Positions 1 through 64,000 of a DNA stretch of 64,000 bases are shown here, piece after piece (the first letter of the stretch is position 1; each line of letters begins with the position of its first letter). This stretch comes from an uncultured Chloroflexia bacterium (GTDB taxonomy: Bacteria > Chloroflexota > Anaerolineae > CG2-30-64-16), in contig CAVZDU010000001.1 of assembly GCA_963774265.1 (NCBI GenBank), positions 864,001 to 928,000 on the forward strand. The letters run 5' to 3'. The notes below the pieces were generated by a model, which worked only from the letters and a program-made list of their open reading frames with translations, made no database searches and was not told where the DNA came from. The position numbers were made by a program, and so were the translations under genes.

Positions 1-1
1 G

Positions 2-274
2 GACGTGCTGAACCCAATCCAGCCCGCATGCATGGACCCTGCGGAGCTGAAGGGCTTGTACGGCGACCGGCTGTGCTTCTGGGGAACGATTGATGAGCAG
101 CAGACGCTGCCGTTCGGCACGCCGGAGACGGTGCGCGAGGAGGTCTTGACACGCCTGCAGACGGTCGGGAAGGACGGCGGCCTGATCCTCGGCCCAACGC
201 ACCACGTGCAACTCGACACGCCGCTGGAGAACTTCTGGGCGATGGTGGAAGCGATTACGGGGGCGGCGTCCTGA
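2..274 (+). CDS. Uroporphyrinogen decarboxylase (URO-D/MtaA-like) family protein, C-terminal part, truncated by window edge
   Basis: NPIQP...YGDRLCFWGTID.Q.TLPFGTPE.VREEV...GGLILGPTHHVQ.DTP.EN pattern typical of the URO-D family C-terminus. Confidence 0.8.
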   Translation, partial: DVLNPIQPACMDPAELKGLYGDRLCFWGTIDEQQTLPFGTPETVREEVLTRLQTVGKDGGLILGPTHHVQLDTPLENFWAMVEAITGAAS

Positions 275-404
275 CTTGTCTGCAGGCGGGATGATTAATC
301 GGAATTGCTGGAACGCGTTAGCATCGCGTGTCACTTTCTGCTAAGATAGGGATCGGCGCTCACCATTGTGGGCGCCGATCCTTGTGTCAGGACGCAAACA
401 GCGC

Positions 405-947
405 ATGCTTAGTCAATACTTCGAACGTGTGGCCGATGTGCTGCCGCGCATCCCTGCCGAGCCTGTCGAGCGCATCGTCCAAATCATGAAGGATGCGCAG
501 ATCAACCGGCGCACCGTGTTCATGATGGGCAATGGGGGGTCGTCCGCTAACGCGTCGCACATCGTCAATGACCTGGTAAAGAGCGCAGTGCACCCCGACC
601 GGCCGCGGTTTCGGGTGTTCTGCCTGACGGACAATACGGCCACTCTGACGGCCTATGCTAACGACGAGAGCTATGACATCGCGCTTGCGAGGCAGCTGGA
701 GGCGCTGGCTTCGCCGGGCGATGTGGCCTTCGCGCTCAGTGGCAGCGGCAACTCGCCGAACGTGTTGCGTGCGATGGAGAGGGCAGCCGAATTGGGGCTG
801 ACGCGCATCGGGCTGACCGGCCGTGGCGGCGGGAAGCTTGCGCCCTTGTGCGATGTGGCCGTGATTGTGCCGTCGGAGTCCATGCAGATCATCGAAGATG
901 CCCACCTGGTGATTTTGCATGCGATGTTTTTGAGCCTGCTGGAATAG
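405..947 (+). CDS. SIS-domain phosphoheptose isomerase-like protein (GmhA-like)
   Basis: GNGGSSANASH, TAYAND, SGSGNSPNV and IEDAH motifs; ATG at 405 chosen over TTG at 366. Confidence 0.85.
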   Translation: MLSQYFERVADVLPRIPAEPVERIVQIMKDAQINRRTVFMMGNGGSSANASHIVNDLVKSAVHPDRPRFRVFCLTDNTATLTAYANDESYDIALARQLEALASPGDVAFALSGSGNSPNVLRAMERAAELGLTRIGLTGRGGGKLAPLCDVAVIVPSESMQIIEDAHLVILHAMFLSLLE

Positions 948-960
948 CGCGTCGCCACTC

Positions 961-1920
961 ATGGATCGATTGTTGCTTGCACTGGATTATGGTGGAACGA
1001 AACACTCCGCGGCTGTGCTGCGGGTCGGCGAATGGTCGTGGGCCGTGCACGGCCGCGTGTTTTCGCCGCCGGGTGCAGATGCAGCATACGACCAGGCGAC
1101 CATGTTGCGGATGGCGCGTGAATTGCTGTCTCAGGCGCCCGGTGAACTGATTGCCGTCGGGGTCAGCTTCGGCGGGCCTGTCGACGCTCGGGAAGGAGTT
1201 GTGCGGCTGTCGCACCATGTGCCCGGTTGGGATGATGTTCCGCTGGCCCAAAGGTTGACCCAGGAATTGGGCGCAGCAACCGCTGTGGACAACGACGGGA
1301 ATGTGGCCGCACTTGGCGAATGGCGTTATGGCCAGGGCAGGGAAGCTGACAGCCTGCTGTATGTGACGGTCAGCACCGGTGTTGGCGGCGGCTGGGTCTT
1401 GGGCGGGCGCATTTGGGGCGGCGCGGAGGGCATGGCCGGTGAAGTCGGCCACGTCGTGGTGCGGCCGGGCGGGATGCCTTGTGCGTGTGGCAAGCGCGGT
1501 TGTGTCGAGGCCGAGGCGTGTGGGCCAGCAATGGCGCGCAAGGCCATCGCCCGGTTGAAGCAAGAGCCGCAAGAAGGTCAAGCCCTCCGGGAATTGGCGA
1601 GAGGACAGATCGAGGCGGTCACGGGCGAGATGGTGGCGCGCGCAGCGGAGGCAGGCGACCCGCTGGCGCGTGAGGTGTTGACAGGCTCAGCCGGGGCGCT
1701 GGGCTCCGGCATCGCAGCGGCAATCAATCTGCTGAATCCTCAAAAAGTGGTGCTCGGCGGCGGCGTGACCAAGGCGGGAGACCTGTGGTGGCAGCAGGTG
1801 CGCGAGACTGCACGTGCGGAGACGCTGCCACAAGCCCGTGTGGATATTGTCCGAGCAGGGCTGGGGGACGACGCACCGCTCTGGGGCGCGGCGGCGTTGG
1901 CCGAAGGCCTGCTTGATTAG
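961..1920 (+). CDS. ROK family sugar kinase (glucokinase-like)
   Basis: DYGGT, VDNDGN.AALGE, STGVGGG, GEVGH, CACGKRGCVEA. Confidence 0.9.
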   Translation: MDRLLLALDYGGTKHSAAVLRVGEWSWAVHGRVFSPPGADAAYDQATMLRMARELLSQAPGELIAVGVSFGGPVDAREGVVRLSHHVPGWDDVPLAQRLTQELGAATAVDNDGNVAALGEWRYGQGREADSLLYVTVSTGVGGGWVLGGRIWGGAEGMAGEVGHVVVRPGGMPCACGKRGCVEAEACGPAMARKAIARLKQEPQEGQALRELARGQIEAVTGEMVARAAEAGDPLAREVLTGSAGALGSGIAAAINLLNPQKVVLGGGVTKAGDLWWQQVRETARAETLPQARVDIVRAGLGDDAPLWGAAALAEGLLD

Positions 1921-1943
1921 GCGTATTTGCGAGTTGTTATTTC

Positions 1944-2747
1944 GTGTTTGAAATCCTTAACCCTGATCTGGCGCGCGGCCACATCCGCCACGCGCTCTTT
2001 GATTTTGACGGCACCATTTCGCTGATCCGTGAGGGCTGGCAGGGCGTGATGGTCCCGATGATGGTCGAGCTGCTGATGCAGACGCCGGAGCACGAGGATG
2101 AGGCGACTATCGAGGCAGTCGTCAGGGAGTTCGTGGCGCGGCTGACGGGGAAACAGACCATCTACCAGATGATCCAGCTCGCCGAGGAACTGCGCCAGCG
2201 CGGCGATGTGCCGTTGGAGCCGTTGGCGTACAAATACATGTACCTGGATCGGCTGTCGGCGCGCGTCGATGCCCGCGTGGCCGACCTGAAGGCGGGCCGC
2301 GTGGATCCCGATGACTTGATGGTGCCGGGCAGCCGCGCGATGCTCGACAGCTTGCGGGCGCGGGGCGTATCCTGCTACCTGGCCTCAGGCACGGATGAGC
2401 CCTTCGTGCTGGCAGAGGCGGCGGTGCTGGGGGTGGCATCCTGCTTCGACGGCATCTACGGCGCGCAAGATGATTACAGGTCATTTTCCAAGAAGATGAT
2501 CATCGACCGGATCATCTCCGAGCACGACCTGGCCGGGCCCGAGTTCGTTGCGTTCGGCGACGGCTATGTGGAGATCGAGGACACCAAGCGCGTCGCAGGC
2601 ATTGCGGTGGGCGTCGCGTCGGACGAGGCGCGGCGTACAGGCCTTGACGAGTGGAAGCGCAACCGCCTGATCGAGGCGGGCGCGGACTTGATCGTGCCTG
2701 ATTTCAGAGAATACCAGGCATTGTTGCGTTATTTGTGGGGGGAGTAG
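1944..2747 (+). CDS. HAD-superfamily hydrolase (phosphatase)
   Basis: FDFDGT motif I, ASGT motif II, FGDG motif IV. Confidence 0.85.
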   Translation: MFEILNPDLARGHIRHALFDFDGTISLIREGWQGVMVPMMVELLMQTPEHEDEATIEAVVREFVARLTGKQTIYQMIQLAEELRQRGDVPLEPLAYKYMYLDRLSARVDARVADLKAGRVDPDDLMVPGSRAMLDSLRARGVSCYLASGTDEPFVLAEAAVLGVASCFDGIYGAQDDYRSFSKKMIIDRIISEHDLAGPEFVAFGDGYVEIEDTKRVAGIAVGVASDEARRTGLDEWKRNRLIEAGADLIVPDFREYQALLRYLWGE

Positions 2748-2748
2748 G

Positions 2749-3732
2749 ATGCCGTTACCGTATCCGCAATTCGACCGGCGCCGGCTCATCGTGAAGCCGC
2801 TCAGCGAGCGCATCCATGACATGCGGCTGGATGAGGTGTTGCCGCTCACCGCGGAGGGCGAGCCGTTCGCACATCCCGATCTGCACATCGTCGCGGACCG
2901 GATGCGCCGCGCGAGGGAGACGGGCGCGTCCGTGATCCTGTTGATGGGCGCACACGTCATCAAGATGGGCCTCTCGCGCTTCGTCATCGACCTGATGGCG
3001 CGCGGGCTGGTCACCCACGTGGGCATGAACGGCGCAGGCCCCATCCACGACTACGAGCTGGCGCTGATGGGCGCGACGACCGAGAGCGTGGCGCGGTATA
3101 TCACGGAGGGCCAGTTCGGATTGTGGCGGGAGACGGGACGGATCAACGATATCGTAGCGGCGGGCGTCAGGGACGGGCTCGGTTACGGCGAGGCGCTGGG
3201 CCGCGAGATCGCCGAGGGAGATTATCCACACGGGGATGTCAGTGTCCTGGCCGCGGGCTACCGGCTGCGCGTCCCGGTGACCGTCCACATCGGCATCGGG
3301 CAGGATATCATCCACGAGCATCCGAACTGCGACGGCGCCAGCCTGGGCGAGGCCTCGTACCGTGATTTCCTGGTCCTTACAGAGGGCGTGACGAACCTGG
3401 ATGCCGGGGTCATGCTCAACTACGGGACCGCAGTGATGGGGCCGGAGGTGTATCTCAAGGCGCTGGCGATGGCGCGCAATGTGGCGCACCAGGAAGGGCG
3501 CAAGATCAACCGGTTCACCACCGCGGTGTTCGATCTCATCGACCTGGGCGACGACCTGGGACATGAAGCGCCGAAGACCGATCCGCGCTACTACTACCGG
3601 CCCTTCAAGACGATCCTCGTGCGAACGGTGCAGGATGGTGGCGAGAGTTTTTACATCCGCGGTCCCCACCGCGGCACACTGCCGGCATTGCACCGGCTGC
3701 TAATTGGCGCCTGGTCGCCGCCGCATTCGTAA
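2749..3732 (+). CDS. Conserved hypothetical protein, possibly DHS-like NAD-binding fold
   Basis: MGAHVIK.G, NGAGPIHDYE, PVTVHIGIG.DI.H.HP, GTAV.GPEVYLKA; translationally coupled within the operon. Confidence 0.6.
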   Translation: MPLPYPQFDRRRLIVKPLSERIHDMRLDEVLPLTAEGEPFAHPDLHIVADRMRRARETGASVILLMGAHVIKMGLSRFVIDLMARGLVTHVGMNGAGPIHDYELALMGATTESVARYITEGQFGLWRETGRINDIVAAGVRDGLGYGEALGREIAEGDYPHGDVSVLAAGYRLRVPVTVHIGIGQDIIHEHPNCDGASLGEASYRDFLVLTEGVTNLDAGVMLNYGTAVMGPEVYLKALAMARNVAHQEGRKINRFTTAVFDLIDLGDDLGHEAPKTDPRYYYRPFKTILVRTVQDGGESFYIRGPHRGTLPALHRLLIGAWSPPHS

Positions 3733-3798
3733 CCTGTCTATGGCAGGTTTGGACTATCGGCCTGCGGTTTTGTGGTTAGCCCTTCTTCTGGAGCAGCG

Positions 3799-4851
3799 AT
3801 GAACCTGGATAGACTCGATCTGATCCTGGCGCAGTTTGCGCAAAAGAGAGTCCTCGTGGTCGGTGACTTCTTCCTGGATAAGTACCTCATCATCGACCAG
3901 GCGCTGTCCGAGCCTTCGTTAGAAACCGGGCTCGACGCACACCAGGTGGTCGAGGTGCGGACCAGCCCGGGTGCGGCCGGAACGGTGACGAATAATCTCC
4001 GCGCGATGGGCGTCGAGGTGACCGCGGTCGGCGTGGTGGGCGACGACGGCGAGGGCTTCGATTTGCTCCGCGGGCTGGATGGGACGGGCGTTGACGTGGA
4101 TGGGTTGGTGATCCGCACGGACCGGTTCACGCCCACCTACACCAAGCCGATGCTGCGCGTGCGCGGGGGAGCGCTGCGCGAGCTGAACCGACTCGACATC
4201 AAGAACCGGGGACCGCTGCCGCGCGAAGCCGAAGACCGGGTGATCCGGGTCTTGCGAGGGCTGCTGCCGCGCGTTCACGGCGTGATCATCGCGGACCAGG
4301 TGCACGAGGAAGACTGCGGGGTCATCACCGAGCGGGTGCGGGATGAGTTGAGCATCCTGGCTCAGACCTACAGTGAGGTCGCTTTTATTGCTGATTCCCG
4401 TGAGCGCATAGGGTTATTCCCCGACATGTTGATCAAGCCGAACGCGCGCGAAGCCGTTCGAGCGGCCGCGCCAGGCGCACGGTGGCGCGGGGATCCGGAT
4501 CCAGATTGGGAGCTGGATCGTGAGCTGATCGAGTCAGCCGGCAGCCAGCTCTATCGGGAAAACGGGCAGCCCGTGTTCCTGACGCTGGGGAGCCGGGGGA
4601 TCCTGGCCTTCCACGAAGGGGGGCCGGCCCTGGCGCCGGCGATACAGGCGCGGGGACCGATCGACATCGTTGGGGCCGGGGATGCGGCGATGGCGGGGAT
4701 CACGGCTGCGCTGTGTGCGGGCGCAACGGGCGCGGAGGCGGCCGAGGTGGGGTGTCTGGCGGCCGGTGTCACGGTGCGCCAGGTGGGGACGACCGGGACC
4801 GCGTCGCGGCGCCAGATGCTGGAGCTGTGGCGCGAGAACGCAGCGGGTTAA
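3799..4851 (+). CDS. PfkB-family carbohydrate kinase (HldE/RfaE kinase-domain-like)
   Basis: VLVVGDFFLDKY, PGAAGTV, IKPN, DIVGAGD. Confidence 0.85.
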   Translation: MNLDRLDLILAQFAQKRVLVVGDFFLDKYLIIDQALSEPSLETGLDAHQVVEVRTSPGAAGTVTNNLRAMGVEVTAVGVVGDDGEGFDLLRGLDGTGVDVDGLVIRTDRFTPTYTKPMLRVRGGALRELNRLDIKNRGPLPREAEDRVIRVLRGLLPRVHGVIIADQVHEEDCGVITERVRDELSILAQTYSEVAFIADSRERIGLFPDMLIKPNAREAVRAAAPGARWRGDPDPDWELDRELIESAGSQLYRENGQPVFLTLGSRGILAFHEGGPALAPAIQARGPIDIVGAGDAAMAGITAALCAGATGAEAAEVGCLAAGVTVRQVGTTGTASRRQMLELWRENAAG

Positions 4852-4917
4852 CGCGCCACTACTCCATGACGGCTTCCAGCGGTCCCGGGGCTATTCTGGT
4901 CAAACTGCCAATATCCC

Positions 4918-5550
4918 CTATGCCAGACTGGGCGTTGGTTGTACGGCCGGCAAAGTCTCGACGGGCGCGTGCCCGATCGGTCGCCCGACGGTCAACTCCC
5001 GCTGCAGATCTTCGTCAAGCTGAAGATAGGCGGTGTCCGGTTCTGCGCCAAGGGCATCCAGCAGTTTGCTGAAGAAACACCGCGCCGCGGCTGTGGCCGC
5101 AATATCGAAAATCTCGTCCTCGTTGAAGCCATGCTCGCGCAGCGCCTGGATATCCTCTTCAGTGATCCCTGTGGCATCACGAACGATTTTCTCGGCGAAA
5201 ACCATCATGGCGATTTCGGCCGGGGTGAGGTTCGTGGCTGTGACATCGCTGGCTATTGCCGCGAGCTGGGCGGACGAGTAGAACTGCTGGAGGATGGAGC
5301 CATGTGCAAGCATGCAATACGAGCTGTGCAACGCGCGTGCGGCGGCCAGGGTGATTAATTCAAAACGGCGCGTGTCCAATGGGCCGTGAATGCTTGCGAG
5401 GAGGTTGCTCCAGGTTGCCATGACCTGTGGGCGGTGGCTGAAGAGTTTAGCATAGTTGGGAACGTAGCCGTACCTGGCTTGATACTTCTCATACATTGCT
5501 CGTACATCACCCGTAGCCTGATCGACGGGGATTGTTTGGATGAATGCCAT
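4918..5550 (-). CDS. AhpD/carboxymuconolactone decarboxylase-like (peroxidase-related) protein
   Basis: GYVPNY, SSYCMLAHG, DIQALREHGF.EDEIFD; RBS AAGGAG before ATG at 5550. Confidence 0.8.
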   Translation of the reverse strand: MAFIQTIPVDQATGDVRAMYEKYQARYGYVPNYAKLFSHRPQVMATWSNLLASIHGPLDTRRFELITLAAARALHSSYCMLAHGSILQQFYSSAQLAAIASDVTATNLTPAEIAMMVFAEKIVRDATGITEEDIQALREHGFNEDEIFDIAATAAARCFFSKLLDALGAEPDTAYLQLDEDLQRELTVGRPIGHAPVETLPAVQPTPSLA

Positions 5551-5683
5551 AAGTGTTCTCCTTCTTAACCGAGTCCTGTTGGTTTCATCCGCAGAGCATA
5601 CCACACTTACATGAACTGCACATTAATCACACTATAATAAAGCAAGTGATTGATTATCTGGGTTCTCACCTGAGCTGGAGCTA

Positions 5684-5712
5684 TTGACATCCGGCGCCGG
5701 AAGTGCTAAACT
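5684..5712 (+). promoter_or_regulatory. Sigma70-type promoter of the amino-sugar operon
   Basis: TTGACA (5684-5689), 17-bp spacer, TAAACT (5707-5712) with extended TG. Confidence 0.7.
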
Positions 5713-5718
5713 GGTCAC

Positions 5719-5734
5719 GGTGGTATAGACCAGT
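5719..5734. promoter_or_regulatory. NagR/DasR-type (dre-like) GntR operator
   Basis: GGTGGTATAGACCAGT closely resembles known dre sites and lies just downstream of the -10. Confidence 0.7.
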
Positions 5735-5752
5735 TTGCATGCAAAGGCGCTT

Positions 5753-7148
5753 ATGCAACTGCAACGCGAGACCTCTGCCCCGCTCTATCTTCAGATCAAG
5801 GAAGCGTTGACGGCCCAGATTCGGGTCGGCGATTTGCGGGCGCACCAGCGCCTGCCCTCCGAACGCGAGCTGTCCGAGGCATTCCATGTCAGCAGGATGA
5901 CCGCCCGCCAGGCCTTACAGGCGATGGTGCGGGATGGTGCGGCATTCGCGCGCGGTGGCAAGGGGACGTTTGTGGCCGGACCGATGCACCTGGTTGAGAC
6001 AGGGTTGGCGTGCCTGGTGAGCGAGGAAGGCGCACTATTGCGCGGGCGCTGTGTCGGCCTGGTGACGCATCCCGCGGCGGTGTTGCCTGATTTGTCGTCG
6101 TCCCTGGACGCGCTCCTCCGTATCGGCGTACATGTGACAGCTCTCTTTGGGCCGGAGCATGGTTTCGATGGCTCGGTAGCCGATGGGGAAGCCGTGGGAG
6201 ACGCGCGTCCATCGCCGCACCGGGCTGCCCGTCTTCAGCCTTTACGGCGCAAACCGGGAGCCCACGGCCGACATGCTGGCCGAGGTGGATGTGCTGGTCT
6301 ACGATGTACAGGATGTGGGGGCCCGTTTCTACACCTTTATCAGCACGCTCTACCATGTTTTAGCCGCCGCAGGACGGCACGGACGCGTGGTGGTTGTGCT
6401 GGATCGGCCCAACCCGATCAACGGCCTAGCAGTCGAAGGGCCGCTGGTGGCGCCGGGCTTCGAATCCTTTATCGGCATCGTGCCCATGCCCATCCGGCAC
6501 GGCATGACGGTAGGCGAGTTGGCGCGCTACTTCAACTCGGAATACCGCCAGGGCGCCGATTTGAGCGTGGTTGCAATGCGTGGCTGGCAGCGGGCCATGT
6601 GGTGGAATGCGACCGGCCTGCCGTGGGCGCCGCTTTCGCCGGGCATGCCGCAACTGTCAACGGCCACAGTCTACCCGGGAATGTGCCTCATCGAGGGCAC
6701 CAATCTTTCCGAGGGACGCGGCACGGCATTGCCGTTCGAGGTTGTCGGCGCGCCGTGGCTGGATGGCGACGCGCTGGCCCAAGGGTTGAATCGGCTGGCG
6801 CTGCCCGGCGTTCGCTTTCGCTCCACGCATTTCGTGCCGTCGGCCAGCAAGCATGCCGGGCTTTCGTGCCAGGGCGTCCAGGTGCACGTGACCGATCGCG
6901 AGGCGTTCCGCGCGGTGGAGACAGGGTTGCATGTCGTGGCCGTGTGCCGTGCATTGGCGCCCGATCGCTTCGCATTCCTGGCTTCCAGTTGGGAGGGCCG
7001 GCCGCCGCATTTTGATCTGCTGACCGGCGACCCCGCGCTCCGGGAGGGGCTGGCTGCGGGTGCGTCCGTAGCTGACCTGATCTCAGGCTGGCCCACGGCC
7101 ACCGCATCCTTCGCGGAGGCGCGGCGTCCCTATCTGTGTTACGAGTAA
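5753..7148 (+). CDS. namZ: GntR winged-HTH fused to exo-beta-N-acetylmuramidase NamZ (DUF1343); +1 frameshift near 6206
   Basis: N-terminus PLYLQI...LPSERELS..FHVSRMT.RQAL...GKGTFV, then VGLVTH, LFGPEHG; after the shift SLYG, DVQDVGARFYT, VLDRPNP, RHGMT.GELA, SEGRGT. Confidence 0.85.
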
Positions 7149-7153
7149 GCGCG

Positions 7154-7501
7154 ATGGAGATTCGTTCCTATGCGGCGCTGCCGGCCATCCAACGCAGTCA
7201 ACCGGCGCATCGCGTGCGTAACCTGTACTTTCCGGAGAACTGGGAAGACATGGACGGTTGGCGGGCCGATCTCTACATCGACGTGGGCGATGTGTGGGAC
7301 GGCTACCTCGAGATGCTGCGCTCCCACGAACTGATGCGGGGTGGCGTGTCCGGTTTTCGCTACATCGACTACTACGACGCCTTGGGCACGGTGCGCGGTT
7401 GCCTGGGCGGATTTCGCAAAGCGGTCGCGTTGATGGCCCCAACAGGATCTTGGGTGCAGCGACTAGGCTATCTGCCCGGTTTTGCACCCGGGACCGGTTG
7501 A
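7154..7501 (+). pseudogene. C-terminal fragment resembling a PIG-L/LmbE-family deacetylase
   Basis: YAALPAI...LYFPENWEDM..W.ADLYIDV resembles the C-terminal half; no N-terminal HxDD zinc motif. Confidence 0.45.
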
Positions 7502-7594
7502 TGTTGAAAGGAGGCCGGATCGGAGCATACGAGAACTGCGGAGCATTCACGCATGACGGGTGATTTCTCAAACCAAGGAAGGAGAACCAGCACA

Positions 7595-8990
7595 ATGAAG
7601 CGCATGTTTGTCTTGATCACGACATTGGTGATCATCAGCCAGTTGGTGTTGGCCTGCGCGCCGGCTGCGGCGCCTGCGCCAGCGGCCGCGCCGACGGCTG
7701 CACCCGCGGCCGCGCCGACGGCTGCACCCGCGGCCGCCCAACCACAACCCGCCGCGCCCGAGCCAACCAAGGCGCCCGAAGCCAAGCCGGTGACCCTCAC
7801 GTTCTACCAGCGCGGCTATACGGACGGCGGCACTGACGCCACCTCCGTCACAACGGCTAAGGCGATTGAGATTTTCCAGACGAACAATCCCAACGTCAAG
7901 GTCAACATCGTCGGCATCCCCTGGACGGCCGAAGGCGACACCAAGCTGGAAGCCGCGCTGGCCGCCAGGAGCGACATCAACGTGTTCCGCGTGACCAGCC
8001 CCAACCTGCCGCGCTACGCCAAGCAGGGCATTCTGTCCAACATCGAACCGTTCCTGACCGAAGACGACAAAACGGATTTCTACCCCAGCGGCTTTCAAGT
8101 GGCAACGATAGACGGCAAGGTCTGGGCCTGGCCGCTTTGGGTCACGGCGATCAGTGTCTTCGCCAACAAGGACATCTTCGCGGAGCGCGGCGTCGAGCTG
8201 CCCACGATGGATAAGCCCTGGACGTGGGATGAGTTCGTTGCGGCGGCCAAGAAGCTGACCTACACGCAAGGCCGACGGCACCCAGGTCTACGGTTTCGGC
8301 GCTTCGTCCAAGTGGGGCGCCGTAGAATACTATCCATTGATGTACATCGACGGCGGCCGCATCCTCAGCGCCGACGGCAAGCAGTTCGTCCAGAACCAGG
8401 CGGAAGGCGTCTCGGCCTTGCAGAAGCTGGCTGACCTGGCGCTGGTGCACAAGGTCACACCGCCCGACTTCGGCACGGTGGATCAGGCCGGGGTGCGCGC
8501 TCAGTTCAAGGACCGCAAGACATTGGCGATGCTGATGAGCACGCCCGGCTTCGTCCCCGATCTGGAGAAGTCGAACTTCCCGCTGGCGGTCGTGCCGCCG
8601 CCCACCGGCGCGATGGGCAAGCTGGTGACCAACGGCGCGTTCGGTCTGTATGCCGTCGTCAAGATCGATGACCAGGCTACGCTAAAGGCCGCGCACGAGT
8701 TGGCGAAGTATCTGACCGGCAGCCAGGTCGCCAAGGATATCCCGGGCTGGCAGCTCGCGCCCGGCCTGCGCAAGAGCAACACCGGCTATGCCACGAACGA
8801 CAACCGCGCGGTGATTGCCAAGCTGGTCGAGTACGGCGTCTACGAAGCGCCGGTGGCCACCTCGGCAGAGCTGGGCTCCAAATACGGCGCGGCGCTCCAG
8901 TCCATCATCTTGGGCAAGCAGACGGCCCAGGAAGCGATGGATGAGATCGCGCCTGAGTATCAGAAGGAACTGGATGCACTGAACAAGTAA
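7595..8990 (+). CDS. Sugar ABC transporter substrate-binding lipoprotein; +1 frameshift near 8267
   Basis: Lipobox VLAC, Pro/Ala linker, DGKVWAWP, FANKDIF..RGV, WTWDEF..AAKKLT; continues in the next frame. Confidence 0.85.
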
Positions 8991-9002
8991 AACTCCACCC
9001 CG

Positions 9003-9035
9003 ACTCTCCCCCGGCGCCCTGCGCCGGGGGAGAGT
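9003..9035. repeat. 15-bp-stem hairpin between SBP and permease genes (stabiliser/attenuator)
   Basis: ACTCTCCCCCGGCGC-cct-GCGCCGGGGGAGAGT. Confidence 0.6.
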
Positions 9036-9050
9036 GAGCGAGGTCATCCC

Positions 9051-9966
9051 ATGACAGCGACAACTGCGACTCAAACCACAGCCTTTCAGCGCGTGCAGAG
9101 GTTCTGGGCTCGCCATAAGTGGAGCTACTTCTTCATCGCGCCGAGCATGCTCCTCTTCTTCGTGTTCATCGCCTACCCGGTCGCGACGCGTGGTCCTGTT
9201 GGCCTTCCAAAAGGTCGACTTGCGCAGCAGCTCCTGGGTGGGCCTTAAGAACTTTCAGGATTTGCTCACCAGCGATCTTTTCTGGCTTACCATGCGGCAT
9301 ACCTTTGTCTACGCCTTTTTTGTCGTCGTGGCCTGGATTGTCACGTCATTGATCGTGGCCTCATTGATCATGCCGCTCTCCAATCGGGTCCAGTCGGTGT
9401 TCCGCGGCGCGTTCTACCTGCCCAATGTGTCCAGCATCGTCGTCATCTCGCTGGTCTGGATCTGGATTTTTGAGCCGGATTTTGGCTTTTTCAACTACCT
9501 GCTGACCGTGCTGGGGTTGCCCAAGGTCCTTTGGCTGCAGAATCCGGACATCGCGCTGTGGAGCATCGTGTTGAGCACCGTGTTGATCGTGCCGGGGAGC
9601 GGCGTGGTGCTCTATTCCGCGGCGATGGGCGCGATCCCCCGGGAGTATTACGAGGCCGCCGAGGTCGAAGGCGCGAACGGTTTCCAGAAACTGCGCCACA
9701 TCACCTTCCCGCTGCTCAAGCCGACGACCCTCTATCTGACCGTTATCTACACCATTGCCGGCTTCCAGATTTTCGAGCGCGTATACATCATGACCGGCGG
9801 CGGGCCGATCAACTCGACGATGACCATCGTCCAGCTGATCTATCAGACGGCCTTCAGCGATTTCAATTACGGCAAGGCCAGCGCTGAGGCGTTGATCTTG
9901 TTTGCGATTATCGCGACGTTTTCGTTCGTCCAGTTCAAATTCTTGAGCACCGACGTGGAATACTGA
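9051..9966 (+). CDS. Carbohydrate ABC transporter permease; +1 frameshift near 9187
   Basis: YFFIAPS, WVGLKNF, EAA loop YYEAAEVEGA, TGGGP. Confidence 0.85.
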
Positions 9967-9977
9967 GAGAGAACGCC

Positions 9978-10910
9978 ATGACCAGCTATGCGCCTCCTGC
10001 TTCGCCCTCCGTCCGTCCGTGGTCGTTCGCGCGATTCCGGCTCCTCCTGTCGAAGTCGTTGGTCCTCATCCTGTTGACGGTGGTGGCGATCATCAGCTTG
10101 TTTCCGTTGTACTGGCTGTTCGTCACGGCGTTGACCCCGGCCTCGGCCACGGTCAAGCTGCCGCCGGACCTGATCCCGGTCAATCTGACGTTCGACAATT
10201 TCGCTGACGTCGTTCAGAAGAGCGGCATTGGCAAGCTGCGCTTCTTCAATCCTGACCAGTTCATTCGCATGCCGCGGCTCTACCTGTGGTTCATCAACAC
10301 GGCGTTCATTTCGATCTTCAGCACGGCGGTGCATGTCCTGTTCGACTCGATGGCGGCCTACGCGTTTGCCAAGAAGAAGTTTCCCGGCTCAAACATTCTG
10401 TTCTGGATGATCCTGGCCGCGTTGATGATCCCTGGCCAGGTGACGCTCGTGCCGCTGTACCTGATGATCACCAGGCTTGACTGGGTCAACACTTTTGTCG
10501 GCGTGATTGCGCCCGGGCTGGCGGACGTGATCGGCATCTTCCTGCTCAAGCAGTTCATGCAGACGCTGCCCGGCGAGCTGGAGGACGCCGCGCGCGTGGA
10601 CGGCGCGTCGGAATGGAGCATCTACACGCACATCATCCTGCCGCTTTCGGCGCCGGCCCTGGCAGTGACCGCGATCTTCGCGTTTCAGCGCTACTGGAAC
10701 GCGTTTTTGTGGCCTCTCATCGTGCTGCAAAGTCCGGACCTCTTCACGCTGCAGGTCGGCCTGTCGTATATCCACACCAGCGAGTTTGGCACTGACTACG
10801 GGCTGCTGATGGCTGGCGCGGCGCTGGCGGCGATCCCGATGATTGTCTTCTTCTTCGCATTCCAAAAATACTTCATGCAGGGGTTGCGCATCGGCGCGGT
10901 GAAGGGCTAA
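9978..10910 (+). CDS. Carbohydrate ABC transporter permease
   Basis: AAYAFAK, ELEDAARVDGA, WNAFLWPLI, FQKYFMQG. Confidence 0.9.
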   Translation: MTSYAPPASPSVRPWSFARFRLLLSKSLVLILLTVVAIISLFPLYWLFVTALTPASATVKLPPDLIPVNLTFDNFADVVQKSGIGKLRFFNPDQFIRMPRLYLWFINTAFISIFSTAVHVLFDSMAAYAFAKKKFPGSNILFWMILAALMIPGQVTLVPLYLMITRLDWVNTFVGVIAPGLADVIGIFLLKQFMQTLPGELEDAARVDGASEWSIYTHIILPLSAPALAVTAIFAFQRYWNAFLWPLIVLQSPDLFTLQVGLSYIHTSEFGTDYGLLMAGAALAAIPMIVFFFAFQKYFMQGLRIGAVKG

Positions 10911-10914
10911 AGAC

Positions 10915-13134
10915 ATGCAATACGCTGCCGGCGGTGACCTCGTGCTGGCGTTCGATGGCGCCGGCTTGTTGAGGTCGGTGCGGCGCGCCAGCAACGGATA
11001 TGTGTACCTGAAGCAGCGGGCTGGCGTCTCGCCGTGGCGGCTCGAGCTGCGCGATCGGGCAGGGCAGACGAGGACGGTGACTGCGCACGATGCACGTGCC
11101 TGCCATATTGAGAGCGCCGGCGCGGGGCTCCAGCTCACCTGGCGGGAGATCGCGGACGCGCCTGATGTGGTCGTACATGCCTCGCTCATACCGGGGGAAG
11201 ATGGCCTGGCCTGGCGGCTGGCGGTGGATGGGATGCATCCCGACGCTGCACTCTGGCAGGCCGACTTCCCCCTCCTCGAGGGGATCCGCCCGATCGGACA
11301 GGGCGATGAGGAACAACTGCTCCTGCCGAAGGCGGGAGGATACATCGTCCGCAATGCCGCTCAGGCGCGGCTGTCCGGCCTCGATGACGACGCCGCTCGT
11401 TTTTCCTACCCGTGCGACCTGACCATGCAGTTCGTGGCCTATTACCGCGAGGGCGGCGACGGCTTACTGGCGATGGCGCAGGATCAGGACGGGTATACCA
11501 AGCGGTTCAGCCTGCACAGGAACGCGGACCTGCGGTGGACACTTGCCGTGGAGCATTTCCCTGCTGGAATGCCCCAAGACAGCGGACGGTTTTCACCTTC
11601 GTATCCCGTCACCCTTTCGGCCTTTCACGGCGACTGGATGGACGCGGCAGCATGCTACCGCACCTGGGCGATCCTTCAGCCTTGGTGCAGCCGCGGACCT
11701 CTCCATACCCGGCACGACATACCGGCCTGGCTGTTGGAAAACGGCCTCTGGGTCTGGAACCGCGGGCCATCCCCCCAGGTGTTGCCCGGGACGCGGCGCG
11801 TCCAGGAACTGGTGCAGGCGCCAGTGGCCCTGGACTGGTACTGGTGGCATGATACGTCCTACGACACCCACTTCCCCGACTACCTGCCTCCGCGAGAAGG
11901 CGCCGAGGTCTTCCGGCAGGCCGTGCATGGCTTGCATGCCGCGGGGCTGCGCGCCATGGTGTACATCAACGGCCGCCTGTGGGGGACAAGCGCGCCGAGC
12001 TGGCGAGCGAAAGGGGCGGAAAGGGCTGCCTGCAAACGCGAGAACGGCGACATCTACCGCGAGCTGTACAACATCTTTGATCCCAGCCAGGCAGAAGTGA
12101 CACCGATGTGCCCTGCCACCGCCCTGTGGCAGACCACCGTACGCGACCTGGTTGATGAACTGCTCGACCGCTATGGACTGGACGGCGTCTACCTGGATCA
12201 GATCGGCCATACGGAGCCGGAGATGTGCCATGCCCTTGAGCACGGTCACCCCGCGGGCGGGGGCAACCACTGGCGCAATGGTTATCGCACGCTCATGCAG
12301 GGGGTGCGCCGGGCCGCACAGGCTCACGCGCACGCGCAGCCGCGCGCCATCCTGCCCACCGAAGGCTCGTGCGAGGCCTATCTCGACCTGTTCGATGCCT
12401 TTCTGGTGCTGGACAACTCCTTCGAGCGCATGGGCTTCTATGATAAGCTTGATCTCAACTGGGAGAGCGTGCCTCTCTTCGCGGCCGTCTATCACGATTA
12501 TGCCTTGCAGTTCGGCTCTTACGCGTCGCTCGCGCCGCCGCCCTACGACGACCTCTGGCCTCGGCCGCAGAGTCCGATTCGCTCGCACCGCTTCCGCGAA
12601 CGTGATTTTGCCGATGCCTTCTACGCCGAGCTTGGCCGGGCTTTCGCGGCCGGCGCTCAGCCGATGGTGTCCAACGTATTTGTCGGCGACCTGGATGACC
12701 CCTCGCTGCAAGAGCATTGGCGCTTCTTGCGGGAGTTGGTGCATACGCGGCTTCATGCGGCTCCCTTCCTGGTCTATGGCGCCTGGCTCCGACCCCCCCG
12801 GCTGGTGACAGGGGAGACGCAGGTGGACTTTCTGGTGCGGGGCATCTATACGCCGCCGGAAAAGGAACACGTGATCCGGCGTCGCTTGCCGGCGGTCCTG
12901 GCATCCCTCTGGGCTGCGCCGGACGGGAGACAAGGGCTGGCGCTGGCCAACATCAGTCGTGACTCACAGCCCATTGCCTGGAGAGCGGAGGGTGTGTTTG
13001 CAGGACGGCCGACGCACCTGATTGACGGCCGCGGGCGCACCCTCTTGGGCCGGGTGGGGAGTGACGGGGTGGTTTTCGAGGGCGCCATCCCCGCTCGATC
13101 AGTACGGGTTATCGAGGTGGGAGGTCCTTCATGA
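10915..13134 (+). CDS. Putative glycoside hydrolase (DUF6259-like TIM barrel)
   Basis: FPDYLP, VYING, MCPAT..WQ, DGVYLDQ, H.HP.GGG, TEG..E, VPLF.AVYH; lies inside a sugar-uptake operon. Confidence 0.6.
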
Positions 13135-14051
13135 CCGAAATGCGCGGGGTTCCCGTCACAGAGACCCGTAATCCGTCCACCGCCACGATCGATCGGCTCG
13201 ACACGCTCGCCATGGTGCGGTTGATCAACGCGGAGGACTCGCGGGTGGCGCAGGCTGTCGCCGAGGAGCTGCCCGCGATCGCGGCCGCTATCGACGCGAT
13301 CAGTGAGCGCATGCGGCGCGGGGGAAGGCTGATCTACATCGGCGCAGGGACGTCGGGCCGCCTGGGGGTGCTCGACGCGGCGGAGTGCCCGCCCACGTTC
13401 AGCTCACCGCCGGGGTTGGTGATCGCGCTGATCGCCGGCGGCGAACGAGCCATCACGCACGCCGTGGAAGGCGCCGAGGATGACCGGGATGCCGGCGCAC
13501 GGGAGGTGGCCGGGCTTGATGTCGACTCACGTGACAGCGTGGTGGGCATCGCGGCGAGCGGGCATACGCCTTATGTTCTCGGCGGCATGGCTGAGGCGCG
13601 GCGACGCAGCGCGTTGGTTATCAGCCTGGCGTGCAGCCGGCCCTCACCCATGGCCGAGATGGCCGAGATTGCGATTGCCCCTGTGCCCGGGCCGGAGGTC
13701 ATCACCGGATCAACCCGGCTCAAGGCGGGCACCAGCCAGAAGATGGTCCTCAATATGCTTTCGACAGGCGTTATGATCCGGCTGGGCAAGACCTACGGCA
13801 ACCTGATGGTGGACGTCCAGCCCACCAACGCCAAGCTGCGCGGCCGGGCGCAACGGATTGTAGCTGAGGCGTGCGGCATCCCGATCGAGCAAGCCAGCGC
13901 CTTGCTGGCTGCCTGCGATGGGCAGGTCAAGGTGGCCATTGTGGCGCACCTGGCGGCCGTATCGCCCGAAGCGGCACGCCAACGCCTGGCCGCGGCAGGC
14001 GGGGTCGTGCGAAGGGCGCTGGAGGTGGGAGGATTGAAAATTGAAGATTGA
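13131..14051 (+). CDS. murQ: N-acetylmuramic acid 6-phosphate etherase
   Basis: [55 protein letters not shown]. Confidence 0.95.
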
Positions 14052-14087
14052 AGATTGAAGATTGGAGGTTGAAGGTTGGAGGTTGGA
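14032..14087. repeat. Tandem heptamer repeat (GATTGAA/GGTTGGA), about 8 units, spanning the murQ stop codon
   Basis: gattgaa aattgaa gattgaa gattgaa gattgga ggttgaa ggttgga ggttgga. Confidence 0.85.
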
Positions 14088-14088
14088 A

Positions 14089-15039
14089 GTGGAGCGCGCA
14101 TGTGTTCTGGGGATTGACGGCGGGGGCAGCAAGACGTTGGCGCTGGTGGCCGGCGCGGGCGGGGAGGTGCTGGGCCGGGGGGAGGCGGGACCGTCGAACT
14201 ACCAGGTGATCGGTCTAGAGGCCACGCTGGCCAGCCTGGAGGCGGCGACCAGCGCCGCGCTGGCGAGCGCAAGCCGTAGCCGCCGTGATCTGGTCGCGGT
14301 CTGCGTAGGGCTGGCCGGCGTTGCACGGCCTGCCGATCGCGAGCGGCTGGCCGCCTGGGCGGCCCACACCCTGCCCGGCGTCCCGATCACCATTGCCAAC
14401 GATGCGCAACTGGTGATGGCAGCCGGCACGCCCCACGGCTGGGGTGTGGCGCTGATTTGCGGCACCGGGTCGATCGCGATGGGTCGTAGTTCCGATGGGC
14501 GAACGGCCCGTGCGGGCGGGTGGGGCTATCTGCTGGGGGACGAGGGCAGCGGCTATGCCATCGGCCTGGCCGCGCTGCGCGCCGTGATGCGTGCCTATGA
14601 TGGCCGCGGCCCCCAGACCGCGCTCGTCGACGCGGTGCTCGGCCACACCGGCCTGGACGACCCTGCCGGCCTGGTGGCCCGGACGTATGCGCCCGCCGCG
14701 GGAGCGGGGGCCACGGCCAGCCCCGCGCAGATCGCCGCGCTGGCCGAGATGGTCGACGCGGCGGCGCTGGGGGGCGACGACGTCGCGCGCGGCATCCTGC
14801 GGGACGCGGGGCGCGAGCTGGCGCTGGCTGCATGGGCCGTGGTGCGGCGGCTGGAGCTCGCGGGCGCGGTGCCCTGCGGCCTGGCCGGCGGCGTGATCGT
14901 GAAGGGGACCGCGCTGCGCGCCGCGTTCGTCACTGCCGCCGCGGCCCTGGGCTGCGAGCTCGCGCCGGTGGCCCTCGTCCCCGAGCCCGCACGCGGCGCG
15001 GTCGCCCTCGCGCTGGAGCAGATCGCCGGCAATTTCTAA
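14089..15039 (+). CDS. BadF/BadG-type GlcNAc/MurNAc kinase (MurK-like)
   Basis: GIDGGGSKT, GPSNY, NDA, ICGTGS, RAGGWGYLLGDEGSGY; follows murQ. Confidence 0.85.
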   Translation: MERACVLGIDGGGSKTLALVAGAGGEVLGRGEAGPSNYQVIGLEATLASLEAATSAALASASRSRRDLVAVCVGLAGVARPADRERLAAWAAHTLPGVPITIANDAQLVMAAGTPHGWGVALICGTGSIAMGRSSDGRTARAGGWGYLLGDEGSGYAIGLAALRAVMRAYDGRGPQTALVDAVLGHTGLDDPAGLVARTYAPAAGAGATASPAQIAALAEMVDAAALGGDDVARGILRDAGRELALAAWAVVRRLELAGAVPCGLAGGVIVKGTALRAAFVTAAAALGCELAPVALVPEPARGAVALALEQIAGNF

Positions 15040-15237
15040 CCCGCTGCGCTGCCCGAACATGAAATTTCGGATTGACATTCCGAGATTTCATGAGATCACG
15101 GCCTCATGATTCAGCCTTTGATGACGAGAAAATCACTGTCTGCACAATCACAGATGTGGCGGGCCTCGCCGGTCAGATGCTATCTTGATATCGTGCGTCA
15201 CGCCATCCGCCCCGGCCGATAGGGTGTCCTTTTTTTC

Positions 15238-16308
15238 CTATGCCGTGAGCCAGGCGACGGTGTCCGCGTCCAGCTTGCGGACCAGGGTGATGAGCAGCCG
15301 CACCAGGCCGTCGAAGTCGTCGCGATGGATGATGGCGCTGTGCGAGTGGATATGGCGCGCGGGAACCGCCAGCACCACCGTAGGCACGCCCAGCCCGTGC
15401 AGATGGATCGGCGCGCCGTCGGTGGCGCCGCCCTCGATGAGCGAGACCTGCAGCGGCTGACCCATCTCCTGGGCCGTGTCCATGACCAGGTCGCGCAGGC
15501 GCAGATTGGGGATCATGCGCGCGTCGTACATCAGGATCGTCGGGCCTTTGCCCATCTTGACCGCGGACTCTTCCGGCTTGATGTCGGGCACATCGCCCGC
15601 GATGTCTGATTCCAGGACGATCGCCACGTCGGGGTTGACCAACTCGACGCTGGTCGTCGCGCCGCGCACGCCCACCTCTTCCATCACCGTGGCCGCGCTA
15701 TAGAGGGCATTGGGATGGCCGGAGGTCAGCAGCTCCTGCATGGCCTGCACCATGGCCGCGCACCCCACGCGGTCGTCGAAGGCCTTGGAAAGGTACGTCT
15801 TGGGGTTGGCCAGGATACGGAAGTCGGCCAGCGGCACGACCGGATCGCCGACGCGCACGCCGGCCGCGGCAACCTCTTCGGCGGAGCTGGCGCCGATGTC
15901 GATGTACATCGACTTCTTCTCGACGACCTTGGTGCGCTCGTCCGCGCTGAGGAGGTGGGGCGGCTTGGCGCCCATGACCCCCACGACGTCTCCCCGGGTC
16001 GTCTTGATCACCACGCGCTGGCCCAGGAGCACCTGGTCGAACCAGCCGCCGAGCTGCACGAACTTGAGGAAGCCCTCCTTCGTCACGTGCTTGACCATGA
16101 AGCCGATCTCGTCCATGTGTGCGGCGAGCATCACGCGCGGCGCGTCCGCCGCACCCCCCTGCCGGCAGACCACGCTGCCGATCTTGTCCTGCTCCAGGGT
16201 GCCGAGGGGCTCCAGGTAGCCGCGCATCAGCGCCCTGACGCCGGCCTCGTAGCCGGGGACGCCGTGGACCTCGGTGAGTTCTTTGAGAAGGTGTTCGGTG
16301 CTATCCAT
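15238..16308 (-). CDS. M42 family metallopeptidase
   Basis: GVPGYE, AAHMDEIG, KAFDDRVG, EEVGVRGA, GGATD, HIHS. Confidence 0.9.
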   Translation of the reverse strand: MDSTEHLLKELTEVHGVPGYEAGVRALMRGYLEPLGTLEQDKIGSVVCRQGGAADAPRVMLAAHMDEIGFMVKHVTKEGFLKFVQLGGWFDQVLLGQRVVIKTTRGDVVGVMGAKPPHLLSADERTKVVEKKSMYIDIGASSAEEVAAAGVRVGDPVVPLADFRILANPKTYLSKAFDDRVGCAAMVQAMQELLTSGHPNALYSAATVMEEVGVRGATTSVELVNPDVAIVLESDIAGDVPDIKPEESAVKMGKGPTILMYDARMIPNLRLRDLVMDTAQEMGQPLQVSLIEGGATDGAPIHLHGLGVPTVVLAVPARHIHSHSAIIHRDDFDGLVRLLITLVRKLDADTVAWLTA

Positions 16309-16516
16309 GAGAGGGTCCTTTCGAGTGATGGTGGAATCGGACGGTTGGCCGCGCGAGCAGTGTAGCATATCGCGGGCAGGGCACAACGACTACCACTTGG
16401 TAACATTACCATTTGGCTTGACACGGATTCCGGAGTGGGCGCCAGTTGTCAGCGTGACATAACTCCGGAGGGGAGAAGATAGAGCAAGCGACCAGAGGAC
16501 AGGGAAGTGCAACCCA

Positions 16517-16708
16517 TTAAAATGCATCGCCCGTCAGGCCCTTGCGAGTCATGCGGTAGAAGTACGCGAAGAGGCGTTGGAACCCAACATCGTTAGCGAC
16601 GCTGCGTTCTCCGTACCACCGCATGAGTTGGCAGTAGTTGTCGACGGACTTCGCCGAGACACCGCGAATGACTGGCTCAGCATGAGCGGCCAGGAGTTCA
16701 AGGTTCAC
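16517..16708 (-). pseudogene. Short, probably truncated cassette-type ORF immediately after the attC-like site
   Basis: GGAGG RBS and GTG start about 20 bp after the GTTAGGA core; only 63 aa. Confidence 0.4.
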
Positions 16709-16727
16709 GACAAGCCTCCGCCGTTGT

Positions 16728-16820
16728 TCCTAACGGCCCGCGGTTCAGCCTCCGCCGAATTGACGAAATGCCTCTCGCAGCTGCGCGCGGTAGGTGGTCG
16801 GCTGGAAACGCCTGTTGGGC
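16728..16820 (-). mobile_element. attC-like integron cassette recombination site
   Basis: Minus strand: GCCCAAC-AGGCG-TTTCCAGCC ... GGCTGAAC-CGCGGGCC-GTTAGGA, 93 bp, one unpaired extra C in the left L box. Confidence 0.6.
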
Positions 16821-16894
16821 CCGTGGTCACCTCCATCCACGGCCCCGGCTTGCCGCCACGACCACCCGCCTCTTGCATGATTCAACCAACGAAT

Positions 16895-17110
16895 CTATGC
16901 AGGTATGGCGATGTACTCTGCGAACGAACGTGCCCGGGGTACCGGGAGCTTGTCTTCCAGCAGTCCTCGCACGTGCATGTCAATCGCTTCGTGCATGTTA
17001 CGAGCGACCTGATCGCGGGTCTTACCGGTGGCCACGCAGCCGGGCAGATCCGGCGAATACGCCGAGTAGTTGCCGTCCGCTTTTTCGATCACAACTAAAA
17101 ATCGATGCAT
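16895..17110 (-). CDS. hicB: HicB-family antitoxin
   Basis: VVIEK...YSAYSPDLPGCVATG.T...EAI..H..GL. Confidence 0.9.
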   Translation of the reverse strand: MHRFLVVIEKADGNYSAYSPDLPGCVATGKTRDQVARNMHEAIDMHVRGLLEDKLPVPRARSFAEYIAIPA

Positions 17111-17111
17111 C

Positions 17112-17321
17112 TTATTCACCCTGTTCGGATTGGGACCTGGATAGCTGGGCTTGTTTGAGCACGCTGTTGAGCGTGCCAGGTGCAAGATCGTCCGCTGGAT
17201 GACCGGCGATCGTGACACGACCTGATTTCGCCGGATGCTTGAACTGCCGGTGGCTGCCTTTGGTTGCCACCAGATACCAACCATCGCTTTCGATCAACTT
17301 GATCACGTCTCGAACCTTCAT
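17112..17321 (-). CDS. hicA: HicA-family mRNA interferase toxin
   Basis: MKVRDVIKLIE.DGW...KGSHRQFKHP.K.GRVTI.GH...DL..GTL.S.LKQA. Confidence 0.92.
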   Translation of the reverse strand: MKVRDVIKLIESDGWYLVATKGSHRQFKHPAKSGRVTIAGHPADDLAPGTLNSVLKQAQLSRSQSEQGE

Positions 17322-17546
17322 CGCCTGTCGCCTTTGCTGCCAAAGTTGAGGGACGACCATTGCTACGTTGATATTCTACCATAGCTTGGGGAGGAGCATC
17401 TTGGATGAACTACGTATTTGGAGTGCCGATGTAACCTCAAGCAGAGCCTTGACGGGGCACCACTCGCTGCGACCATCGGTCCAACGCGCTGCCTGGCCTA
17501 ACTCGTCACTATGCTGCAACTTGCACAATAAGCTTCGCCCGCGCGA

Positions 17547-17606
17547 GCGCGGCACTTCGATGTGGATGTCAATCCGGTTCAGCAGCGGGCCGGAGAGGCG
17601 CTTCTG
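17547..17606 (-). pseudogene. 20-codon fragment of ComM/YifB Mg-chelatase-like ATPase
   Basis: Minus strand translates as QKRLSGPLLNRIDIHIEVPR, matching the conserved YifB motif (Y..R.SGP.LDRID...EVP). Confidence 0.65.
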
Positions 17607-17651
17607 ACGGGGCCGCGGGCATGCGACGCGGGGTCGGTGTGGGCCGCTCTA

Positions 17652-18761
17652 TCAACCCACCGCAGGACCAACATCGGCGCCGTGGCGCCGGCGCATCGCG
17701 TCGAGCACCTTGGGCATGGCTTTCGTGTACGCCCAGTAGAGCCCCTTGTTCACCGGATAGTCCCACGCGGCGATGTGGGGGGTGAATTCTCCGCCGAAGC
17801 CCTGTTTGAAGCGGTAGACTCCCCACATGGGATCGCTCTCCTCAAGGATATCCGGCGCACCCCACCAGTCGTACCGGGTGCAGCCGTGAGCCTTGGCCCA
17901 GCGCATCGCGGCCCATTGGAGCGCGTGATTTGGCATCAGGTCGCGGTGCGCCCCTGTGGACGCGCCGTAGAAGTACCAGGCTGTGGGGCCGAAGCGGAAG
18001 AGGATGAGGCCGGCCACCGGCCGGCCCCCAACCTCTGCAAGAAGGACATGGGCGAGGCCGCCGGACAGGAAACGCTCCCAGATTGCCTTGTAGTAGCTGA
18101 AGGGCCGCACCAGGAAGCCGTCGCGGCCGCCGGTTTCGGCGTACATGGCGTAGAACGTGGGCAGATCGCTCACCGCACCATCTCGCACGATGACGCCGCT
18201 GCGCTCGGCCAGGCGGATGTTGTAGCGCCATTTGGGCTTCATCGCGGCCAGGAGCGCCCCTTCGTCAGGGGACAGGTCGGAGATCACCGTGTTGCGATAC
18301 TGGATCTGTTCGTCCGACAGCACCCAACCCCGCCGCTGAAGTAACTCGACCACGGCCACACCCTCGGGCGAATCGGCAGCCAGGTCCGGGTCGATTTTGA
18401 CGAAAATGCAGTGTGATCGGCGGGCTTCACGCTCCAGGTCGCGCACGACGCGCAGGCGCAGCTCCTCATCCGACCAATCCAGCAGGGGTCCCTTCGGGAC
18501 GTAGGCGACGGCCAGGGGCAGAGCACGGTTGAGTTGGCGAACCAGCACCGCAGCCGCGGCCCAAATTGTGTAGCGGACAGGGGCCTCGGGGACCAGCGCC
18601 TGCTCGCCCCAACTCAAGCGCCTGGCGCGCCAGCCCGTTTGCGCCTTTGTCTCGCCCCAGGCCCAGCTCTGCAGGATGTGCGGCTCGGGCATCGCGAGCA
18701 CCTGGCTGTCCCAGGTCCGCGGTTCGGTGATCTCACGCGGGGCCAGCGCAGTCTCGTTCAT
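17652..18761 (-). CDS. FemABX-family tRNA-dependent peptidyltransferase
   Basis: HILQS.AWG..K, YVPKGP, KWRYNIRLA, YFYGAS, PNHALQW, YRFKQGFGG. Confidence 0.9.
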   Translation of the reverse strand: MNETALAPREITEPRTWDSQVLAMPEPHILQSWAWGETKAQTGWRARRLSWGEQALVPEAPVRYTIWAAAAVLVRQLNRALPLAVAYVPKGPLLDWSDEELRLRVVRDLEREARRSHCIFVKIDPDLAADSPEGVAVVELLQRRGWVLSDEQIQYRNTVISDLSPDEGALLAAMKPKWRYNIRLAERSGVIVRDGAVSDLPTFYAMYAETGGRDGFLVRPFSYYKAIWERFLSGGLAHVLLAEVGGRPVAGLILFRFGPTAWYFYGASTGAHRDLMPNHALQWAAMRWAKAHGCTRYDWWGAPDILEESDPMWGVYRFKQGFGGEFTPHIAAWDYPVNKGLYWAYTKAMPKVLDAMRRRHGADVGPAVG

Positions 18762-19912
18762 CCGGCCGCTCCTGCGGGCGCCCGCGATTTCCGCGCCCGT
18801 AGTGCAAGCTTGTAGAGCGCATAGCCGGGCCGAGAGAGGGGCAGATCCCAGGCTCCGGCATAGCGGACCACGGCTCCGCCGAAGCCCTGCTTAAAGCGAT
18901 AGACGCCCCAGAGCCCGCCTTCACCCCAGCTTTTAGGCTCCGCATATGCGTTTGGGTTCGCGCCCACCTCGTCAGGGATGCCCCACAGATCGTACGTGGT
19001 GCAGCCCCGGTCCCGCGCCCACCGCATCGCAGCCCACTGGACGGCGTGGTTTGGCATCAGGTTGCGCCCTTCGTCGGCCGACGCCCCCCACATGTAGCAG
19101 GCGGTGTGGCCCAGCGCAAACACGGCGATCGCAGCGAGAAGCTGGCCTTCGTGCTCGGCCAGCATCCAGGTCATCAGGCCGGGCTGCAAGAATAACTCGG
19201 TGGCGCGGCGGTGATACGCGGCGTTGTGGACGCCGAAGCTGTCGCGCGCTCCGGTGGCGTCCATCAGGCGCTGGATCGCGGGCAGGTCATCCGTCCCGCC
19301 CGCGCGCACTGCGACCCCCTTGCGTTCGGCCAGGCGGATGTTATAGCGCCACTTTTGCTTCATGCGGCCCAGGATCATTTCCTCATCCCCTGACAGGTCC
19401 ACATGGATCGTGCTCAGCGGCTGGACGCGCTGCGGGCTCGGCGTATAACCATACCTTCCCAAGGCGGCGGCCAACTCCGGTGAAGGCGGCAGCTCGGGCT
19501 CGATCTTGAGCAAGGCCGCGCGGCCCTTTGCAGCCGCATTGCGCGCCATGGTCAGCACTGCGCGCACCTGTGCCCCGTCGCTCCAGTCGACCGCGGGTCC
19601 CTTAGGCACGTAAGCGACGGTCTGGCCCCAAGGCAGCTTGCGAAACAGGATGCTCGCGCCGCCGAGCAGGGGTGCGTCGGGGCTGGGGATGGTGCGCAGG
19701 GCCACGCGCGCGGCGGACCAGCCGAAGTCGGACTTGAGGCGGGCCCACCGGGCAGTCTGCAGGATGTGTCCGGCGGGGGAGCCTGCCAGAAAGCTATCCC
19801 ACGCGTCATCGGCTTCGATGCTCTGGCCCGGCGCGTAGCTTTGACGGTCGACGACCCACACGTGCCTGGGCTGCGGCATATCGGCGTAAAGCCTGTCGAG
19901 ATCAGTTGTCAC
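18758..19912 (-). CDS. FemABX-family peptidyltransferase (second paralogue), possibly leaderless
   Basis: Same motifs; on the minus strand TATAAT lies 6 nt upstream of the GTG at 19912. Confidence 0.88.
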   Translation of the reverse strand: MTTDLDRLYADMPQPRHVWVVDRQSYAPGQSIEADDAWDSFLAGSPAGHILQTARWARLKSDFGWSAARVALRTIPSPDAPLLGGASILFRKLPWGQTVAYVPKGPAVDWSDGAQVRAVLTMARNAAAKGRAALLKIEPELPPSPELAAALGRYGYTPSPQRVQPLSTIHVDLSGDEEMILGRMKQKWRYNIRLAERKGVAVRAGGTDDLPAIQRLMDATGARDSFGVHNAAYHRRATELFLQPGLMTWMLAEHEGQLLAAIAVFALGHTACYMWGASADEGRNLMPNHAVQWAAMRWARDRGCTTYDLWGIPDEVGANPNAYAEPKSWGEGGLWGVYRFKQGFGGAVVRYAGAWDLPLSRPGYALYKLALRARKSRAPAGAAG

Positions 19913-19995
19913 CCGCCCATTATATGCGCGCACGGGGGGGGCGGCGAATCGAGCGATTTGCGAATCGTGCGATCAAGGGCTATGCGGCTAATGAT

Positions 19996-20024
19996 TTGAC
20001 ACTATGCTCTCATCTGCGTATACT
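19996..20024 (+). promoter_or_regulatory. Sigma70 promoter of the tRNA-Ala pair
   Basis: TTGACA-17 bp-TATACT, ending 13 bp before the tRNA. Confidence 0.8.
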
Positions 20025-20037
20025 CACCTTTACCCGC

Positions 20038-20110
20038 GGGGCTGTAGCTCATCTGGGAGAGCGCTACAATCGCACTGTAGAGGCAAGGGGTTCGAGTCCC
20101 CTCAGCTCCA
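20038..20110 (+). tRNA. tRNA-Ala(CGC)
   Basis: Cloverleaf with GGGGCTG/CAGCTCC acceptor (G3:U70), anticodon arm CTACA-ATCGCAC-TGTAG, GGTTCGA T-loop; CCA not encoded. Confidence 0.95.
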
Positions 20111-20185
20111 CTGGGACGCCAAACTGGAGAGCCGGCAAGTTACGGAAGGTAGGCTAGTTCACCGAGAACGAAGGTCGGCGCTAAT

Positions 20186-20258
<73 letters not shown>

Positions 20259-20285
20259 CTACCGGCAACCAGTGTGGCCCGCACC

Positions 20286-20323
20286 AGTCCCCTTCGTCGA
20301 TGAGATAGGCGAAGGGGATTTTT
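20286..20323 (+). terminator. Intrinsic terminator between the tRNAs and leuS
   Basis: AGTCCCCTTCGTC...GGCGAAGGGGATT followed by a T run. Confidence 0.7.
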
Positions 20324-20359
20324 GTTATTCGGATTGTTCATTTTCAGAGAGGGAGCACC

Positions 20360-23200
20360 ATGGCAACGAAGTACATTCCGCAGGACATCGAACCGAAGTG
20401 GCGTCAGGCTTGGGCCGAGAGCGGCCTATATGTGACGCGCCAGGTTGCTGACCGGCAGAAGTTTTACTTCCTTACCATGCTCCCCTACCCGTCCGGCGAC
20501 CTGCACATCGGCCATTGGTACGCGATGACGCCATCTGACGCAGGGGCGCGCTACCGGCGCATGAAGGGCTACAACGTCTTCTTCCCCATCGGATTCGATG
20601 CGTTCGGCCTGCCCGCGGAGAATGCGGCGATCCGGCACGGGATACACCCGTACACGTGGACCATGTCCAACATCGAGAAGATGCGCGGGCAACTGCGCAC
20701 CATGGGCGCGATGTGGTCCTGGGAGCATGAGGCGGTTTCCTGTGAGCCGGAGTACTACAAATGGTCACAGTGGTTCTTTCTGAAGCTGTATGACCATGGC
20801 CTGGCTTATCGCAAGAAGAGCCCGGTCGACTTTTGCCCAACGTGCAACACCACGCTGGCTCGCGAACAGGTCGTCGGCGATGAGCGCCGCTGCGAGCGCT
20901 GCGATTCGCCGGTCGAGCGCCGGCTGCTCGAACAGTGGTACTTCAAGATCACGGCTTATGCCGAGGAGCTGAAGCGCTTCGATGGCATCGAGTGGCCCGA
21001 GCGCATTCGCCAGGCGCAGTTGAACTGGATCGGAGATCGCAGCGAGGGCGCCGAGGTGGTGTTCAGGACCGAGCAGGACGATGAGATCGTCATCTTCACC
21101 ACCCGCCCCGACACGCTGTGGGGGGCGACGTTCATGGTGTTGGCGCCCGAGCATCCGCTCGTCGACAAGCTGACACCCGCGTCACACCGTGAGGGGGTCA
21201 AGGCTTATCAGTTCCAGGCCGGCAGGCAGACCGAGATAGAACGGGGCACGGCTGAACGCGAAAAGACGGGCGTTGCCATCGGCGCATACGCGGTCAACCC
21301 GGTGAACGGGAAACGCGTTCCGATCTGGATCGCGGACTATGTGACCATGTCCTATGGCACGGGCGCGATTATGGGCGTGCCCTCCCATGATGAGCGCGAC
21401 TTTGCGTTTGCGCTGAAGTTCGGGCTGCCCATCATCCCTGTTATCGACCGCACGGACGGTCGGGCAAAGAGCGCTGTTTGGGATGGCTCAGTTGCGGATG
21501 ACTTCGGCGATGAACTGACCGCAGCCGGGATCAAGTGGAGCCGGATCGAAATTGCCGACCGGGGCAGCTTCTTTGCGGCGGAATTGGCAGGCGAGGGCCA
21601 GGTTCATGTTTATCGGGATGTGCTGCGGGCGCACCTGATGCCGGGCCACTGGGCCGACATCGTGGGGCTGGGTTGGCAGGTCGTGTTCCCCGACGGCGCC
21701 ATGACGCTCGACTCGGCTGAAGCAGATGCGGCGATCATCGCCCGGTGCCACGCCGGCTACGACCTGATGCGCCAGTATCGCACAACGATGGAGATGTGGC
21801 ACGCGGTCGAGTGGTATCGCGATGTGCTGTATCATCACGAATATGGAGAGATGATCAACTCCGGCCCGTTCACCGGCACGCCGGGCGCGATTGCGAAAGC
21901 GAAAGTGACCGAATGGCTGGCGGAGCGAGGCATCGGCAAGTTCGACATCCAGTACAAGCTACACGATTGGCTGATCAGCCGGCAGCGCTACTGGGGCGCG
22001 CCGATCCCGATGATTTACTGCGAGCAGTGCGGCATCCAGCCGGAGAAATATGAGAACCTGCCGGTTCTCCTGCCGACGGATGCGCAAATTCCGCCCACGG
22101 GCGAGAATGCGTTGAAGTTCCATCAAGGCTATCTGAAGACGACTTGTCCGAAATGTGGTGGGCCTGCACGCCGCGAGACCGACACCATGGATACGTTTAT
22201 GTGCTCGTCATGGTACCAGTACGCCTATGTCTCGCCTTATTGGAAGACGGGCGAAATGCTGAGCGCAGATGACACACCGTGGGATCCGGAGGCAGGGAAG
22301 TACTGGCTGCCGGTGGATCAATACACCGGTGGGCACGAACACGCGACGATGCACTTGCTGTATACGCGGTTCTTCACGAAAGCGCTGGCTGACATGGGCG
22401 TGGTCGACTTTCGTGAGCCAATGCTGAGGTTGTTCAACCAGGGCATTATCCTTGGGGGGGATGGTCTCCGCATGAGCAAGAGCCGCGGCAACGTGGTGGC
22501 GCCTGACGCTTATGTGGAGCGCTACGGCGCGGATACGGTACGCGCCTATCTGATGTTTATTGGTCCATGGGACGCAGGCGGACCGTGGAACTTCACCGGC
22601 ATCGAAGGCGTGCGCCGCTTCCTGGAACGTGTCTGGGCCGTGGTGACTGAGCCGCGACACGCCAGGTCTGCCGGGGAAGAACTGGCGGGACAGGTTCGCG
22701 AGCTGCGCCACATGACGCACAAGACGCTGAAGAAGGTCACCGAGGACATCGAAGAGTTCAAGTGGAACACGGTCGTCAGCGCCCTGATGGAGTTCAATAA
22801 TCACCTGGTTAAGGCCAGGGACACGGCCGTGGTGGGGGACCCAGCGTGGGCCGAGGCGATCGACATGTTGCTGCTGATGATGGCCCCGGCGATGCCGCAC
22901 ATCGCTGAGGAGCTGTGGCAGGCGCAGCACGGACGAGGGGCGTTCTCGGCCGAGAAGAGCATTCATGTCCACCCGTGGCCGGATTACGATCCTGAGCTGG
23001 CCAAGGCCGACCTCGTCACGCTGGTGGTGCAGGTGAACGGCAAGGTGCGCGATCGTATCGAAGCGCCTGCTGGGATCACGGAAGACCAGGCACGGGAACT
23101 GGCCCTGGCGAGTCCTCTGGTGCAGAAGTGGTTCGAGGGCAAGCAGGTGCGCAAGGTGATCTTCGCCGGCGGCAAATTGATCAATATCGTAGTGGGGTGA
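20360..23200 (+). CDS. leuS: Leucine--tRNA ligase
   Basis: PYPSGDLHIGH, FTTRPDT, ISRQRYWG, DTMDTF, RMSKS. Confidence 0.97.
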   Translation: MATKYIPQDIEPKWRQAWAESGLYVTRQVADRQKFYFLTMLPYPSGDLHIGHWYAMTPSDAGARYRRMKGYNVFFPIGFDAFGLPAENAAIRHGIHPYTWTMSNIEKMRGQLRTMGAMWSWEHEAVSCEPEYYKWSQWFFLKLYDHGLAYRKKSPVDFCPTCNTTLAREQVVGDERRCERCDSPVERRLLEQWYFKITAYAEELKRFDGIEWPERIRQAQLNWIGDRSEGAEVVFRTEQDDEIVIFTTRPDTLWGATFMVLAPEHPLVDKLTPASHREGVKAYQFQAGRQTEIERGTAEREKTGVAIGAYAVNPVNGKRVPIWIADYVTMSYGTGAIMGVPSHDERDFAFALKFGLPIIPVIDRTDGRAKSAVWDGSVADDFGDELTAAGIKWSRIEIADRGSFFAAELAGEGQVHVYRDVLRAHLMPGHWADIVGLGWQVVFPDGAMTLDSAEADAAIIARCHAGYDLMRQYRTTMEMWHAVEWYRDVLYHHEYGEMINSGPFTGTPGAIAKAKVTEWLAERGIGKFDIQYKLHDWLISRQRYWGAPIPMIYCEQCGIQPEKYENLPVLLPTDAQIPPTGENALKFHQGYLKTTCPKCGGPARRETDTMDTFMCSSWYQYAYVSPYWKTGEMLSADDTPWDPEAGKYWLPVDQYTGGHEHATMHLLYTRFFTKALADMGVVDFREPMLRLFNQGIILGGDGLRMSKSRGNVVAPDAYVERYGADTVRAYLMFIGPWDAGGPWNFTGIEGVRRFLERVWAVVTEPRHARSAGEELAGQVRELRHMTHKTLKKVTEDIEEFKWNTVVSALMEFNNHLVKARDTAVVGDPAWAEAIDMLLLMMAPAMPHIAEELWQAQHGRGAFSAEKSIHVHPWPDYDPELAKADLVTLVVQVNGKVRDRIEAPAGITEDQARELALASPLVQKWFEGKQVRKVIFAGGKLINIVVG

Positions 23201-23204
23201 TTCG

Positions 23205-23238
23205 AGCACCCGGCGTCGGTAGACGCCGGGTGTTTTTT
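23205..23238 (+). terminator. Intrinsic terminator after leuS
   Basis: AGCACCCGGCGTC-ggta-GACGCCGGGTGTT followed by a T run. Confidence 0.8.
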
Positions 23239-23256
23239 CAATATTGGGAGGTGCAT

Positions 23257-23640
23257 ATGCGCGAAACGATCAACACCTCGGCCGCACCGGCGGCTATCGG
23301 TCCGTACAGCCAGGCAATTCGTGCGGGCGACTTCGTCTTTACCTCAGGCCAGATCGGTCTCGATCCTTCGAGCGGAAAACTGGTCGAGGGCATCGAGGCG
23401 CAGACGCACCTGGTGCTCAACAACCTGCGGGCCGTGCTCGGGGCTGCAGGCGCAAGCTTCGCAGACGTCGTGAAGACGACGATATTCCTCGTTAACATGG
23501 CGGACTTTCAAACGGTGAATGTCATCTATGCGGCGGAGTTTGGCGCAGATCCGCCGGCGCGTGCTACAGTGCAGGTGGCAGCCTTGCCGCGTCACGCGTT
23601 GGTCGAGATCGAAGTGGTGGCGCACGCACCAAAACGCTGA
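23257..23640 (+). CDS. ridA: RidA/YjgF enamine-imine deaminase
   Basis: APAAIGPYSQA, SGQI, PARA.V.VA.LP...VEIE; GGGAGG RBS. Confidence 0.92.
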   Translation: MRETINTSAAPAAIGPYSQAIRAGDFVFTSGQIGLDPSSGKLVEGIEAQTHLVLNNLRAVLGAAGASFADVVKTTIFLVNMADFQTVNVIYAAEFGADPPARATVQVAALPRHALVEIEVVAHAPKR

Positions 23641-23802
23641 GGTCATTATCCGAGGCATGGCCCGCAACGGCGCCTGGCGATGAATCGCCAGGCTGCCACA
23701 CCGTGATCTCGCTTTGCTTCGCGCACGCGCTGGCACTTGCGCGTTGGAAGTTACTCCGGTATAATTTTCTCAGTCTTTGTTGGAGGGGGAGTCATTATTC
23801 TC

Positions 23803-25029
23803 ATGAAGATGCACAAGGCGCTGCAGTCCGCCCAGCCTGCAGCCGAGCCGAACCCCATGGACGCCCTGCCGCTAGACGCGTTGACATTCTCGCAATTGCG
23901 GCAAGGCGACACAGTGGAAGGCACCATCGTCAGCATCAGCCCCAATCAACTCCTTGTTGCCATCCCGTATAAAGCGGACGCCATCGTCGATCCGCGGGAA
24001 CTGGAGCGATTGGGGAAAGAGTTCCTCGACACCATCGCAGTCGGCGATGTCATTTCCGCTGTCGTGGTGCAGCCGGAGGATCGCGACGGAAACGTCGTCA
24101 TTTCGATGGCGCGCGCCCAGCAGGAGCAGGATTGGCGTCAGGCTGAGGAACTATTCCAGTCACAAGACGTCTTTGAAGGTGTGGTCACTGGTTACAACCG
24201 TGGCGGCATCATCATCCGGGTGGGGCGCGTGCGTGGCTTTGTCCCTGCCTCGCAGCTTTCCGCTCGATGGCAGGCGCAGCAGGACGGGGAAGGTGACCCG
24301 GAGCAGCGGTGGGCCCGGTTGGTTGGCCAGTCGATGCAACTGAAGGTCGTTGAGTTGGATCGGCTTCGCAACCGGCTGATTCTTTCCGAGCGAGCTGCCA
24401 TGCGTGACTGGCGCAAGAATCAGAAGGACCGGCTGCTGTCAACCCTTAACAAAGGCGATGTCCTTAAGGGCATCGTAACCAGCATCGCCGATTTCGGCGC
24501 ATTTGTCGACCTCGGCGGCGCGGATGGCCTCATTCACCTCTCCGAGTTGGCCTGGCACCGGGTGGAACATCCACGCGATGTCTTGCGGGTTGGCCAGGAG
24601 ATCGAGGTCTACGTGATGAACGTAGACGAAGAGCGCAAGCGTATCGGCTTGAGCCTGCGTCGTCTCAGCCCGGAGCCATGGACTGTGGTGGCGGACCGGT
24701 ATGTAGTCGGCCAGGTCCTCACTGCACAGATAACCCGGCTGGCCGCGTTCGGCGCCTTCGCCAAAATGGACGATGCTATCGAGGGACTGATCCACATCTC
24801 TGAGATGGCGGATTATCGCATCAATCATCCCAAGGAGATCGTGCAGGAAGGCGATGAAGTGCAGGTCCGGGTGATTCGCATCGATCCGCAGCATCGGCGC
24901 ATCGGTCTGAGTCTCCGCCAAGCCTCCGAAGACGCGTATGTCGATTGGCAGGCTAACGAAGCTGATCAAGAAGTCGAACTGGCGCTGGAAGGTGTGGCAT
25001 CTGAGGAGCTTCCGGTCGAGAATATGTAG
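23803..25029 (+). CDS. rpsA: 30S ribosomal protein S1 (four S1 domains)
   Basis: [35 protein letters not shown]. Confidence 0.85.
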
Positions 25030-25286
25030 TTGCCGGCGGGCAACAGTGTGGTGATATCTTGCTACCCGATGGGGCGGAGGCACTTGGTGCTCTCCGCCCT
25101 TCCTATTTCGTTTCCGGGTGATGGCGCCCGTTTGCATAGACAGCCGGACCAGGTCAAGGGAACCCGGCTTACGACACCCCTTTTGGTCTGTGCTATAATT
25201 CATAGTGTGCGGATGTGTGACCATGGGTGGGTAACAGCGAATCGTGGGACGGATGACACGCAGATGCTGCGTGAAGGATGAGGACA

Positions 25287-27785
25287 ATGGTGGAAAAACT
25301 AGACCGATTCACAAAACATGCACGCCAGGTGCTGCAGATAGCTCAGGAAGAGGCTTTACGCCTGAACCACAACTACGTGGGCACGGAGCATCTGCTGCTG
25401 GGCCTGGCCAAAGAAGAAAATGGGCTGGCATCCAAGGTTTTGCGGGAGGTAGGCGCAACCCCGGCGGAAGTCGTCCGCCAGGTTGAGCGCATGGCGCCCC
25501 GTAACCCACGACCGCCATTTGGCAAGCCGACGTTGACCCCACGCACAAAGCGTGTTATCGAGTTAGCTGTTGAAGAAGCTCGCCAGATGGGACACCCCTA
25601 CATCGGGACAGAACACCTGCTGCTTGGCCTGGTGCGTGAGGATGAAGGTATCGCGGCTGAGGTGTTGCGCAGTGTGGGCGCGAGCCTGGACAAAATCCGG
25701 CAGCAGACCACGCGCACGATTCTGGAGAACCAACTCCAGGAGAAGTCAACCAAGAAGCGTGAGAGCAAGACTCCGCTCACCGATCAATTAGGGTTTGACC
25801 TGACTGCACGCGCCGAGGAGGGCAAGCTGGATCCTGTGATTGGCCGCGAGAAGGAAATCGAGCGGGTCATCCAGATCCTGAGCCGCCGCACCAAGAATAA
25901 TCCTGCGCTCATCGGCGAACCCGGTGTGGGCAAGACGGCCATCGTCGAGGGGTTAGCGCAACGCATCATAGACGGTGACGTGCCCGAAACCCTGATCGAC
26001 AAGCGAGTACTGATGCTTGATGTGGGCTCCCTGGTCGCGGGCACCATGTATCGCGGCCAATTCGAAGAGCGCATGAAGAAGGTGATCGAGGAGATCACCA
26101 ACTCGGATGCCATTCTGTTCATCGACGAGGTGCACATGCTGGTGGGCGCGGGCTCGGCCGGCAGCAGCGTGGACGCAGCGAACCTGCTTAAGCCTGCGCT
26201 GGCCCGCGGCGAGCTCCAGTGCATCGGGGCTACGACCCTGGATGAGTACCGGAAGTACATCGAAGGTGACGCCTCGCTCGAACGCCGCTTCCAGCCTGTC
26301 CTGGTGGACGAACCGACGATTGAGCAGACTATTGAGATTTTGAAGGGCGTGCGCAAGATGTACGAGGCGCATCACCAGCTCAAGATCGGGGATGATGCAC
26401 TGCAGGCCGCGGCCCGGTTGTCGGCCCGTTACGTGCCTGATCGGTTCCTCCCTGACAAGGCCATCGATTTGATGGACGAGGCGGCCAGCCGCGTCCGCAT
26501 GTATAAGGTGCCTTACGCCACGACCCTGCGCGACACGTTCCGTGAGCTCAAGACGACGCAGAAGGCCAAGGAAGAGGCTGTCGAAGCAAAGCGCTACGAC
26601 GATGCATTGGATCTGCGCCATCACGAGATTGAACTCGAACGGCAACTGGAACAGCTCCGCAAGGGCTGGCAGGAGGCCGCACCGCAACCGACCGTCACCG
26701 AGGACGACATTGCTGAGGTCGTCGGCATGTGGACAGGGATTCCCATGATTCGCCTGGTGGGCGAAGAGACCGCGCGCCTGTTGGAGATGGAGGACTACCT
26801 GCACAAACGGGTGGTTGGCCAGGATGAGCCCGTCCAAGCGATCGCACGGGCCGTGCGTCGCGCGCGTACTGGCTTGAAAGACCCGAGGCGTCCCATCGGC
26901 ACCTTTATGTTCCTTGGGCCCACGGGTGTCGGCAAGACCTTGCTGGCAAAGAGCCTGGCGGAGTTCTTGTTTGGCTCCGAAGATGCGCTCATCAAGCTCG
27001 ACATGAGCGAATTCATGGAACGGCATAACGTGAGTCGCCTGGTTGGTGCGCCGCCCGGCTACGTGGGTTATGAAGAGGGCGGCCAGCTCAGTGAGGCAGT
27101 GCGCCGGCGTCCCTACTCGGTGGTGCTGCTGGACGAGATCGAGAAGGCCCATCCCGAGGTCTTCAATATGCTCCTCCAGATCATGGAAGACGGCAGCCTG
27201 TCTGATGCGAAGGGCCGGCGGATTGACTTCCGCAACGCGATCTTGATCATGACCTCGAACGTGGGGGCTAATCTGATCAAGCACGGCGGTGCGTTGGGAT
27301 TTGCGACCAGCCGCGACGATGCCGCGCGCCAGGAGGATGAATACCAGGTGATGCGGGATCGGGTGACGGAGGCTCTGAAGCGCACCTTCCGGCCGGAGTT
27401 TCTCAACCGGTTGGACGGCACGATGGTGTTCCGCAGCCTGACCAAGGAACAGATCAGCGAGATCGTCGGGCTGGAGCTGCGGCGGGTCAACGAGCAGCTG
27501 GTCGAGCAGAACGTCACATTGGAGATCGCAGACGAGGTCAAGGCTTACCTGGCGGATGAAGGGTATGACGTCGAGTATGGCGCGCGGCCGCTCCGTCGCC
27601 TTATCCAGGACAAGCTGGAAGATCGCCTGAGCGAGGCGCTGCTGAGCGGTGAGATCCAGTCCGGCAGCCGGGTGAAGATCACCCTGGGGGCCAATAACGA
27701 ATTGGAGCTCAACGTGGAGCGCGCCGTCACCATCGCGCCTCCGCCCCCCCTGCTGGCCGAAACGACGGAAGAACTGGCGAACTAA
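25287..27785 (+). CDS. clpC: ATP-dependent Clp protease ATPase subunit ClpC
   Basis: Clp-N repeats, two AAA domains ([16 protein letters not shown]), UVR coil, LGF loop. Confidence 0.93.
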
Positions 27786-27916
27786 GCGGGCGGTTCCTGG
27801 TTGACTGACAGCCGCGTGTCACCTGCACGCGGCTGTTTTGTGTGGCGATGGAGCGTTTGACGCCTCGGCGGCGTCACCAATGCGATCACGTCTTTATGCT
27901 GCGAAAGAGGTTCTGC

Positions 27917-29617
27917 ATGATGCGCAAGGCTTGCAGGCGACAGACCCGGGTGTGTTTGGTTCTTGCACTGCTCGCGCTGCTCCTCAACCTGGTGCCCGGG
28001 AACGCACCTGTTCGAGCGCAGACGCTCAGCCCCGAATTTGCCCCGGGTCAAGTTCTGATCGGGTGGCAGGTGGGAGAAGGCCCCGTGCCTGTGGTGCCGC
28101 GCAAGGTGGACATGTTGGCGCCGGACCAAAACGATCCGATCCGGCAGACCGCCGTGCGGGAGATCAGCCGCCTCACAGGACTGACCGTCCTGCGAGCCGC
28201 ACCGGAATACGGGATTGCGCGGCTGGCGGTGAAGGCCGGCGCCGAAGCGGCGGAAATCGCGCGGCTGCAGGCGTTGCCTTGGGTTCGTTACGCCGAGCCG
28301 AACTACTATGTGTACGCCGCGGGCGAGACCCTGATCCCCAATGACCCTGATTACCCTAAGCAGTGGAACATGGATCGCGTGGCCGCGCCGGTTGCCTGGG
28401 CGGTAGCGCGCGGGAGCTTCTCATTCATCGTAGCAGTTCTCGACACCGGCGTGGCGCAGAGTCATCCTGAGTTTGCCGGTAAGCTGCTTCCCGGTAAGGA
28501 TTATGTTAACAGCCCTGACACTGATGGCCCGGAAGACGACGATCCAACCAGCCATGGCACCCATGTAACAGGCATCATCGCGGCAGGTTTCGATAACGGA
28601 CAAGGGGTGGCGGGGTTGGCGCCCGATGTCAAGGTGCTGCCGCTCAAGGTTCTGAATAACAACCGGACCGGATTCATCGATGACATCGCGGAGGCGATAC
28701 AGTATGCGGCTGACTACGGTGCGCAGGTCATTAACCTCAGCCTGACTACGTCTGCTTCGTCTACGACTTTGCAGACTGCCGTTAACTACGCGCTGGGAAA
28801 GGGGAGGCTGATCGTCGCGGCCGCAGGCAATCTCGCGCAGCCCCAGTACGGCAACCCGATCCTGTATCCCGCCGCGTATCCTGACGTGCTGGCGGTGGCA
28901 GCCAGTGACTATTTCGACGGTGCAGCGTCGTATTCGGAACATCATTCCTACGTTGACCTGGCTGCGCCCGGCGGCATGGGCACGTCGGCTGCGGCCATTT
29001 ACAGTACGACACGATCCTCTTACGGCTATCAGAGCGGCACGTCGATGAGCACGCCGATGGTGTCTGCGGCTGCGGCGTTGGTGTGGATCTTGAAACCGGC
29101 AGCGACTCATCAAGAAGTGGCGGACATCCTGAAGAACACAGCCGACAAGGTCGGCACCGACCCATCCGGACAGCCTCTCTCCTATGAGACCGGGCGGAAT
29201 GACTATTTCGGGTTCGGACGGCTGAACGTCGGGTGGGCCGTGCGTGCGGTGTATCCACCATCGCTGACGACGAATGCCGGCCCCCAGTCGTTCCTATTGG
29301 GAGAACCGCTGACGACACAGTCTCGCATGATCGAGATCACGAATCCCAGCAACCGGGGCGTGTCGTGGCAGGCTACGGTGCTGGGCGCTGACTGGCTTTC
29401 CGTCACGCCGGGCTTCGGCACGTCCCTGTACAGCGTGCCCGGTTATCTCACACTGACGGCCGAGTTGGGAGAGCTCACGCCAGCCACTTACAGTGGACTC
29501 GTGCGGGTGCAGCCGCTCGACCCGGCAGACCTGCCAGGCTTCGAGATCTTGGTCCAATTGCGCGTCGTCGAATCAGTCAGCCTCTTGTATTTGCCGTTCG
29601 CCCGGGCTGCGCCGTGA
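27917..29617 (+). CDS. Secreted S8 subtilisin-like serine protease with C-terminal Ig/BACON-like domain
   Basis: Signal peptide; catalytic VAVLDTG, HGTHVTG, GTSMSTP. Confidence 0.9.
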   Translation: MMRKACRRQTRVCLVLALLALLLNLVPGNAPVRAQTLSPEFAPGQVLIGWQVGEGPVPVVPRKVDMLAPDQNDPIRQTAVREISRLTGLTVLRAAPEYGIARLAVKAGAEAAEIARLQALPWVRYAEPNYYVYAAGETLIPNDPDYPKQWNMDRVAAPVAWAVARGSFSFIVAVLDTGVAQSHPEFAGKLLPGKDYVNSPDTDGPEDDDPTSHGTHVTGIIAAGFDNGQGVAGLAPDVKVLPLKVLNNNRTGFIDDIAEAIQYAADYGAQVINLSLTTSASSTTLQTAVNYALGKGRLIVAAAGNLAQPQYGNPILYPAAYPDVLAVAASDYFDGAASYSEHHSYVDLAAPGGMGTSAAAIYSTTRSSYGYQSGTSMSTPMVSAAAALVWILKPAATHQEVADILKNTADKVGTDPSGQPLSYETGRNDYFGFGRLNVGWAVRAVYPPSLTTNAGPQSFLLGEPLTTQSRMIEITNPSNRGVSWQATVLGADWLSVTPGFGTSLYSVPGYLTLTAELGELTPATYSGLVRVQPLDPADLPGFEILVQLRVVESVSLLYLPFARAAP

Positions 29618-29632
29618 AGATGGCCCACATTT

Positions 29633-29667
29633 CAGGTGCCCGGCACTTGCCAAGTGCCGGGCACCTG
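29633..29667. repeat. Perfect 17-bp inverted repeat (REP-like palindrome)
   Basis: CAGGTGCCCGGCACTTG-c-CAAGTGCCGGGCACCTG. Confidence 0.85.
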
Positions 29668-29684
29668 GGGCACAATCTCAGTTG

Positions 29685-31031
29685 ATGAGCCATCATGTGT
29701 TTCCGCGCTGTCGATTGTGGATGGGCTGCCTGCTCGCAGCGGTGATGCTCGTGTTTGGGGCAGCCGGCTGCGGGGCGCCAGCCACGGCCACGCCAGCACC
29801 CGTCAAAACCCCCACGCCTTCGCCGAGCGCACCCCGGCCCACGGCCGCTCCCACTTCAGCCGGCGCGGCCACGGATGGCGTGCTGACCTTGACCTGGTGG
29901 GCGCCGGAGTTCATGAGTCCGGAGGCGCCACAGCCCGCCGGCCCGTTGGTTGTGGAACAACTCGATGCGTTCAGCCTAACCCAGGGGGGCAAAGTGCGCG
30001 TCCAGGTCGAGCGAAAGGCGCGTTACGGCAAAGGCGGGCTGCTAGATTTCCTTCGCACGGCACAGCCCGTAGCGTCCAGCGTCCTGCCCGACCTGGTGGC
30101 CCTGGACGTGGCTGAGTTAGAGGGAGCGGTTGCGGCGGGCGTCTTACAGCCCCTCGCCTCACTCTTGGATGATGCGATCACCGAGGGCATGTATCCGTTT
30201 GCCGTGGAAGCGGGGCAATTGGACGGGCAGCTCTATGCAGTGCAATTTTTGAGCGACTTCGATCATGCAGTCTATCTGCCTTCGCAGGTGGCTGAGCTAC
30301 CGACCCAATGGTCGGACATCCTTACCCGGCAGACGGCTTACCTTTTTCCGCTTGCATCTTTGCAGGGTGGCGCCAGTGCGCGGCCTTCAGAGGCCTTGTC
30401 CCGCGCGATCTTGAGCCAATATCTGTCGGCCGGCGCGACGTTTGGATCGGATCGCCGCCTAGTGCTGGAGGCGCAGCCACTGCTGAACCTGCTCACGTTC
30501 TACGAGAATGGCGTGAAGGCCGGCTTGCTCCCGCCGAGCGCACAGGAGTTGGCCGATGGCGAGGCGGTGTGGGGTGTCTTCTCACAGGGCAAAGTCCCCC
30601 TGGCTTATGCGAGCGCGAGGCGTTTTTGGACGGGAAACGCGACGCTGAATGCGGGTTTCGCCCCTGCGCCCGGAATGACAGGGCCAGCAACGCCGATTGC
30701 CGGCGGTTGGGCCCTTGCCGTGGTGACCACCGATCCACAGCGACAGCGCGCCGCCGCCAATCTGATCGCCTGGTTGCTGAAACCCGACAACGCCAGCGCC
30801 TGGTCCACCGCGTTGGGGTGGTTGCCGACGTCGCCCGAGGCCGTGCAGATGCTCGACGATGGCCCGTACCGGGATTTCCTGGACGCACAACTATCCGCTG
30901 CGCGTGGGCTGCCCGCCGGATCGAACTATGCGACCAGCGCCGCGCGCATCCAGGCTGCGGTCCTGTCCGTGGTGAAGGGTGAGAGCGATGCTGCCACGGC
31001 GACTAATACCGCAATCAACGCACAACCCTAG
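29685..31031 (+). CDS. Extracellular solute-binding lipoprotein
   Basis: Lipobox AAGC, Pro/Thr linker, PDLVALD, GWALAV. Confidence 0.75.
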   Translation: MSHHVFPRCRLWMGCLLAAVMLVFGAAGCGAPATATPAPVKTPTPSPSAPRPTAAPTSAGAATDGVLTLTWWAPEFMSPEAPQPAGPLVVEQLDAFSLTQGGKVRVQVERKARYGKGGLLDFLRTAQPVASSVLPDLVALDVAELEGAVAAGVLQPLASLLDDAITEGMYPFAVEAGQLDGQLYAVQFLSDFDHAVYLPSQVAELPTQWSDILTRQTAYLFPLASLQGGASARPSEALSRAILSQYLSAGATFGSDRRLVLEAQPLLNLLTFYENGVKAGLLPPSAQELADGEAVWGVFSQGKVPLAYASARRFWTGNATLNAGFAPAPGMTGPATPIAGGWALAVVTTDPQRQRAAANLIAWLLKPDNASAWSTALGWLPTSPEAVQMLDDGPYRDFLDAQLSAARGLPAGSNYATSAARIQAAVLSVVKGESDAATATNTAINAQP

Positions 31032-31071
31032 CGCAAGCTTGCACCTACCGCGGCCGTGATGGGGAAGCAGG

Positions 31072-32493
31072 ATGACGATGACACCCCAAACGCAGATGCT
31101 CCAACAGCACATCCTGGCAGTCCTCGACGCCGCAATCCGCGCGGTCGATCCTCACGAGGCAATCCTGGCGAACCTGGCGTTGCAGGACGGGCGCCTCCGC
31201 ATCGGTTCGCAAGCCTACAGATTGGCGGATCTGGACCATATCGTGGTTGTCGGTGGTGGCAAGGCAGGCACACCGATGGCTGAGGCGATTTATGAAGTCC
31301 TGGGGGATCGCATCGCGGCCGGATCGGTGAATGTTAAGGTTGGGCATACATCCGCGGCAGGCGGGTGGCGCATCCGTTATGGTTCGGGTGGCGAACCAAA
31401 TCCCACGCCCGGTCGCGCACAAACCGGACCTATTGAAATCGTAGAGGCTGGCCATCCCGTTCCCGATGCGACCGGGCTGAAAGGCTCAGAGCGGATCGCC
31501 GGGCTCCTGGCGGGGCTGACTGAGCGCGATCTGGTCATCGTGCTGATCTCCGGCGGCGGCTCCGCGCTGCTGCCGCTGCCCGTGCAAGGCATCGCGCTTG
31601 CCGACTATCAGCAGTTGACCAACCTGCTGCTCCGCTCGGGCGCTGACATTACTGAGATCAACGTCGTGCGCAAGCATTGCTCGCGGCTGCAAGGCGGCCA
31701 GCTTGCCCGGCTCGCCGCGCCAGCGCGTGTGGCCACGCTGATCCTTTCAGACGTGGTCGGCTCGCCGCTGGACGCGATTGCCTCCGGCCCCACGGTTCCC
31801 GATCGAAGCACATACGGCGACGCGTGGGCCGTGCTGCTGCGGTACGGCATCGCGGGCCAGGTCCCCGCAAGCGTGGCTGAGCATTTGCGTCGTGGCGTTG
31901 CGGGTGATATCCCGGACACGCCGAAGGCCGGCGATCCGCTGTTCGAGCGCGTCAATAACGTGGTCATCGGCGATAACGCGATCGCGGGTCGGGCCGCCGT
32001 GGCTGAGGCGCAGCGTTTGGGCTATCACAGTACGTTGTTAACGACGTTTGTCCAGGGTGAGGCGCGCGAGGTGGGCCGCGTTGTGGCCGGGCTGGTGCAA
32101 GGAATCGCCACCGGCCAATCCGACATCACCGCGCCCGCGTGCCTGGTCCTGGGTGGAGAGACGACGGTGACGATTCGTGGCTCGGGGCTGGGCGGCCGGA
32201 ACCAGGAACTGGCCCTTAGCGCGGCCCTGGCGTTGGACAGCCACGCCCTGCCTGAAGGGGTCGAGGCTGCGGTTGTGAGCCTGGGCACCGACGGGACCGA
32301 CGGCCCGACGGATGCAGCCGGGGGCATGGCGACGTTGGACACCCTGAAGCGCGCCAGGGCCGCGCAGCTCGACGTCCGCGCGGCCCTGGACAACAACGAT
32401 AGTTACCGTTGCCTCGGTGCGCTCGGCGATCTGCTGATCACCGGGCCCACCCAGACGAACGTTAATGATTTGATCTTCGTCTTTGTCAGATAG
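31072..32493 (+). CDS. Glycerate 2-kinase (MOFRL family)
   Basis: GGGKA, HPVPD, LISGGGSAL, GGETTV, GGRNQE, TDGTDG, TGPT.TNVND. Confidence 0.9.
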   Translation: MTMTPQTQMLQQHILAVLDAAIRAVDPHEAILANLALQDGRLRIGSQAYRLADLDHIVVVGGGKAGTPMAEAIYEVLGDRIAAGSVNVKVGHTSAAGGWRIRYGSGGEPNPTPGRAQTGPIEIVEAGHPVPDATGLKGSERIAGLLAGLTERDLVIVLISGGGSALLPLPVQGIALADYQQLTNLLLRSGADITEINVVRKHCSRLQGGQLARLAAPARVATLILSDVVGSPLDAIASGPTVPDRSTYGDAWAVLLRYGIAGQVPASVAEHLRRGVAGDIPDTPKAGDPLFERVNNVVIGDNAIAGRAAVAEAQRLGYHSTLLTTFVQGEAREVGRVVAGLVQGIATGQSDITAPACLVLGGETTVTIRGSGLGGRNQELALSAALALDSHALPEGVEAAVVSLGTDGTDGPTDAAGGMATLDTLKRARAAQLDVRAALDNNDSYRCLGALGDLLITGPTQTNVNDLIFVFVR

Positions 32494-32524
32494 ACCTCCG
32501 AGATCTCCCGGACCCAGGCGGTCT
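32492..32524. repeat. Degenerate copy of the REP-like palindrome seen at 36942, between convergent genes
   Basis: AGACCTCCGAGATCT...GGCGGTCT resembles CCTCCGAGGTCT...AGACCTCGGAGG. Confidence 0.45.
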
Positions 32525-32533
32525 CGTTATCTG

Positions 32534-35116
32534 CTACGCGATGTAGGAGTACGCCGGCACCGTGTCCGTGCGGGCCAACCCGCGGCCATCCTGGTAACTG
32601 ACTTCCCAGCTAGGCGTCCAGGCGAGAGCGACCAGGTGCACGTCGACGTCGCTCTTGCGCGGCGCAACCTTGACCTCTTCCACCTGCTCGGCGGATTGGG
32701 TCCACTCTTGGGTGGCCTCGCTCATCTCCGCTTCCATGTCGCTCTGGAGGGTGGCGAGGTCTTTTTCTATCCGCCCGATTTCAGCCTTGGACTCATCGAT
32801 GTTGGCCTGCGCCTGGGCTGTGATGCGGCGCTTGGTTGCGACTTTGGAAAGGCTGCTGACGCTCTTGCGTCTGCGCGAGCCAAACAGCCCGAACAGCCCT
32901 GCGACGCTGTCCAGCCCTGAGAGGATCTCCTCGCCCACGCGTCCGGTCAACTGCGCCTTGTCTTCGGAGAGCTGCCCTTCCTCCTTGGCCTTCCGGTCGG
33001 CCAGACGCTGCAACTTCACATCGTATTTCTTCCGGATGTCATCGACCAGTTGGTCGCGCGTCTCACGCGCGACTTGCTGGCAGCGCGCCCGGAAATCGCG
33101 CTCGTTCTCGCCCGGCTTCGCATACAGTTTGAGCGCAGGATTGTAGAGCAGGGTGAAAGCCTGGTTGCGATACAGGTGGTCGGTCAGATCGCTGGACATC
33201 TTGCTCAAGCCGCGCGCGGCGCTGATGCTGGCCGGGATGCCGCCCGCAAACAGCGCGTCGCTCGGTGGCTGCGTTTCGAGATCGCGTTCCTTGAGTTCGA
33301 CGGGTTGCGCGTCACGCCAGTCGACGGAGGGCGCATCGGGATCCAAGGGCAGCATCAGCGCGAACTCCTGGGTCTCATCCAGCCCTAACTTGCGGTCGGT
33401 GAACGCGATGCTGGCCAGACCCACCAGCGCGGGCAGAAAGACCAACTGCTGGCCCGTCGCCGTGATGCGTCCGCCCACCTTCGACTCCAGGACGCGGAGC
33501 GACTCGCTCTCGCGAATGGTCACCGGCAGGAACACCTGGTTGACCCCGGGTGGCGCAATGGGAGGCATGTTCAAGAACCCCGCTGGCCCGGCGCCGGTCA
33601 CAGGCGCGGGCGCGGCAACCTGCGTGGCGAATGCCGTGCCTGCGGCTTCTGCCGTTGCGGTTTGCCCGGCTGGCCGGCGCGCTGGGGCCGCGGGAGCGGC
33701 CGGCTTGCGGTCGGCCATCAACTGCTTCACCTGCAGCCGCGTGAGCGGCCCGCGCAAGTAGCTCATCGCCCAGCGGGTTTGGAAGACCACCGGTACGCTT
33801 TGATTGATGTTGTGGAGCAGGAAGACCCGGCTTTCGAGCGATGTGATCAACTTTTCGAGCACCCTTACGTCCGAGAGCGTGCCGGCCTCGGCCATCGCAC
33901 CCTCGAGCCCGGCCAACAGCCGCGCCTTGTCACGCTCGGCTTGCAGCTTGCCGATGAACCACGTCCCCGCGTTCGTCAGCCCCTTGTAGTCCAGGTCCAC
34001 CGGGTTCTGGGTGGTGAGCATGATGCCGCAGCCGAAGGCGCGCGCCTGTTTGAGCAGGGTCAACATGGGCCGCTTACTCGGGGGGTTGGCCGATGGTGGG
34101 AAGTAGCCGAACACCTCGTCCATGTACAGCAGGGCGCGCAAGGAGGTCGTGCCGGGCTGGCTGCGCATCCAACTGATGAACGATTCGAGCAAGATCGTCA
34201 CGAAGAACATCCGCTCCGCATCACTGAGGTGGGCAATGTAGAAGATGCTGTGCCGCGGCTTGCCCTCGGGCGTGTAGAGCAGGCTGGGAATATCGAGCGG
34301 ATCGCCTTTGAGCCACGAGGTAAAGCTCGGCGACGCAATGATGTTGTTCAGCGCCATGGCCAGCCCGAAGCGATCCTTCTCCGGGAAGAAGGTCTCGAGG
34401 TTGAGCACGCCTACCTGCTGGAACGGCGGTTTCTGCACGCCTCTGATCAGCTTTGCCAGGTCCATCGTCTCGTTCTTACGCCAGGCGTCTTCAAGCAGGG
34501 TGGAAAGCAGGATGTGCTCTCTGCTGCGCACGGGATCCGCCTCGATGCCCGCCAGCCCGAGCAAGGCAGACACTGTGCCCTGAATGCGCTCGCGCAATGT
34601 CTCGCCTTCGGTGTCCCAGTCCAGGCCGGGGGAGTTGAAACTGCTCATGATGCTGACCGGCAGGCCGGCTTCGGAGCCGGGGGTGTAGATTGCGAAGTCC
34701 GCCGAGGCCTTGAGCGCCCGGATACGATCCCCTCCCTGGTCCCAGCTTGCCAGTCCGTCGCTCCACAGCTTGGCTTGCGCTGCGGCAAACTCCTCGGGCG
34801 TGAGCCCCTTGCGCCGCGCATCGTCGGCGTTGATCCACGGCAGGAAATCCTCGGGCAGCAGGTTCGGGAAGGTGAGCAGAAGGTTGGTGATATCGCCCTT
34901 GGGGTCGATGAGTAGGGCCGGCACGCTGTCGAGCGCTGCTTCCTCCAGCAGGTCCAGGCATAACCCCGTCTTGCCGCTGCCCGTCATGCCCACACAGACG
35001 GCATGGGTCGTCAGGTCGCGCGCGTCATAATTGACGGGCTTATCCAGCAATTTTCTGGTCGCCAGGTCGTATTCTTTTCCCAGGTAGAAGCTGCCGAGTT
35101 TTTCGATCAAGGCCAT
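32534..35116 (-). CDS. HerA/DUF87-like P-loop ATPase with C-terminal coiled coil
   Basis: GMTGSGKTG, IDPKGD, YMDEVFG, TQNPVDLDYK. Confidence 0.8.
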   Translation of the reverse strand: MALIEKLGSFYLGKEYDLATRKLLDKPVNYDARDLTTHAVCVGMTGSGKTGLCLDLLEEAALDSVPALLIDPKGDITNLLLTFPNLLPEDFLPWINADDARRKGLTPEEFAAAQAKLWSDGLASWDQGGDRIRALKASADFAIYTPGSEAGLPVSIMSSFNSPGLDWDTEGETLRERIQGTVSALLGLAGIEADPVRSREHILLSTLLEDAWRKNETMDLAKLIRGVQKPPFQQVGVLNLETFFPEKDRFGLAMALNNIIASPSFTSWLKGDPLDIPSLLYTPEGKPRHSIFYIAHLSDAERMFFVTILLESFISWMRSQPGTTSLRALLYMDEVFGYFPPSANPPSKRPMLTLLKQARAFGCGIMLTTQNPVDLDYKGLTNAGTWFIGKLQAERDKARLLAGLEGAMAEAGTLSDVRVLEKLITSLESRVFLLHNINQSVPVVFQTRWAMSYLRGPLTRLQVKQLMADRKPAAPAAPARRPAGQTATAEAAGTAFATQVAAPAPVTGAGPAGFLNMPPIAPPGVNQVFLPVTIRESESLRVLESKVGGRITATGQQLVFLPALVGLASIAFTDRKLGLDETQEFALMLPLDPDAPSVDWRDAQPVELKERDLETQPPSDALFAGGIPASISAARGLSKMSSDLTDHLYRNQAFTLLYNPALKLYAKPGENERDFRARCQQVARETRDQLVDDIRKKYDVKLQRLADRKAKEEGQLSEDKAQLTGRVGEEILSGLDSVAGLFGLFGSRRRKSVSSLSKVATKRRITAQAQANIDESKAEIGRIEKDLATLQSDMEAEMSEATQEWTQSAEQVEEVKVAPRKSDVDVHLVALAWTPSWEVSYQDGRGLARTDTVPAYSYIA

Positions 35117-35127
35117 GATTGACTCCT

Positions 35128-36078
35128 TTAGTCGCGAAGCAACATTGCATCCACTATGTCGATAGGAACCTGGCGCGTTTGCTGCACCGTTCGCCGCCAG
35201 GCGAGCACACGCGGCAGGCCGAGCAAGCCCGCCATCTGCCCGCGCAAACGAGCGCGCGCTGCAGCGCCGCGCCATGCCCGCAAGGCATCGAGTGTCACGC
35301 GCCACTGCGCCCCAATGATACGCCTAAAGTGCCTGCGAATCAACGGGCCGGGCATGTCTTTGGCAATGACCCACATCGTATTGCGGCCCGTGTAGTAGCT
35401 CGCCAGCACACCGCCGCCCGTCGCGCTCAGGTGGTGGTAGAGCCGCGCCGCGGGCGCAAAGCGTGCCTGCCAGCCCAATAACCGGAGCCGCCATGCCAGG
35501 TCCACATCTTCCAGGTACATGAAAAGCCGCTCGTCGAACCCGCCCGCTGCTTCCCACGCGGTCCGGCGATAGGCCACGCCGCCGCCACAACCGCCAAAGA
35601 CCTGTGTGCTGTTATCGTATTGCCCGCGGTCGACCTGCCACACACCCCGATTGCGCGGGATGCCGTCCGCACCCATGTCATCGCCCACGTTGTGGAGCGT
35701 GTCGCGGCGATCGAACAGCAGCATCTTGCTCGCCACTGCCCCCGCATGAGGATCCGCCTCGGCTACATCGACCAGGGCCGCAAGCCAGCCCGGCTCAGGC
35801 TCCGTATCGTTGTTGAGCATCACGAGCAGATCGCCGTTTGCTGCGCGAGCGCCCGCATTGCAGCCGGCGGCCAAACCGCTATTTTGGGTCAACACGACGA
35901 CCTTGACTTCGGGATAGTGTTCACGCACGTAGGCGACCGAGTCATCTGTGGACGCGTCGTCGACCAGAATGACCTCCATCAATGCCTGCCCATAGGTTTG
36001 GCGCCGCAGTGCATCCAGGCAGGTGTCGAGAAATCGCCGGCCATTGTAGTTCGGAATAATAACGCTGACCTGGGTCAT
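35128..36078 (-). CDS. GT2 family glycosyltransferase
   Basis: VIIPNYNG, VDDASTD, LNNDT, FMYLEDVDL. Confidence 0.9.
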   Translation of the reverse strand: MTQVSVIIPNYNGRRFLDTCLDALRRQTYGQALMEVILVDDASTDDSVAYVREHYPEVKVVVLTQNSGLAAGCNAGARAANGDLLVMLNNDTEPEPGWLAALVDVAEADPHAGAVASKMLLFDRRDTLHNVGDDMGADGIPRNRGVWQVDRGQYDNSTQVFGGCGGGVAYRRTAWEAAGGFDERLFMYLEDVDLAWRLRLLGWQARFAPAARLYHHLSATGGGVLASYYTGRNTMWVIAKDMPGPLIRRHFRRIIGAQWRVTLDALRAWRGAAARARLRGQMAGLLGLPRVLAWRRTVQQTRQVPIDIVDAMLLRD

Positions 36079-36917
36079 GCGGCAAGCTTCATGGATGCTA
36101 TGTAATCGGCCAGCGCTGCCTGCCAGGGCCGAAGGGTGATCCCCAGGCTGGCTCCTGCCGTGTTTGCCAGCACAGCGTGCAGGGGAGGCCTGGACGGTCG
36201 CGGCCAGTCAGCGCTCAGGATCGGCGTGATGGGCAGGTCCGGCTTCCCCGCCAGCCGCATGATCTCGCGCGAAAACTCATATCGCGAGCAGAAGCCGCTG
36301 TTGGTCAAGTGATAGATGCCGAAATGGCCTGTTTCAGCTAGGCGCGCCATCGCGACGGCCGCGTCGGGAGCGTACGTTGGATTGCCGAATTCGTCGGCAG
36401 CAACGCGCAACTCGCCGTACTTCTCCGCGCCCGCGAGAATCTTGGTGATGAAGTTGTTGCCTCCCGGACCGAACAGCCAGGCCACGCGCACGATGTAGAA
36501 CTGCCGCAGCAGATCGCGCACGATTTGCTCTCCGGCTGCCTTGCTCCGCGCATAGGTGCTCATCGGGTTTGGGGCGTCCCACTCGCGGTAGAGTTCGCGG
36601 CGGGAGCCGTCAAAGATCTCATTCGAGCCAACGAACATCATGGCCGCGCCGGTCCGTTGGGCTGCGAGCGCCATGTTTTGCGTCCCGAAGGCGTTGACCC
36701 GGTACGTTAGCTCGGGGTCCTTCTCTGCGCCATCCACATCGGTGAACGCCGCGGCATGGACGATCAGTTGAGGCGCAAACCGCGTGATGCGCCCCACCAC
36801 TCCCGGGTCGGTGATATCGTCGCCCGGCAGATCGACCGGCAGCAGGTCATGCGCCGCAAACGCGGAGAGAAGCTGGCGGCCGAGCTGCCCGTTGTGCCCG
36901 GTGATGACAACACGCAT
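36075..36917 (-). CDS. rfbD: dTDP-4-dehydrorhamnose reductase
   Basis: ITG.NGQLG, AAFTDVDGAE, YARSK, GNPT. Confidence 0.92.
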   Translation of the reverse strand: MRVVITGHNGQLGRQLLSAFAAHDLLPVDLPGDDITDPGVVGRITRFAPQLIVHAAAFTDVDGAEKDPELTYRVNAFGTQNMALAAQRTGAAMMFVGSNEIFDGSRRELYREWDAPNPMSTYARSKAAGEQIVRDLLRQFYIVRVAWLFGPGGNNFITKILAGAEKYGELRVAADEFGNPTYAPDAAVAMARLAETGHFGIYHLTNSGFCSRYEFSREIMRLAGKPDLPITPILSADWPRPSRPPLHAVLANTAGASLGITLRPWQAALADYIASMKLAA

Positions 36918-36941
36918 AAAGGTGCAATCCTCCCATAGAGG

Positions 36942-36968
36942 CCTCCGAGGTCTCGAAGACCTCGGAGG
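36942..36968. repeat. 12-bp inverted repeat (REP-like)
   Basis: CCTCCGAGGTCT-cga-AGACCTCGGAGG. Confidence 0.7.
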
Positions 36969-36973
36969 TTCGT

Positions 36974-37658
36974 TTAGCGTCGCAGCAATGCGCGTAACTC
37001 CGCGCGGATGGCTGCTAGCTCCGGGTCTTCCGGCTCTGATCGGTGCGGTCCCGTTAACGGCACGAAGCGCACGTCGCCAAGCCGCCTGGCGTGTAACAGG
37101 CCGGCGTCATCCTTCTCGATGCACCACAGCACCTGGTCCCAATGTACCACGCCCACGGGAATGACCAGGCGGCCGCCCTTGCCGAGCTGCTGGATGAGTG
37201 CTGGCGGGACCTCGGCAGGTGCGGCGGTCACCATGATCGCGTCGTATGGCGCGTGTTCCGGCCATCCCAGCCAGCCGTCGCCCGTTTGAACCGCGACCGG
37301 GTAACCCAGTTGCTGCAATCGCTCGCGCGCGGTGGCGGCGAGGAGGGGCAGCGTTTCGATGCTCCAGACATGCGGGGTGATATGCGCCAGGACTGCTGCC
37401 TGGTATCCTGATCCCGTGCCGACCTCCAGCACGCGGCTGTCCCTCTTCAGGCCCAGGGCTTGCGTCATTCAGCGCGACGATGTACGGCTGCGAGATCGTT
37501 TGGTTCAGACCGATCGGCAGCGGCGCGTCCTCATAGGCGGCGTCCGCAAATTCGTGCGGGACGAACAGATGCCGGGGAACCGAGGCCATGGCATCCAGCA
37601 CCACGGGGTCGGTGACGTCCAACCATCTTGGCGGCCAATGAGAACGCGTCGTTGTCAT
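36974..37658 (-). CDS. pcm: Protein-L-isoaspartate O-methyltransferase; +1 frameshift near 37469
   Basis: VPRHLFVP...[20 protein letters not shown], then MTQAL...[28 protein letters not shown]. Confidence 0.88.
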
Positions 37659-37677
37659 GGTGCGACCAGACGCCTCT

Positions 37678-39126
37678 TTAGTATGCGCGTGCAAAGACCG
37701 CCACGCGGTCTGTCCGTTTGCCGGTGTAGAAACAGACTCCCTCGCCTTCCGGCTTCTCGAACGGGAAGCAGCGGATGGTCGCTTTCGTCTCTTCCTTGAT
37801 GCGGTCTTCGTCCTCGCTGGCGCCGGCCCAGTGGACGCGGATGAAGCCGGCCTGGCCTTCGAGAATCTGCTTGAACTCGTCGTAACTCCGGGCGGTGTGT
37901 GTGTTCGCATCGCGGAATGTCGTCGCGCGTTGCAGCATGGCCGCCTGGATGGCCGTGAGCATGCCTTTTGTCGCCTCGGCGACACCGTCCACCGGCACGC
38001 CGAACGTCTTGCCTTCCTTGCCGGGCATGTCGCGACGCGCGAAGACGACTGCGTTCTGCTCGACGTCGCGCGGACCGATCTCGATGCGCAGTGGCACCCC
38101 GCGCATTTCCCAGTCGTTGAACTTGAAGCCGGCGCTCAGCTCGTCGCGGACGTCCAGCTTGACGCGCACACCCGCGGCTTTGAGCGTCTCAGCCACGCGG
38201 CCGGCATACTCGGCCACCGAGGGTCGCTCGGCTTCTTTGCGCCAGATCGGCACGATCACGGCCTGATACGGCGCAAGCCTTGGCGGCAGCATCAAGCCCT
38301 GGTCATCGCCGTGGGCCATGATGATGGACCCAACCATGCGTGTGCTCACGCCCCAACTGGTTGTCCACGCGTGATCCAGCTCGTTGTTTTGGTTCAGGAA
38401 CGTGATGTCAAATGCCTTGGCGAAGTTTTGGCCCATGAAGTGACTGGTGCCGGATTGCAGCGCCCAGCCGTTGCCGGTCATCGCCTCGATCGTGTAGCTG
38501 TCGATGGCGCCCGCGAACTTCTCGCGTTCGCTTTTCTTGCCCTGAATTACCGGGATAGCCGCCTCGTTGACCGCAAAATCGGTGTACACCCCCAACATGC
38601 GGATCGTCTCTTCGATGGCTTCCTGCTCGGTTGCATGTGCGGTGTGGCCTTCCTGCCACAGGAATTCCGTCGTCCGCAGGAACAGCCGTGTGCGCATCTC
38701 CCAGCGCACTACATTGGCCCACTGGTTGATCAGCAGGGGCAGGTCGCGATACGAGCGAACCCACTGGCTGTACATGTGTCCGATGATCGTCTCGGAGGTC
38801 GGCCGGACCACCAGCGGCTCATCCAGCTCTTTGCCCCCGCCATGTGTCACGACAGCCAACTCTGGCGCGAAGCCTTCGACATGCTCCGCTTCCTTTTGCA
38901 GGAAGCTCATCGGAATGAGCAACGGGAAGTACGCGTTCACGTGCCCCGTTTCTTTGAAGCGCCGATCCAACGCGGCTTGAATGTTCTCCCACAGGGTGTA
39001 ACCGTACGGCCGGATAACCATACAACCCTTGACCGGCGAGTAGTCTGCCAGTTCCGCCTTCTGCACCACGTCAGTGTACCAGCGCGAATAGTCCTCACTC
39101 CGCGGTGTTACGCCCTTCTCTGCCAT
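37678..39126 (-). CDS. proS: Proline--tRNA ligase (eukaryote/archaea-like type)
   Basis: [31 protein letters not shown]-terminal FARAY. Confidence 0.96.
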
Positions 39127-39248
39127 CAGAACTTCTCCTATCCTCGAAACCCATGCCTGGGATTGGAATCATGGTATGCTGCGGCGCGCCGCAACCTGCG
39201 ACCCGGTCACCGGCAACCTGGCTATGATGCCCTCCTGCCCTGGGCCGG

Positions 39249-39800
39249 TTACCCGAGGGGCGGAGGGCCGGGAGGTGTTGGGGGTGTTTTCAGTGCGGAG
39301 ATGACCTGCGCCGGGGTGTCCACGATCGTGGCCAGGCCAGCGATGGATGCGCCAAGGTCTGAGTGCGACGTCAGCGCAGCAACGAGCGACCGCCACTCCG
39401 CTCCGAGCAGGACCAACGGCCTGCCGTTCAACGAGCGCGTTTGCAGCAAGCTCCACACCAGCGTCACCTCTGACAGTGTACCAATGCCACCGCGCACCGC
39501 CACAAAGCCATCCGCACGCTCGATTATCGTTTCGAGGCGCTCGAGCAGGGACGGGGCCTTGACCTCACCGGTCAGCCACTTGTTGCACGGGAGGGGATCA
39601 AAGATCGCACAGGTCACGCCGATGGCCTGCCCACCGGCTTCGGCCGCGCCGCGGCTGACCGCAGCCATGCTGCCGCCGTACCCGCCGGAAAGGACGGTGT
39701 AGCCTGCGCCTGCCAGCCCGCGGCCGAGCTCGTACGCTTCGGCCCACAACGGGCTATCCTCGTCTCGACGAGAACTGCCGAAAACCGCGATCGTCTTCAT
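39249..39800 (-). CDS. LOG-family nucleotide-binding protein
   Basis: AVFGSS, SGGY.GSM.AVSRGA, GGIGTLSE. Confidence 0.85.
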   Translation of the reverse strand: MKTIAVFGSSRRDEDSPLWAEAYELGRGLAGAGYTVLSGGYGGSMAAVSRGAAEAGGQAIGVTCAIFDPLPCNKWLTGEVKAPSLLERLETIIERADGFVAVRGGIGTLSEVTLVWSLLQTRSLNGRPLVLLGAEWRSLVAALTSHSDLGASIAGLATIVDTPAQVISALKTPPTPPGPPPLG

Positions 39801-39854
39801 CCCACTTCCATCATAGAACTTCCCGGGTTGAATCGCAGCGCAGTCGAAGGCGCC

Positions 39855-40529
39855 TCACCGGCTGCTGCTGACGAGCTTCCACGCGCCACCGCCTTGCTCC
39901 AACTCGATCACCCGATACCCATAAGTGTTAAGCACCCGCGTCGCCTGATAGACCGTCTCAACCGTGGTGCTGCGGTTGTAGACATGCTGGTGCCCGTGGA
40001 TCAGCAACAGCGGCTGGTACTTCCGCATTAACTGCAAGTAACTCTCGAACCCCTGGTGCGGGATATCCTCACCATCGTGGATCCCGCGTGGCGGTGCGTG
40101 CGTGATCAGGATGTCCAGGTAGCGGCCGGTGCGCAGCTTGTTCAGCATCAACTTCAGGCCCAGCCGCGCGGCCTGCAGCCGCACCTCTCCTTCCGTATAC
40201 TGGAACGGCCTGTCGGGTGTGTAGCGCCGGCAGCCTTCGAGTCCGGCCAGCAGCAGCCCTCCGTGGTCGCTCCGCCGCAAGTGCAGATTGGTCGCCCAGC
40301 TAATCGTGTTATGCGCTGGGGATCCCCCAGGGTCGCTCGGCGGCATGACCCTGTCGTGATTGCCGTGGACATAGTAGAGCGGGACGTCCAGCAGCCCGAC
40401 GATGTACTCCAAATAGTAGTACGGCAAGTCGCCGCAAGCCAGGATCAGATCGATCTTCCCCACACGCTCGCGGATGTATGGGCCGTAGAGAACCGGCTCG
40501 ACCTTGTCACTGACCGTCAGAATACGCAT
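39855..40529 (-). CDS. Metallophosphoesterase
   Basis: VSD, CGDL, GNHD, THAPP, HGHQH. Confidence 0.88.
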   Translation of the reverse strand: MRILTVSDKVEPVLYGPYIRERVGKIDLILACGDLPYYYLEYIVGLLDVPLYYVHGNHDRVMPPSDPGGSPAHNTISWATNLHLRRSDHGGLLLAGLEGCRRYTPDRPFQYTEGEVRLQAARLGLKLMLNKLRTGRYLDILITHAPPRGIHDGEDIPHQGFESYLQLMRKYQPLLLIHGHQHVYNRSTTVETVYQATRVLNTYGYRVIELEQGGGAWKLVSSSR

Positions 40530-40613
40530 GCTCTCTCACGACGGGCCGGCGGACGTCACTTGCCCGGCAAGTGTGGAGTATATCATGTGGTAAAGAGGTC
40601 GTCAACGAAGGAC

Positions 40614-40753
40614 GACTCGGTTCCAGATTGTGTTGGTGGCCTTGCGGTCCGCCGGCAGCCCACTACATATGGGGTTCCGCTGGCGGCCCTTGTGGCACAT
40701 ATAGTGGCCCAATAGTGCGTACGAAACCCACCAACAGACTTTGGAACCGAGTC
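40614..40753. mobile_element. 140-bp MITE (non-autonomous IS derivative)
   Basis: 26-bp terminal inverted repeats (23/26 match; GACTCGGTTCCA...TGTTGGTGG) flanked by the 8-bp direct repeat CGAAGGAC (40606-40613 and 40754-40761). Confidence 0.85.
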
Positions 40754-40862
40754 CGAAGGACGCGGGGGGCTGCGGGGGGATTATGAGAGAGTCTCTGGGT
40801 CCGGCGGCCGCGATAATTAGCACCAGGTGCTGGTTCAGGAAGTGGTTCGGAGATCTGACGAC

Positions 40863-40891
40863 TTGACCCTCAAGTCGCAAGTGCGTATAAT
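40863..40891 (+). promoter_or_regulatory. Sigma70 promoter of the TA operon
   Basis: TTGACC-17 bp-TATAAT. Confidence 0.7.
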
Positions 40892-40925
40892 GTGGACAAA
40901 CATCATCATACTACTAGAGGTGACT

Positions 40926-41174
40926 ATGCTTAAGACGATTCAAATCACGCTCCCGCAGGAGTTGCTGCTCAAAATTGACCAGACCGTGACTGAGCTGGAG
41001 ACCAATCGCTCGGCCTTTGCGCGCCAGGCATTCGAGGATGCCCTCTTCCACCGGCGTATCGAGCAAATGGAACAGCAGGACGCCGAAGGCTATGCGCGTC
41101 GACCGCAAGACCCGGATGAGATCGCACAGTGGGAGAGCGTCCAGGACTGGGGTGATGGCTATGAAGCGCGGTGA
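40926..41174 (+). CDS. Ribbon-helix-helix antitoxin
   Basis: KTIQITLP.ELL..ID......NRS.F.R.A; overlaps the toxin start. Confidence 0.85.
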   Translation: MLKTIQITLPQELLLKIDQTVTELETNRSAFARQAFEDALFHRRIEQMEQQDAEGYARRPQDPDEIAQWESVQDWGDGYEAR

Positions 41175-41487
41175 AGTGCGCTGGGTGACCTTCGAGCACC
41201 CCGACAAGCGGCGCCCCGCAGTGATCCTGACCCGTGACTCGGCTGTTGGGTATCTGTCCACTGTTACAGTTGCATCCATCACGACCACCATTCGCCAAAC
41301 GCCATCTGCGGTGCGCCTGGGGCCGGAGGATGGGTTGCCAGAGGATTGCAGCGTGAATCTGCACAACATACAGACCGTGACGCAGACCACCGTCGGCGCT
41401 TTGATCGCGGTGTTGACCGAAAGCAGGATAGCGCAGGTCGAGTCCGCGCTGCTCTTTGCTTTAGGTATGGACCGCCATGCGCGCTGA
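41161..41487 (+). CDS. mazF: PemK/MazF-family endoribonuclease toxin
   Basis: MKRGEV.W...PDKRRPAVILTR, VA.ITT. Confidence 0.88.
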   Translation: MKRGEVRWVTFEHPDKRRPAVILTRDSAVGYLSTVTVASITTTIRQTPSAVRLGPEDGLPEDCSVNLHNIQTVTQTTVGALIAVLTESRIAQVESALLFALGMDRHAR

Positions 41488-41498
41488 CAGGTTGGGCA

Positions 41499-43426
41499 TC
41501 ACCTGCCGCTTCTTCCCTGGGGCATCAAACCCAGGATGCCGCCCCAATCGTGCCAGAACACCTTGGCCAGGTAAGAGAATGCCTCGTTCGAGGAGACCAC
41601 GAGCGACACCTCCCTGTTCAGCTTGGCGGATACCTCGCCGCCGTTGAGGCTGCCGGCCATCACCCACCCCTGCCCGCCGATCTGCGCGAGCAACATCTTG
41701 TTATGGATGCCCAGGCCCGTCGGGTTGGCGCGGCGCACCTCCAGGTCTAGCCCCTCGGCGCGGGCCACCGCGGTCAGGTATTCCGCTGTGCGCAGGTTGC
41801 TCCGCGAGCTCGCCAGGTCGTCGAAGAAGGCGTCGAGGAGCAGCCGGACGCGTGCGCCGCGGCGCGCGGCGTTGATGTAGGCCTGCAGCCGGGGATTGGG
41901 ATCGGTCTCGACGCTGCTGCTGGATGGCCCCCAAAAAGTGGGTTCATCCAACTGTTCAATTAGCAGCTCGTCGCCCGCACCTGCACGCCCGACCAGGCCC
42001 AGAAGGCAGTCAACCGTACGCAGCGAATGCTCGGGCGATTGACACACCTCAAAATGAAACCGGCCCTGGATCGCCAGCGGCTCGGGAAAACGCACAGCGT
42101 AGCGGTCACCACCACTGATCAAGATGGGCGAGAAGTCTGGCGGGGCCGCGCCCAGGTCAGGATCGGACGCGACGTAGGGCCAGACGTCGAGGTGCGTTGC
42201 ATCCATGTCGGCGGCCATGATTTCCCGAACGCGTGCCACGACGACCGGAGCATCGGTTGCCAGGTAGACGCCGCGCCGCCCCAGGGTGCCATCGGACTTG
42301 TCATCATTTGGGAATGAATCGGGGCTCGGATTTTCCGTGCCGATCAGGGCCAGCCGGTCGTCCACCAGCCACAGCTTGGCGTGCTGGTACAGGTACCGGT
42401 CGTGGATGTCGGCGCTGTTATCGGCGCGCATGTAGTAGATCTGCCCCCGGCCTCCGCGATGCGCCCGATCACCCACCGCTGCTGGTCGATGACGCCGCCG
42501 GGCGGTGCGCCCTCCAGCAGTATGATGACTGCCACGCCCTTTCGGGCCTGCTCGGCCAGGATGTCGCCGAGGGTCGCGTTTTCCAGGGTGTAGCCTTCGA
42601 AATGGATGCTGCTCGTGGCTGAGCGCAGGTGCGCGGCCAGAACGTCGAAAGCGTGGTCAGGCGCGACGAACACCTGCAACTGGGCCACTTGGTCGCCCAC
42701 TGCGGGCAGGAAGAAGCGGTCCAGCGACCCACCGGGGTAGCGCGCACGGCGGCCCCGCCAGATGTCCTCAGGATCTTGCGCCCAATCCTCAGCCGAGTCA
42801 GTGTCTGGCATGGGTAACCCGGTCCGCTCGTCAAGCTTCCTGCAGAGGATTTGGCCCTCCTGATGGAAGGCCGAGGTGGGCGTGTACGGCGCAACGCTCG
42901 CCCCGCGCCACCCACCGGCGGCCGTATCGCCTCCTTCGTAGACCAGCACATCGCTGACCTGTCCGTCAGGCCGGCTAAGGATCAGTCGACCGCCCGTGTT
43001 GGCGAATTGGAGCACGCCTCCCTTCAGGTTGGGCGTGCTGGGACTTGTATCCGTGCCGTACTCGCAGTCCGGGAGCGCGCCAAACGACTTCTTGAATGCG
43101 ACGGCCTCGCGTGCGCACCACAGCGCGCCATGGGGCGCCAGGGCGAGCCCGCCGGCGAATGTGGTTGTTCGGCTGCCGGCGGAAAGCTGCCAGCCGTCCA
43201 GGGGCACGGCGAAGTCGTTCGGGTTGTAGATCTGAAAAGCTTCGTCTGCTTCGCCGCTGACGAAGCCGTCGTGAAACAAAGCCGAGACCAGGACGGCCCT
43301 TGCTTGGGAGTTCGATATTAGGGGGAGCCGGATCATAGGTGGCGGCGCGACATCCTGGGCTGAGGCGAGCAGCGCCAGGCAACCAAGCAGTGCGACAGCG
43401 AGAGCAGCGACGAGCCGGCGAGTCAT
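41499..43426 (-). CDS. Secreted lamin-tail-domain plus phospholipase D-family protein; -1 frameshift in a G run near 42445
   Basis: Signal peptide, LTD-like region (E...IYN...VPLDGW.L), HKD-like motifs HAKLWLVD and HNKMLL. Confidence 0.8.
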
Positions 43427-43601
43427 TGGCGGCCTCCATGCGGGGTGATTAGCCCAGTATAGCACCTTAAGAGCACGCCAGGACTCATCTCCTTATATGA
43501 GACATGACCCGGCCATCTGAATGGGATCGCCGGACTGGGCGCCGGCAGGCACGACGAAGAGGCTGACCATGACCAGGACAGCTAAGTGAGCAGAGGGTCG
43601 A

Positions 43602-43830
43602 TCAGAGGGATTCGTAGCCGTTATCTGAGTGTCGTTGGTGAATCGAGAGGAGCGCACCGTGGGGACATGCCAGGACGCATGCCTTGCAGCCCAGGCAGCG
43701 GGATGAATCCACTGCGGGCAGGTCGCCGCGCTCGAACTGCATGATGGCGCGCGGTTTGCACACACGCCACCGCGGAACACGATGAGCAAGATTGGCAGAG
43801 TGCCGGTTCGACGTAGAGAGTAGGGCGCAC
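43602..43830 (-). CDS. Small 4Fe-4S dicluster ferredoxin; +1 frameshift near 43765
   Basis: Joined frames give CQSCSSC....VCKPRAI ... CLGCKACVLACPHGAL. Confidence 0.7.
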
Positions 43831-43927
43831 GAATCAACTCCGTGGGGCGGATTATAGCTTCTGCGGGGGATCGCGTGCAAACGCGTGCCAGCAGGATACT
43901 CGAACCTCAGGCCCTGTTGGCACACGT

Positions 43928-44140
43928 TCACTTGAGCAGCGGTATCTCCACCGGATCTTCCTTGGGCTGGCAAATCCCGCAGTAGAGCGCATTGCCCACC
44001 ACCAGCGCCTTCTGAACCCCCTCGTCGTTGCGGTAGAGCGCCTCGATATGCGGCAGGCTGCGAGCATGTTCGCGGCACACTCCCCGACCGCAAAACCGGC
44101 AGGCGCCCTGGGCTGGTCGATCGCAGTGCCAGCAGTTCAT
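43928..44140 (-). CDS. Small Cys-rich putative zinc-binding protein
   Basis: CWHC..P..G.CRFCGRGVC.EH ... CGIC; AGGAGG RBS. Confidence 0.75.
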   Translation of the reverse strand: MNCWHCDRPAQGACRFCGRGVCREHARSLPHIEALYRNDEGVQKALVVGNALYCGICQPKEDPVEIPLLK

Positions 44141-44168
44141 GATTCCTCCTGATTTCGGACGCGCAGAG

Positions 44169-47100
44169 CTAGGACCCTAAGTCCAGTATCCGGCGGCTGG
44201 ACTCGCGCTCCAGGCCCTGCGCCACGGCAAATTGTTCCGCCACGAGCCGGTCAAAGTCGACTTTGTCCAACGCCAGAGTGCTGATGTGGGTGAGTGCACG
44301 AGACGGACGCGGTGCGCGGCACCGACAGCAGCAGCGCGATTTCTCCTAAATATTCCCCGGGCCCGCGTTGGGCCACTGTGATCGTCTCACCTGCGCGCTC
44401 GGCCAACACCTCCACCCGTCCGGATTGGATGACGTAGAACGTTTCGCCAACCTCACCCTGGCGCATCAGGTACGCCCCAGCCAGGTAACCCTCTTCGCGC
44501 ATCTGGGCGGCGATATGCTGGATTTGCGAGCCGTCCATCTCTGCGAAGAGCGGGATGCGCCGCAGTAGCTCGGCGCGCGTCACCGACCGGTCCAGTTTGT
44601 CGCGCATGGCGAACCGGTCCTTCACCATGCGTTCGAAATCCCCGCGGCTGAGGCAGAGGAGGGTCGTGGGCACGGTGGCGACACAACTTGCTGTACGTGG
44701 CACGTCGCGCAGCAGGGCGGTTTCGCCGAAATGGCCGCCGCGCCCTAACTGATTGACGACCGCACTGATTCCTCGCTCGTCGCGCTGGCGCACCTCCACG
44801 TGCCCCTGGTGAACGATATAGAAGCGGTCCCCGGCCTCGCCCTGGCGGATGATCGCCTCGCCCGCGGCGTATCGCGTGGGGATGAGGCGCGTGGCTAATG
44901 CCGCGAGTTCGTCTTGATTCATAGTGGCGAGGAGCGGCATGCCGCGCAGGAGGAGAGTGACATCCCGATTGGTCGCGGCGAAGCCCGAGCTGAGCGCTGA
45001 GGCCCGCGGCATGAGCCGGAAGAGATACTGCGTGCCGATCTCCCGCACTTCCCACGGCAGGCCGTCGAACGCGCAGCGCAGCGCGGCGAGGGTAAAGGGC
45101 TCCCCCATCTCGGCCGCGGCCAGATCTAGCAGTGTGCTAAGCGCCGCGGCGTACGCTTCGCCCCGACGGATGAGCGGAAGATCGGGGGGCAGCGCGTCCT
45201 GCAACTGCCCCGCCCCCAGGCTCACCCGCCAGCCCGCTGCCAGGGCATAGCCGTTGAACTGCCCTGCAATCGCAGCCGCGCTGCGACGGCCCGCGATCTC
45301 GATCAGGTGGGCATGTATTCCGCCGGCCGTCGCCGCAAATGCTTGTTGCAGCCGGCGCGCGTCGCCGCTAAGCGCAAGATCGCCCTCCCGACGCGCCAGG
45401 CGGTTTTCGGCCGAGACGGCGTCGGCGGCGACCGCGCGGGTGTATGCCAGGTGGTGCAAGTAAAGCCCCGACGCCAGGAGCAGGTAGGGGAGAGCCGGTG
45501 GCAGGTGCGTGAGCGCAAAAATCGCCAGTCCCGCAAGCGCGGTCGTCACGGCGGTCCAGGCCGGCGCAGCGCGCGTCCTCCAGAACGCGGCGAGCGTGGG
45601 GATCAGCAGCGCCGCGGCCAGCCACGGAAGCTCCACCGCGTTGAACGCCAGGTATGCCGCGGCGTCGCCTCCCTTCCAGCCGGCCTGCACGAGTACGACG
45701 AATAGGCAGTAGCCCACCCCGGCGCCGAGCCCTACGGCCGCCTTTTCGGCCGCGGTCGCTTCCCGCAGGTTGGCGCCGGCAAACAGCAGCGCAGCCCCTA
45801 ACAATAGCCCGGCGCTGCTCAATAGTCCGAAAGCTGTGTGAGGGTTGCGCCATTCGCCGGCGGCGGAAGTGAGGCCAGTGAGCTCGAACAACGCGAGTGC
45901 GAGCGCGGCCGCGGCCCAAACGGTGTAGGCGGCTGCGAAGCGTGAGCCCGCATAGCCGCGGGCGCTTCGCCAGCCGAACCAGGTCGCCGCGATCAGCGCG
46001 GCAACCCCGACCAACTGCGCGACGAGCGGGTAGTCCAGCAACTCCGGCAAGGCCGCCAGAAGGGTGCTCGCGAGGAGGAGCAGTGCGAACACACGCCAGA
46101 GACTGCGGAACAGGCCGCGACGCTGGGCCGCGGCCAACCAGCCTCGGACCAGCCGGTATGGGATCGCGCCAAGGACTGCCACAAATAAGGCGCTGATCAC
46201 GACCCCGAGCAGCCCCAGCGCCCAGCGCCCGGGTCCGGCCCCGCCTTCCCATAGGCTGCGCACGCCTTGTACTAAGCGCGTCTGCCAGAAAACCAGGCCA
46301 GCGTAGACGGCGTAGACCGTCCAGGCTGCTGCCAGCAGGCCAAACACCACGAAAATCTGCTCTTCGGCCGTCAACCTGGCCCGCTGCTGTGGCTGCGCCA
46401 TGCGGGGCAGGCGCATCTCACGTACTTTTGCCGGCAGGCCGATACGCAAGAACTCCATGGATTTGCGTCGCAACTGGGAGATTCCCAGCCAATCCATGAG
46501 CAGGTAGTAACCGTCCAGTTCCAGTAGGGGGTTGAGGTTAATAAAGACCAGGATGTAGCAAGTAAAGGCGAACTTGAAGAGCAGGGGGTTGGGCGGCAGC
46601 ACCGGCCAGGCGACCATAACCAACGTGACCAGTCCGGCCAGGATCAACCCGGAGTATGGGCCAGCCCAGGTGACTGCCAGGCGCGCGCGCTTTCCCTCAA
46701 GCCACATATCGGTTGTGTCCACGAAGAACGCGGGCATACCGAAGTAGATCATCACGCCGGCCCGCCGGACCTCACGGCGGTAGTGCTTGACCGTCAGGGC
46801 ATGTGCCAACTCGTGCAGGAAAACCGCGACGAACTGGGCGGCAATGAGCATGACAAGGCCAAGTCCATATGAACCGGCTTCGCTCACCAGGCTGTATCTA
46901 CCTGATATGAACAGCTTGCCGTATAAGACCAGGCCTACCAGGCTGAGCACCACATAGAGGATCTGTGCCGGCTTGGTGAATAGCAGCCAGCCCGCGGCTT
47001 TATAGAGACGATCCAGCGCGCCGTCCAGTCCGCTGATCGCCAGGGGGGTTTGCAGGAAGGCGTGCCAGAGGCGCCCCAGGCGCACACGCAAGCGGCGTCC

Positions 47101-47508
47101 CTCCAGGCTCTCATGCACTTGCCGGTAGACGCCCACAGGTTTGTCAGTCAGGAATCCGTTGATCCTGAGCCCGGTCACTAGCCCGGCGACGCGGCCGAAC
47201 GCGAAGGAGCCGTATTGGCCAAAATAGGCCACCACCAGATCCTTCACCGTCCGCGTGCCGTCCATTAGCTCCCACAGGAAGGCATCCCGGTCGCTGAGTT
47301 GATAATAGGTTTTCGTCGTAGGGTTTTTGATAACAGTGTAAGGACCGTCCCGACCGTCCAGCCGGCTCGCGATCACGCCAGGCACAGCCTGTGGTCGGAC
47401 CATCGCCACGTCGAACCGCTCCTGCAACCATGCCCACAACCCCGTACGACCCTCATCGGGCCGTCCGGCGTCGAGCCGCAGGTTTTCCCAGAGCGATGTG
47501 GCAGCCAT
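44169..47508 (-). CDS. RRE/PqqD domain - M50 intramembrane Zn peptidase - multi-TM - two cNMP-binding domains; +1 frameshift near 44301
   Basis: YYQLS...FLWELMDGTRTVKDL (RRE-like); HELAH and NLNPLLELDGY (M50); two G..GE.ALL..PRTAS cNMP motifs; corrected C-terminus RALTHISTLALDKVDFDRL...LGS*. Confidence 0.85.
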
Positions 47509-47642
47509 GTGTCTGTTTCGCCCCTCACTCCCCTTGCGGGGATGTTCCACGCGCGGCAAGACCGACAGAGCCAAGGAGTGGAAACATTCACCTGTTTCTA
47601 CCCCTTGGACCTCAGTCGGTCAATGTATCTTTTTCGTCAGTA

Positions 47643-48596
47643 CTACACCAGCGTGCCCGGCAGCTTGCTCAGAACGATCGCGAGTTGCTGTGCGGAGAGC
47701 TGGGCTAATTGTTGTGCCGAGAGACTGGCGGCTTGTTCAGCCGTCATGGCCGACAATTGCTGGGCCGACATATGGCTGAGCTGCTCGGCGGATAGGGCGA
47801 CCATCTGCTGCGCCGACATGTGACTGAGTTGCTCGGCGGAGAGGCTGGCCATCTGCTGGGCCGACATGTGGCTCAGTTGCTCGGCGGAGAGGGCGGCCAT
47901 CTGCTGGGCCGACATGTGGCTCAGTTGCTCGGCGGAGAGGCTGGCCATCTGCTGGGCCGACATGTGGCTCAGTTGCTCGGCGGAGAGGCTGGCCATCTGC
48001 TGGGCCGACATATGGCTCAGTTGCTCGGCGGAGAGGCTGGCCATCTGCTGGGCCGACATGTGGCTCAGTTGCTCGGCAGAGAGGCTGGCCATCTGCTGGG
48101 CCGACATGTGGTTCAATTGCTCGGCGGAGAGGGCGGCCATCTGCTGGGCCGACATGTGGCTCAGTTGCTCGGCGGAGAGGGCGGCCATCTGCTGCGCCGA
48201 CATGTGGCTCAGTTGCTCGGCAGAGAGGCTGGCCATCTGCTGCGCCGACATGTGACTGAGCTGCTCGGCGGAGAGGCTGGCCATCTGCTGCGCCGATATG
48301 TGGCTGAGCTGCTCGGCCGAGAGGCTAGCCGCTTGCTGGGCTGCCTGGCTGGCAGCGGTGGCTTGGCCGCTCAAAGCTGAGAGGAGGCCGAGCGCGGTGG
48401 CCTTGGAGACGCGCTCGTCCAGGACGCCAGCGAAAGAGTCCATAGTCTCGAAATCGATAGCCTTCAATGCGGCGCTCTCGGACGCAGTCAGATCATAACC
48501 TGTCAACGCCACATCGGGCCGTGCAAACAGCGCATTGCGGAACGCGCTATCGGTCACGGCCCTGCCGATGATCGCCTCCATCGCTTGCTTGGACAT
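47643..48596 (-). CDS. NHLP-clan (Os1348/Franean1_4349-like) leader protein with long 16-aa tandem repeat region, 317 aa
   Basis: MSKQAMEAIIGRAVTDSAFRNALF..PD.AL.GYDLT..E.AAL...LDERVSK leader; AAGGAG RBS; 12 x (S/A)LSAEQLSHMSAQQMA. Confidence 0.8.
   Translation of the reverse strand: MSKQAMEAIIGRAVTDSAFRNALFARPDVALTGYDLTASESAALKAIDFETMDSFAGVLDERVSKATALGLLSALSGQATAASQAAQQAASLSAEQLSHISAQQMASLSAEQLSHMSAQQMASLSAEQLSHMSAQQMAALSAEQLSHMSAQQMAALSAEQLNHMSAQQMASLSAEQLSHMSAQQMASLSAEQLSHMSAQQMASLSAEQLSHMSAQQMASLSAEQLSHMSAQQMAALSAEQLSHMSAQQMASLSAEQLSHMSAQQMVALSAEQLSHMSAQQLSAMTAEQAASLSAQQLAQLSAQQLAIVLSKLPGTLV
47751..48326. repeat. Coding tandem repeat, 12 x 48 bp
   Basis: Near-identical 48-bp units with mostly synonymous variation and no spacers. 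Confidence 0.95.
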
Positions 48597-48695
48597 CTTG
48601 GTGCTCCTTTTTGGGCTCGAGGTGTTTATTTGTTCGACTGGCCCCATGTTACGGCAAAAGCTGCGCCCGCGCTGCGATGCGCGCCACACCGGCGG

Positions 48696-48711
48696 AGTGA
48701 TCTACATCACA
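48696..48711. promoter_or_regulatory. CRP-type binding site upstream of the leader-repeat gene
   Basis: Minus strand TGTGA-TGTAGA-TCACT, 9/10 match to TGTGA-N6-TCACA; candidate -10 TAACAT at 48646-48651. Confidence 0.75.
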
Positions 48712-48717
48712 CCCCGG

Positions 48718-49407
48718 TCAATAGTTGATCTTCCGCCACAGCCCGACGCGATCCAGGATCGTGATCTTCTGGCCGACCAACTCGATCAGACCTTGATCCC
48801 GGAAAGTCGAGAGAACCTTGTTGACCGTCTCTCGGGAACTGGCGACCCAACTCGCAAGCTCCGCCTGTGTCAGGCCCAGATCCAGCTCCAGGCCGCTCCC
48901 CCGCGGGGACTGCGCGCCGAAACGGTCAGCCAGCTCCAGGAGTCGCATGGCGACCCGGCCATTGGCGTCAAGAAAGGCCAGGCTCTCAGCGTATGCCGTC
49001 GTGTACCGCAATCGTGCGGCGAGAATCTCGAGGAGCCGCACCGCCAGGCGAGGATGATCCTCCAACTGTTGAAAGAAATCCTCCCGTCGCAGAGCTAAAG
49101 TCTGGGTAGGTTCCACCGCCACTGCACTGGCAGAGCGGGGGCGACCGTCGAGAAAACCCAGTTCGCCGATGACTTCGCCCGGGCCGTAAACGTTCAAGGA
49201 AATCTCCTGGCCGGATTCGCTGAGAATGAAGATGCGCACCCGGCCCGATTCGATGATGTAGAGGGTTTGGCCCGGGCTATCCTTGTGGAAGATGAAAACT
49301 CCCTTGCCGAATACGCGCGTCACCAGGCAAGTCGCAACTTCGGCAAGCTCTGAATCGGACAGGCCGTTAAGGAGCGAGGACTTGCGTAACTTGTCTATTC
49401 CTGGCAT
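48718..49407 (-). CDS. Crp/Fnr-family transcriptional regulator (cNMP-binding)
   Basis: GELGFLDG.PRSASA pocket; HTH LTQAELASWVASSRETVNK. Confidence 0.93.
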   Translation of the reverse strand: MPGIDKLRKSSLLNGLSDSELAEVATCLVTRVFGKGVFIFHKDSPGQTLYIIESGRVRIFILSESGQEISLNVYGPGEVIGELGFLDGRPRSASAVAVEPTQTLALRREDFFQQLEDHPRLAVRLLEILAARLRYTTAYAESLAFLDANGRVAMRLLELADRFGAQSPRGSGLELDLGLTQAELASWVASSRETVNKVLSTFRDQGLIELVGQKITILDRVGLWRKINY

Positions 49408-49442
49408 CGAGACCTCATTGCTTTCGGCGTCCTATCTTGCTT

Positions 49443-52400
49443 TCAGCCAATCATATTCAACAACCTTATCAGCGCCTCGATGTTCTTGCGTTTCCCCTCA
49501 TCACGGAGGCGCCGAGCAGCAGTCGTGAAGTAACGGTGCTCGCGGGAGAACTTCAGTTGACGACGATACCATTCAGTCTCGCTCACTGGTGCGCCAAGGG
49601 CCGCCAGTTCGGCGCGCAGGGCCTGGCTCCGGTCGAGAGCATCATCCCGACCGAGGTTATCCAGGTCAGCGTCGGCGAGGATCTCCTCGAGGGGCGTGCG
49701 TGGAGACTGCGGCAGGCGGGTGGCCAGGATCATGCCTTGCACCGCCGCCACCTGCTCCGACGTGAAGCCGAACCGGGGCAAGACCTGTGCCGCGATCTCC
49801 GCGCCGGCGCGTTCGTGTTCGTGGCTGGGAACCGTCCCCCTGGGACGTTGAACCACAAACCCGATATCGTGGTAGACGGCGCCGATCTCCAGCAGCTGCG
49901 CATCTTCGGGGCTGACCCCCACCAGGGTTGCCAGACACTGGGTCGCGGGCAGCACGTCGTCTCGTGTGTGGGCCAGGCTGTGATAGGTCAGCTCGGGGGC
50001 TAACTCGCGTTCCAGGCGGTTCAGTGCGTAACGGATCGCACCCTCAAAATCTGGCCCGGCGTGCGCAGTGCCGTCTCCGTCCCACAGGGATGGTTCCCAA
50101 TAGTAAGCGGAGCTCAGGACGGCCGACTGCGCATCCAACTCCAGGCTTTCGCAGAGGAGTTGTTCGGCCTCCCCGAAAGCGCCGTGCGCCTGGGCTTGCT
50201 TGCCGGCCGTTTCCAGGTATTCGATGGCCTTCGCCGGCTCACCGCCATGACGCCAATGATGCGCCAGGATGACGTACCAGGGTGAGAGGTCGGATCGATA
50301 GTTTTCTTCGTACTTTTCGGCGGCCCGCCGGTGAAGACGTCGCCGCTGCATGAACAGCATCGAGGTGTACGCAGCATGATGAACGGCCCCGTCTGCGAAG
50401 GCATACGACCTATCCGCCACTCCCCCCGCGCCGCAAATAAGCAAGCCCTGCTCTGCCAGGCCATCCAGGAGATCATTCAGATGCGCCTTTTCGGAGTCGA
50501 CCGGGAAGATTTCGCGGAGCATCGTGCTCACGAAGGTCGTGCCCAGGACGCTGGCCACCTTCAGCACTAATTGCTCGGACGGCGAGAGGTGATCCAGCCG
50601 ATTGCGGATCGCTGTCGAATATGGGGCCATTCCCTTCGCCTCACCAGCGGAAACACCGGTCGGACGGTAGACAACCACCGGCTGCATGAAACCCTTGACT
50701 CGAATCGGCGGCAATGCCGTGAAGGCCACCTGCCCCTGGGCTGCCCGGCAAATCTCCTCATCACACAAGATATCGCCTTCCGGCGCTGCGATCATGAGAC
50801 GCGCTGCCAGGTTGACCCGATCGCCCTGGATGCCGTAGGTGCGACGTCCCCTGCCGCCATAGGTGCCCACCAACGCCTGGCCCACGGCGACCCCGATCCG
50901 GATCGATCCCATGAACGCTAGCTCCGGCGGCGGTGAGAGCAGCTCAAGCGCAGCACAGACTGCGCGGGTCTCGTCATCGCTGTGCGCGATGGGCGCACCG
51001 AACGCAAGGCAAATATAACTCCCCTTGTCTCCCATGGTCAGGTGATCGAAGATTGCCTCGTAACCCTCGGCCACCCGTTGCACCCACCGGACATAAGCGT
51101 CGAGTTTTGTCCCCGCCTCTTCGTCCGCGTCGTAGTCGATACCTTTGAAGTTGAGGAACAATGCCGACACGGGGCGCAGCTCGGAGAGGAACTGCTTGTG
51201 GTCACTGCGGGCCCGCTCGTACACGGCAGGCAGCACCCATGGCCGGTACTCCGCATCGGAGAGGCCTTCTGTTGGCAATTCGGGCCACGGCGTGGGCGAC
51301 ACTCCTTCGACTGGGCCGCAGACGACGGCGATGGGCCTGTCCCGGTCATCTGTGCGCCATTCGCGTATGGTGAGTTGAAGGGTGCTCCGCTCGACTATGT
51401 CACCCCCCACGACAACTTCACCTCGATTGGCTGCGTGTTCGGCTGCGGCGAGCCGGTCGAGGGTCCGCCCAGCGATGGCCTCGATCACCTGGATCCCAGG
51501 ATCGCCGACCAGGAGGCGGCGCACCGGACCAGCCACGACCGCAACCTTGGCGGCCAACTCGAAGGTGGCGCCTTGGGGTGTGGTGACGGTGTTGCAGAGG
51601 GCCATCGCCTCTTGCATGGCCAGGCCGCACGCGACCGCAACCAGCTCTGCTGGCACACCTTGGGCACGTGGGAGTGATGTCGCGTCGTCAAACCAACACG
51701 TGATCGCGTCGCCGGCAAAGCCGATGACGCTGCCTCCGTAGCGGTGCACTTCGTCGATCAGCGCGGTGTAGATCTGGCTGATCGTGCGAGTCAGCTCTTC
51801 GGCGCCGCGTTCGAGCCCGAGTTCCTGCGCCAACGCCCCCGTCAGGGGGGTGAAGCCGGAGATGTCTGCGAACAGGGCCGCCCCGGTCGCCCGGTCGGGC
51901 AGGGTTTCGCCGCGCGCGAGCGCATGCTGGCGGTCCACCGGTATGTAAACGGTCAGCGGTTCGCCTTGCGCCCGTTTCATCTCCTCCATGTCGAGGCGTA
52001 ATTGCTCCAATTGCTGTCTCAGTCGTTGCTCGCGCAGGTAGACCTCGCGGGCCATACGCTGGAAGACGCGGGCCAGCCGGCCGAGGGCATCCTCGCGGGC
52101 GCCGACCGCGTCCAACGTGGCAGGATCGAAGCGGCCGGACTCCACCGCCTGGGCTGCGTCTGCCACGCGGCCTGCCTGCTCCAGGTACTCCAGCTCCAGG
52201 TCGCGCAGCCGCTTCTGTGCCAGGGACGCTTGGAGACGTGCCTGGAGCAGGGCGGGCTTGAAGGGCTTTGGCAGGTAGTCGGTTGCTCCTAGCTGGATGC
52301 AGCGGACCACGCTGTCGATTTCGTCGAGGGCCGAGATCATGATAACCGGAATGTGACGCAGGTGCGGGAGCGCCTTGACGTGGGCCAGTACCTGGTAGCC

Positions 52401-52634
52401 GTCCATCTCGGGCATCAGAATGTCCAGGAGGATCACATCGAATCCCACGGGGGTGGGTGCAAGACTCGCCCTTACCGGAGAGGGCTTTTGCTCCAACAGC
52501 GCGACGGCCTGGCGCCCATCCTCAGCGAGCGTTACGGTATAGCCCTGGTCTGTCAGGAGGCGCGCGAGTTGCTTACGGTTGACGATGTTGTCGTCGACAA
52601 CCAGGACGCGCCCGGTTCCCTGCGAGTCGGGCAT
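49443..52634 (-). CDS. Response regulator - tandem class III adenylate cyclase - helical/TPR - HD phosphohydrolase
   Basis: REC (VVDD, LLDILMP, DYLPKP); FADISGFT, FAGDA, GDKG, GDRVNLAARL; YH...H, YHDIG, DADL. Confidence 0.85.
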   Translation of the reverse strand: MPDSQGTGRVLVVDDNIVNRKQLARLLTDQGYTVTLAEDGRQAVALLEQKPSPVRASLAPTPVGFDVILLDILMPEMDGYQVLAHVKALPHLRHIPVIMISALDEIDSVVRCIQLGATDYLPKPFKPALLQARLQASLAQKRLRDLELEYLEQAGRVADAAQAVESGRFDPATLDAVGAREDALGRLARVFQRMAREVYLREQRLRQQLEQLRLDMEEMKRAQGEPLTVYIPVDRQHALARGETLPDRATGAALFADISGFTPLTGALAQELGLERGAEELTRTISQIYTALIDEVHRYGGSVIGFAGDAITCWFDDATSLPRAQGVPAELVAVACGLAMQEAMALCNTVTTPQGATFELAAKVAVVAGPVRRLLVGDPGIQVIEAIAGRTLDRLAAAEHAANRGEVVVGGDIVERSTLQLTIREWRTDDRDRPIAVVCGPVEGVSPTPWPELPTEGLSDAEYRPWVLPAVYERARSDHKQFLSELRPVSALFLNFKGIDYDADEEAGTKLDAYVRWVQRVAEGYEAIFDHLTMGDKGSYICLAFGAPIAHSDDETRAVCAALELLSPPPELAFMGSIRIGVAVGQALVGTYGGRGRRTYGIQGDRVNLAARLMIAAPEGDILCDEEICRAAQGQVAFTALPPIRVKGFMQPVVVYRPTGVSAGEAKGMAPYSTAIRNRLDHLSPSEQLVLKVASVLGTTFVSTMLREIFPVDSEKAHLNDLLDGLAEQGLLICGAGGVADRSYAFADGAVHHAAYTSMLFMQRRRLHRRAAEKYEENYRSDLSPWYVILAHHWRHGGEPAKAIEYLETAGKQAQAHGAFGEAEQLLCESLELDAQSAVLSSAYYWEPSLWDGDGTAHAGPDFEGAIRYALNRLERELAPELTYHSLAHTRDDVLPATQCLATLVGVSPEDAQLLEIGAVYHDIGFVVQRPRGTVPSHEHERAGAEIAAQVLPRFGFTSEQVAAVQGMILATRLPQSPRTPLEEILADADLDNLGRDDALDRSQALRAELAALGAPVSETEWYRRQLKFSREHRYFTTAARRLRDEGKRKNIEALIRLLNMIG

Positions 52635-52635
52635 A

Positions 52636-52995
52636 TCAACTCCTCTCCCGAATGGCCCCCAACGCGGCGTGTGCCTGCTGGTATCCTGCGGCGATGCGGG
52701 CCAGCAGGTCGGTTCCACCCTCGAGAGATCCCGCCTTGGCCAGTATCTCCAGCTCCCGGCATTGTCCCGATAGGGCCAGCGCGCCGAAGTTGGCGCAGTT
52801 GGATTTGAGGCTGTGCGCCGCGCGGCGCACAGCCTCGGCGTCACCCGCGGCCAGTCCTGCCCGCGCGACCCCCAACTGCCGGGGCGAATCCTCGAAGAAT
52901 GTGTCGAGCATTTCTCCGAAAAACTCCATGTCCCCACCGAAGCTTTCCAGAAGTCCGTCCAGCACGGTGCGGTCAATGACGTTGTCTTGTTGCAT
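52636..52995 (-). CDS. Hpt phosphotransfer protein
   Basis: AAHSLKS...FGA..LS..C.ELE. Confidence 0.9.
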   Translation of the reverse strand: MQQDNVIDRTVLDGLLESFGGDMEFFGEMLDTFFEDSPRQLGVARAGLAAGDAEAVRRAAHSLKSNCANFGALALSGQCRELEILAKAGSLEGGTDLLARIAAGYQQAHAALGAIRERS

Positions 52996-53025
52996 GATGC
53001 TTTCCCCTATCCTACACGCCACATT

Positions 53026-56000
53026 CTACGCTGTTCCCTGGCACCGAGCGAGCGCAGCCACGAGGTCTTCCACCCGGATGGGCTTGGAGAGGTAGTCATC
53101 CATGCCGGCCTCAAGGCACAGCTCCCGGTCGCCCTGCATCGCGTTGGCCGTCATGGCGATGATGCGCGGCCGGGAGTCTGCCGGCCAACGGGCGCAGATT
53201 TTCCGGGTCGCCTCCAGGCCGTCCATCTCGGGCATCTGCACGTCCATCAGGATCACGTCGTACGGCTGGCGCTCCACCGCCTGGATGGCCTCCAGTCCGT
53301 TCGCGGCCACGTCCGCGCGGTAGCCCATCTGCGCAAGTAACCGCAATGCCAGTTTCTGGTTCACTGCGTTGTCCTCGGCCAGCAGGATGCGCAGCGGATG
53401 GCGCGCCGCCATCGCGGGATCAAGCGCGGGCCGGGCTGCAGCGACGGCCGGCGCGGCCTGCGGTCGCGCGGCGAAGATGCCAGCTAGCGCATCGAACAGC
53501 GCCGAGGGCCGGATCGGCTTGGCCAGGCTGGTGGCAAAGAGGCCGGCAGGGAGGTCCTGACCATGACCGCCCAATGACGAGAGCAGGATCAAGGGCAGAC
53601 GAGGGCTGGATTGGAGATTGAAGATTGAAGATTGCTCAGCCGTCGTAGGTGCCCGATCTTCAAGCTTCGATCTTTCATCTTCAATTCGTCGTATGGCCGT
53701 CGCCAACTCCACGCCGGTCATCTCCGGCATGTGCAGGTCCAGGATCGCTACATCGAACGCGTCCCCGTGGCGCAGCCACGTCAGCGCCTCGAGGGGTGAA
53801 CCGGTGGCACACGAGAGCATCCCCCAGCCCTGGGTCTGGAGCGTAAGGATGCGCCGGTTCGTGGCGTTGTCGTCCACGATCAAGACGCGGCGGCCAGCCA
53901 GTTGCAACTGCACGTCGGCCAGGTGGGGCCGCGGATGAAAGTCGGGGGCCGGCCGGGCAGCAATCGTGAAATGAAAGGTCGAACCCTGGCCTGCGCCCGC
54001 GCTCTCCGCCCACATCATGCCGCCCATCATCTCTGCCAGCCGCTTGCTCACCGCCAGCCCGAGACCGGTGCCGCCGTAACGCCGCGTGGTGGAGGCATCC
54101 ACCTGGGAAAACGCCCGGAATAGTCGATCCAGCCGGTCGGCCGGGATGCCGATGCCGGTGTCGCGGATGGCGAAGTGGAGGCTGTACCTCTCCCCCAGGC
54201 CCTCCCCGCGCAGGGGAGGGGTGAGGGGTGGGGTCCGTTCTACGGTCATCACAACCTCGCCCGTTTCGGTGAACTTGATCGCATTGCTCAATAGATTGAC
54301 CAGGATCTGGCGCAGACGGGTGACGTCGCCGACGATGACCGCGGGCACGTCGGCGGCTATCTGGTAGGCCAGCTCCAGCCCCTCCCCCGCGGCCTTGATG
54401 TGCAGCAGGTCCAGCGCCGACTCCACGCATTCGCGCAGGTCGAAGGGCTGCTGCTCCATCTCCATCTTGCCGGCCTCAATCTTCGAGAAATCCAGGATGT
54501 CGTTGATGATGGTCAGGAGCGCGTCGCCGCTAGACCGGATGGTCTCCGCGAAGTCGCGCTGCTCGGCGTTCAGGGGCGTGTCCATCAGCAGACCGCTCAT
54601 GCCGATGATGGCATTCAGCGGCGTGCGGATTTCGTGGCTCATCGTCGCCAGGAACGCGCTCTTGGCCTGCGTCGCCGCTTCGGCGGTGGCCTTCGCCTGT
54701 CGTAGCTCCACCTGCGCCCGTTTCTGCTCCTCCAGGAGTTGGTAATTCTGGACGAGAACGGCTGTCTGGCTGCTGATCGCTTCGGCAAGTTGCGCATCAT
54801 GCCGGCCGATGTCAGCTCCGTCGGATGGTCGTCCCAAGCACACCACCCCCACTGCCTGCTGCTGGGAGTTGCTGATGGGTGCGATCACCAGCTTGCCGAG
54901 AGCTCGCCGCGATTCGCCCCGCATTCCAAACAAGCTCCTCTCGCTGGTCAATGGGTCATTGATGACCAGGTAGCGGCCCTCGAGCACGCACTGCGCTGCC
55001 AGATCGCCGGCAGTGTGGCCGCACACCTCGAACTGCATCAGGTCAGCGGGGAGGCCGGGGAAGTGTCCGGCGATGCCGCGCAAGGCGTCCGGGCCTTCGG
55101 TCACCTGGTTGTCGTCGGATCGGTTCACCAGAGCAACCCACCAGCGATCCATGTCGACCGATTGGAACATGGACAGCAGCGCTTTCCGCCCCATGTCATA
55201 GTCTGCGGATAGCACCCGATAGGGCACGACGGACATATCGGGGAAGCAGGCTGCAATCTCTTCCGAGAAACCTTGAGCGCGTTGGCGAGCGGTGTACAGG
55301 TCTGAGTAGATAACGGCCACGCGCCCCCGGCCGCCCAATCGATGACTCAGGAAACGGGCTGCCAGGCGCCCGCCACCGCGATTGTCGGCGCCTACATGCG
55401 TGGCAACTTCTACCCCTGCCATTGGCTGATCCAGGGACACGACCGGTATGCCCCGTTGCAGCGCGCGCTGCGCTACGGGCGCGAGCGTGTACTCATTCAG
55501 GGGCACCAGGATCAACGCATCGATGCCGGCGGCAAGCATCTCTTTGACGGCAGCCGCCTGCTCCAGGGCCCGCGTCTCGTGATGTCCCGCCAGGATCAGT
55601 TCGACGCCGGCCTCCGCAGCCGCCATCTGCACTCCGTCGCGAATCTCGCGATAGCCGGCATTTGTCTCATAGTCGCCCAACGCCACACCCAGGGTATACC
55701 GCCGGCTCACCGTCGGCATGATGGCCGGGTCAGTTACGATGGGCTGTTCACCGTCGGTTATGAGTTGCACGGGGAGCAGGACCTCGGCTCCCATCGGCAG
55801 ACCCTCCAACGCCTGCAACGCGGCGATGACCCCGCGCCGTCCGAGTTCGCCCAGGTCTTGCCCGATCGTGGCGCACAGCTTTCCGGCGCGCAGCCCGTCC
55901 CGTCCCAGGTCCGACGCGTTGTAGCCTATCGCCCGAAGATCGTCGTGGCCCAGCTCCCGAGCCGTCTCGATCGCAGCCAACGCCATTTCGTCGTTGACCG

Positions 56001-58128
56001 CAAACACCGCCTCAACGCCGGTGCCCACCTCCAGCACGCCGTCGAACAGGCCGCTCAGGGTCTCAGGCAGGTTTTCGCTGAGCTTCCCAAATCGGCTGAC
56101 CCGGTATAACGCAGTGGCCTGGGCAATCTCCCGGTGCAACTCCTCTTCGGCCTGCTTGCGCTCGGTGATGTCGCGGATGATTTCGATCGCGCCGACGGCA
56201 TTGCCCTCAGCGTCGCGCAGGACGGATGCGGTGCCCATCAGATAGTGCGCACTTCCCCGCAAACGCGGCGCGTAGGTTTCGCCGACCAGGACGGAACCAT
56301 GCCGCTGGATCTGGGCGTGTTCTTTGTCCAGATCCTCCTGCGATTTGAACACCAGGTCGATCAGGATCGGCTGTCGCTTGCCGTAGAAGGGGAGGGCGTA
56401 TTCGTAGTCACCCTTGCCCAGTATCTCCTCCGCCGGGATCCCCGTCATCTCTTCAATGGCCCGGTTCCAGGCGATGACGCGGCCTTCCCCGTCAATCACG
56501 ACCGTTGCATCGGGCAGGAAGTTGATGATGTCGGTCAACCGGCGCTGCGTCTCCTGGGCGGTCGAGTAGAGTCGCGCATTGTCCAGGATGACGGAAGCGA
56601 GCTGGGCAAAGCGGCTCAGGAGTTCTGCCTCCTCCGCGCCGAAGCTCCGGCTTGATTCCGCGCCATACGCCAGGCCGATGACGCCCACAACATGCTCGCC
56701 GGAGGTGAAAGGCACGCCCATGATGCCGCGCATCACACCGCGATCGAACGTTGCTAAGCGGCCGGACCAGGCGTCGTAGTCGTCGATGACCACAGGGTGA
56801 CCTGTCTGCCAAACCGTCCCCACCAGGCCATCCCCCGGCTTCCTATATTCGCCGACCAACCGAGCGAGCGCACCGATGCCGACCTTGCACACCATCTCCG
56901 CTTTCCCTGGATCCAACAGATAGAGGAACCCATGCGGCGCATGCAGCAGTTGGCTAGCTCGCGTGATCAGCGTCTCCAGTAGCTCGTTCACGTCCAGCCG
57001 GCTGATCAGCCCCACGGTCGTCTCGTATAAAGCGGCCAGGTACTGATTTTGCCGCACCATCTCTTCCAGGAGTGCGTCCCGTTCGCGGTTGGCCTCTTTC
57101 GCGACGACTTGGGCCTGCTTCTGTTCGGTCATATCGCGCAACAGCAGCAGGTGTCCGACGATCAGCCCGCGATAATCCTTGAGTGGGGAGAGATCCGGAG
57201 CGTAGTACCGGGCGCCGGAACCCCCCAGGCTGATTTCGGTTGGCTCTGCCACCCCCCCGGCAAGCTGTTCGATGAGATCGGGGCATGCCGGCAGGAGATC
57301 CTGCAATGTTTTGCCGCGGGCCCGCGCGGCTGAAGTAGACAACATGCTTGCCGCCGCGGGGTTCAGGTCGGCGATTCGCCACCGGGCATCCAAGATCACC
57401 ATCCCTTCGCGCATCTGCGCGATCACCGTTTTGCGGGCAGCGTGCAACTGGTCGAAGATGCGGAAGCCGAACAGTGCGATGGCATATGATCCGAAGAGGA
57501 GTGCCAATTCGATAATGAGGGGGTCCAGCGCATTTGTAAGTCTCACGTTGACGACGTCCAGCGCGTACACGACCCGGCCCACAATCATCCCGAACACCAT
57601 CAGCGCCACCGGCAGGCGATGCTGCGGCGAGCGGACGAACAGCCAGAGGAAAGCGGCGATATTGACCAGGATGAGGCTCATTCCATAGCCGGTCCCGATT
57701 CGGTTGCCAATGCCGCGTAGCGGTTGGACAGCCCCATCGACCGCGAACCCGAGCCACATGAGGTGATGGAGATCGTTGGTGATGATCAGCAACAGGCCCA
57801 AGAGGGGAGGAATAGACAGCAGGATCAGGTTGCGGCGGGTCAGCCAGCGTCCGGGGTAGGCATACTCCAGAGCAAAACAAGCCCCGGCGGTGACCAAGGG
57901 CAACTGCCACACCCCTTGGAACTTGAACCAGGCGATTCTCGTCGAAACATCGCCTGCCGCCGATTCAGCGACTGCGCCTGCCAGCCACAGAAACGCGAAC
58001 AGGCAGGCGATCGCGACCGGCTTCGCGCCGGGTACGCTGCGGCGCCGCCAAACGTACAAGCCCAAGGTGCCCAGGAATACCAGAACAGCCAGTCTCGGCC
58101 ATGTGTTGGGCATAGCAAAAAGATCCAT
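53026..58128 (-). CDS. Hybrid histidine kinase: 7TM-PAS-GAF-PAS-GAF (with inserted permuted sugar-binding domain)-HisKA-HATPase-REC-REC
   Basis: [37 protein letters not shown], two receiver domains. Confidence 0.92.
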
Positions 58129-58164
58129 CTTGTTGAGCCTTCCACTGGATCGGTTCTTGTTTGG

Positions 58165-61100
58165 TCAACCTGATTGATCAAGACTGGAGGCCATGCTGCG
58201 GCTCAGCGCCGCCACCAGCTCATCCACACGGATCGGTTTGCTCAAGTAGTCGTCCATGCCGGCCGCCAGGCACAGCTCGCGGTCGCCTTGCATCGCGTTG
58301 GCCGTCATGGCGATGATGCGGGGCCGGGCACCCGCCGACCAATGGGCGCAGATCTGTCGGGTCGCCTCCAGGCCATCCATCTCGGGCATCTGCACGTCCA
58401 TCAGCACCACGTCGTATGGTTGGCGCTCTATCGCCTGGATGGCTTCCAGCCCGTTCGCGGCTACGTCCGCGCGGTAGCCCATCTGGGACAAGAGCCGCAG
58501 AGCCAGCTTTTGGTTCACCGCGTTGTCTTCGGCGAGCAGGATGCGCAGTGGATGGCGCGCCGCCATCTCAGGATCGAGCGCGGCCCTGGCCGGAGTGGTC
58601 CGCGCAGGCTGGCGCGACTGAGCAGGCTGTCGCTCAAAGACACCGAGCAGGGCATCAAATAGCGCCGACGGCCTGATTGGCTTGGTCAGGCTGGCTGCGA
58701 ATAGATCCGGGTCGACCCCAGCCTCGCGGCCGCCCAATGACGAGAGGAGGATCAAGGACAGACGAGGACTGGATTTAAGATTTAAGATTGAAGATTGCTC
58801 AGCCGTCGTAGGTGCCCGATCTTCAAGCTTCAATCTTTCATCTTCAATTCGCCGTATGGCCTCGGCCAGTTCCGCCCCCGTCATTTCAGGCATGCGCTGA
58901 TCCAGGATGGCCAGGTCGAAGGGCTCGCCGCCGTCCAGCCAGTCCAGTGCCTCCTTTGGCGAGGCAGTGGCGCGCGAGAGCATCCCCCAACCCTGCGTCT
59001 GAAGGGTCAGAATGCGCCGGTTGGTGGCGTTGTCGTCCACGATCAGCACGCGGCGGCCAGCCAATTGTGGTTGCTCGCCGGTCAGGTGGGGACGGGTCTT
59101 CAACTCAGTGGCTGCCTGCGCAACGATCGTGAAATGGAAGGCGCAACCGGGCCCTCCCTTGGCCTCTTCGTCCAGGAGGAGTGCAGGCGCTGCCGGCGAC
59201 TCGACCCACATCGTGCCACCCATCATCTCGGCCAGCCGCTTGCTGACGGCCAGGCCGAGGCCGGTGCCGCCGTATTTGCGGGTGGTGGACGCGTCCACCT
59301 GGCTGAAGGCCTGGAACAGGCGGTCGAGGCGGTCAGGTGGAACGCCGATGCCGGTGTCGCGGACGGCGAAGTGCAGTGACACGGAGAGGGGGAGACGCAG
59401 CGAAGGGGAGAAGGTTTCCGTTTCCCCCAAGTGCCGGTCACTGTCAGCCGCGTCCGTGTCTCTCGTCACGGTCACCACCACTTCGCCTGTTTCGGTGAAC
59501 TTGACCGCGTTGCTGAGCAGGTTGACCAGGATCTGGCGCAGGCGCGTGACGTCGCCGACGATGGCTGCGGTGTATCGGGGGCCGATCTGGTAGGCCAGGT
59601 CCAGCCCTTTCTCGGCGGCCTTGATGCGCAGCAGGTCCAGCGCCGACTCCACGCACTCGCGCAGGTCGAAGGGCTGTTGCTCCAGCTCCAACTTGCCGGC
59701 CTCGATCTTGGAGAAGTCGAGGATGTCGTTGATGATCGTCAGCAGGGCATCCCCGCTGTTGCGGATCGTCTCGGCGAAGTCGCGCTGCTCGGCGGTGAGG
59801 GGGGTGTCGAGCAGCAGACCGCTCATGCCGATGATGGCGTTCATCGGGGTGCGGATTTCGTGGCTCATCATGGCCAGGAAGGCGCTTTTGGCCTGGGTGG
59901 CGGCCTCTGCGGTCTGACGCGCTTGCTGCAGATCGCTGATGTCATGGTAAATCACCAGGGTGCTGACTTGCTTGCCCTCGATGATCACCGGCACGGCATG
60001 CAGCTCGACATCCACAAAGCTGCCATCCCGACGGTTTCGACGCGCGATGGCGTGGACGACGGCGCCGGCTTCCGCCCTCTGGGAATAGGCGGCGGCCTCT
60101 GCCCGGACGGTATCGGTCGTCACAAGATCATCGACATTATGGCCGATCGCTTCTTCCTGGAGGTACCCAAACAGGCTCTCGGCCGCTGGGTTCCAAGAGA
60201 GGACGTTGGCATTCTGGTCAACCACGACGACGGCCGCGGGGGTGTTCAGAACCAGGGATTCGAAGTACCGCTTCTCTCGCTGCACCTCACCGTACAATCG
60301 AGCGTTTTCCAGTGCGATGGCTGCCTGGTTGGCGATGGCTTCCAGAAGTGCCTGATCCGACGCATCGTAGGCATTCGGGTCCGTGTAGTGCTGCAGGATG
60401 ATCACACCCAGCACACGCTCGCCCGTCTCGTCTAAGTGCCGGGCACTTTCGGAGTCCGACCCCGCAGCTCCAATCACCATGGGCACGCCCAGCCATGACG
60501 CAGCCGGCGGCCCGTAGACCGCAACGCCTGTCATGGCCGTGAGTTCCTCTGCTGACACATTTTGCACGAAGACCGACTTGCCGTGCTTGACGATATAACC
60601 CGCCATGCAACCATCAAGCGGAAGCCGGGTGCCCGGCTGCACCTCGCCCGGGTTGCGGCTGAGGACATACTCAACCTCTTGGCGGCCAGGGTCATAGAGC
60701 GCGATGATCATGTTTTCGGCATACATCACGCGCGCCGTCTGCTCGGCCATGAGCTCGAACAGACCCTGCAAGTCCAGCCTGGACGACAGGGCCTGGCCGA
60801 TGTCGGACAGCAGTCGATAGCGCGTCTCACTCCGCTGTACAGCTTCCTCCGCAACCTTGCGCTCCGTAATGTCGCGGATGATTTCGATCGCGCCCACGTT
60901 GTTGCCCCTGGCGTCGCGCAGAACGGATGCCGTGCCCAGTAGATAGCGTGCGCCCCCCCGGAGATGGGGCACGTAGGTTTCGCCGATCAGAGTGGCGCCA
61001 TGTCGTTGGACCTGAGTATATTTCTGCTCCAGCTCTTCTTCGGGCGTGAACACCAGGTCGATCAAGATCGGTCGTCGCTCGCCGTAGAAGGGGAGCGCGT

Positions 61101-62802
61101 ATTCGTAGTCACCCTTGCCCAAAATCTCCCCCGCTGGGATCCCCGTCATCTCCTCGATGGTCCGGTTCCAGGCAATGACGCGCCCTTCTGCATTGATCAC
61201 CAGCGTCGCATCGGGCAGGAAGTTGATGATGTCGGTTAGCCGGCGCTGCGATTCGATAATGGCGTCTTCGGCACGTTTGAGTTCGCTCAGGTCATGGTAG
61301 ATCGTAAGAATGTAGGGGCTCTGTCCGGCGGCGATGAGCGGGGTGCTGAAAATTTCCACATCGACCAGGCTGCGGTCCTGCCGGCAGCGACGGGTAATCA
61401 CATGGAACCCTATGCCTGAACGTGCAGCTTGGGTCAAGCTATATGCTTCCTCATAGTACTCCGGCATACTCGGGTCAGAGATCAAAGTGTCGAGCTCCTG
61501 CCCCAAAGCGGCCTGGCAGGTGAAACCAAACAGCGTCTCGGCCGCCGGATTCCAGGAGGCCACGCGGCCATCCTGGTCTGTGGTGACGATCGCAACCGGG
61601 CTTGACTGCACCAGCGTTTCGAAGAGTTGCTTTTGGCCCTGCATCTCTGTGAACATGCGCGCGTTCTTGACCGCGGCGCCGATAATGGATGCGAGTGTCT
61701 GTAGCAAATGGATGTCGGAATCCGCAAAGGCGTCTTCTTTCTCATAATCGTCCAGTACGATCAGGCCGGTGGACTGACCAGCGACGATAATCGGCACCCC
61801 GGCAACGGACTTGCTCATCGTCGTGCCGGGCAGTGGCTTCCAACCCAGTTCTGCCCAGCGGCGTTCTGTGTCCCGATTGGCGACGAAAGGCTGCTGGGTC
61901 TTGAGTACATGGGCCGATAGACTGATCGGCTCATGGGGCTCGATGGTCAGCCGCTGTCCGTGATCGTACTCGCACACGTAGTGGAGGAGGTTGGTCGCCG
62001 GATCATAAAGTCGTATGCCGATATCTGCCGTGCCAAAAATCGTACGCAGCTGGTCGGCAGCCAAGTCGATGAGATCCTGGAACTCGAGTTTGGAGACCAG
62101 CCCTTGCTGGACACTGTTGATGATGGCCAGTTCGGCGGTGCGTTCCTGCACCTTCTGTTCCAAGGTTTCGTTGGTTTTCTCCAGCAAAGCCTGCGCCTGG
62201 GCCAGCTCCGCCCGCGAGCGGCGCTCAGTGTCGATCAGCTGCTCCTGGAAGCGTTGGAACAGCGTGAGCAGCACAATGGCGACGGCCAGAAGCATCAGCG
62301 AGGTGCTGCCCTCGATGACCCAATCAGCCAATCGCTGGGAGTTCTGCACGATTACAAGGTAGGGCAGCAGGAGGCCGCGATCGGCAAGAACGGCGAAGAT
62401 CGCCAGGATAAGAACGCTGAGTGCCGACAGGAGGGCGCCAGCACGCGTGCCCACGAGGATTAGCGCTATGATGGGCAGCACGATCAGGTAGTCGCGGCCA
62501 CTGCCGGCCAGGCCGCCGCGCGCCAGGCTTACGATGGCCGCAGCATATCCCAACAGCAGGAGGCCCGACGCACGTATCCGGCTGTCCAGGCTCCGCCAGA
62601 GCGCCAGCACACCCAGGAGCAGCAGCATGACCGTAAAGAGCGCGACAGCAGGCCATTGGTCTGGCTGCCGCGCAGCGGCAAAGAAGGTCATGCCGAGAAT
62701 GGGGATGCACGCGATCGCGGCGATGGCAAGGAAGCCGGTCAGGATTCTTGTGCGCCACTCTGCCAGCATGGACCGGGTTTCGGCGCCATTATTTGGTTTC
62801 AT
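58165..62802 (-). CDS. Hybrid histidine kinase: multi-TM-GAF-PAS-PAS-GAF-PAS-HisKA-HATPase-REC-REC
   Basis: [16 protein letters not shown] boxes, two receiver domains. Confidence 0.92.
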
Positions 62803-62815
62803 ATCGCTTCCCCGA

Positions 62816-64000
62816 CTACGCGCGCTCTAGCGCTGCGACGAGCTCGTCCACCCGAATCGGCTTGGCGAGGTAATCGTCCATCCCCGCCTCCAGACATAGC
62901 TCCCGGTCCCCGTGCATGGCGTTCGCCGTCATGGCAACGATGCGAGGGCGTTCGCCGCGCGGCCAGCGAGCACAGATCCGTTGGGTAGCCTCCAGTCCGT
63001 CCATCTCGGGCATCTGCACATCCATAAGCACGACATCGTAGGGCTGACGCTCGATTGCCTGGATGGCCTCTATACCGTTGCCAGCCACGTCCGCGCTGTA
63101 GCCCATCTGCGAGAGCAGGCGCAGCGCCAGCTTCTGGTTCACCGCGTTGTCCTCGGCCAGCAATATGCGCAGCGGATGCTCTGCCGCCAGATTGGCGCCC
63201 GCACGCGGTTGCTCGGCCGGCACGCGCACCGGGCGCTGCGGCTGTTGCGTCAGCACGTTCATCAGCGTGTTGAACAGCGCCGACGGCCGGATTGGCTTAG
63301 CCAGGTAAGCTGTGAACAAGGTCGTGTCACCGACCGCCTCCCGCTCGCCTATGGATGATGCCAGAATCAGAGGCAGCGGAGGCCGAGTTGCAGTTTTTCC
63401 ACCTTCAGCCTGGAGGGCCCGGATTGCGGCCGCCAGCTCGACGCCGGTCAAATCCGGCATCGCCATATCAAGGATGGCTACATCGAAGGTATCCCCGCGG
63501 CGGAGCCACGCCAGCGCCTCGCGCGGTGATCCGGTGTTGCGCGGCGTCATTCCCCAGCCGCGCGCTTGCATGACCAGAATGCGCCGATTGGTGGCGTTGT
63601 CATCCACGATCAGCAGGTGCCTGCCAGCCAGGTCCCGCTGCTCGCAGCGAAGGTGCGGACGAGCCGTCGTCTCAGGTGCAGCCTGCGTCTCGATGACGAA
63701 ACGGAACGTCGAGCCCTCACCGGCGCCCGTGCTCTCGGCCCACATCTTCCCACTCATCATCTCGACCAACCGCTTGCTCACAGCCAGCCCCAGGCCTGTG
63801 CCACCGTATTTGCGCGATGTCGAAGTGTCGACCTGGCTGAACGCCTGGAACAACCGATCCAGCCCATCCTGGGGGATTCCGATGCCGGTGTCGCGCACAC
63901 TAACATGCAGACGAATGCGTTCCGGCGGACAGGGTGCGATCTGGATCTCGTCTGCCGTAGCCTGGTCCAGCATCTCGAAGACTAACACCACCTCTCCTTG
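62816..64000 (-). CDS. Hybrid histidine kinase, C-terminal part (HATPase-REC-REC), truncated by window edge
   Basis: [29 protein letters not shown]. Confidence 0.9.
   Translation of the reverse strand, partial: QGEVVLVFEMLDQATADEIQIAPCPPERIRLHVSVRDTGIGIPQDGLDRLFQAFSQVDTSTSRKYGGTGLGLAVSKRLVEMMSGKMWAESTGAGEGSTFRFVIETQAAPETTARPHLRCEQRDLAGRHLLIVDDNATNRRILVMQARGWGMTPRNTGSPREALAWLRRGDTFDVAILDMAMPDLTGVELAAAIRALQAEGGKTATRPPLPLILASSIGEREAVGDTTLFTAYLAKPIRPSALFNTLMNVLTQQPQRPVRVPAEQPRAGANLAAEHPLRILLAEDNAVNQKLALRLLSQMGYSADVAGNGIEAIQAIERQPYDVVLMDVQMPEMDGLEATQRICARWPRGERPRIVAMTANAMHGDRELCLEAGMDDYLAKPIRVDELVAALERA

Follow-up and report, generated by a model that had tools for sequence, protein, structure and literature searches.

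The window, as we call the whole 64,000-nucleotide stretch of DNA analyzed here, carries a conserved, undescribed cassette of Chloroflexota in which a leader-domain protein and a membrane protease with cNMP sensor domains are encoded near a Crp regulator and a cyclase. The cassette is defined by its domain content, by the linkage of its genes across genomes, and by the conservation of its CRP boxes. We interpret it as a leader-dependent proteolytic maturation cassette under cyclic-nucleotide control, a reading to which we give slightly better than even odds (a probability of about 0.55). The co-oriented block listed by a first-pass annotation of this DNA was recovered with all its genes in the open reading frame list, on the minus strand between positions 43602 and 64000:

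62816-64000, minus strand: HK1, hybrid histidine kinase, partial at the window end, with HATPase_c and two REC domains
58165-62802, minus strand: HK2, hybrid histidine kinase of 1545 aa, with MASE11, GAF, three PAS, HisKA, HATPase_c, and two REC domains
53026-58128, minus strand: HK3, hybrid histidine kinase of 1700 aa, with 7TM, GAF, PAS, Peripla_BP_4, HisKA, HATPase_c, and two REC domains
52636-53022, minus strand: Hpt phosphotransfer protein (Hpt domain, 61.5 bits)
49443-52634, minus strand: protein with REC, two cyclase-homology regions, and HD, 1063 aa from MPDSQG
48718-49407, minus strand: Crp/Fnr-family regulator of 229 aa, with GEL..RSA and SRETVNK motifs
48696-48711, minus strand: CRP box 1, TGTGATGTAGATCACT, starting 115 nt upstream of the precursor ATG
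48673-48688, minus strand: CRP-like box 2, TGTGGCGCGCATCGCA, with two mismatches, 23 bp downstream of box 1
47643-48596, minus strand: Os1348/Franean1_4349-type (NHLP-clan) leader-domain protein of 317 aa, the precursor
47758-48341, minus strand: tandem array inside the precursor gene, unit SAEQLSHMSAQQMA(S/A)L, 16 aa
44169-47508, minus strand: peptidase, with PqqD-like (putative RRE) N terminus, M50-type intramembrane metalloprotease, polytopic helical region, and two cNMP domains
44301, minus strand: extra base (T on the coding strand), a frameshift in the peptidase gene
43928-44140, minus strand: Cys-rich protein of 70 aa, with an AGGAGG ribosome-binding site in front
43602-43742, minus strand: 46-aa fragment with one CxxCxxCxxxCP motif

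The peptidase belongs with the M50/site-2 proteases on the basis of its HExxH motif (H232, E233, and H236) and its NxxPxxxLDG motif (N324 to D332, NLNPLLELDG), both invariant in 21/21 aligned homologues. Peptidase_M50 (PF02163) matched 11 of the 21 members, the window's own protein giving no match at an E value of 0.01 or better. Among the candidates scored, 667 homologues were recovered at an E value of 1e-5 or better. The best NCBIfam match was the daptide_HExxH model NF041824 (E value of 1.1e-41; 143.2 bits, under the cutoff of 300), and the YydH/LiaK model NF058609 aligned to residues 206 to 369 (E value of 2.8e-12; 46.8 bits, under the cutoff of 225). The comparison with the M50 peptidases of daptide and YydH pathways drawn in the first-pass annotation is borne out by these matches, as the RRE-fused daptide site-2 proteases and YydH/LiaK are the closest relatives in NCBIfam. 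Identity with either family was rejected on score and, for the daptide metalloprotease, also on the lack of an aminotransferase, ADH, or methyltransferase in the cassette.

The protein had been described as an RRE-M50 peptidase with two cNMP domains; the HExxH/LDG core and both cNMP domains held, and the PqqD-like N terminus fell under its cutoff (18.7 versus 23.4 bits). PqqD matched 11 of the 21 members at an E value of 0.01 or better (the best being 1.3e-4), and a structure model of the N terminus placed strands at residues 46 to 52, 55 to 62, and 67 to 71 and helices at 73 to 81, 88 to 99, and 104 to 116 (pLDDT of 73 to 85), the order of an RRE being three strands and then three helices. 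At the other end, cNMP_binding (PF00027) scored 133.6 bits over two stretches, with the cassettes FGETALL..PRTAS and LGEIALL..PRTAS, and in the phosphate-binding cassettes of the aligned homologues the Arg is invariant in both and the Glu in the second. The best Foldseek matches of the cNMP region were the regulatory tandems of PKA/PKG (E value of 7e-14 over about 230 columns). The C terminus is a PKA-R-like tandem of cNMP domains, predicted from its sequence to bind ligand.

Like MpaP/DapP of daptide pathways, the window protein pairs a putative RRE at its N terminus with an M50-type membrane protease and is encoded beside a precursor gene; the daptide paper attributes leader removal to an "RRE-dependent intramembrane peptidase" (bioRxiv 10.1101/2023.03.08.531785). 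Unlike the daptide clusters, the window cassette is without MpaB/C/D/M-type genes, its precursors are of the NHLP clan and have neither the ELExMEAP leader nor the invariant C-terminal Thr of daptides, and its protease is longer by ~600 aa, which comprise the polytopic region and the two cNMP domains. YydH/LiaK is of the same HExxH membrane protease type and serves in the maturation of a small peptide, but no radical SAM epimerase or ABC exporter is found in the window cassette, and to our knowledge the YydH/LiaK family has neither RRE nor cNMP domains. SpoIVFB is an intramembrane metalloprotease in which cleavage is controlled by a cytoplasmic nucleotide-binding (CBS) domain; it differs from the window protease in that a CBS domain and ATP are used and in that the substrate is a membrane-tethered sigma-factor precursor. 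A literature search found neither a published site-2 protease with cNMP domains nor a published description of the cassette, and the first-pass annotation likewise knew of none with such an architecture.

The precursor consists of an N-terminal domain of ~65 aa that ends in LDERVSK, followed by a repeat tail. Its head scored 70.9 bits against NF038399 (cutoff of 40) and 53.1 bits against PF14407 (Frankia_peptide; cutoff of 48), which places it in both families, and it matched the Os1348 crystal structure (PDB 6lk7) with an E value of 3.5e-9. One precursor homologue is named "Franean1_4349 family RiPP" at NCBI. The classical NHLP leader family was tried and rejected, since NF038399 was joined only by a subthreshold CCRG-2 match and the head ends in ...LDERVSKA without GG. 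Twelve tandem repeats had been counted in the leader protein, and Tandem Repeats Finder returned 12.2 copies of the 16-aa unit (period of 48 bp, 92% matches); the resulting tail of ~250 aa is rich in Ala, Gln, and Ser, and the protein matched ALTTAQ_rpt at 51.2 bits. The gene is present in a single copy in its own genome.

Across the family, the head is conserved and the tails are hypervariable, with lengths from 3 to about 250 aa. Many tails comprise only 3 to 8 hydrophobic or aromatic residues (WGY, MRFWG, and SILGIFY), and some are 200 to 300 aa long with a conserved Asp-rich domain. Leader genes often occur in two to four tandem copies (three at L005 and four at L072), and by eye no membrane segment was seen in the leader-domain proteins. 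The short tails recall the Eep-type M50 proteases, which release short hydrophobic C-terminal pheromone peptides; however, Eep precursors are signal-peptide-like and have no folded leader domain or RRE, and the window tail is 250 aa long.

In the report on Pseudomonas sp. Os17 (PMC7726476), the Os1348 prototype is a folded, dimeric protein of 85 aa; an HExxH peptidase gene lies downstream, its deletion raises the level of Os1348, and the cluster, controlled by Gac/Rsm, pairs Os1348 with a GNAT, a gluzincin-like HExxH protein, and a SagB-type dehydrogenase. The window precursor shares the head family with Os1348, whereas the Os17 cluster, as described there, has no M50, Crp, or cyclase, and Os1348 itself has no repeat tail. 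The leader clan and the joining of a conserved head to variable cargo are also shared with NHLP/Nif11 systems. Cleavage at Gly-Gly and a C39 peptidase-ABC exporter characterize those systems; in contrast, the boundary here reads ...ISK, an M50 takes the place of the peptidase, and the recurrent neighbors of the cassette include no conserved exporter. Weak NCBIfam matches were to TIGR03896 (a cNMP-binding "bacteriocin-type transport-associated protein") and TIGR03903 ("TOMM system kinase/cyclase fusion protein"), families that adjoin NHLP-type clusters.

For a complex of peptidase residues 1 to 470, precursor residues 1 to 100, and Zn, structure prediction gave a score of 0.44, against 0.01 for the best of three controls, with contact agreement between runs of at least 51% and a partner pLDDT of at least 55. 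The mark set for this score is reached by 58/80 solved complexes and 2/110 mismatched pairs, a calibration that is only rough given our use of our own alignments and a riding ligand; at scores of 0.60 or under, those reaching it include only 7 of the 80 solved complexes and both passing mismatches. The model weakly supports docking of the precursor on the peptidase.

We analyzed gene linkage in the window's peptidase clade, which comprises 18 of 73 tree rows (support of 100), with the window itself omitted from the counts. An Os1348-type gene was found at 12/12 loci with at least 3 kb of upstream sequence, Crp at 11/12, and an M16 peptidase at 9/12; the Cys-rich gene was present at 13/15 loci with at least 400 bp downstream, a cyclase at 5/9 with at least 6 kb upstream, and a cNMP-SpoIIE phosphatase at 5/11. 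The gene-neighborhood test proposed in the first-pass annotation thus supports the association of peptidase, leader gene, Crp, and cyclase in the window's own clade. The M16 peptidase is usual in relatives and is lacking in the window. In an independent metagenome set, 16 loci were flanked by 2 kb or more on each side; an Os1348-type gene lay within 3 kb of the peptidase at 14 of them, and neither Crp nor a cyclase was found at any of the 16. The window's gene order of Crp, repeat-tailed leader protein, and peptidase recurs at the closest metagenome locus (L118, 79% identity).

A distant 36-locus clade of the same domain architecture had the leader gene and Crp at 0/26 loci each and the Cys-rich gene at 0/33, so that the cassette cannot be deduced from the architecture alone. 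At L025, L044, and L142 to L146, leader genes adjoin short peptidases that have no cNMP domains; therefore, nucleotide gating appears to be an add-on and not a core feature. Os1348-type genes above the family cutoff occurred in 17/41 related genomes and a strong peptidase match (E value of 1e-60 or better) in only 4/41, indicating that the leader family has other partners.

The regulator scored above both Pfam cutoffs (cNMP_binding, 86.6 bits; HTH_Crp_2, 68.2 bits). We assign it to the Crp/Fnr family and not as a CRP orthologue, because it reached only 95.5 of the 266 bits needed for the E. coli CRP equivalog NF008732. CRP box 1 is the sole match with at most one mismatch in the 64-kb window, and shuffled sequence yields 1.41 matches; therefore, the count alone is not significant, and the weight of the box rests on its position and its conservation in relatives. 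A TGTGA-N6-TCACA-like box was present in 15 of 16 Crp-leader spacers, and in 14 of 16 a second box followed exactly 23 bp downstream. At L004 and L024, the first leader gene has a 1-mismatch box and then a 2-mismatch box 23 bp downstream, and in front of the second leader gene a perfect box is followed by its partner at the same distance. Sites with at most one mismatch numbered 21 in 242 kb of the window's clade versus 10 in 642 kb of the unlinked clade. The proposed link from Crp to the precursor gene is backed by these tandem boxes, to which binding is predicted. Box 2 had gone unrecorded, and its spacing from box 1 is the same in relatives.

We propose that the 65-aa Os1348/Franean1_4349-type domain would serve as a recognition handle, docked by the PqqD-like (RRE) N terminus of the M50/site-2-type metalloprotease. 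A cut near the conserved ...LDER(I/V)SK boundary would free the variable C-terminal part, in the window the 12-copy, 16-aa Ala/Gln/Ser-rich repeat protein. Control would act at two levels, with Crp on the two adjacent CRP boxes driving transcription of the precursor gene and the C-terminal tandem cNMP domains gating protease activity; the gating is inferred, and the nucleotide may be either cAMP or cGMP. The arrangement points to a single second messenger in charge of both synthesis and cleavage of the leader protein.

The source of the nucleotide in this genome would be the REC-cyclase-HD protein, fed by the three hybrid kinases via Hpt. This putative class III nucleotidyl cyclase matched Response_reg (93.7 bits), HD (31.1 bits), and Guanylate_cyc (34.0 bits versus a cutoff of 21.9, over profile positions 64 to 172 only); by eye, region 1 keeps both metal Asp residues and region 2 the Asn/Arg pair. 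The Hpt gene overlaps the HK3 stop and lies directly against the cyclase start. The phosphorelay had been taken as the input of the system, a claim that does not extend beyond the window: adjacent cyclases came in four architectures (Zn-ribbon-cyclase-AAA16-TPR-SBP5, cyclase-AAA16-TPR, CHASE2-cyclase, and the window's REC-cyclase-HD), and therefore the common denominator is nucleotide synthesis and not one input. Overall, the first-pass interpretation is partly supported: clade linkage and the Crp-to-precursor link stand, and the phosphorelay as a general input and the ferredoxin discussed below find no support.

The lack of a conserved modifying enzyme, together with tails of 3 to about 250 aa, indicates that the product is probably a proteolytically released peptide or protein and not a classical RiPP. 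We regard it as very improbable that the cassette supplies precursor, leader peptidases, and regulator to a classical RiPP pathway with modifying enzymes encoded elsewhere. The NHLP-clan head, the RiPP name of its homologue, and the best protease matches, which are RiPP leader peptidases, would suit such a pathway, as would the GNAT, HExxH, and SagB-type genes of the Os17 cluster (PMC7726476). However, the clustered or named neighbors included no recurrent modifying enzyme, be it YcaO, radical SAM, lanthionine, ATP-grasp, or another type, tails of 200 to 300 aa with a conserved Asp-rich domain are not peptide cores, and the cassette is compact and co-oriented at every clade locus.

Site-2 proteases classically cleave regulators (RseP and SpoIVFB), and by this precedent the system could carry out regulated intramembrane proteolysis for signaling, the Os1348-type protein being a regulator or adaptor that is destroyed or used. 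It might be a removed inhibitor, or it might bring other substrates to the protease as a handle; the cell would then change its state rather than release a peptide. A folded, dimeric prototype matched by the head, tails of only 3 to 8 residues, the cNMP-SpoIIE phosphatase at 5/11 loci, and the lack of a conserved exporter or modifying enzyme all agree with this, and the protease is more closely tied to the Cys-rich protein than to the leader. We nevertheless consider it unlikely: the tails are hypervariable behind a conserved head, leader genes are tandemly copied, long repeats or whole domains fit cargo better, and the leader-domain proteins, unlike classical S2P substrates, show no membrane segment by eye.

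Under the maturation reading, a broader and more tentative proposal, which we consider somewhat less likely than not, is that an RRE-guided, second-messenger-gated intramembrane protease frees any cargo behind a folded NHLP-clan handle, the same nucleotide inducing the cargo gene via Crp. Among the cargoes observed are peptides of 3 residues, repeat proteins rich in Ala, and domains rich in Asp.

As assembled, the peptidase reading frame stops at 44251; minus the extra base at 44301, it runs to 44169, like its relatives. The frameshift, which the first-pass annotation did not mention, costs the second cNMP domain its C-terminal ~42 aa, leaving its last strand and helix out of frame. The M16 peptidase gene is absent from the window, and the nearest M16 genes of the genome are only 26 to 27% identical. 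Such losses could mean that the cassette is decaying and functionless in this genome, the repeat tail being a runaway expansion (12.2 copies versus about 3 to 4 in P0121 and L118), and the cassette is patchy as well, with a strong peptidase match in 1/7 other genomes of the genus and 0/17 family genomes of other genera. We judge this quite improbable. A 98%-identical contig of run X2 is without the extra base (one contig, depth of 3.1), and a second apparent frameshift 2 kb away, in a PLD-like gene, indicates assembly indels. All block genes except the peptidase are intact and tightly spaced, and L118, L011, L025, and L044 are also without M16 yet keep the remainder.

In bacteria, cyclic nucleotides have been described chiefly in the control of transcription and of a few enzymes and channels. 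If a site-2 protease does read cNMP directly, regulated proteolysis would join their outputs, and the window protein would represent the first cNMP-regulated site-2 protease. As a general, signal-controlled device for protein or peptide release, the cassette would be without precedent among RiPP-type leader systems. Its wiring would form a coherent feed-forward circuit that starts with the cyclase and ends with the product. The widespread, unstudied Os1348/Franean1_4349 leader family is hereby tied to a defined peptidase, a defined regulator, and a recognizable operator, so that a heterologous host and a single inducer would suffice for testing the system. The peptidase family is large, and its members are frequent among uncultured Chloroflexota from wastewater, soil, and sediment, whose signaling has been little explored.

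Two small genes lie downstream of the peptidase. The "ferredoxin" of the first-pass annotation is the 46-aa single-motif fragment, which is present at 1/78 related loci and probably lies outside the system. For the 70-aa Cys-rich protein, C5HCH and DUF2180 identities were rejected against the Pfam cutoffs (23.2 versus 26.3 and 16.1 versus 22.2, respectively), and no significant fold match was found in the PDB (best E value of 0.39). Residues C3, C6, C14, C17, C22, H25, C54, and C57 are invariant in 23/23 sequences, and this putative two-zinc protein is a conserved partner of the protease, to which its gene is more widely linked than is the leader gene.

ORF calling placed a single block on the minus strand between 64000 and 43602, in which all genes are co-oriented and closely spaced. 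The three hybrid kinases, the Hpt protein, the REC-cyclase-HD protein and the Crp regulator named in the first-pass annotation were all recovered there by ORF and domain searches. The features of the block are as follows.

62816-64000, minus strand: hybrid histidine kinase 1, cut by the window end
58165-62802, minus strand: hybrid histidine kinase 2 (ORF and domain search)
53026-58128, minus strand: hybrid histidine kinase 3 (ORF and domain search)
52636-53022, minus strand: Hpt protein (61.5 bits)
49443-52634, minus strand: 1063-aa cyclase protein (receiver, 93.7 bits; Guanylate_cyc, 34.0 bits, cut-off 21.9; HD, 31.1 bits)
48718-49407, minus strand: Crp/Fnr regulator (cNMP_binding, 86.6 bits; HTH_Crp_2, 68.2 bits)
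47643-48596, minus strand: precursor-like gene, 317 aa, starting after a 121-nt spacer behind Crp
47758-48341, minus strand: tandem array inside the precursor gene (period 48 bp, 12.2 copies, 92% matches)
ATG at 47508, assembled ORF stopping at 44251, minus strand: peptidase with two cNMP_binding domains (133.6 bits)
43928-44140, minus strand: 70-aa Cys-rich gene, 28 nt past the restored peptidase stop, with AGGAGG in front

Each kinase combines HisKA/HATPase_c with two receiver domains, and MASE11, 7TM, GAF, PAS and Peripla_BP_4 are among their sensors. By ORF coordinates, the spacing of the genes from the kinases to Crp ranges from overlap up to 36 nt. Two cyclase-homology regions were read by eye in the cyclase protein, the first retaining the two Asp residues that bind metal and the second an Asn/Arg pair, an arrangement that would suit one pseudo-heterodimeric active site. 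The Crp carries the motifs GEL...RSA and SRETVNK, which would resemble those through which E. coli CRP contacts cAMP and DNA. The ferredoxin previously counted as part of the system is not included here: its ORF spans 46 aa and has just one CxxCxxCxxxCP motif, and a homologue was found in only 1 of 78 related loci. A 163-aa ORF at 43602-44093 was also rejected as a gene; it lies in another frame, overlaps the Cys-rich gene and matches Fer4 only in its last 46 aa. Rfam at gathering thresholds returned no matches in 40000-64000, and among 11 sequencing runs no RNA evidence was listed. Between 43400 and 49500, a sigma-70 scan returned no promoter-like sites and a terminator scan returned four terminator-like sites against 3.5 expected, none of them informative.

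The head of the precursor (approximately 65 N-terminal residues) scored 70.9 bits against NF038399, "Os1348 family NHLP clan protein" (cut-off 40), and 53.1 bits against PF14407 (cut-off 48). A profile built from 30 such heads matched the Os1348 crystal structure 6lk7 (E = 3.5e-9), with weaker matches to nitrile hydratase alpha chains, SonA and NHLP leaders. These matches assign the head to the Os1348/Franean1_4349 family. For Os1348, the sole studied example, GNAT, HExxH and SagB-type genes lie alongside and control is by Gac/Rsm (PMC7726476). The domain belongs to a LigA-like group of ECOD with NHase alpha, Nif11, ComX and DurB (PMC12353581), and PF14407 goes back to a 2009 survey of ATP-grasp-linked peptides (PMC8939145). 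The window has no ATP-grasp gene.

Behind the head, the array codes for SAEQLSHMSAQQMA(S/A)L units, which also score as ALTTAQ repeats. The 16-aa repeat is present in 12.2 copies in the window versus approximately 3 to 4 in the homologue P0121, whose head is 91% identical, and in the leader gene of the related locus L118 (L118:2420-2923). The repeat tail gave no usable match in the ESM Atlas, and an inverted-repeat search between the precursor and peptidase genes found only a palindrome lying inside the array. Across the family, conservation of the head extends to ...LD(E/Q/A)R(I/V)(S/T)K, and the residues beyond this point are hypervariable. Short tails consist of 3 to 8 residues, often hydrophobic or aromatic (WGY, MRFWG, SILGIFY, GKIVL and RAWRG), and others of 20 to 40. 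Ala-rich quasi-repeat tails occur in locus L003, in the second leader protein of L011 and in the window; a Gly/Asp/Ala unit repeated three times forms the tail of P0122, named "Franean1_4349 family RiPP" by NCBI; and the tails of a soil-type clade join a Gly-rich linker to a conserved Asp-rich domain in proteins of 206 to 296 aa. Leader genes frequently occur in two to four tandem copies, and no modifying enzyme was found among the recurrent neighbours. A conserved head with variable tails, tandem copies and no modifying neighbour is what one expects of a recognition handle that carries variable cargo and would be processed by proteolysis only. A head related to NHLP leaders would also suit a classical RiPP with its modifying genes elsewhere; given the recurrent neighbours, we consider this very unlikely. 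Another, unlikely reading is a circuit of regulatory proteolysis with the small protein as its regulator; tails this variable behind a conserved head speak against it.

The best family match of the peptidase was the daptide intramembrane metalloprotease NF041824 (E = 1.1e-41; 143 bits, cut-off 300), and its match to the YydH/LiaK epipeptide protease (E = 2.8e-12) was likewise under the curated cut-off. Among described enzymes, YydH/LiaK and the daptide site-2 protease with its fused RRE come nearest, the latter described as an RRE-dependent intramembrane peptidase that takes off the leader (bioRxiv 10.1101/2023.03.08.531785); the window peptidase falls short of both cut-offs and lacks the companion genes of either system, and it is therefore a member of neither family. 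In an alignment of the window with 20 homologues, the HExxH motif (H232, E233 and H236) and NLNPLLELDG (324-333) are invariant, and at E <=0.01 PqqD finds 11 of the 21 aligned members and Peptidase_M50 likewise 11; the PqqD match of the window peptidase itself is sub-threshold (18.7 bits versus 23.4). The AlphaFold model (mean pLDDT, 71.4) begins with strands at 46-52, 55-62 and 67-71, followed by helices at 73-81, 88-99 and 104-116, three strands then three helices being the RRE order. Farther along, the model has some sixteen long helices, then a helical domain and the cNMP pair. Foldseek with the whole model aligned the C-terminal ~230 residues to PKA/PKG regulatory tandems (best E = 7e-14, 23 to 30% identity); it returned cNMP tandems only and was uninformative on the RRE or M50 parts. 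A PDB sequence search with the N-terminal half gave no matches. In the Cys-rich protein, C3, C6, C14, C17, C22, H25, C54 and C57 are invariant in all 23 sequences, a Cys/His pattern that fits two zinc sites; no family scored above cut-off for this protein, and Foldseek with its model found no match at E <=0.001.

The assembled peptidase stop falls inside the second cNMP domain, and the +1 frame at 44297-44172 continues exactly like the relatives: the restored window frame reads ALTHISTLALDKVDFDRLV... and the 82%-identical homologue P0003 reads ALTHVRTLALDKIDFDRLV... The frameshift is caused by a single extra T at 44301. In the public sequencing run X2, one 242-nt contig covering 44146-44388 at a depth of 3.1 omits exactly this base and has five other differences; as a single contig, it is weak evidence. 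Runs X1, X3 and X4 have no coverage at the site. Two kilobases away, a minus-strand gene encoding a Lamin-tail domain (LTD) and a PLD-like domain is split into overlapping ORFs in different frames (41499-42476 and 42344-43465), which is a second apparent frameshift. Because the X2 contig omits the base and a second apparent frameshift lies so near, we lean towards an assembly error at 44301; alternatively, the extra base may be a strain-specific mutation. The interrupted frame would also be expected if the locus were decaying in this genome, a quite unlikely explanation beside the X2 contig, and one that would not conflict with the reading for the family as a whole. Nearby on the plus strand is a type II toxin-antitoxin pair (40926-41171 and 41161-41484, sharing an 11-nt overlap), with a weak, below-cut-off RHH/HicB-like antitoxin and a PemK/MazF-like toxin (58.9 bits).

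The spacer between Crp and the precursor contains the CRP box TGTGATGTAGATCACT at 48711-48696 and, 23 bp downstream, a partner, TGTGGCGCGCATCGCA, at 48688-48673. Neither the partner box nor the peptidase frameshift had appeared in the first-pass annotation. Among 16 loci with Crp followed by a leader gene, surveyed for TGTGA-N6-TCACA-like sites with <=2 mismatches, a spacer box was present in 15, and a second box lay exactly 23 bp downstream in 14. The boxes stand 86 to 156 nt ahead of the start codon in 14 of the 15 box-bearing loci and 485 to 508 nt ahead in L003. Where there are two leader genes (L004 and L024), the second has a perfect box and a partner 23 bp downstream, and the first has a one-mismatch box and then a two-mismatch box at the same distance. 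L025 and L044 carry an additional perfect box upstream of the cyclase gene. Sites with <=1 mismatch numbered 21 in 242,054 bp in the window's clade, 10 in 90,293 bp in the six loci excluded from the tree and 10 in 641,769 bp in a distant, unlinked peptidase clade. The window has one such site against 1.41 expected, and at least one occurred in 75 of 100 shuffles; this count is not above chance, and the argument rests on position and conservation. At a further locus, L106, an Os1348-like gene (G022:C65:596-775) sits behind the same two boxes at -118 and -95; the genome belongs to the window's family, is 98% complete and has no peptidase match, and the contig begins just upstream, cutting the context.

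The peptidase family comprises 667 proteins at E <=1e-5 among 8000 candidates scored, mostly from Anaerolineae or Chloroflexota metagenomes, and PF00027 occurs in all but one of 120 listed homologues. A scan of one genome per species gave 78 loci, of which the 72 with a peptidase ORF of at least 700 aa were placed in a FastTree phylogeny with the window; L024, L025, L032, L044, L072 and L076, being split, cut or short, were excluded. The window fell in an 18-row clade with support of 100. With the window set aside and the counts restricted to loci with sufficient flank, we found an Os1348-type gene in 12/12 clade loci, Crp in 11/12 and an M16 peptidase in 9/12 (at least 3 kb upstream), the Cys-rich gene in 13/15 (at least 400 bp downstream), a cyclase in 5/9 (at least 6 kb upstream) and a cNMP-SpoIIE phosphatase in 5/11 (at least 2 kb downstream). 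The genes usually follow one another as Crp, leader, M16, peptidase and Cys-rich. The proposed linkage of peptidase homologues to leader, Crp and cyclase is thus supported in this clade but fails for leader and Crp (0/26 each) in a 36-locus Ardenticatenaceae/Promineifilaceae-type clade, where the Cys-rich gene is also absent (0/33). This unlinked clade (L028-L079) has small conserved neighbours of its own, none Os1348-like (for example, L043:9559-9879 and L043:13176-13475): a ~100-aa CxxC protein upstream on the opposite strand and, downstream, a ~80-aa CCPAC...GCRC protein, then a cytochrome-c-like protein and a ~745-aa protein. Genome-wide co-occurrence there was discounted; Os1348-type genes are present in 10/10 peptidase-bearing genomes of the unlinked clades, and 17/41 related genomes have them anyway. 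In an 8-locus clade, the Cys-rich gene is present in 7/8, a divergent cyclase in 3/7 and a nearby leader gene in only 2/7.

An independent metagenome scan gave 80 loci, 16 of them flanked by 2 kb or more on either side. Of these 16, 14 have an Os1348-type gene within 3 kb and 12 have the Cys-rich gene; M16 was found in two, and Crp and cyclase in none. The pairing of RRE-M50 peptidase and Os1348-type gene is therefore broad, and Crp and cyclase form a layer specific to the clade of the window. Short peptidases (~450 to 480 aa) without cNMP domains also adjoin leader genes, and in L025 and L044 such a peptidase stands together with Crp and cyclase, which argues that the two proposed layers of control are separable modules. 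The closest context retrieved, L118 (79% identity), has Crp, a 161-aa leader protein of the same repeat type and the peptidase; like the window, it lacks M16. Elsewhere in the window's genome, the search for M16 found only a generic tandem pair (26 to 27% identity). A strong peptidase match was found in one of seven other genomes of the genus and in none of 17 genomes of the family's other genera, a patchy occurrence that marks the cassette as accessory.

Pfam searches on representatives gave four cyclase architectures: Zn-ribbon-cyclase-AAA_16-TPR-SBP_bac_5, cyclase-AAA_16-TPR, CHASE2-cyclase and the REC-cyclase-HD of the window. L004, L007 and L024 have a free-standing HD protein strongly similar to the HD end of the window cyclase (E = 1e-65 to 1e-77). 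Just downstream of the Cys-rich gene, L006 (5054-6331), L004, L008 and L018 encode a cNMP-binding SpoIIE (PP2C) phosphatase, which would add a third cNMP reader to these surroundings; the window has none.

A complex of peptidase residues 1-470, precursor residues 1-100 and zinc was predicted with own alignments. It scored 0.44 against 0.01 for the best of three controls. Of 80 solved complexes, 58 reached this mark, as did 2 of 110 mismatched pairs; in the range <=0.60, only 7 of the 80 did so, together with both passing mismatches. Runs agreed in at least 51% of contacts, with a partner pLDDT of at least 55. The prediction lends weak support to docking, and as RRE-leader complexes have already been solved, likeness to them may contribute to the score.

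From the observed domain content, gene linkage and operator conservation, we infer a chain of biochemical steps from signal through cyclase to Crp and a gated protease and on to a released tail, to which we give a probability of roughly 55%. Signals sensed by the three kinases would reach the cyclase, at its receiver domain, by way of Hpt; the cyclase would make cAMP or cGMP, and the HD domain may degrade the nucleotide. Nucleotide-loaded Crp on the two boxes would switch on the precursor gene. The putative RRE of the membrane protease would bind the precursor head, and an occupied cNMP tandem would permit cleavage near the ISK boundary, releasing the tail; where relatives have the M16 peptidase, it would serve to trim or clear the head or product. 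The cassette is real, conserved and, in the open literature searched, undescribed. Each of its parts is of a known kind: Crp, class III cyclases, an NHLP-clan leader and an M50-type RRE-dependent leader peptidase. What makes the combination new is the presence of predicted cyclic-nucleotide sensors on the peptidase. The search of the open literature found nothing relevant describing the cassette, and the peptidase group may be listed in the RRE-family tables of the daptide paper.

Several loci show other arrangements of the Os1348-type domain. In soil-type metagenome loci (L147, L149, L157, L161, L167, L170, L181, L187, L189 and L195), the order is peptidase, Cys-rich gene and Os1348-like head fusion, with the Asp-rich C-terminal domain reading YHTRVDVDGDG...DFVGHDYDRDG..., so that the cargo is a whole domain rather than a peptide. 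In L142 (769-1269), L143, L145 and L151, an extension of ~85 aa lies N-terminal to the domain, with PF14407 at residues 88-150, and short RRE-M50 peptidases adjoin. In L131 (3837-4676) and L132, an Os1348-like N terminus is fused to a 273-aa GTGTG-motif protein that, by eye, resembles a SAM methyltransferase.

Follow-up and report, generated by a model that had tools for sequence, protein, structure and literature searches.

Within the 64-kb window, by which we mean the whole 64,000-nucleotide stretch of DNA that we analyzed, one gene encodes a folded leader domain, of the type found in predicted RiPP precursors, fused to a long array of 8-residue repeats that is predicted to form a rod of short helices. 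We estimate at roughly even odds (a probability of about 0.5) that its product is a leader-tagged structural repeat protein, matured by the neighboring protease under cNMP control, and not a multi-core peptide precursor. A preliminary description of this DNA had picked out the leader and the repeat but gave no strand; the gene is confirmed here and lies on the minus strand (Table 1). The interpretation offered at that time is partly supported: the leader stands, the helical solenoid is the favored option and recent expansion of the array is supported, whereas a multi-core precursor and Cu/Ag binding through Met are weakened by the evidence below.

Table 1. Features of the leader–repeat gene and its surroundings, in window coordinates
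Feature	Position	Strand	Basis or remark
Whole gene	47643..48596	minus	317 aa plus stop; Os1348-type leader domain, linker, predicted helical-screw repeat, cap
AGGAG ribosome-binding site	48604..48608	minus	7 nt 5' of ATG; read from sequence
Os1348/Franean1_4349 (NHLP-clan) folded leader domain, residues 1–65, ending LDERVSK	48402..48596	minus	Profiles, AF2, Foldseek
Ala/Ser/Gln-rich linker, residues 66–90	48327..48401	minus	AF2 models helix
12 units of 48 nt/16 aa, equal to 24 ALTTAQ-type 8-residue units, residues 91–282	47751..48326	minus	Tandem Repeats Finder (TRF), unit table, PF20080, AF2
Three degenerate 8-residue units and C-terminal cap (...VLSKLPGTLV), residues 283–317	47646..47750	minus	Cap kept in P0002 and P0004
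1085-aa membrane protein: N-domain, site-2-protease core, ~13 TM, two C-terminal cNMP-binding domains	44251..47508	minus	Profiles, motifs
70-aa Cys-rich (CxxC-type) protein	43928..44140	minus	Follows protease gene; ORF list
CRP-type box TGTGATGTAGATCACT	48696..48711		Between Crp gene and leader–repeat gene
Second degenerate box, 2 mismatches	48673..48688		Starts 23 nt after first; read from sequence
Crp/Fnr-family regulator, cNMP-binding domain and HTH_Crp_2	48718..49407	minus	Profile scans
Receiver/adenylate-guanylate cyclase/HD-domain protein	49443..52631	minus	Start set at MPDSQ...

The leader domain and the tails behind it

The open reading frame starts with the ATG at 48596 and ends with the stop codon at 47643–47645, and its opening residues, MSKQAMEA, also begin close homologs of the 317-aa protein. 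The product contains 12 His and 26 Met, ends in Val and has neither Cys nor Gly-Gly. Residues 4–64 match NF038399 ('Os1348 family NHLP clan protein') at 71.1 bits (cut-off 40) and PF14407 (Franean1_4349, or 'Frankia_peptide') at 52.4 bits (cut-off 48), whereas the classic NHLP leader model TIGR03793 gives 14 bits against the protein, under its cut-off of 50.9. In a profile search with the leader family, the Os1348 crystal chain 6lk7 came up at E 4.4e-9, and alpha chains of nitrile hydratase followed at 7e-5. The AF2 model of the domain has a pLDDT of 92–98, and when it was used as a Foldseek query, ranks 1–3 were all 6lk7 chains (target TM 0.67–0.78, rmsd 2.1–2.7 Å, probability 1.00, E 4e-3 to 1.4e-2). 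As modeled, the N-terminal 65 residues are a small all-helical domain, the structured 'leader' type of predicted RiPP precursors. The preliminary description, which had named an NHLP-clan leader ending in LDERVSK and suggested comparing the N terminus with NHLP/Os1348 profiles, was right in this respect, by the Os1348 and Franean1_4349 profiles and the 6lk7 fold though not by TIGR03793.

By both profile and fold, the N-terminal domain is the same as that of Os1348 from Pseudomonas sp. Os17 (6LK7), which the accessible portion of its report describes as an 85-aa dimer (PMC7726476). Os1348 is without a long tail, whereas the present protein carries a 252-aa tail of repeat. With NHLP/Nif11 precursors (proteusins, prochlorosins), as presented in the accessible portions of PMC2887384, PMC12537861 and PMC12455567, it shares a long structured leader, akin to nitrile hydratase alpha, and a C-terminal part that is hypervariable; unlike them, it lacks a Gly-Gly site and a Cys-rich short core, has no C39 transporter nearby and bears a cargo that is predicted to be a folded repeat domain. 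We found no literature on ALTTAQ or Franean1_4349 by name, and PF14407 appears in the literature only as a family name.

Family-wide, conservation is limited to the leader and the motif L-[DE]-[ED]-R-[IV]-S-[KR], and it ends directly past S-[KR]. The linker of the present protein opens with ATALGLLSAL, a small, mildly hydrophobic stretch of a kind that follows S-[KR] across the leader family. Behind the leader, the tails in orthologous cassettes range from ~3 to ~300 residues and are mutually unrelated; among the long ones are a collagen triple helix (L045; PF01391, 117.5 bits), a 13-aa repeat in 12 copies (L025), Ala-rich repeats (L022 and L031) and a Pro-rich tail (L035), and non-repetitive sequence also occurs. 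None of the orthologous tails has the His/Met pattern, and ALTTAQ occurs in only two of the 90 leader-family members scanned. Across 152 proteins of the family, the median tail is 28 aa, and 30 proteins have ten or fewer residues after the domain.

The repeat array and its predicted fold

Tandem Repeats Finder places a repeat of period 48 at 47758–48341 (12.2 copies, 92% matches, no indels, score 923), which, with a table of the units, bears out the 12 × 16-aa repeat of alternating 8-aa half-units first described. Each 16-mer consists of two 8-mers, SAEQLSHM and SAQQMA[SA]L, with one His and two Met per 16-aa unit. Against Pfam ALTTAQ (PF20080), the repeat scores 52.7 bits (cut-off 26.4) in nine stretches with an 8-residue period. 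A PF20080 profile search of the window's own genome returned no match, though hmmscan of the protein passes, and we take this as a search miss; an ESM Atlas search with residues 88–317 returned ALTTAQ clusters with scores of at most 0.82, which we treat only as a lead. ALTTAQ is a general structural repeat, present in many non-RiPP proteins.

The central units 6–10 lie 0–2 nt from the unit consensus, units 3 and 4 lie 2 nt from it and units 1, 2, 5, 11 and 12 lie 4–10 nt off; the codon differences among units 1–12 comprise 21 synonymous and nine non-synonymous changes, and the longest exact duplicate inside the array is 69 nt. With the central units nearest the consensus, this table supports the recent expansion proposed earlier and suggests that the array grew through duplication of central units. 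That copy number varies between relatives is no more than a suggestion, given that their contigs are short or stop within the array. A metagenome scan recovered one close relative (L103), on a contig ending within the array, plus two unrelated ALTTAQ loci. Thirteen public runs, none of them listed as RNA, share words with the sequence (best word share 0.22), and four were compared; at 88% likeness none of their Logan contigs spans the array, and the pieces within it measure 66–126 nt. The His of the repeat unit is retained in P0002, P0004 and L103, and P0004, a close relative, has Leu or Phe at the Met positions.

Using an alignment of six ALTTAQ proteins, AF2 models residues 91–317 with a mean pLDDT of 93.4 and a pTM of 0.81 (pLDDT 90–97 over residues 91–282). 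The model contains 27 helices, mostly of five residues (4–8) and ~3 residues apart, which is an alpha-helical screw arrangement. The fold prediction depends on the alignment used: a first AF2 run on the whole protein, with only two rows covering the repeat, gave one long helix (pLDDT ~50–85, pTM 0.34). We rejected this continuous helix as a coiled coil, because the 8-residue hydrophobic spacing drifts by ~80 degrees per repeat on an ideal alpha-helix and makes no straight stripe.

The repeat also resembles a designed protein. With phmmer, it matched the designed 8-mer helical screw HeliScrew4 (9zem_A) at E 2.4e-16, an E-value that stems from low-complexity repeats. The alignment sets the Ser of the repeat on the N-cap Thr/Ser, Leu/Met on core Ile/Leu, including both Met positions of the unit (core Leu/Ile), and His on a surface position. 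In place of the helix-initiating Pro at N1, which the HeliScrew preprint stresses, the aligned residue of the repeat is Ala; the array further differs from HeliScrew4 in being far longer than the 120-aa design and in being fused to a RiPP-type leader. Structural comparison of the repeat model by VIA-align against 48,161 chains gave 7qlr_A as the best (225 residues aligned at an rmsd of 4.5 Å, with a Z of 8.1 that is under the tool's advised level for helical repeats), and Foldseek against the PDB returned nothing above TM 0.37. The HeliScrew preprint (2025) names a single natural helical screw, the only case that it found in the PDB: 7QLR, the receptor-binding protein of phage CDHS-1. HeliScrew4 (9ZEM), 7QLR, PF20080 and the present repeat have in common a period of 8 residues, Ser/Thr at the N-cap and a pair of hydrophobic core positions. 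Among the three options of the preliminary description, the helical solenoid is the one favored by PF20080, the 9zem match, AF2 and the 7qlr match, and we predict that the repeat is a rod of short helices with a Leu/Met core and one surface His per 16 residues.

The protease cassette and its apparent regulation

The neighboring 1085-aa protease carries HELAH at residue 232 and NLNPLLELDG at 324, both lying in predicted TM segments or at their margins, and its H232, E233, H236 and N324/N326-P327...D332 are invariant in 27 aligned sequences. The two cNMP-binding domains score 133.6 bits. Other matches fall under their cut-offs: Pfam M50 gives 15.2 bits (cut-off 27.2), a PqqD/RRE match in the soluble N-domain (residues 81–123) has E 0.0022 and 18.7 bits (Pfam cut-off 23.4) and the nearest curated model, the daptide RRE-S2P leader peptidase NF041824, reaches 143.2 bits over residues 82–434 (cut-off 300). 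A predicted complex of protease residues 1–430 with leader residues 1–100 scored 0.18 against a mark of 0.32, in a run without controls, and we count it neither for nor against docking.

In Chloroflexota, the cassette is ordered as Crp, CRP box, leader protein(s), an optional M16 peptidase, the PqqD-like/S2P/2 × CNB protease and the Cys-rich protein. Among 80 protease loci, 28 have a leader-domain ORF, which lies upstream on the same strand in 20, and in all 20 the protease belongs to a clade 42–58% identical to that of the window. The Cys-rich protein, whose 70-aa representative here matched no curated family, adjoins the protease in 31 of the 80 loci, downstream in nearly all cases. An M16 peptidase gene is found in 12 of the 80; the present cassette is without one, and the M16 genes of its genome are only 26–27% identical and lie on another contig. 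A protease clade at 34–37% identity has the protease and Cys-rich pair but, in the flanks that were fetched, no leader gene, and a clade at ~30% identity has neither leader gene nor Cys-rich partner. Because the protease occurs without leader proteins in these other clades, it need not depend on them.

Pfam and NCBIfam scans of ten neighboring products (39855–58128) found no modifying enzyme, and no aminotransferase, methyltransferase or dehydrogenase; the ten are regulators, peptidases, a phosphoesterase, a PLD/LTD gene and signaling proteins. The cassette shows no evident export system. A neighboring PLD-like gene looks frameshifted.

Several elements around the gene point to cyclic nucleotides. 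The box TGTGATGTAGATCACT is the only match with at most one mismatch in the window, and its 23-nt spacing to the degenerate second box equals that of the double boxes in six related cassettes. The same CRP box recurs in 16 of 18 related Crp–leader intergenic regions, which contain 22 of the 44 sites found in 986,404 nt. Syntenic homologs of the Crp protein, at 46–64% identity, occur in 17 of the 80 loci, with one more at 35%. Related cyclase or HD genes adjoin the cassette in several loci, and the adjacent receiver-cyclase is the probable source of the cNMP signal. A promoter and terminator scan of 43800–49700 found no sigma-70-like site, and terminator-like sites only at chance level.

These surroundings partly resemble known systems. 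An HExxH peptidase gene adjoins Os1348, whose family is seen as a precursor-like small protein, and a protease adjoins the leader gene here, too; however, in the accessible portion of PMC7726476 the neighbors of Os1348 are a GNAT, a gluzincin-type HExxH protein and a SagB-type dehydrogenase under Gac/Rsm control, whereas here we find a site-2 type peptidase with cNMP domains, no GNAT or SagB and control that appears to be Crp-based. The accessible portion of 10.1101/2023.03.08.531785 describes removal of daptide leaders by an RRE-dependent intramembrane site-2 peptidase, MpaP, which shares with the 1085-aa protease an S2P core behind an RRE-like N-terminal domain, the latter only weakly matched here. 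Unlike the MpaP system, the present one has no daptide enzymes and no C-terminal Thr, and its protease has ~8 extra TM segments and two cNMP-binding domains. We found no literature on a RiPP recognition element together with cyclic nucleotide-binding and a metalloprotease, and the accessible portion of Haft 2010 (PMC2887384) does not mention cyclic nucleotides.

A proposed leader-tagged pro-protein and its alternatives

Under our preferred reading, the adjacent receiver-cyclase would make cNMP and thereby activate the Crp paralog at the CRP box, switching the gene on. The leader domain would dock on the cytoplasmic N-terminal PqqD-like domain of the protease, and the two cNMP-binding domains would gate a cut in the small, hydrophobic stretch past S-K, so that the rod would lose its leader and be freed as the product. 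Such a cut would parallel that of daptide leaders by their RRE-dependent intramembrane peptidase. SpoIVFB, a site-2 protease, bears an ATP-binding CBS domain. Its processing of pro-sigma-K, a non-membrane protein that thereby loses an N-terminal pro-sequence (from the accessible portion of PMC11486902), offers a further analogy: a pro-protein matured by an S2P that carries a cytoplasmic domain for sensing nucleotides. The two are likened on the S2P core, with CNB here, CBS there and no sigma factor here.

The same leader could instead guide peptidases that chop the array into near-identical 8- or 16-residue peptides, linear or modified. Its RiPP clan, the 12 near-identical units with mostly synonymous differences, the adjoining peptidase and the second, M16 peptidase of some related loci would all suit such a multi-core precursor. 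In cyanobactin- and microviridin-type multi-core precursors, recognition or cleavage sequences flank each core. The present units abut without spacers, such sequences or Gly-Gly, there is no modifying enzyme in the cassette or among its neighbors, the M16 gene is absent here and the repeat both occurs in many non-RiPP proteins and is folded with high confidence by AF2. Orthologous tails that consist of collagen, non-repetitive sequence or almost nothing further weaken this proposal of the preliminary description, and we regard it as unlikely. Rather doubtful, but to be taken more seriously, is the idea that the N-terminal domain is the working part, for example because it drives oligomerization or serves the protease/cNMP module as partner, regulator or decoy, and that the tail is an unreleased, fast-evolving appendage or spacer. 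The many family members that stop soon after the domain, the end of conservation right past S-[KR], the dimeric 85-aa Os1348 and the protease clades without leader genes are consistent with it. Against it, the tail appears constrained, with mostly synonymous differences and a cap conserved in P0002 and P0004, and its predicted fold is well packed; that rod-forming repeats (helical screw, collagen) were captured independently more than once also suggests that the cargo matters.

Metal binding or storage (Cu/Ag or other) through the His and Met of each unit, likewise raised in the preliminary description, is in our view very unlikely. The unit composition and the retention of His in P0002, P0004 and L103 speak for it, and because the His aligns with a surface position of HeliScrew4, a ladder of 12 His along the rod is possible. 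Soft-metal binders rich in Met and His would be expected to conserve their ligand Met among relatives. The Met positions here look like packing residues, because they align with the HeliScrew4 core and are Leu or Phe in P0004, which weakens the case for Cu/Ag binding through Met in particular; the cassette has no metal transporter, chaperone or metal-sensing regulator, and the orthologous tails are without the His/Met pattern. We consider it most improbable that the length of the array is an assembly artifact, with units collapsed or inflated. Public contigs do break within the array, the metagenome contig of L103 ends within it, and the frameshifted-looking PLD-like gene may point to assembly errors. 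However, TRF finds no indels, the frame stays open and the contig measures 1.5 Mb; given the 69-nt length of the longest exact duplicate and the substitutions private to most units, ordinary reads could order the units.

The Os1348/Franean1_4349 cassettes of Chloroflexota might as a group be a cNMP-switched pro-protein system and not small-peptide pathways, a possibility that we put forward tentatively, at well below even odds. The folded leader would serve as a detachable handle that is recognized by an RRE-bearing site-2 protease and that retains or delivers protein-sized fibrous cargo, such as helical screws, collagen triple helices or Ala-rich rods, until a cyclic-nucleotide signal comes. 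Automatic annotation would stop at 'Franean1_4349 family RiPP' or Os1348-family protein. The small-peptide assumption is questioned for this branch of the family because in one large clade the leader is linked to a Crp regulator, a conserved CRP box and the cNMP-binding protease, the tails are variable and no modifying enzyme is present. The cassette also lends itself to tests of whether a leader can guide, and a second messenger gate, the proteolysis of a protein substrate. In addition, the tail is by prediction a long natural helical screw of 8-residue repeats, and its sequence is detectably similar to that of a designed protein with a solved structure. This bears on the claim that the fold is nearly absent from nature, and on the same evidence ALTTAQ proteins would be a large natural source of alpha-helical screws. 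The pro-protein reading, if true, would mean that RiPP logic is applied to structural proteins.

The leader-repeat protein and its family

The protein contains the array that the preliminary description had recognized, 12 units of 16 residues, and it lacks cysteine and Gly-Gly as stated there (0 Cys, 0 Gly-Gly, 12 His and 26 Met). Its closest homologues share identical first residues, and we dismissed the plus-strand ORFs across the same DNA as shadows of the repeat. Central units 6-10 lie 0-2 nt from the unit consensus, units 3 and 4 lie 2 nt from it, and units 1, 2, 5, 11 and 12 lie 4-10 nt from it; codon differences among the 12 units are synonymous in 21 cases and non-synonymous in 9. Two relatives, P0002 (181 aa, leader 92% identical) and P0004 (162 aa), carry ~3-4 units each, and the contig of a metagenome relative (L103) terminates within its array. 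Because P0002 and P0004 come from short metagenome contigs or a library without context, and one contig stops inside the array, these relatives suggest rather than establish that copy number varies.

The assignment to an NHLP-clan leader proved correct. Residues 4-64 match NF038399 (Os1348 family NHLP-clan protein; 71.1 bits, cut-off 40) and Pfam PF14407 (52.4 bits, cut-off 48), and the protein scores far under the cut-off of the classic NHLP model, TIGR03793. Searched against the PDB, a profile of 90 leader-family members found the Os1348 crystal chain 6lk7_A (E 4.4e-9), nitrile hydratase alpha chains (E from 7e-5) and, weakly, two NHLP leader chains. AlphaFold2 models residues 1-90 at pLDDT 92-98, and Foldseek ranks 6lk7 chains first to third for the leader model (target TM 0.67-0.78, rmsd 2.1-2.7 Å, 64-68 columns). 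Os1348 of Pseudomonas sp. Os17 is described as an 85-aa protein, dimeric in the crystal, that contributes to antibiotic activity and is encoded beside a GNAT, an HExxH peptidase and a SagB-type dehydrogenase (PMC7726476). Across the family, leader conservation ends in L-[DE]-[ED]-R-[IV]-S-[KR], beyond which comes a short Ala/Ser/Gly/Leu-rich stretch.

Searching with the leader alone and comparing cargoes, as the preliminary description had proposed, gave 587 cluster representatives at E <= 0.001; in orthologous cassettes the tails run from a few residues to ~300, with unrelated repeats that include collagen. Among the 152 proteins surveyed (the query, P0002 and 150 matches listed), tails span <=10 aa in 30, 11-40 in 79, 41-100 in 27 and >100 in 16; 24 of the 152 have Cys in the tail, and among the 72 tails with >=30 aa, 6 are periodic along their full length. 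Orthologous cassettes at L024 (three genes), L029, L039, L049 and L068 have tails of a few residues. Elsewhere the leader precedes a 13-aa x 12 repeat (L025:465-1283; GVPAIDRGGEELT), Ala-rich repeats (L022:3991-4509, L031:4937-5905) or a Pro-rich tail (L035:9566-10510); in these four proteins no Pfam family matched beyond PF14407. The tail of L045:3180-4442, on an uncultured Chloroflexia MAG contig, is ~300 residues of Gly-X-Y matching the collagen triple helix (PF01391, 117.5 bits), with sub-cut-off matches to models of collagen-like adhesins. Here a bacterial collagen carries a RiPP-type leader. ALTTAQ repeats occur in just 2 of the 90 members scanned, and it is in this lineage alone (P0002, P0004, L103) that they are fused to the leader. 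In a sub-group whose leader ends ERISMSL (P0041, P0043, P0044, P0054, P0059, P0087, P0092, P0114), differing repeats lie between the leader and a common C-terminal motif, W-L-x-R-L-A-x-x-L-G...Y, as if the repeats were a variable-length spacer.

The cassette and its regulation

Features at and around the leader-repeat gene
Feature	Position	Strand	Details
Leader-repeat ORF	47643-48596	minus	ATG at 48596, stop 47643-47645; 317 aa
AGGAG	7 nt 5' of the leader-repeat ATG
DNA repeat array	47758-48341		Tandem Repeats Finder: period 48, 12.2 copies, 92% matches, 0 indels, single array
Repeat units	residues 91-282		12 units x 16 aa, protein register
C-terminal end	C-terminal of residue 282		three degenerate 8-aa units, then short cap
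CRP-type box	48696-48711		inside the 121-nt gap between the Crp and leader-repeat genes
Crp/Fnr regulator; receiver-cyclase-HD protein; Hpt protein; hybrid histidine kinase	upstream of leader-repeat gene
Protease (1085-aa membrane protein)	44251-47508		directly downstream of leader-repeat gene
70-aa Cys-rich protein	43928-44140	minus	several CxxC pairs; downstream of protease
Lamin-tail-domain and PLD-like ORFs	41499-43465	minus	42344-43465 and 41499-42476; 133-nt overlap, different frames
Two small overlapping ORFs	40827-41487	plus	by eye, like a ribbon-helix-helix antitoxin and a PemK/MazF-type toxin

The neighboring protease has a soluble N-domain with a weak, sub-cut-off PqqD match (E 0.0022), ~13 predicted transmembrane segments, and two C-terminal cNMP-binding domains resembling PKA/PKG regulatory subunits. 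HELAH at 232 and NLNPLLELDG at 324 form a site-2-protease signature that is invariant across 27 aligned homologues. Among curated models, the daptide RRE-S2P leader peptidase matches the protease best (143 bits; equivalog cut-off 300); in daptides, the leader is removed by an RRE-S2P-type peptidase (10.1101/2023.03.08.531785). Among 10 neighboring products scanned with Pfam and NCBIfam there was no modifying enzyme, and the Cys-rich protein matched no curated family.

Of 8000 candidates scored, at least 839 belong to the protease family at E <= 0.001, mostly proteins of ~1100 aa from Anaerolineae/Chloroflexota MAGs. Scanning species-representative genomes turned up 197 relatives, and in the best 80 of these loci we searched six-frame ORFs with a leader HMM from our own alignment and with the window's proteins; in some loci, such as L032, L038 and L094, the sequence starts too near the protease for upstream genes to be assessed. 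Leader-domain ORFs occur in 28 of the 80; in 20 of these loci the ORF precedes the protease and shares its strand, and all 20 fall in a protease clade 42-58% identical to the window's protease. A Crp homologue occupies the syntenic position in 18 loci (17 at 46-64% identity, one at 35%), and an M16 peptidase is present in 12, between leader and protease in 11 of them (PF00675 and PF05193 confirmed in L021). Most loci of the 34-37% clade have the Cys-rich protein and few have a leader gene, never directly upstream; the ~30% clade has neither. In the window's genome we found a single leader gene and no cassette-type M16. Because the protease was found in 2 of 8 genomes of the genus (75-90% complete), the cassette is accessory.

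Several further observations concern the surroundings. The Cys-rich gene adjoins the protease, nearly always downstream, in 31 of 80 loci, including clades without any leader gene, and its product may therefore be the protease's more constant partner. Stand-alone proteins between two leader genes (L023:4747-5478, L044:4274-5233) share 61-63% identity with the HD-domain end of the cyclase protein in the window, a hint that the HD domain, possibly a phosphodiesterase, belongs to the module. In some cassettes, additional cNMP-binding-domain proteins lie 3' of the Cys-rich gene (L021:9635-10147, L023:9793-11043), and cyclic-nucleotide parts are enriched all around the gene set. The end of the lamin-tail ORF resembles an out-of-frame translation of the PLD-like ORF's start, so a frameshift or an assembly error has probably divided a single gene in two.

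The 64-kb window contains one TGTGA-N6-TCACA site at <=1 mismatch, and a further, degenerate box with 2 mismatches lies at +23. Chance alone would be expected to yield one match in a stretch this long (75 of 100 shuffles); what counts is where the site lies. We examined the 18 related loci with both a Crp and a leader gene (L024 and L028, with no Crp gene on the piece, were excluded), over a span starting 60 nt ahead of the Crp stop and extending 260 nt beyond the leader ORF start. A box is present in 16 of these 18 spans, 6 of the 16 have a second box 23 nt onward, and together the spans hold 22 of the 44 sites in all 80 loci (986,404 nt). The box's position and its recurrence in related Crp-leader gaps make direct action of the Crp-family protein on the leader gene a well-supported prediction; we infer that its ligand is supplied by the adjacent cyclase.

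The repeat fold and competing readings

The array matches the Pfam ALTTAQ model (52.7 bits, cut-off 26.4) and, in a PDB sequence search, 9zem_A (E 2.4e-16). This is HeliScrew4, a designed 8-residue-repeat 'alpha-helical screw' with a 2.2 Å structure, whose authors cite 7QLR as the sole natural case in the PDB (bioRxiv 10.64898/2025.12.04.691947). Ser aligns on the N-cap Thr/Ser, and Leu and Met on core Ile/Leu; N-cap and core positions are thus alike, whereas N1 is Ala in the repeat and Pro in the design. The preliminary description had listed a leader-targeted helical solenoid among its possibilities, and here the models divide. With the leader-family alignment (2 rows over the repeat), AlphaFold2 gave one long helix (pLDDT ~50-85, pTM 0.34), in conflict with the run on residues 91-317 with a six-ALTTAQ-protein alignment, which gave 27 helices of mostly five residues (4-8) with ~3 residues between (mean pLDDT 93.4, pTM 0.81). 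A continuous helix is geometrically unattractive, because hydrophobic residues at 8-position spacing would drift ~80 degrees per repeat. Foldseek found no structure in the PDB similar to the repeat model (TM <=0.37); when 48,161 chains were compared exhaustively with VIA-align, 7qlr_A came top (Z 8.1, rmsd 4.5 Å, 225 residues; runner-up Z 6.7). Because that Z lies under the level advised by the tool for helical repeats, the modeled screw fold is probable, not proven.

What the cassette conserves is the leader together with its terminal motif, the regulator and box, and the protease; the cargo varies freely and has repeatedly become a rod-forming repeat. This pattern fits a leader-tagged pro-protein whose maturation by the RRE-like site-2 protease would be controlled by cNMP, a reading to which we give a probability of about 0.5. 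The same pattern sits less well with a multi-core precursor of many small peptides, offered in the preliminary description, which we think improbable. It is also a poorer match for the soft-metal binder suggested there, essentially a His ladder: P0004, with a leader 86% identical, keeps the His but has Leu or Phe at the repeat Met positions, which fits Met as a packing residue and leaves metal binding very improbable. That the leader domain is the working part and the tail stays attached is unlikely, though less so than either. Mis-assembly of the array length has the slimmest chance: public contigs from four sequencing runs are broken within the array, but the longest stretch duplicated exactly within it measures 69 nt, so ordinary reads could in principle resolve it.

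Both families, the Os1348/PF14407 leader and the ALTTAQ repeat, are already known and nameable by automatic annotation. In literature outside most subscription journals and supplements, we found nothing in print on the leader-ALTTAQ fusion, on repeat or collagen tails in the leader family, or on the Crp / RRE-S2P-CNB cassette. Natural ALTTAQ repeats (PF20080) are found across hundreds of protein clusters from bacteria and phages, with detectable sequence similarity to the designed HeliScrew4. In nature, the helical-screw fold may far outnumber the single PDB example cited in the HeliScrew preprint.
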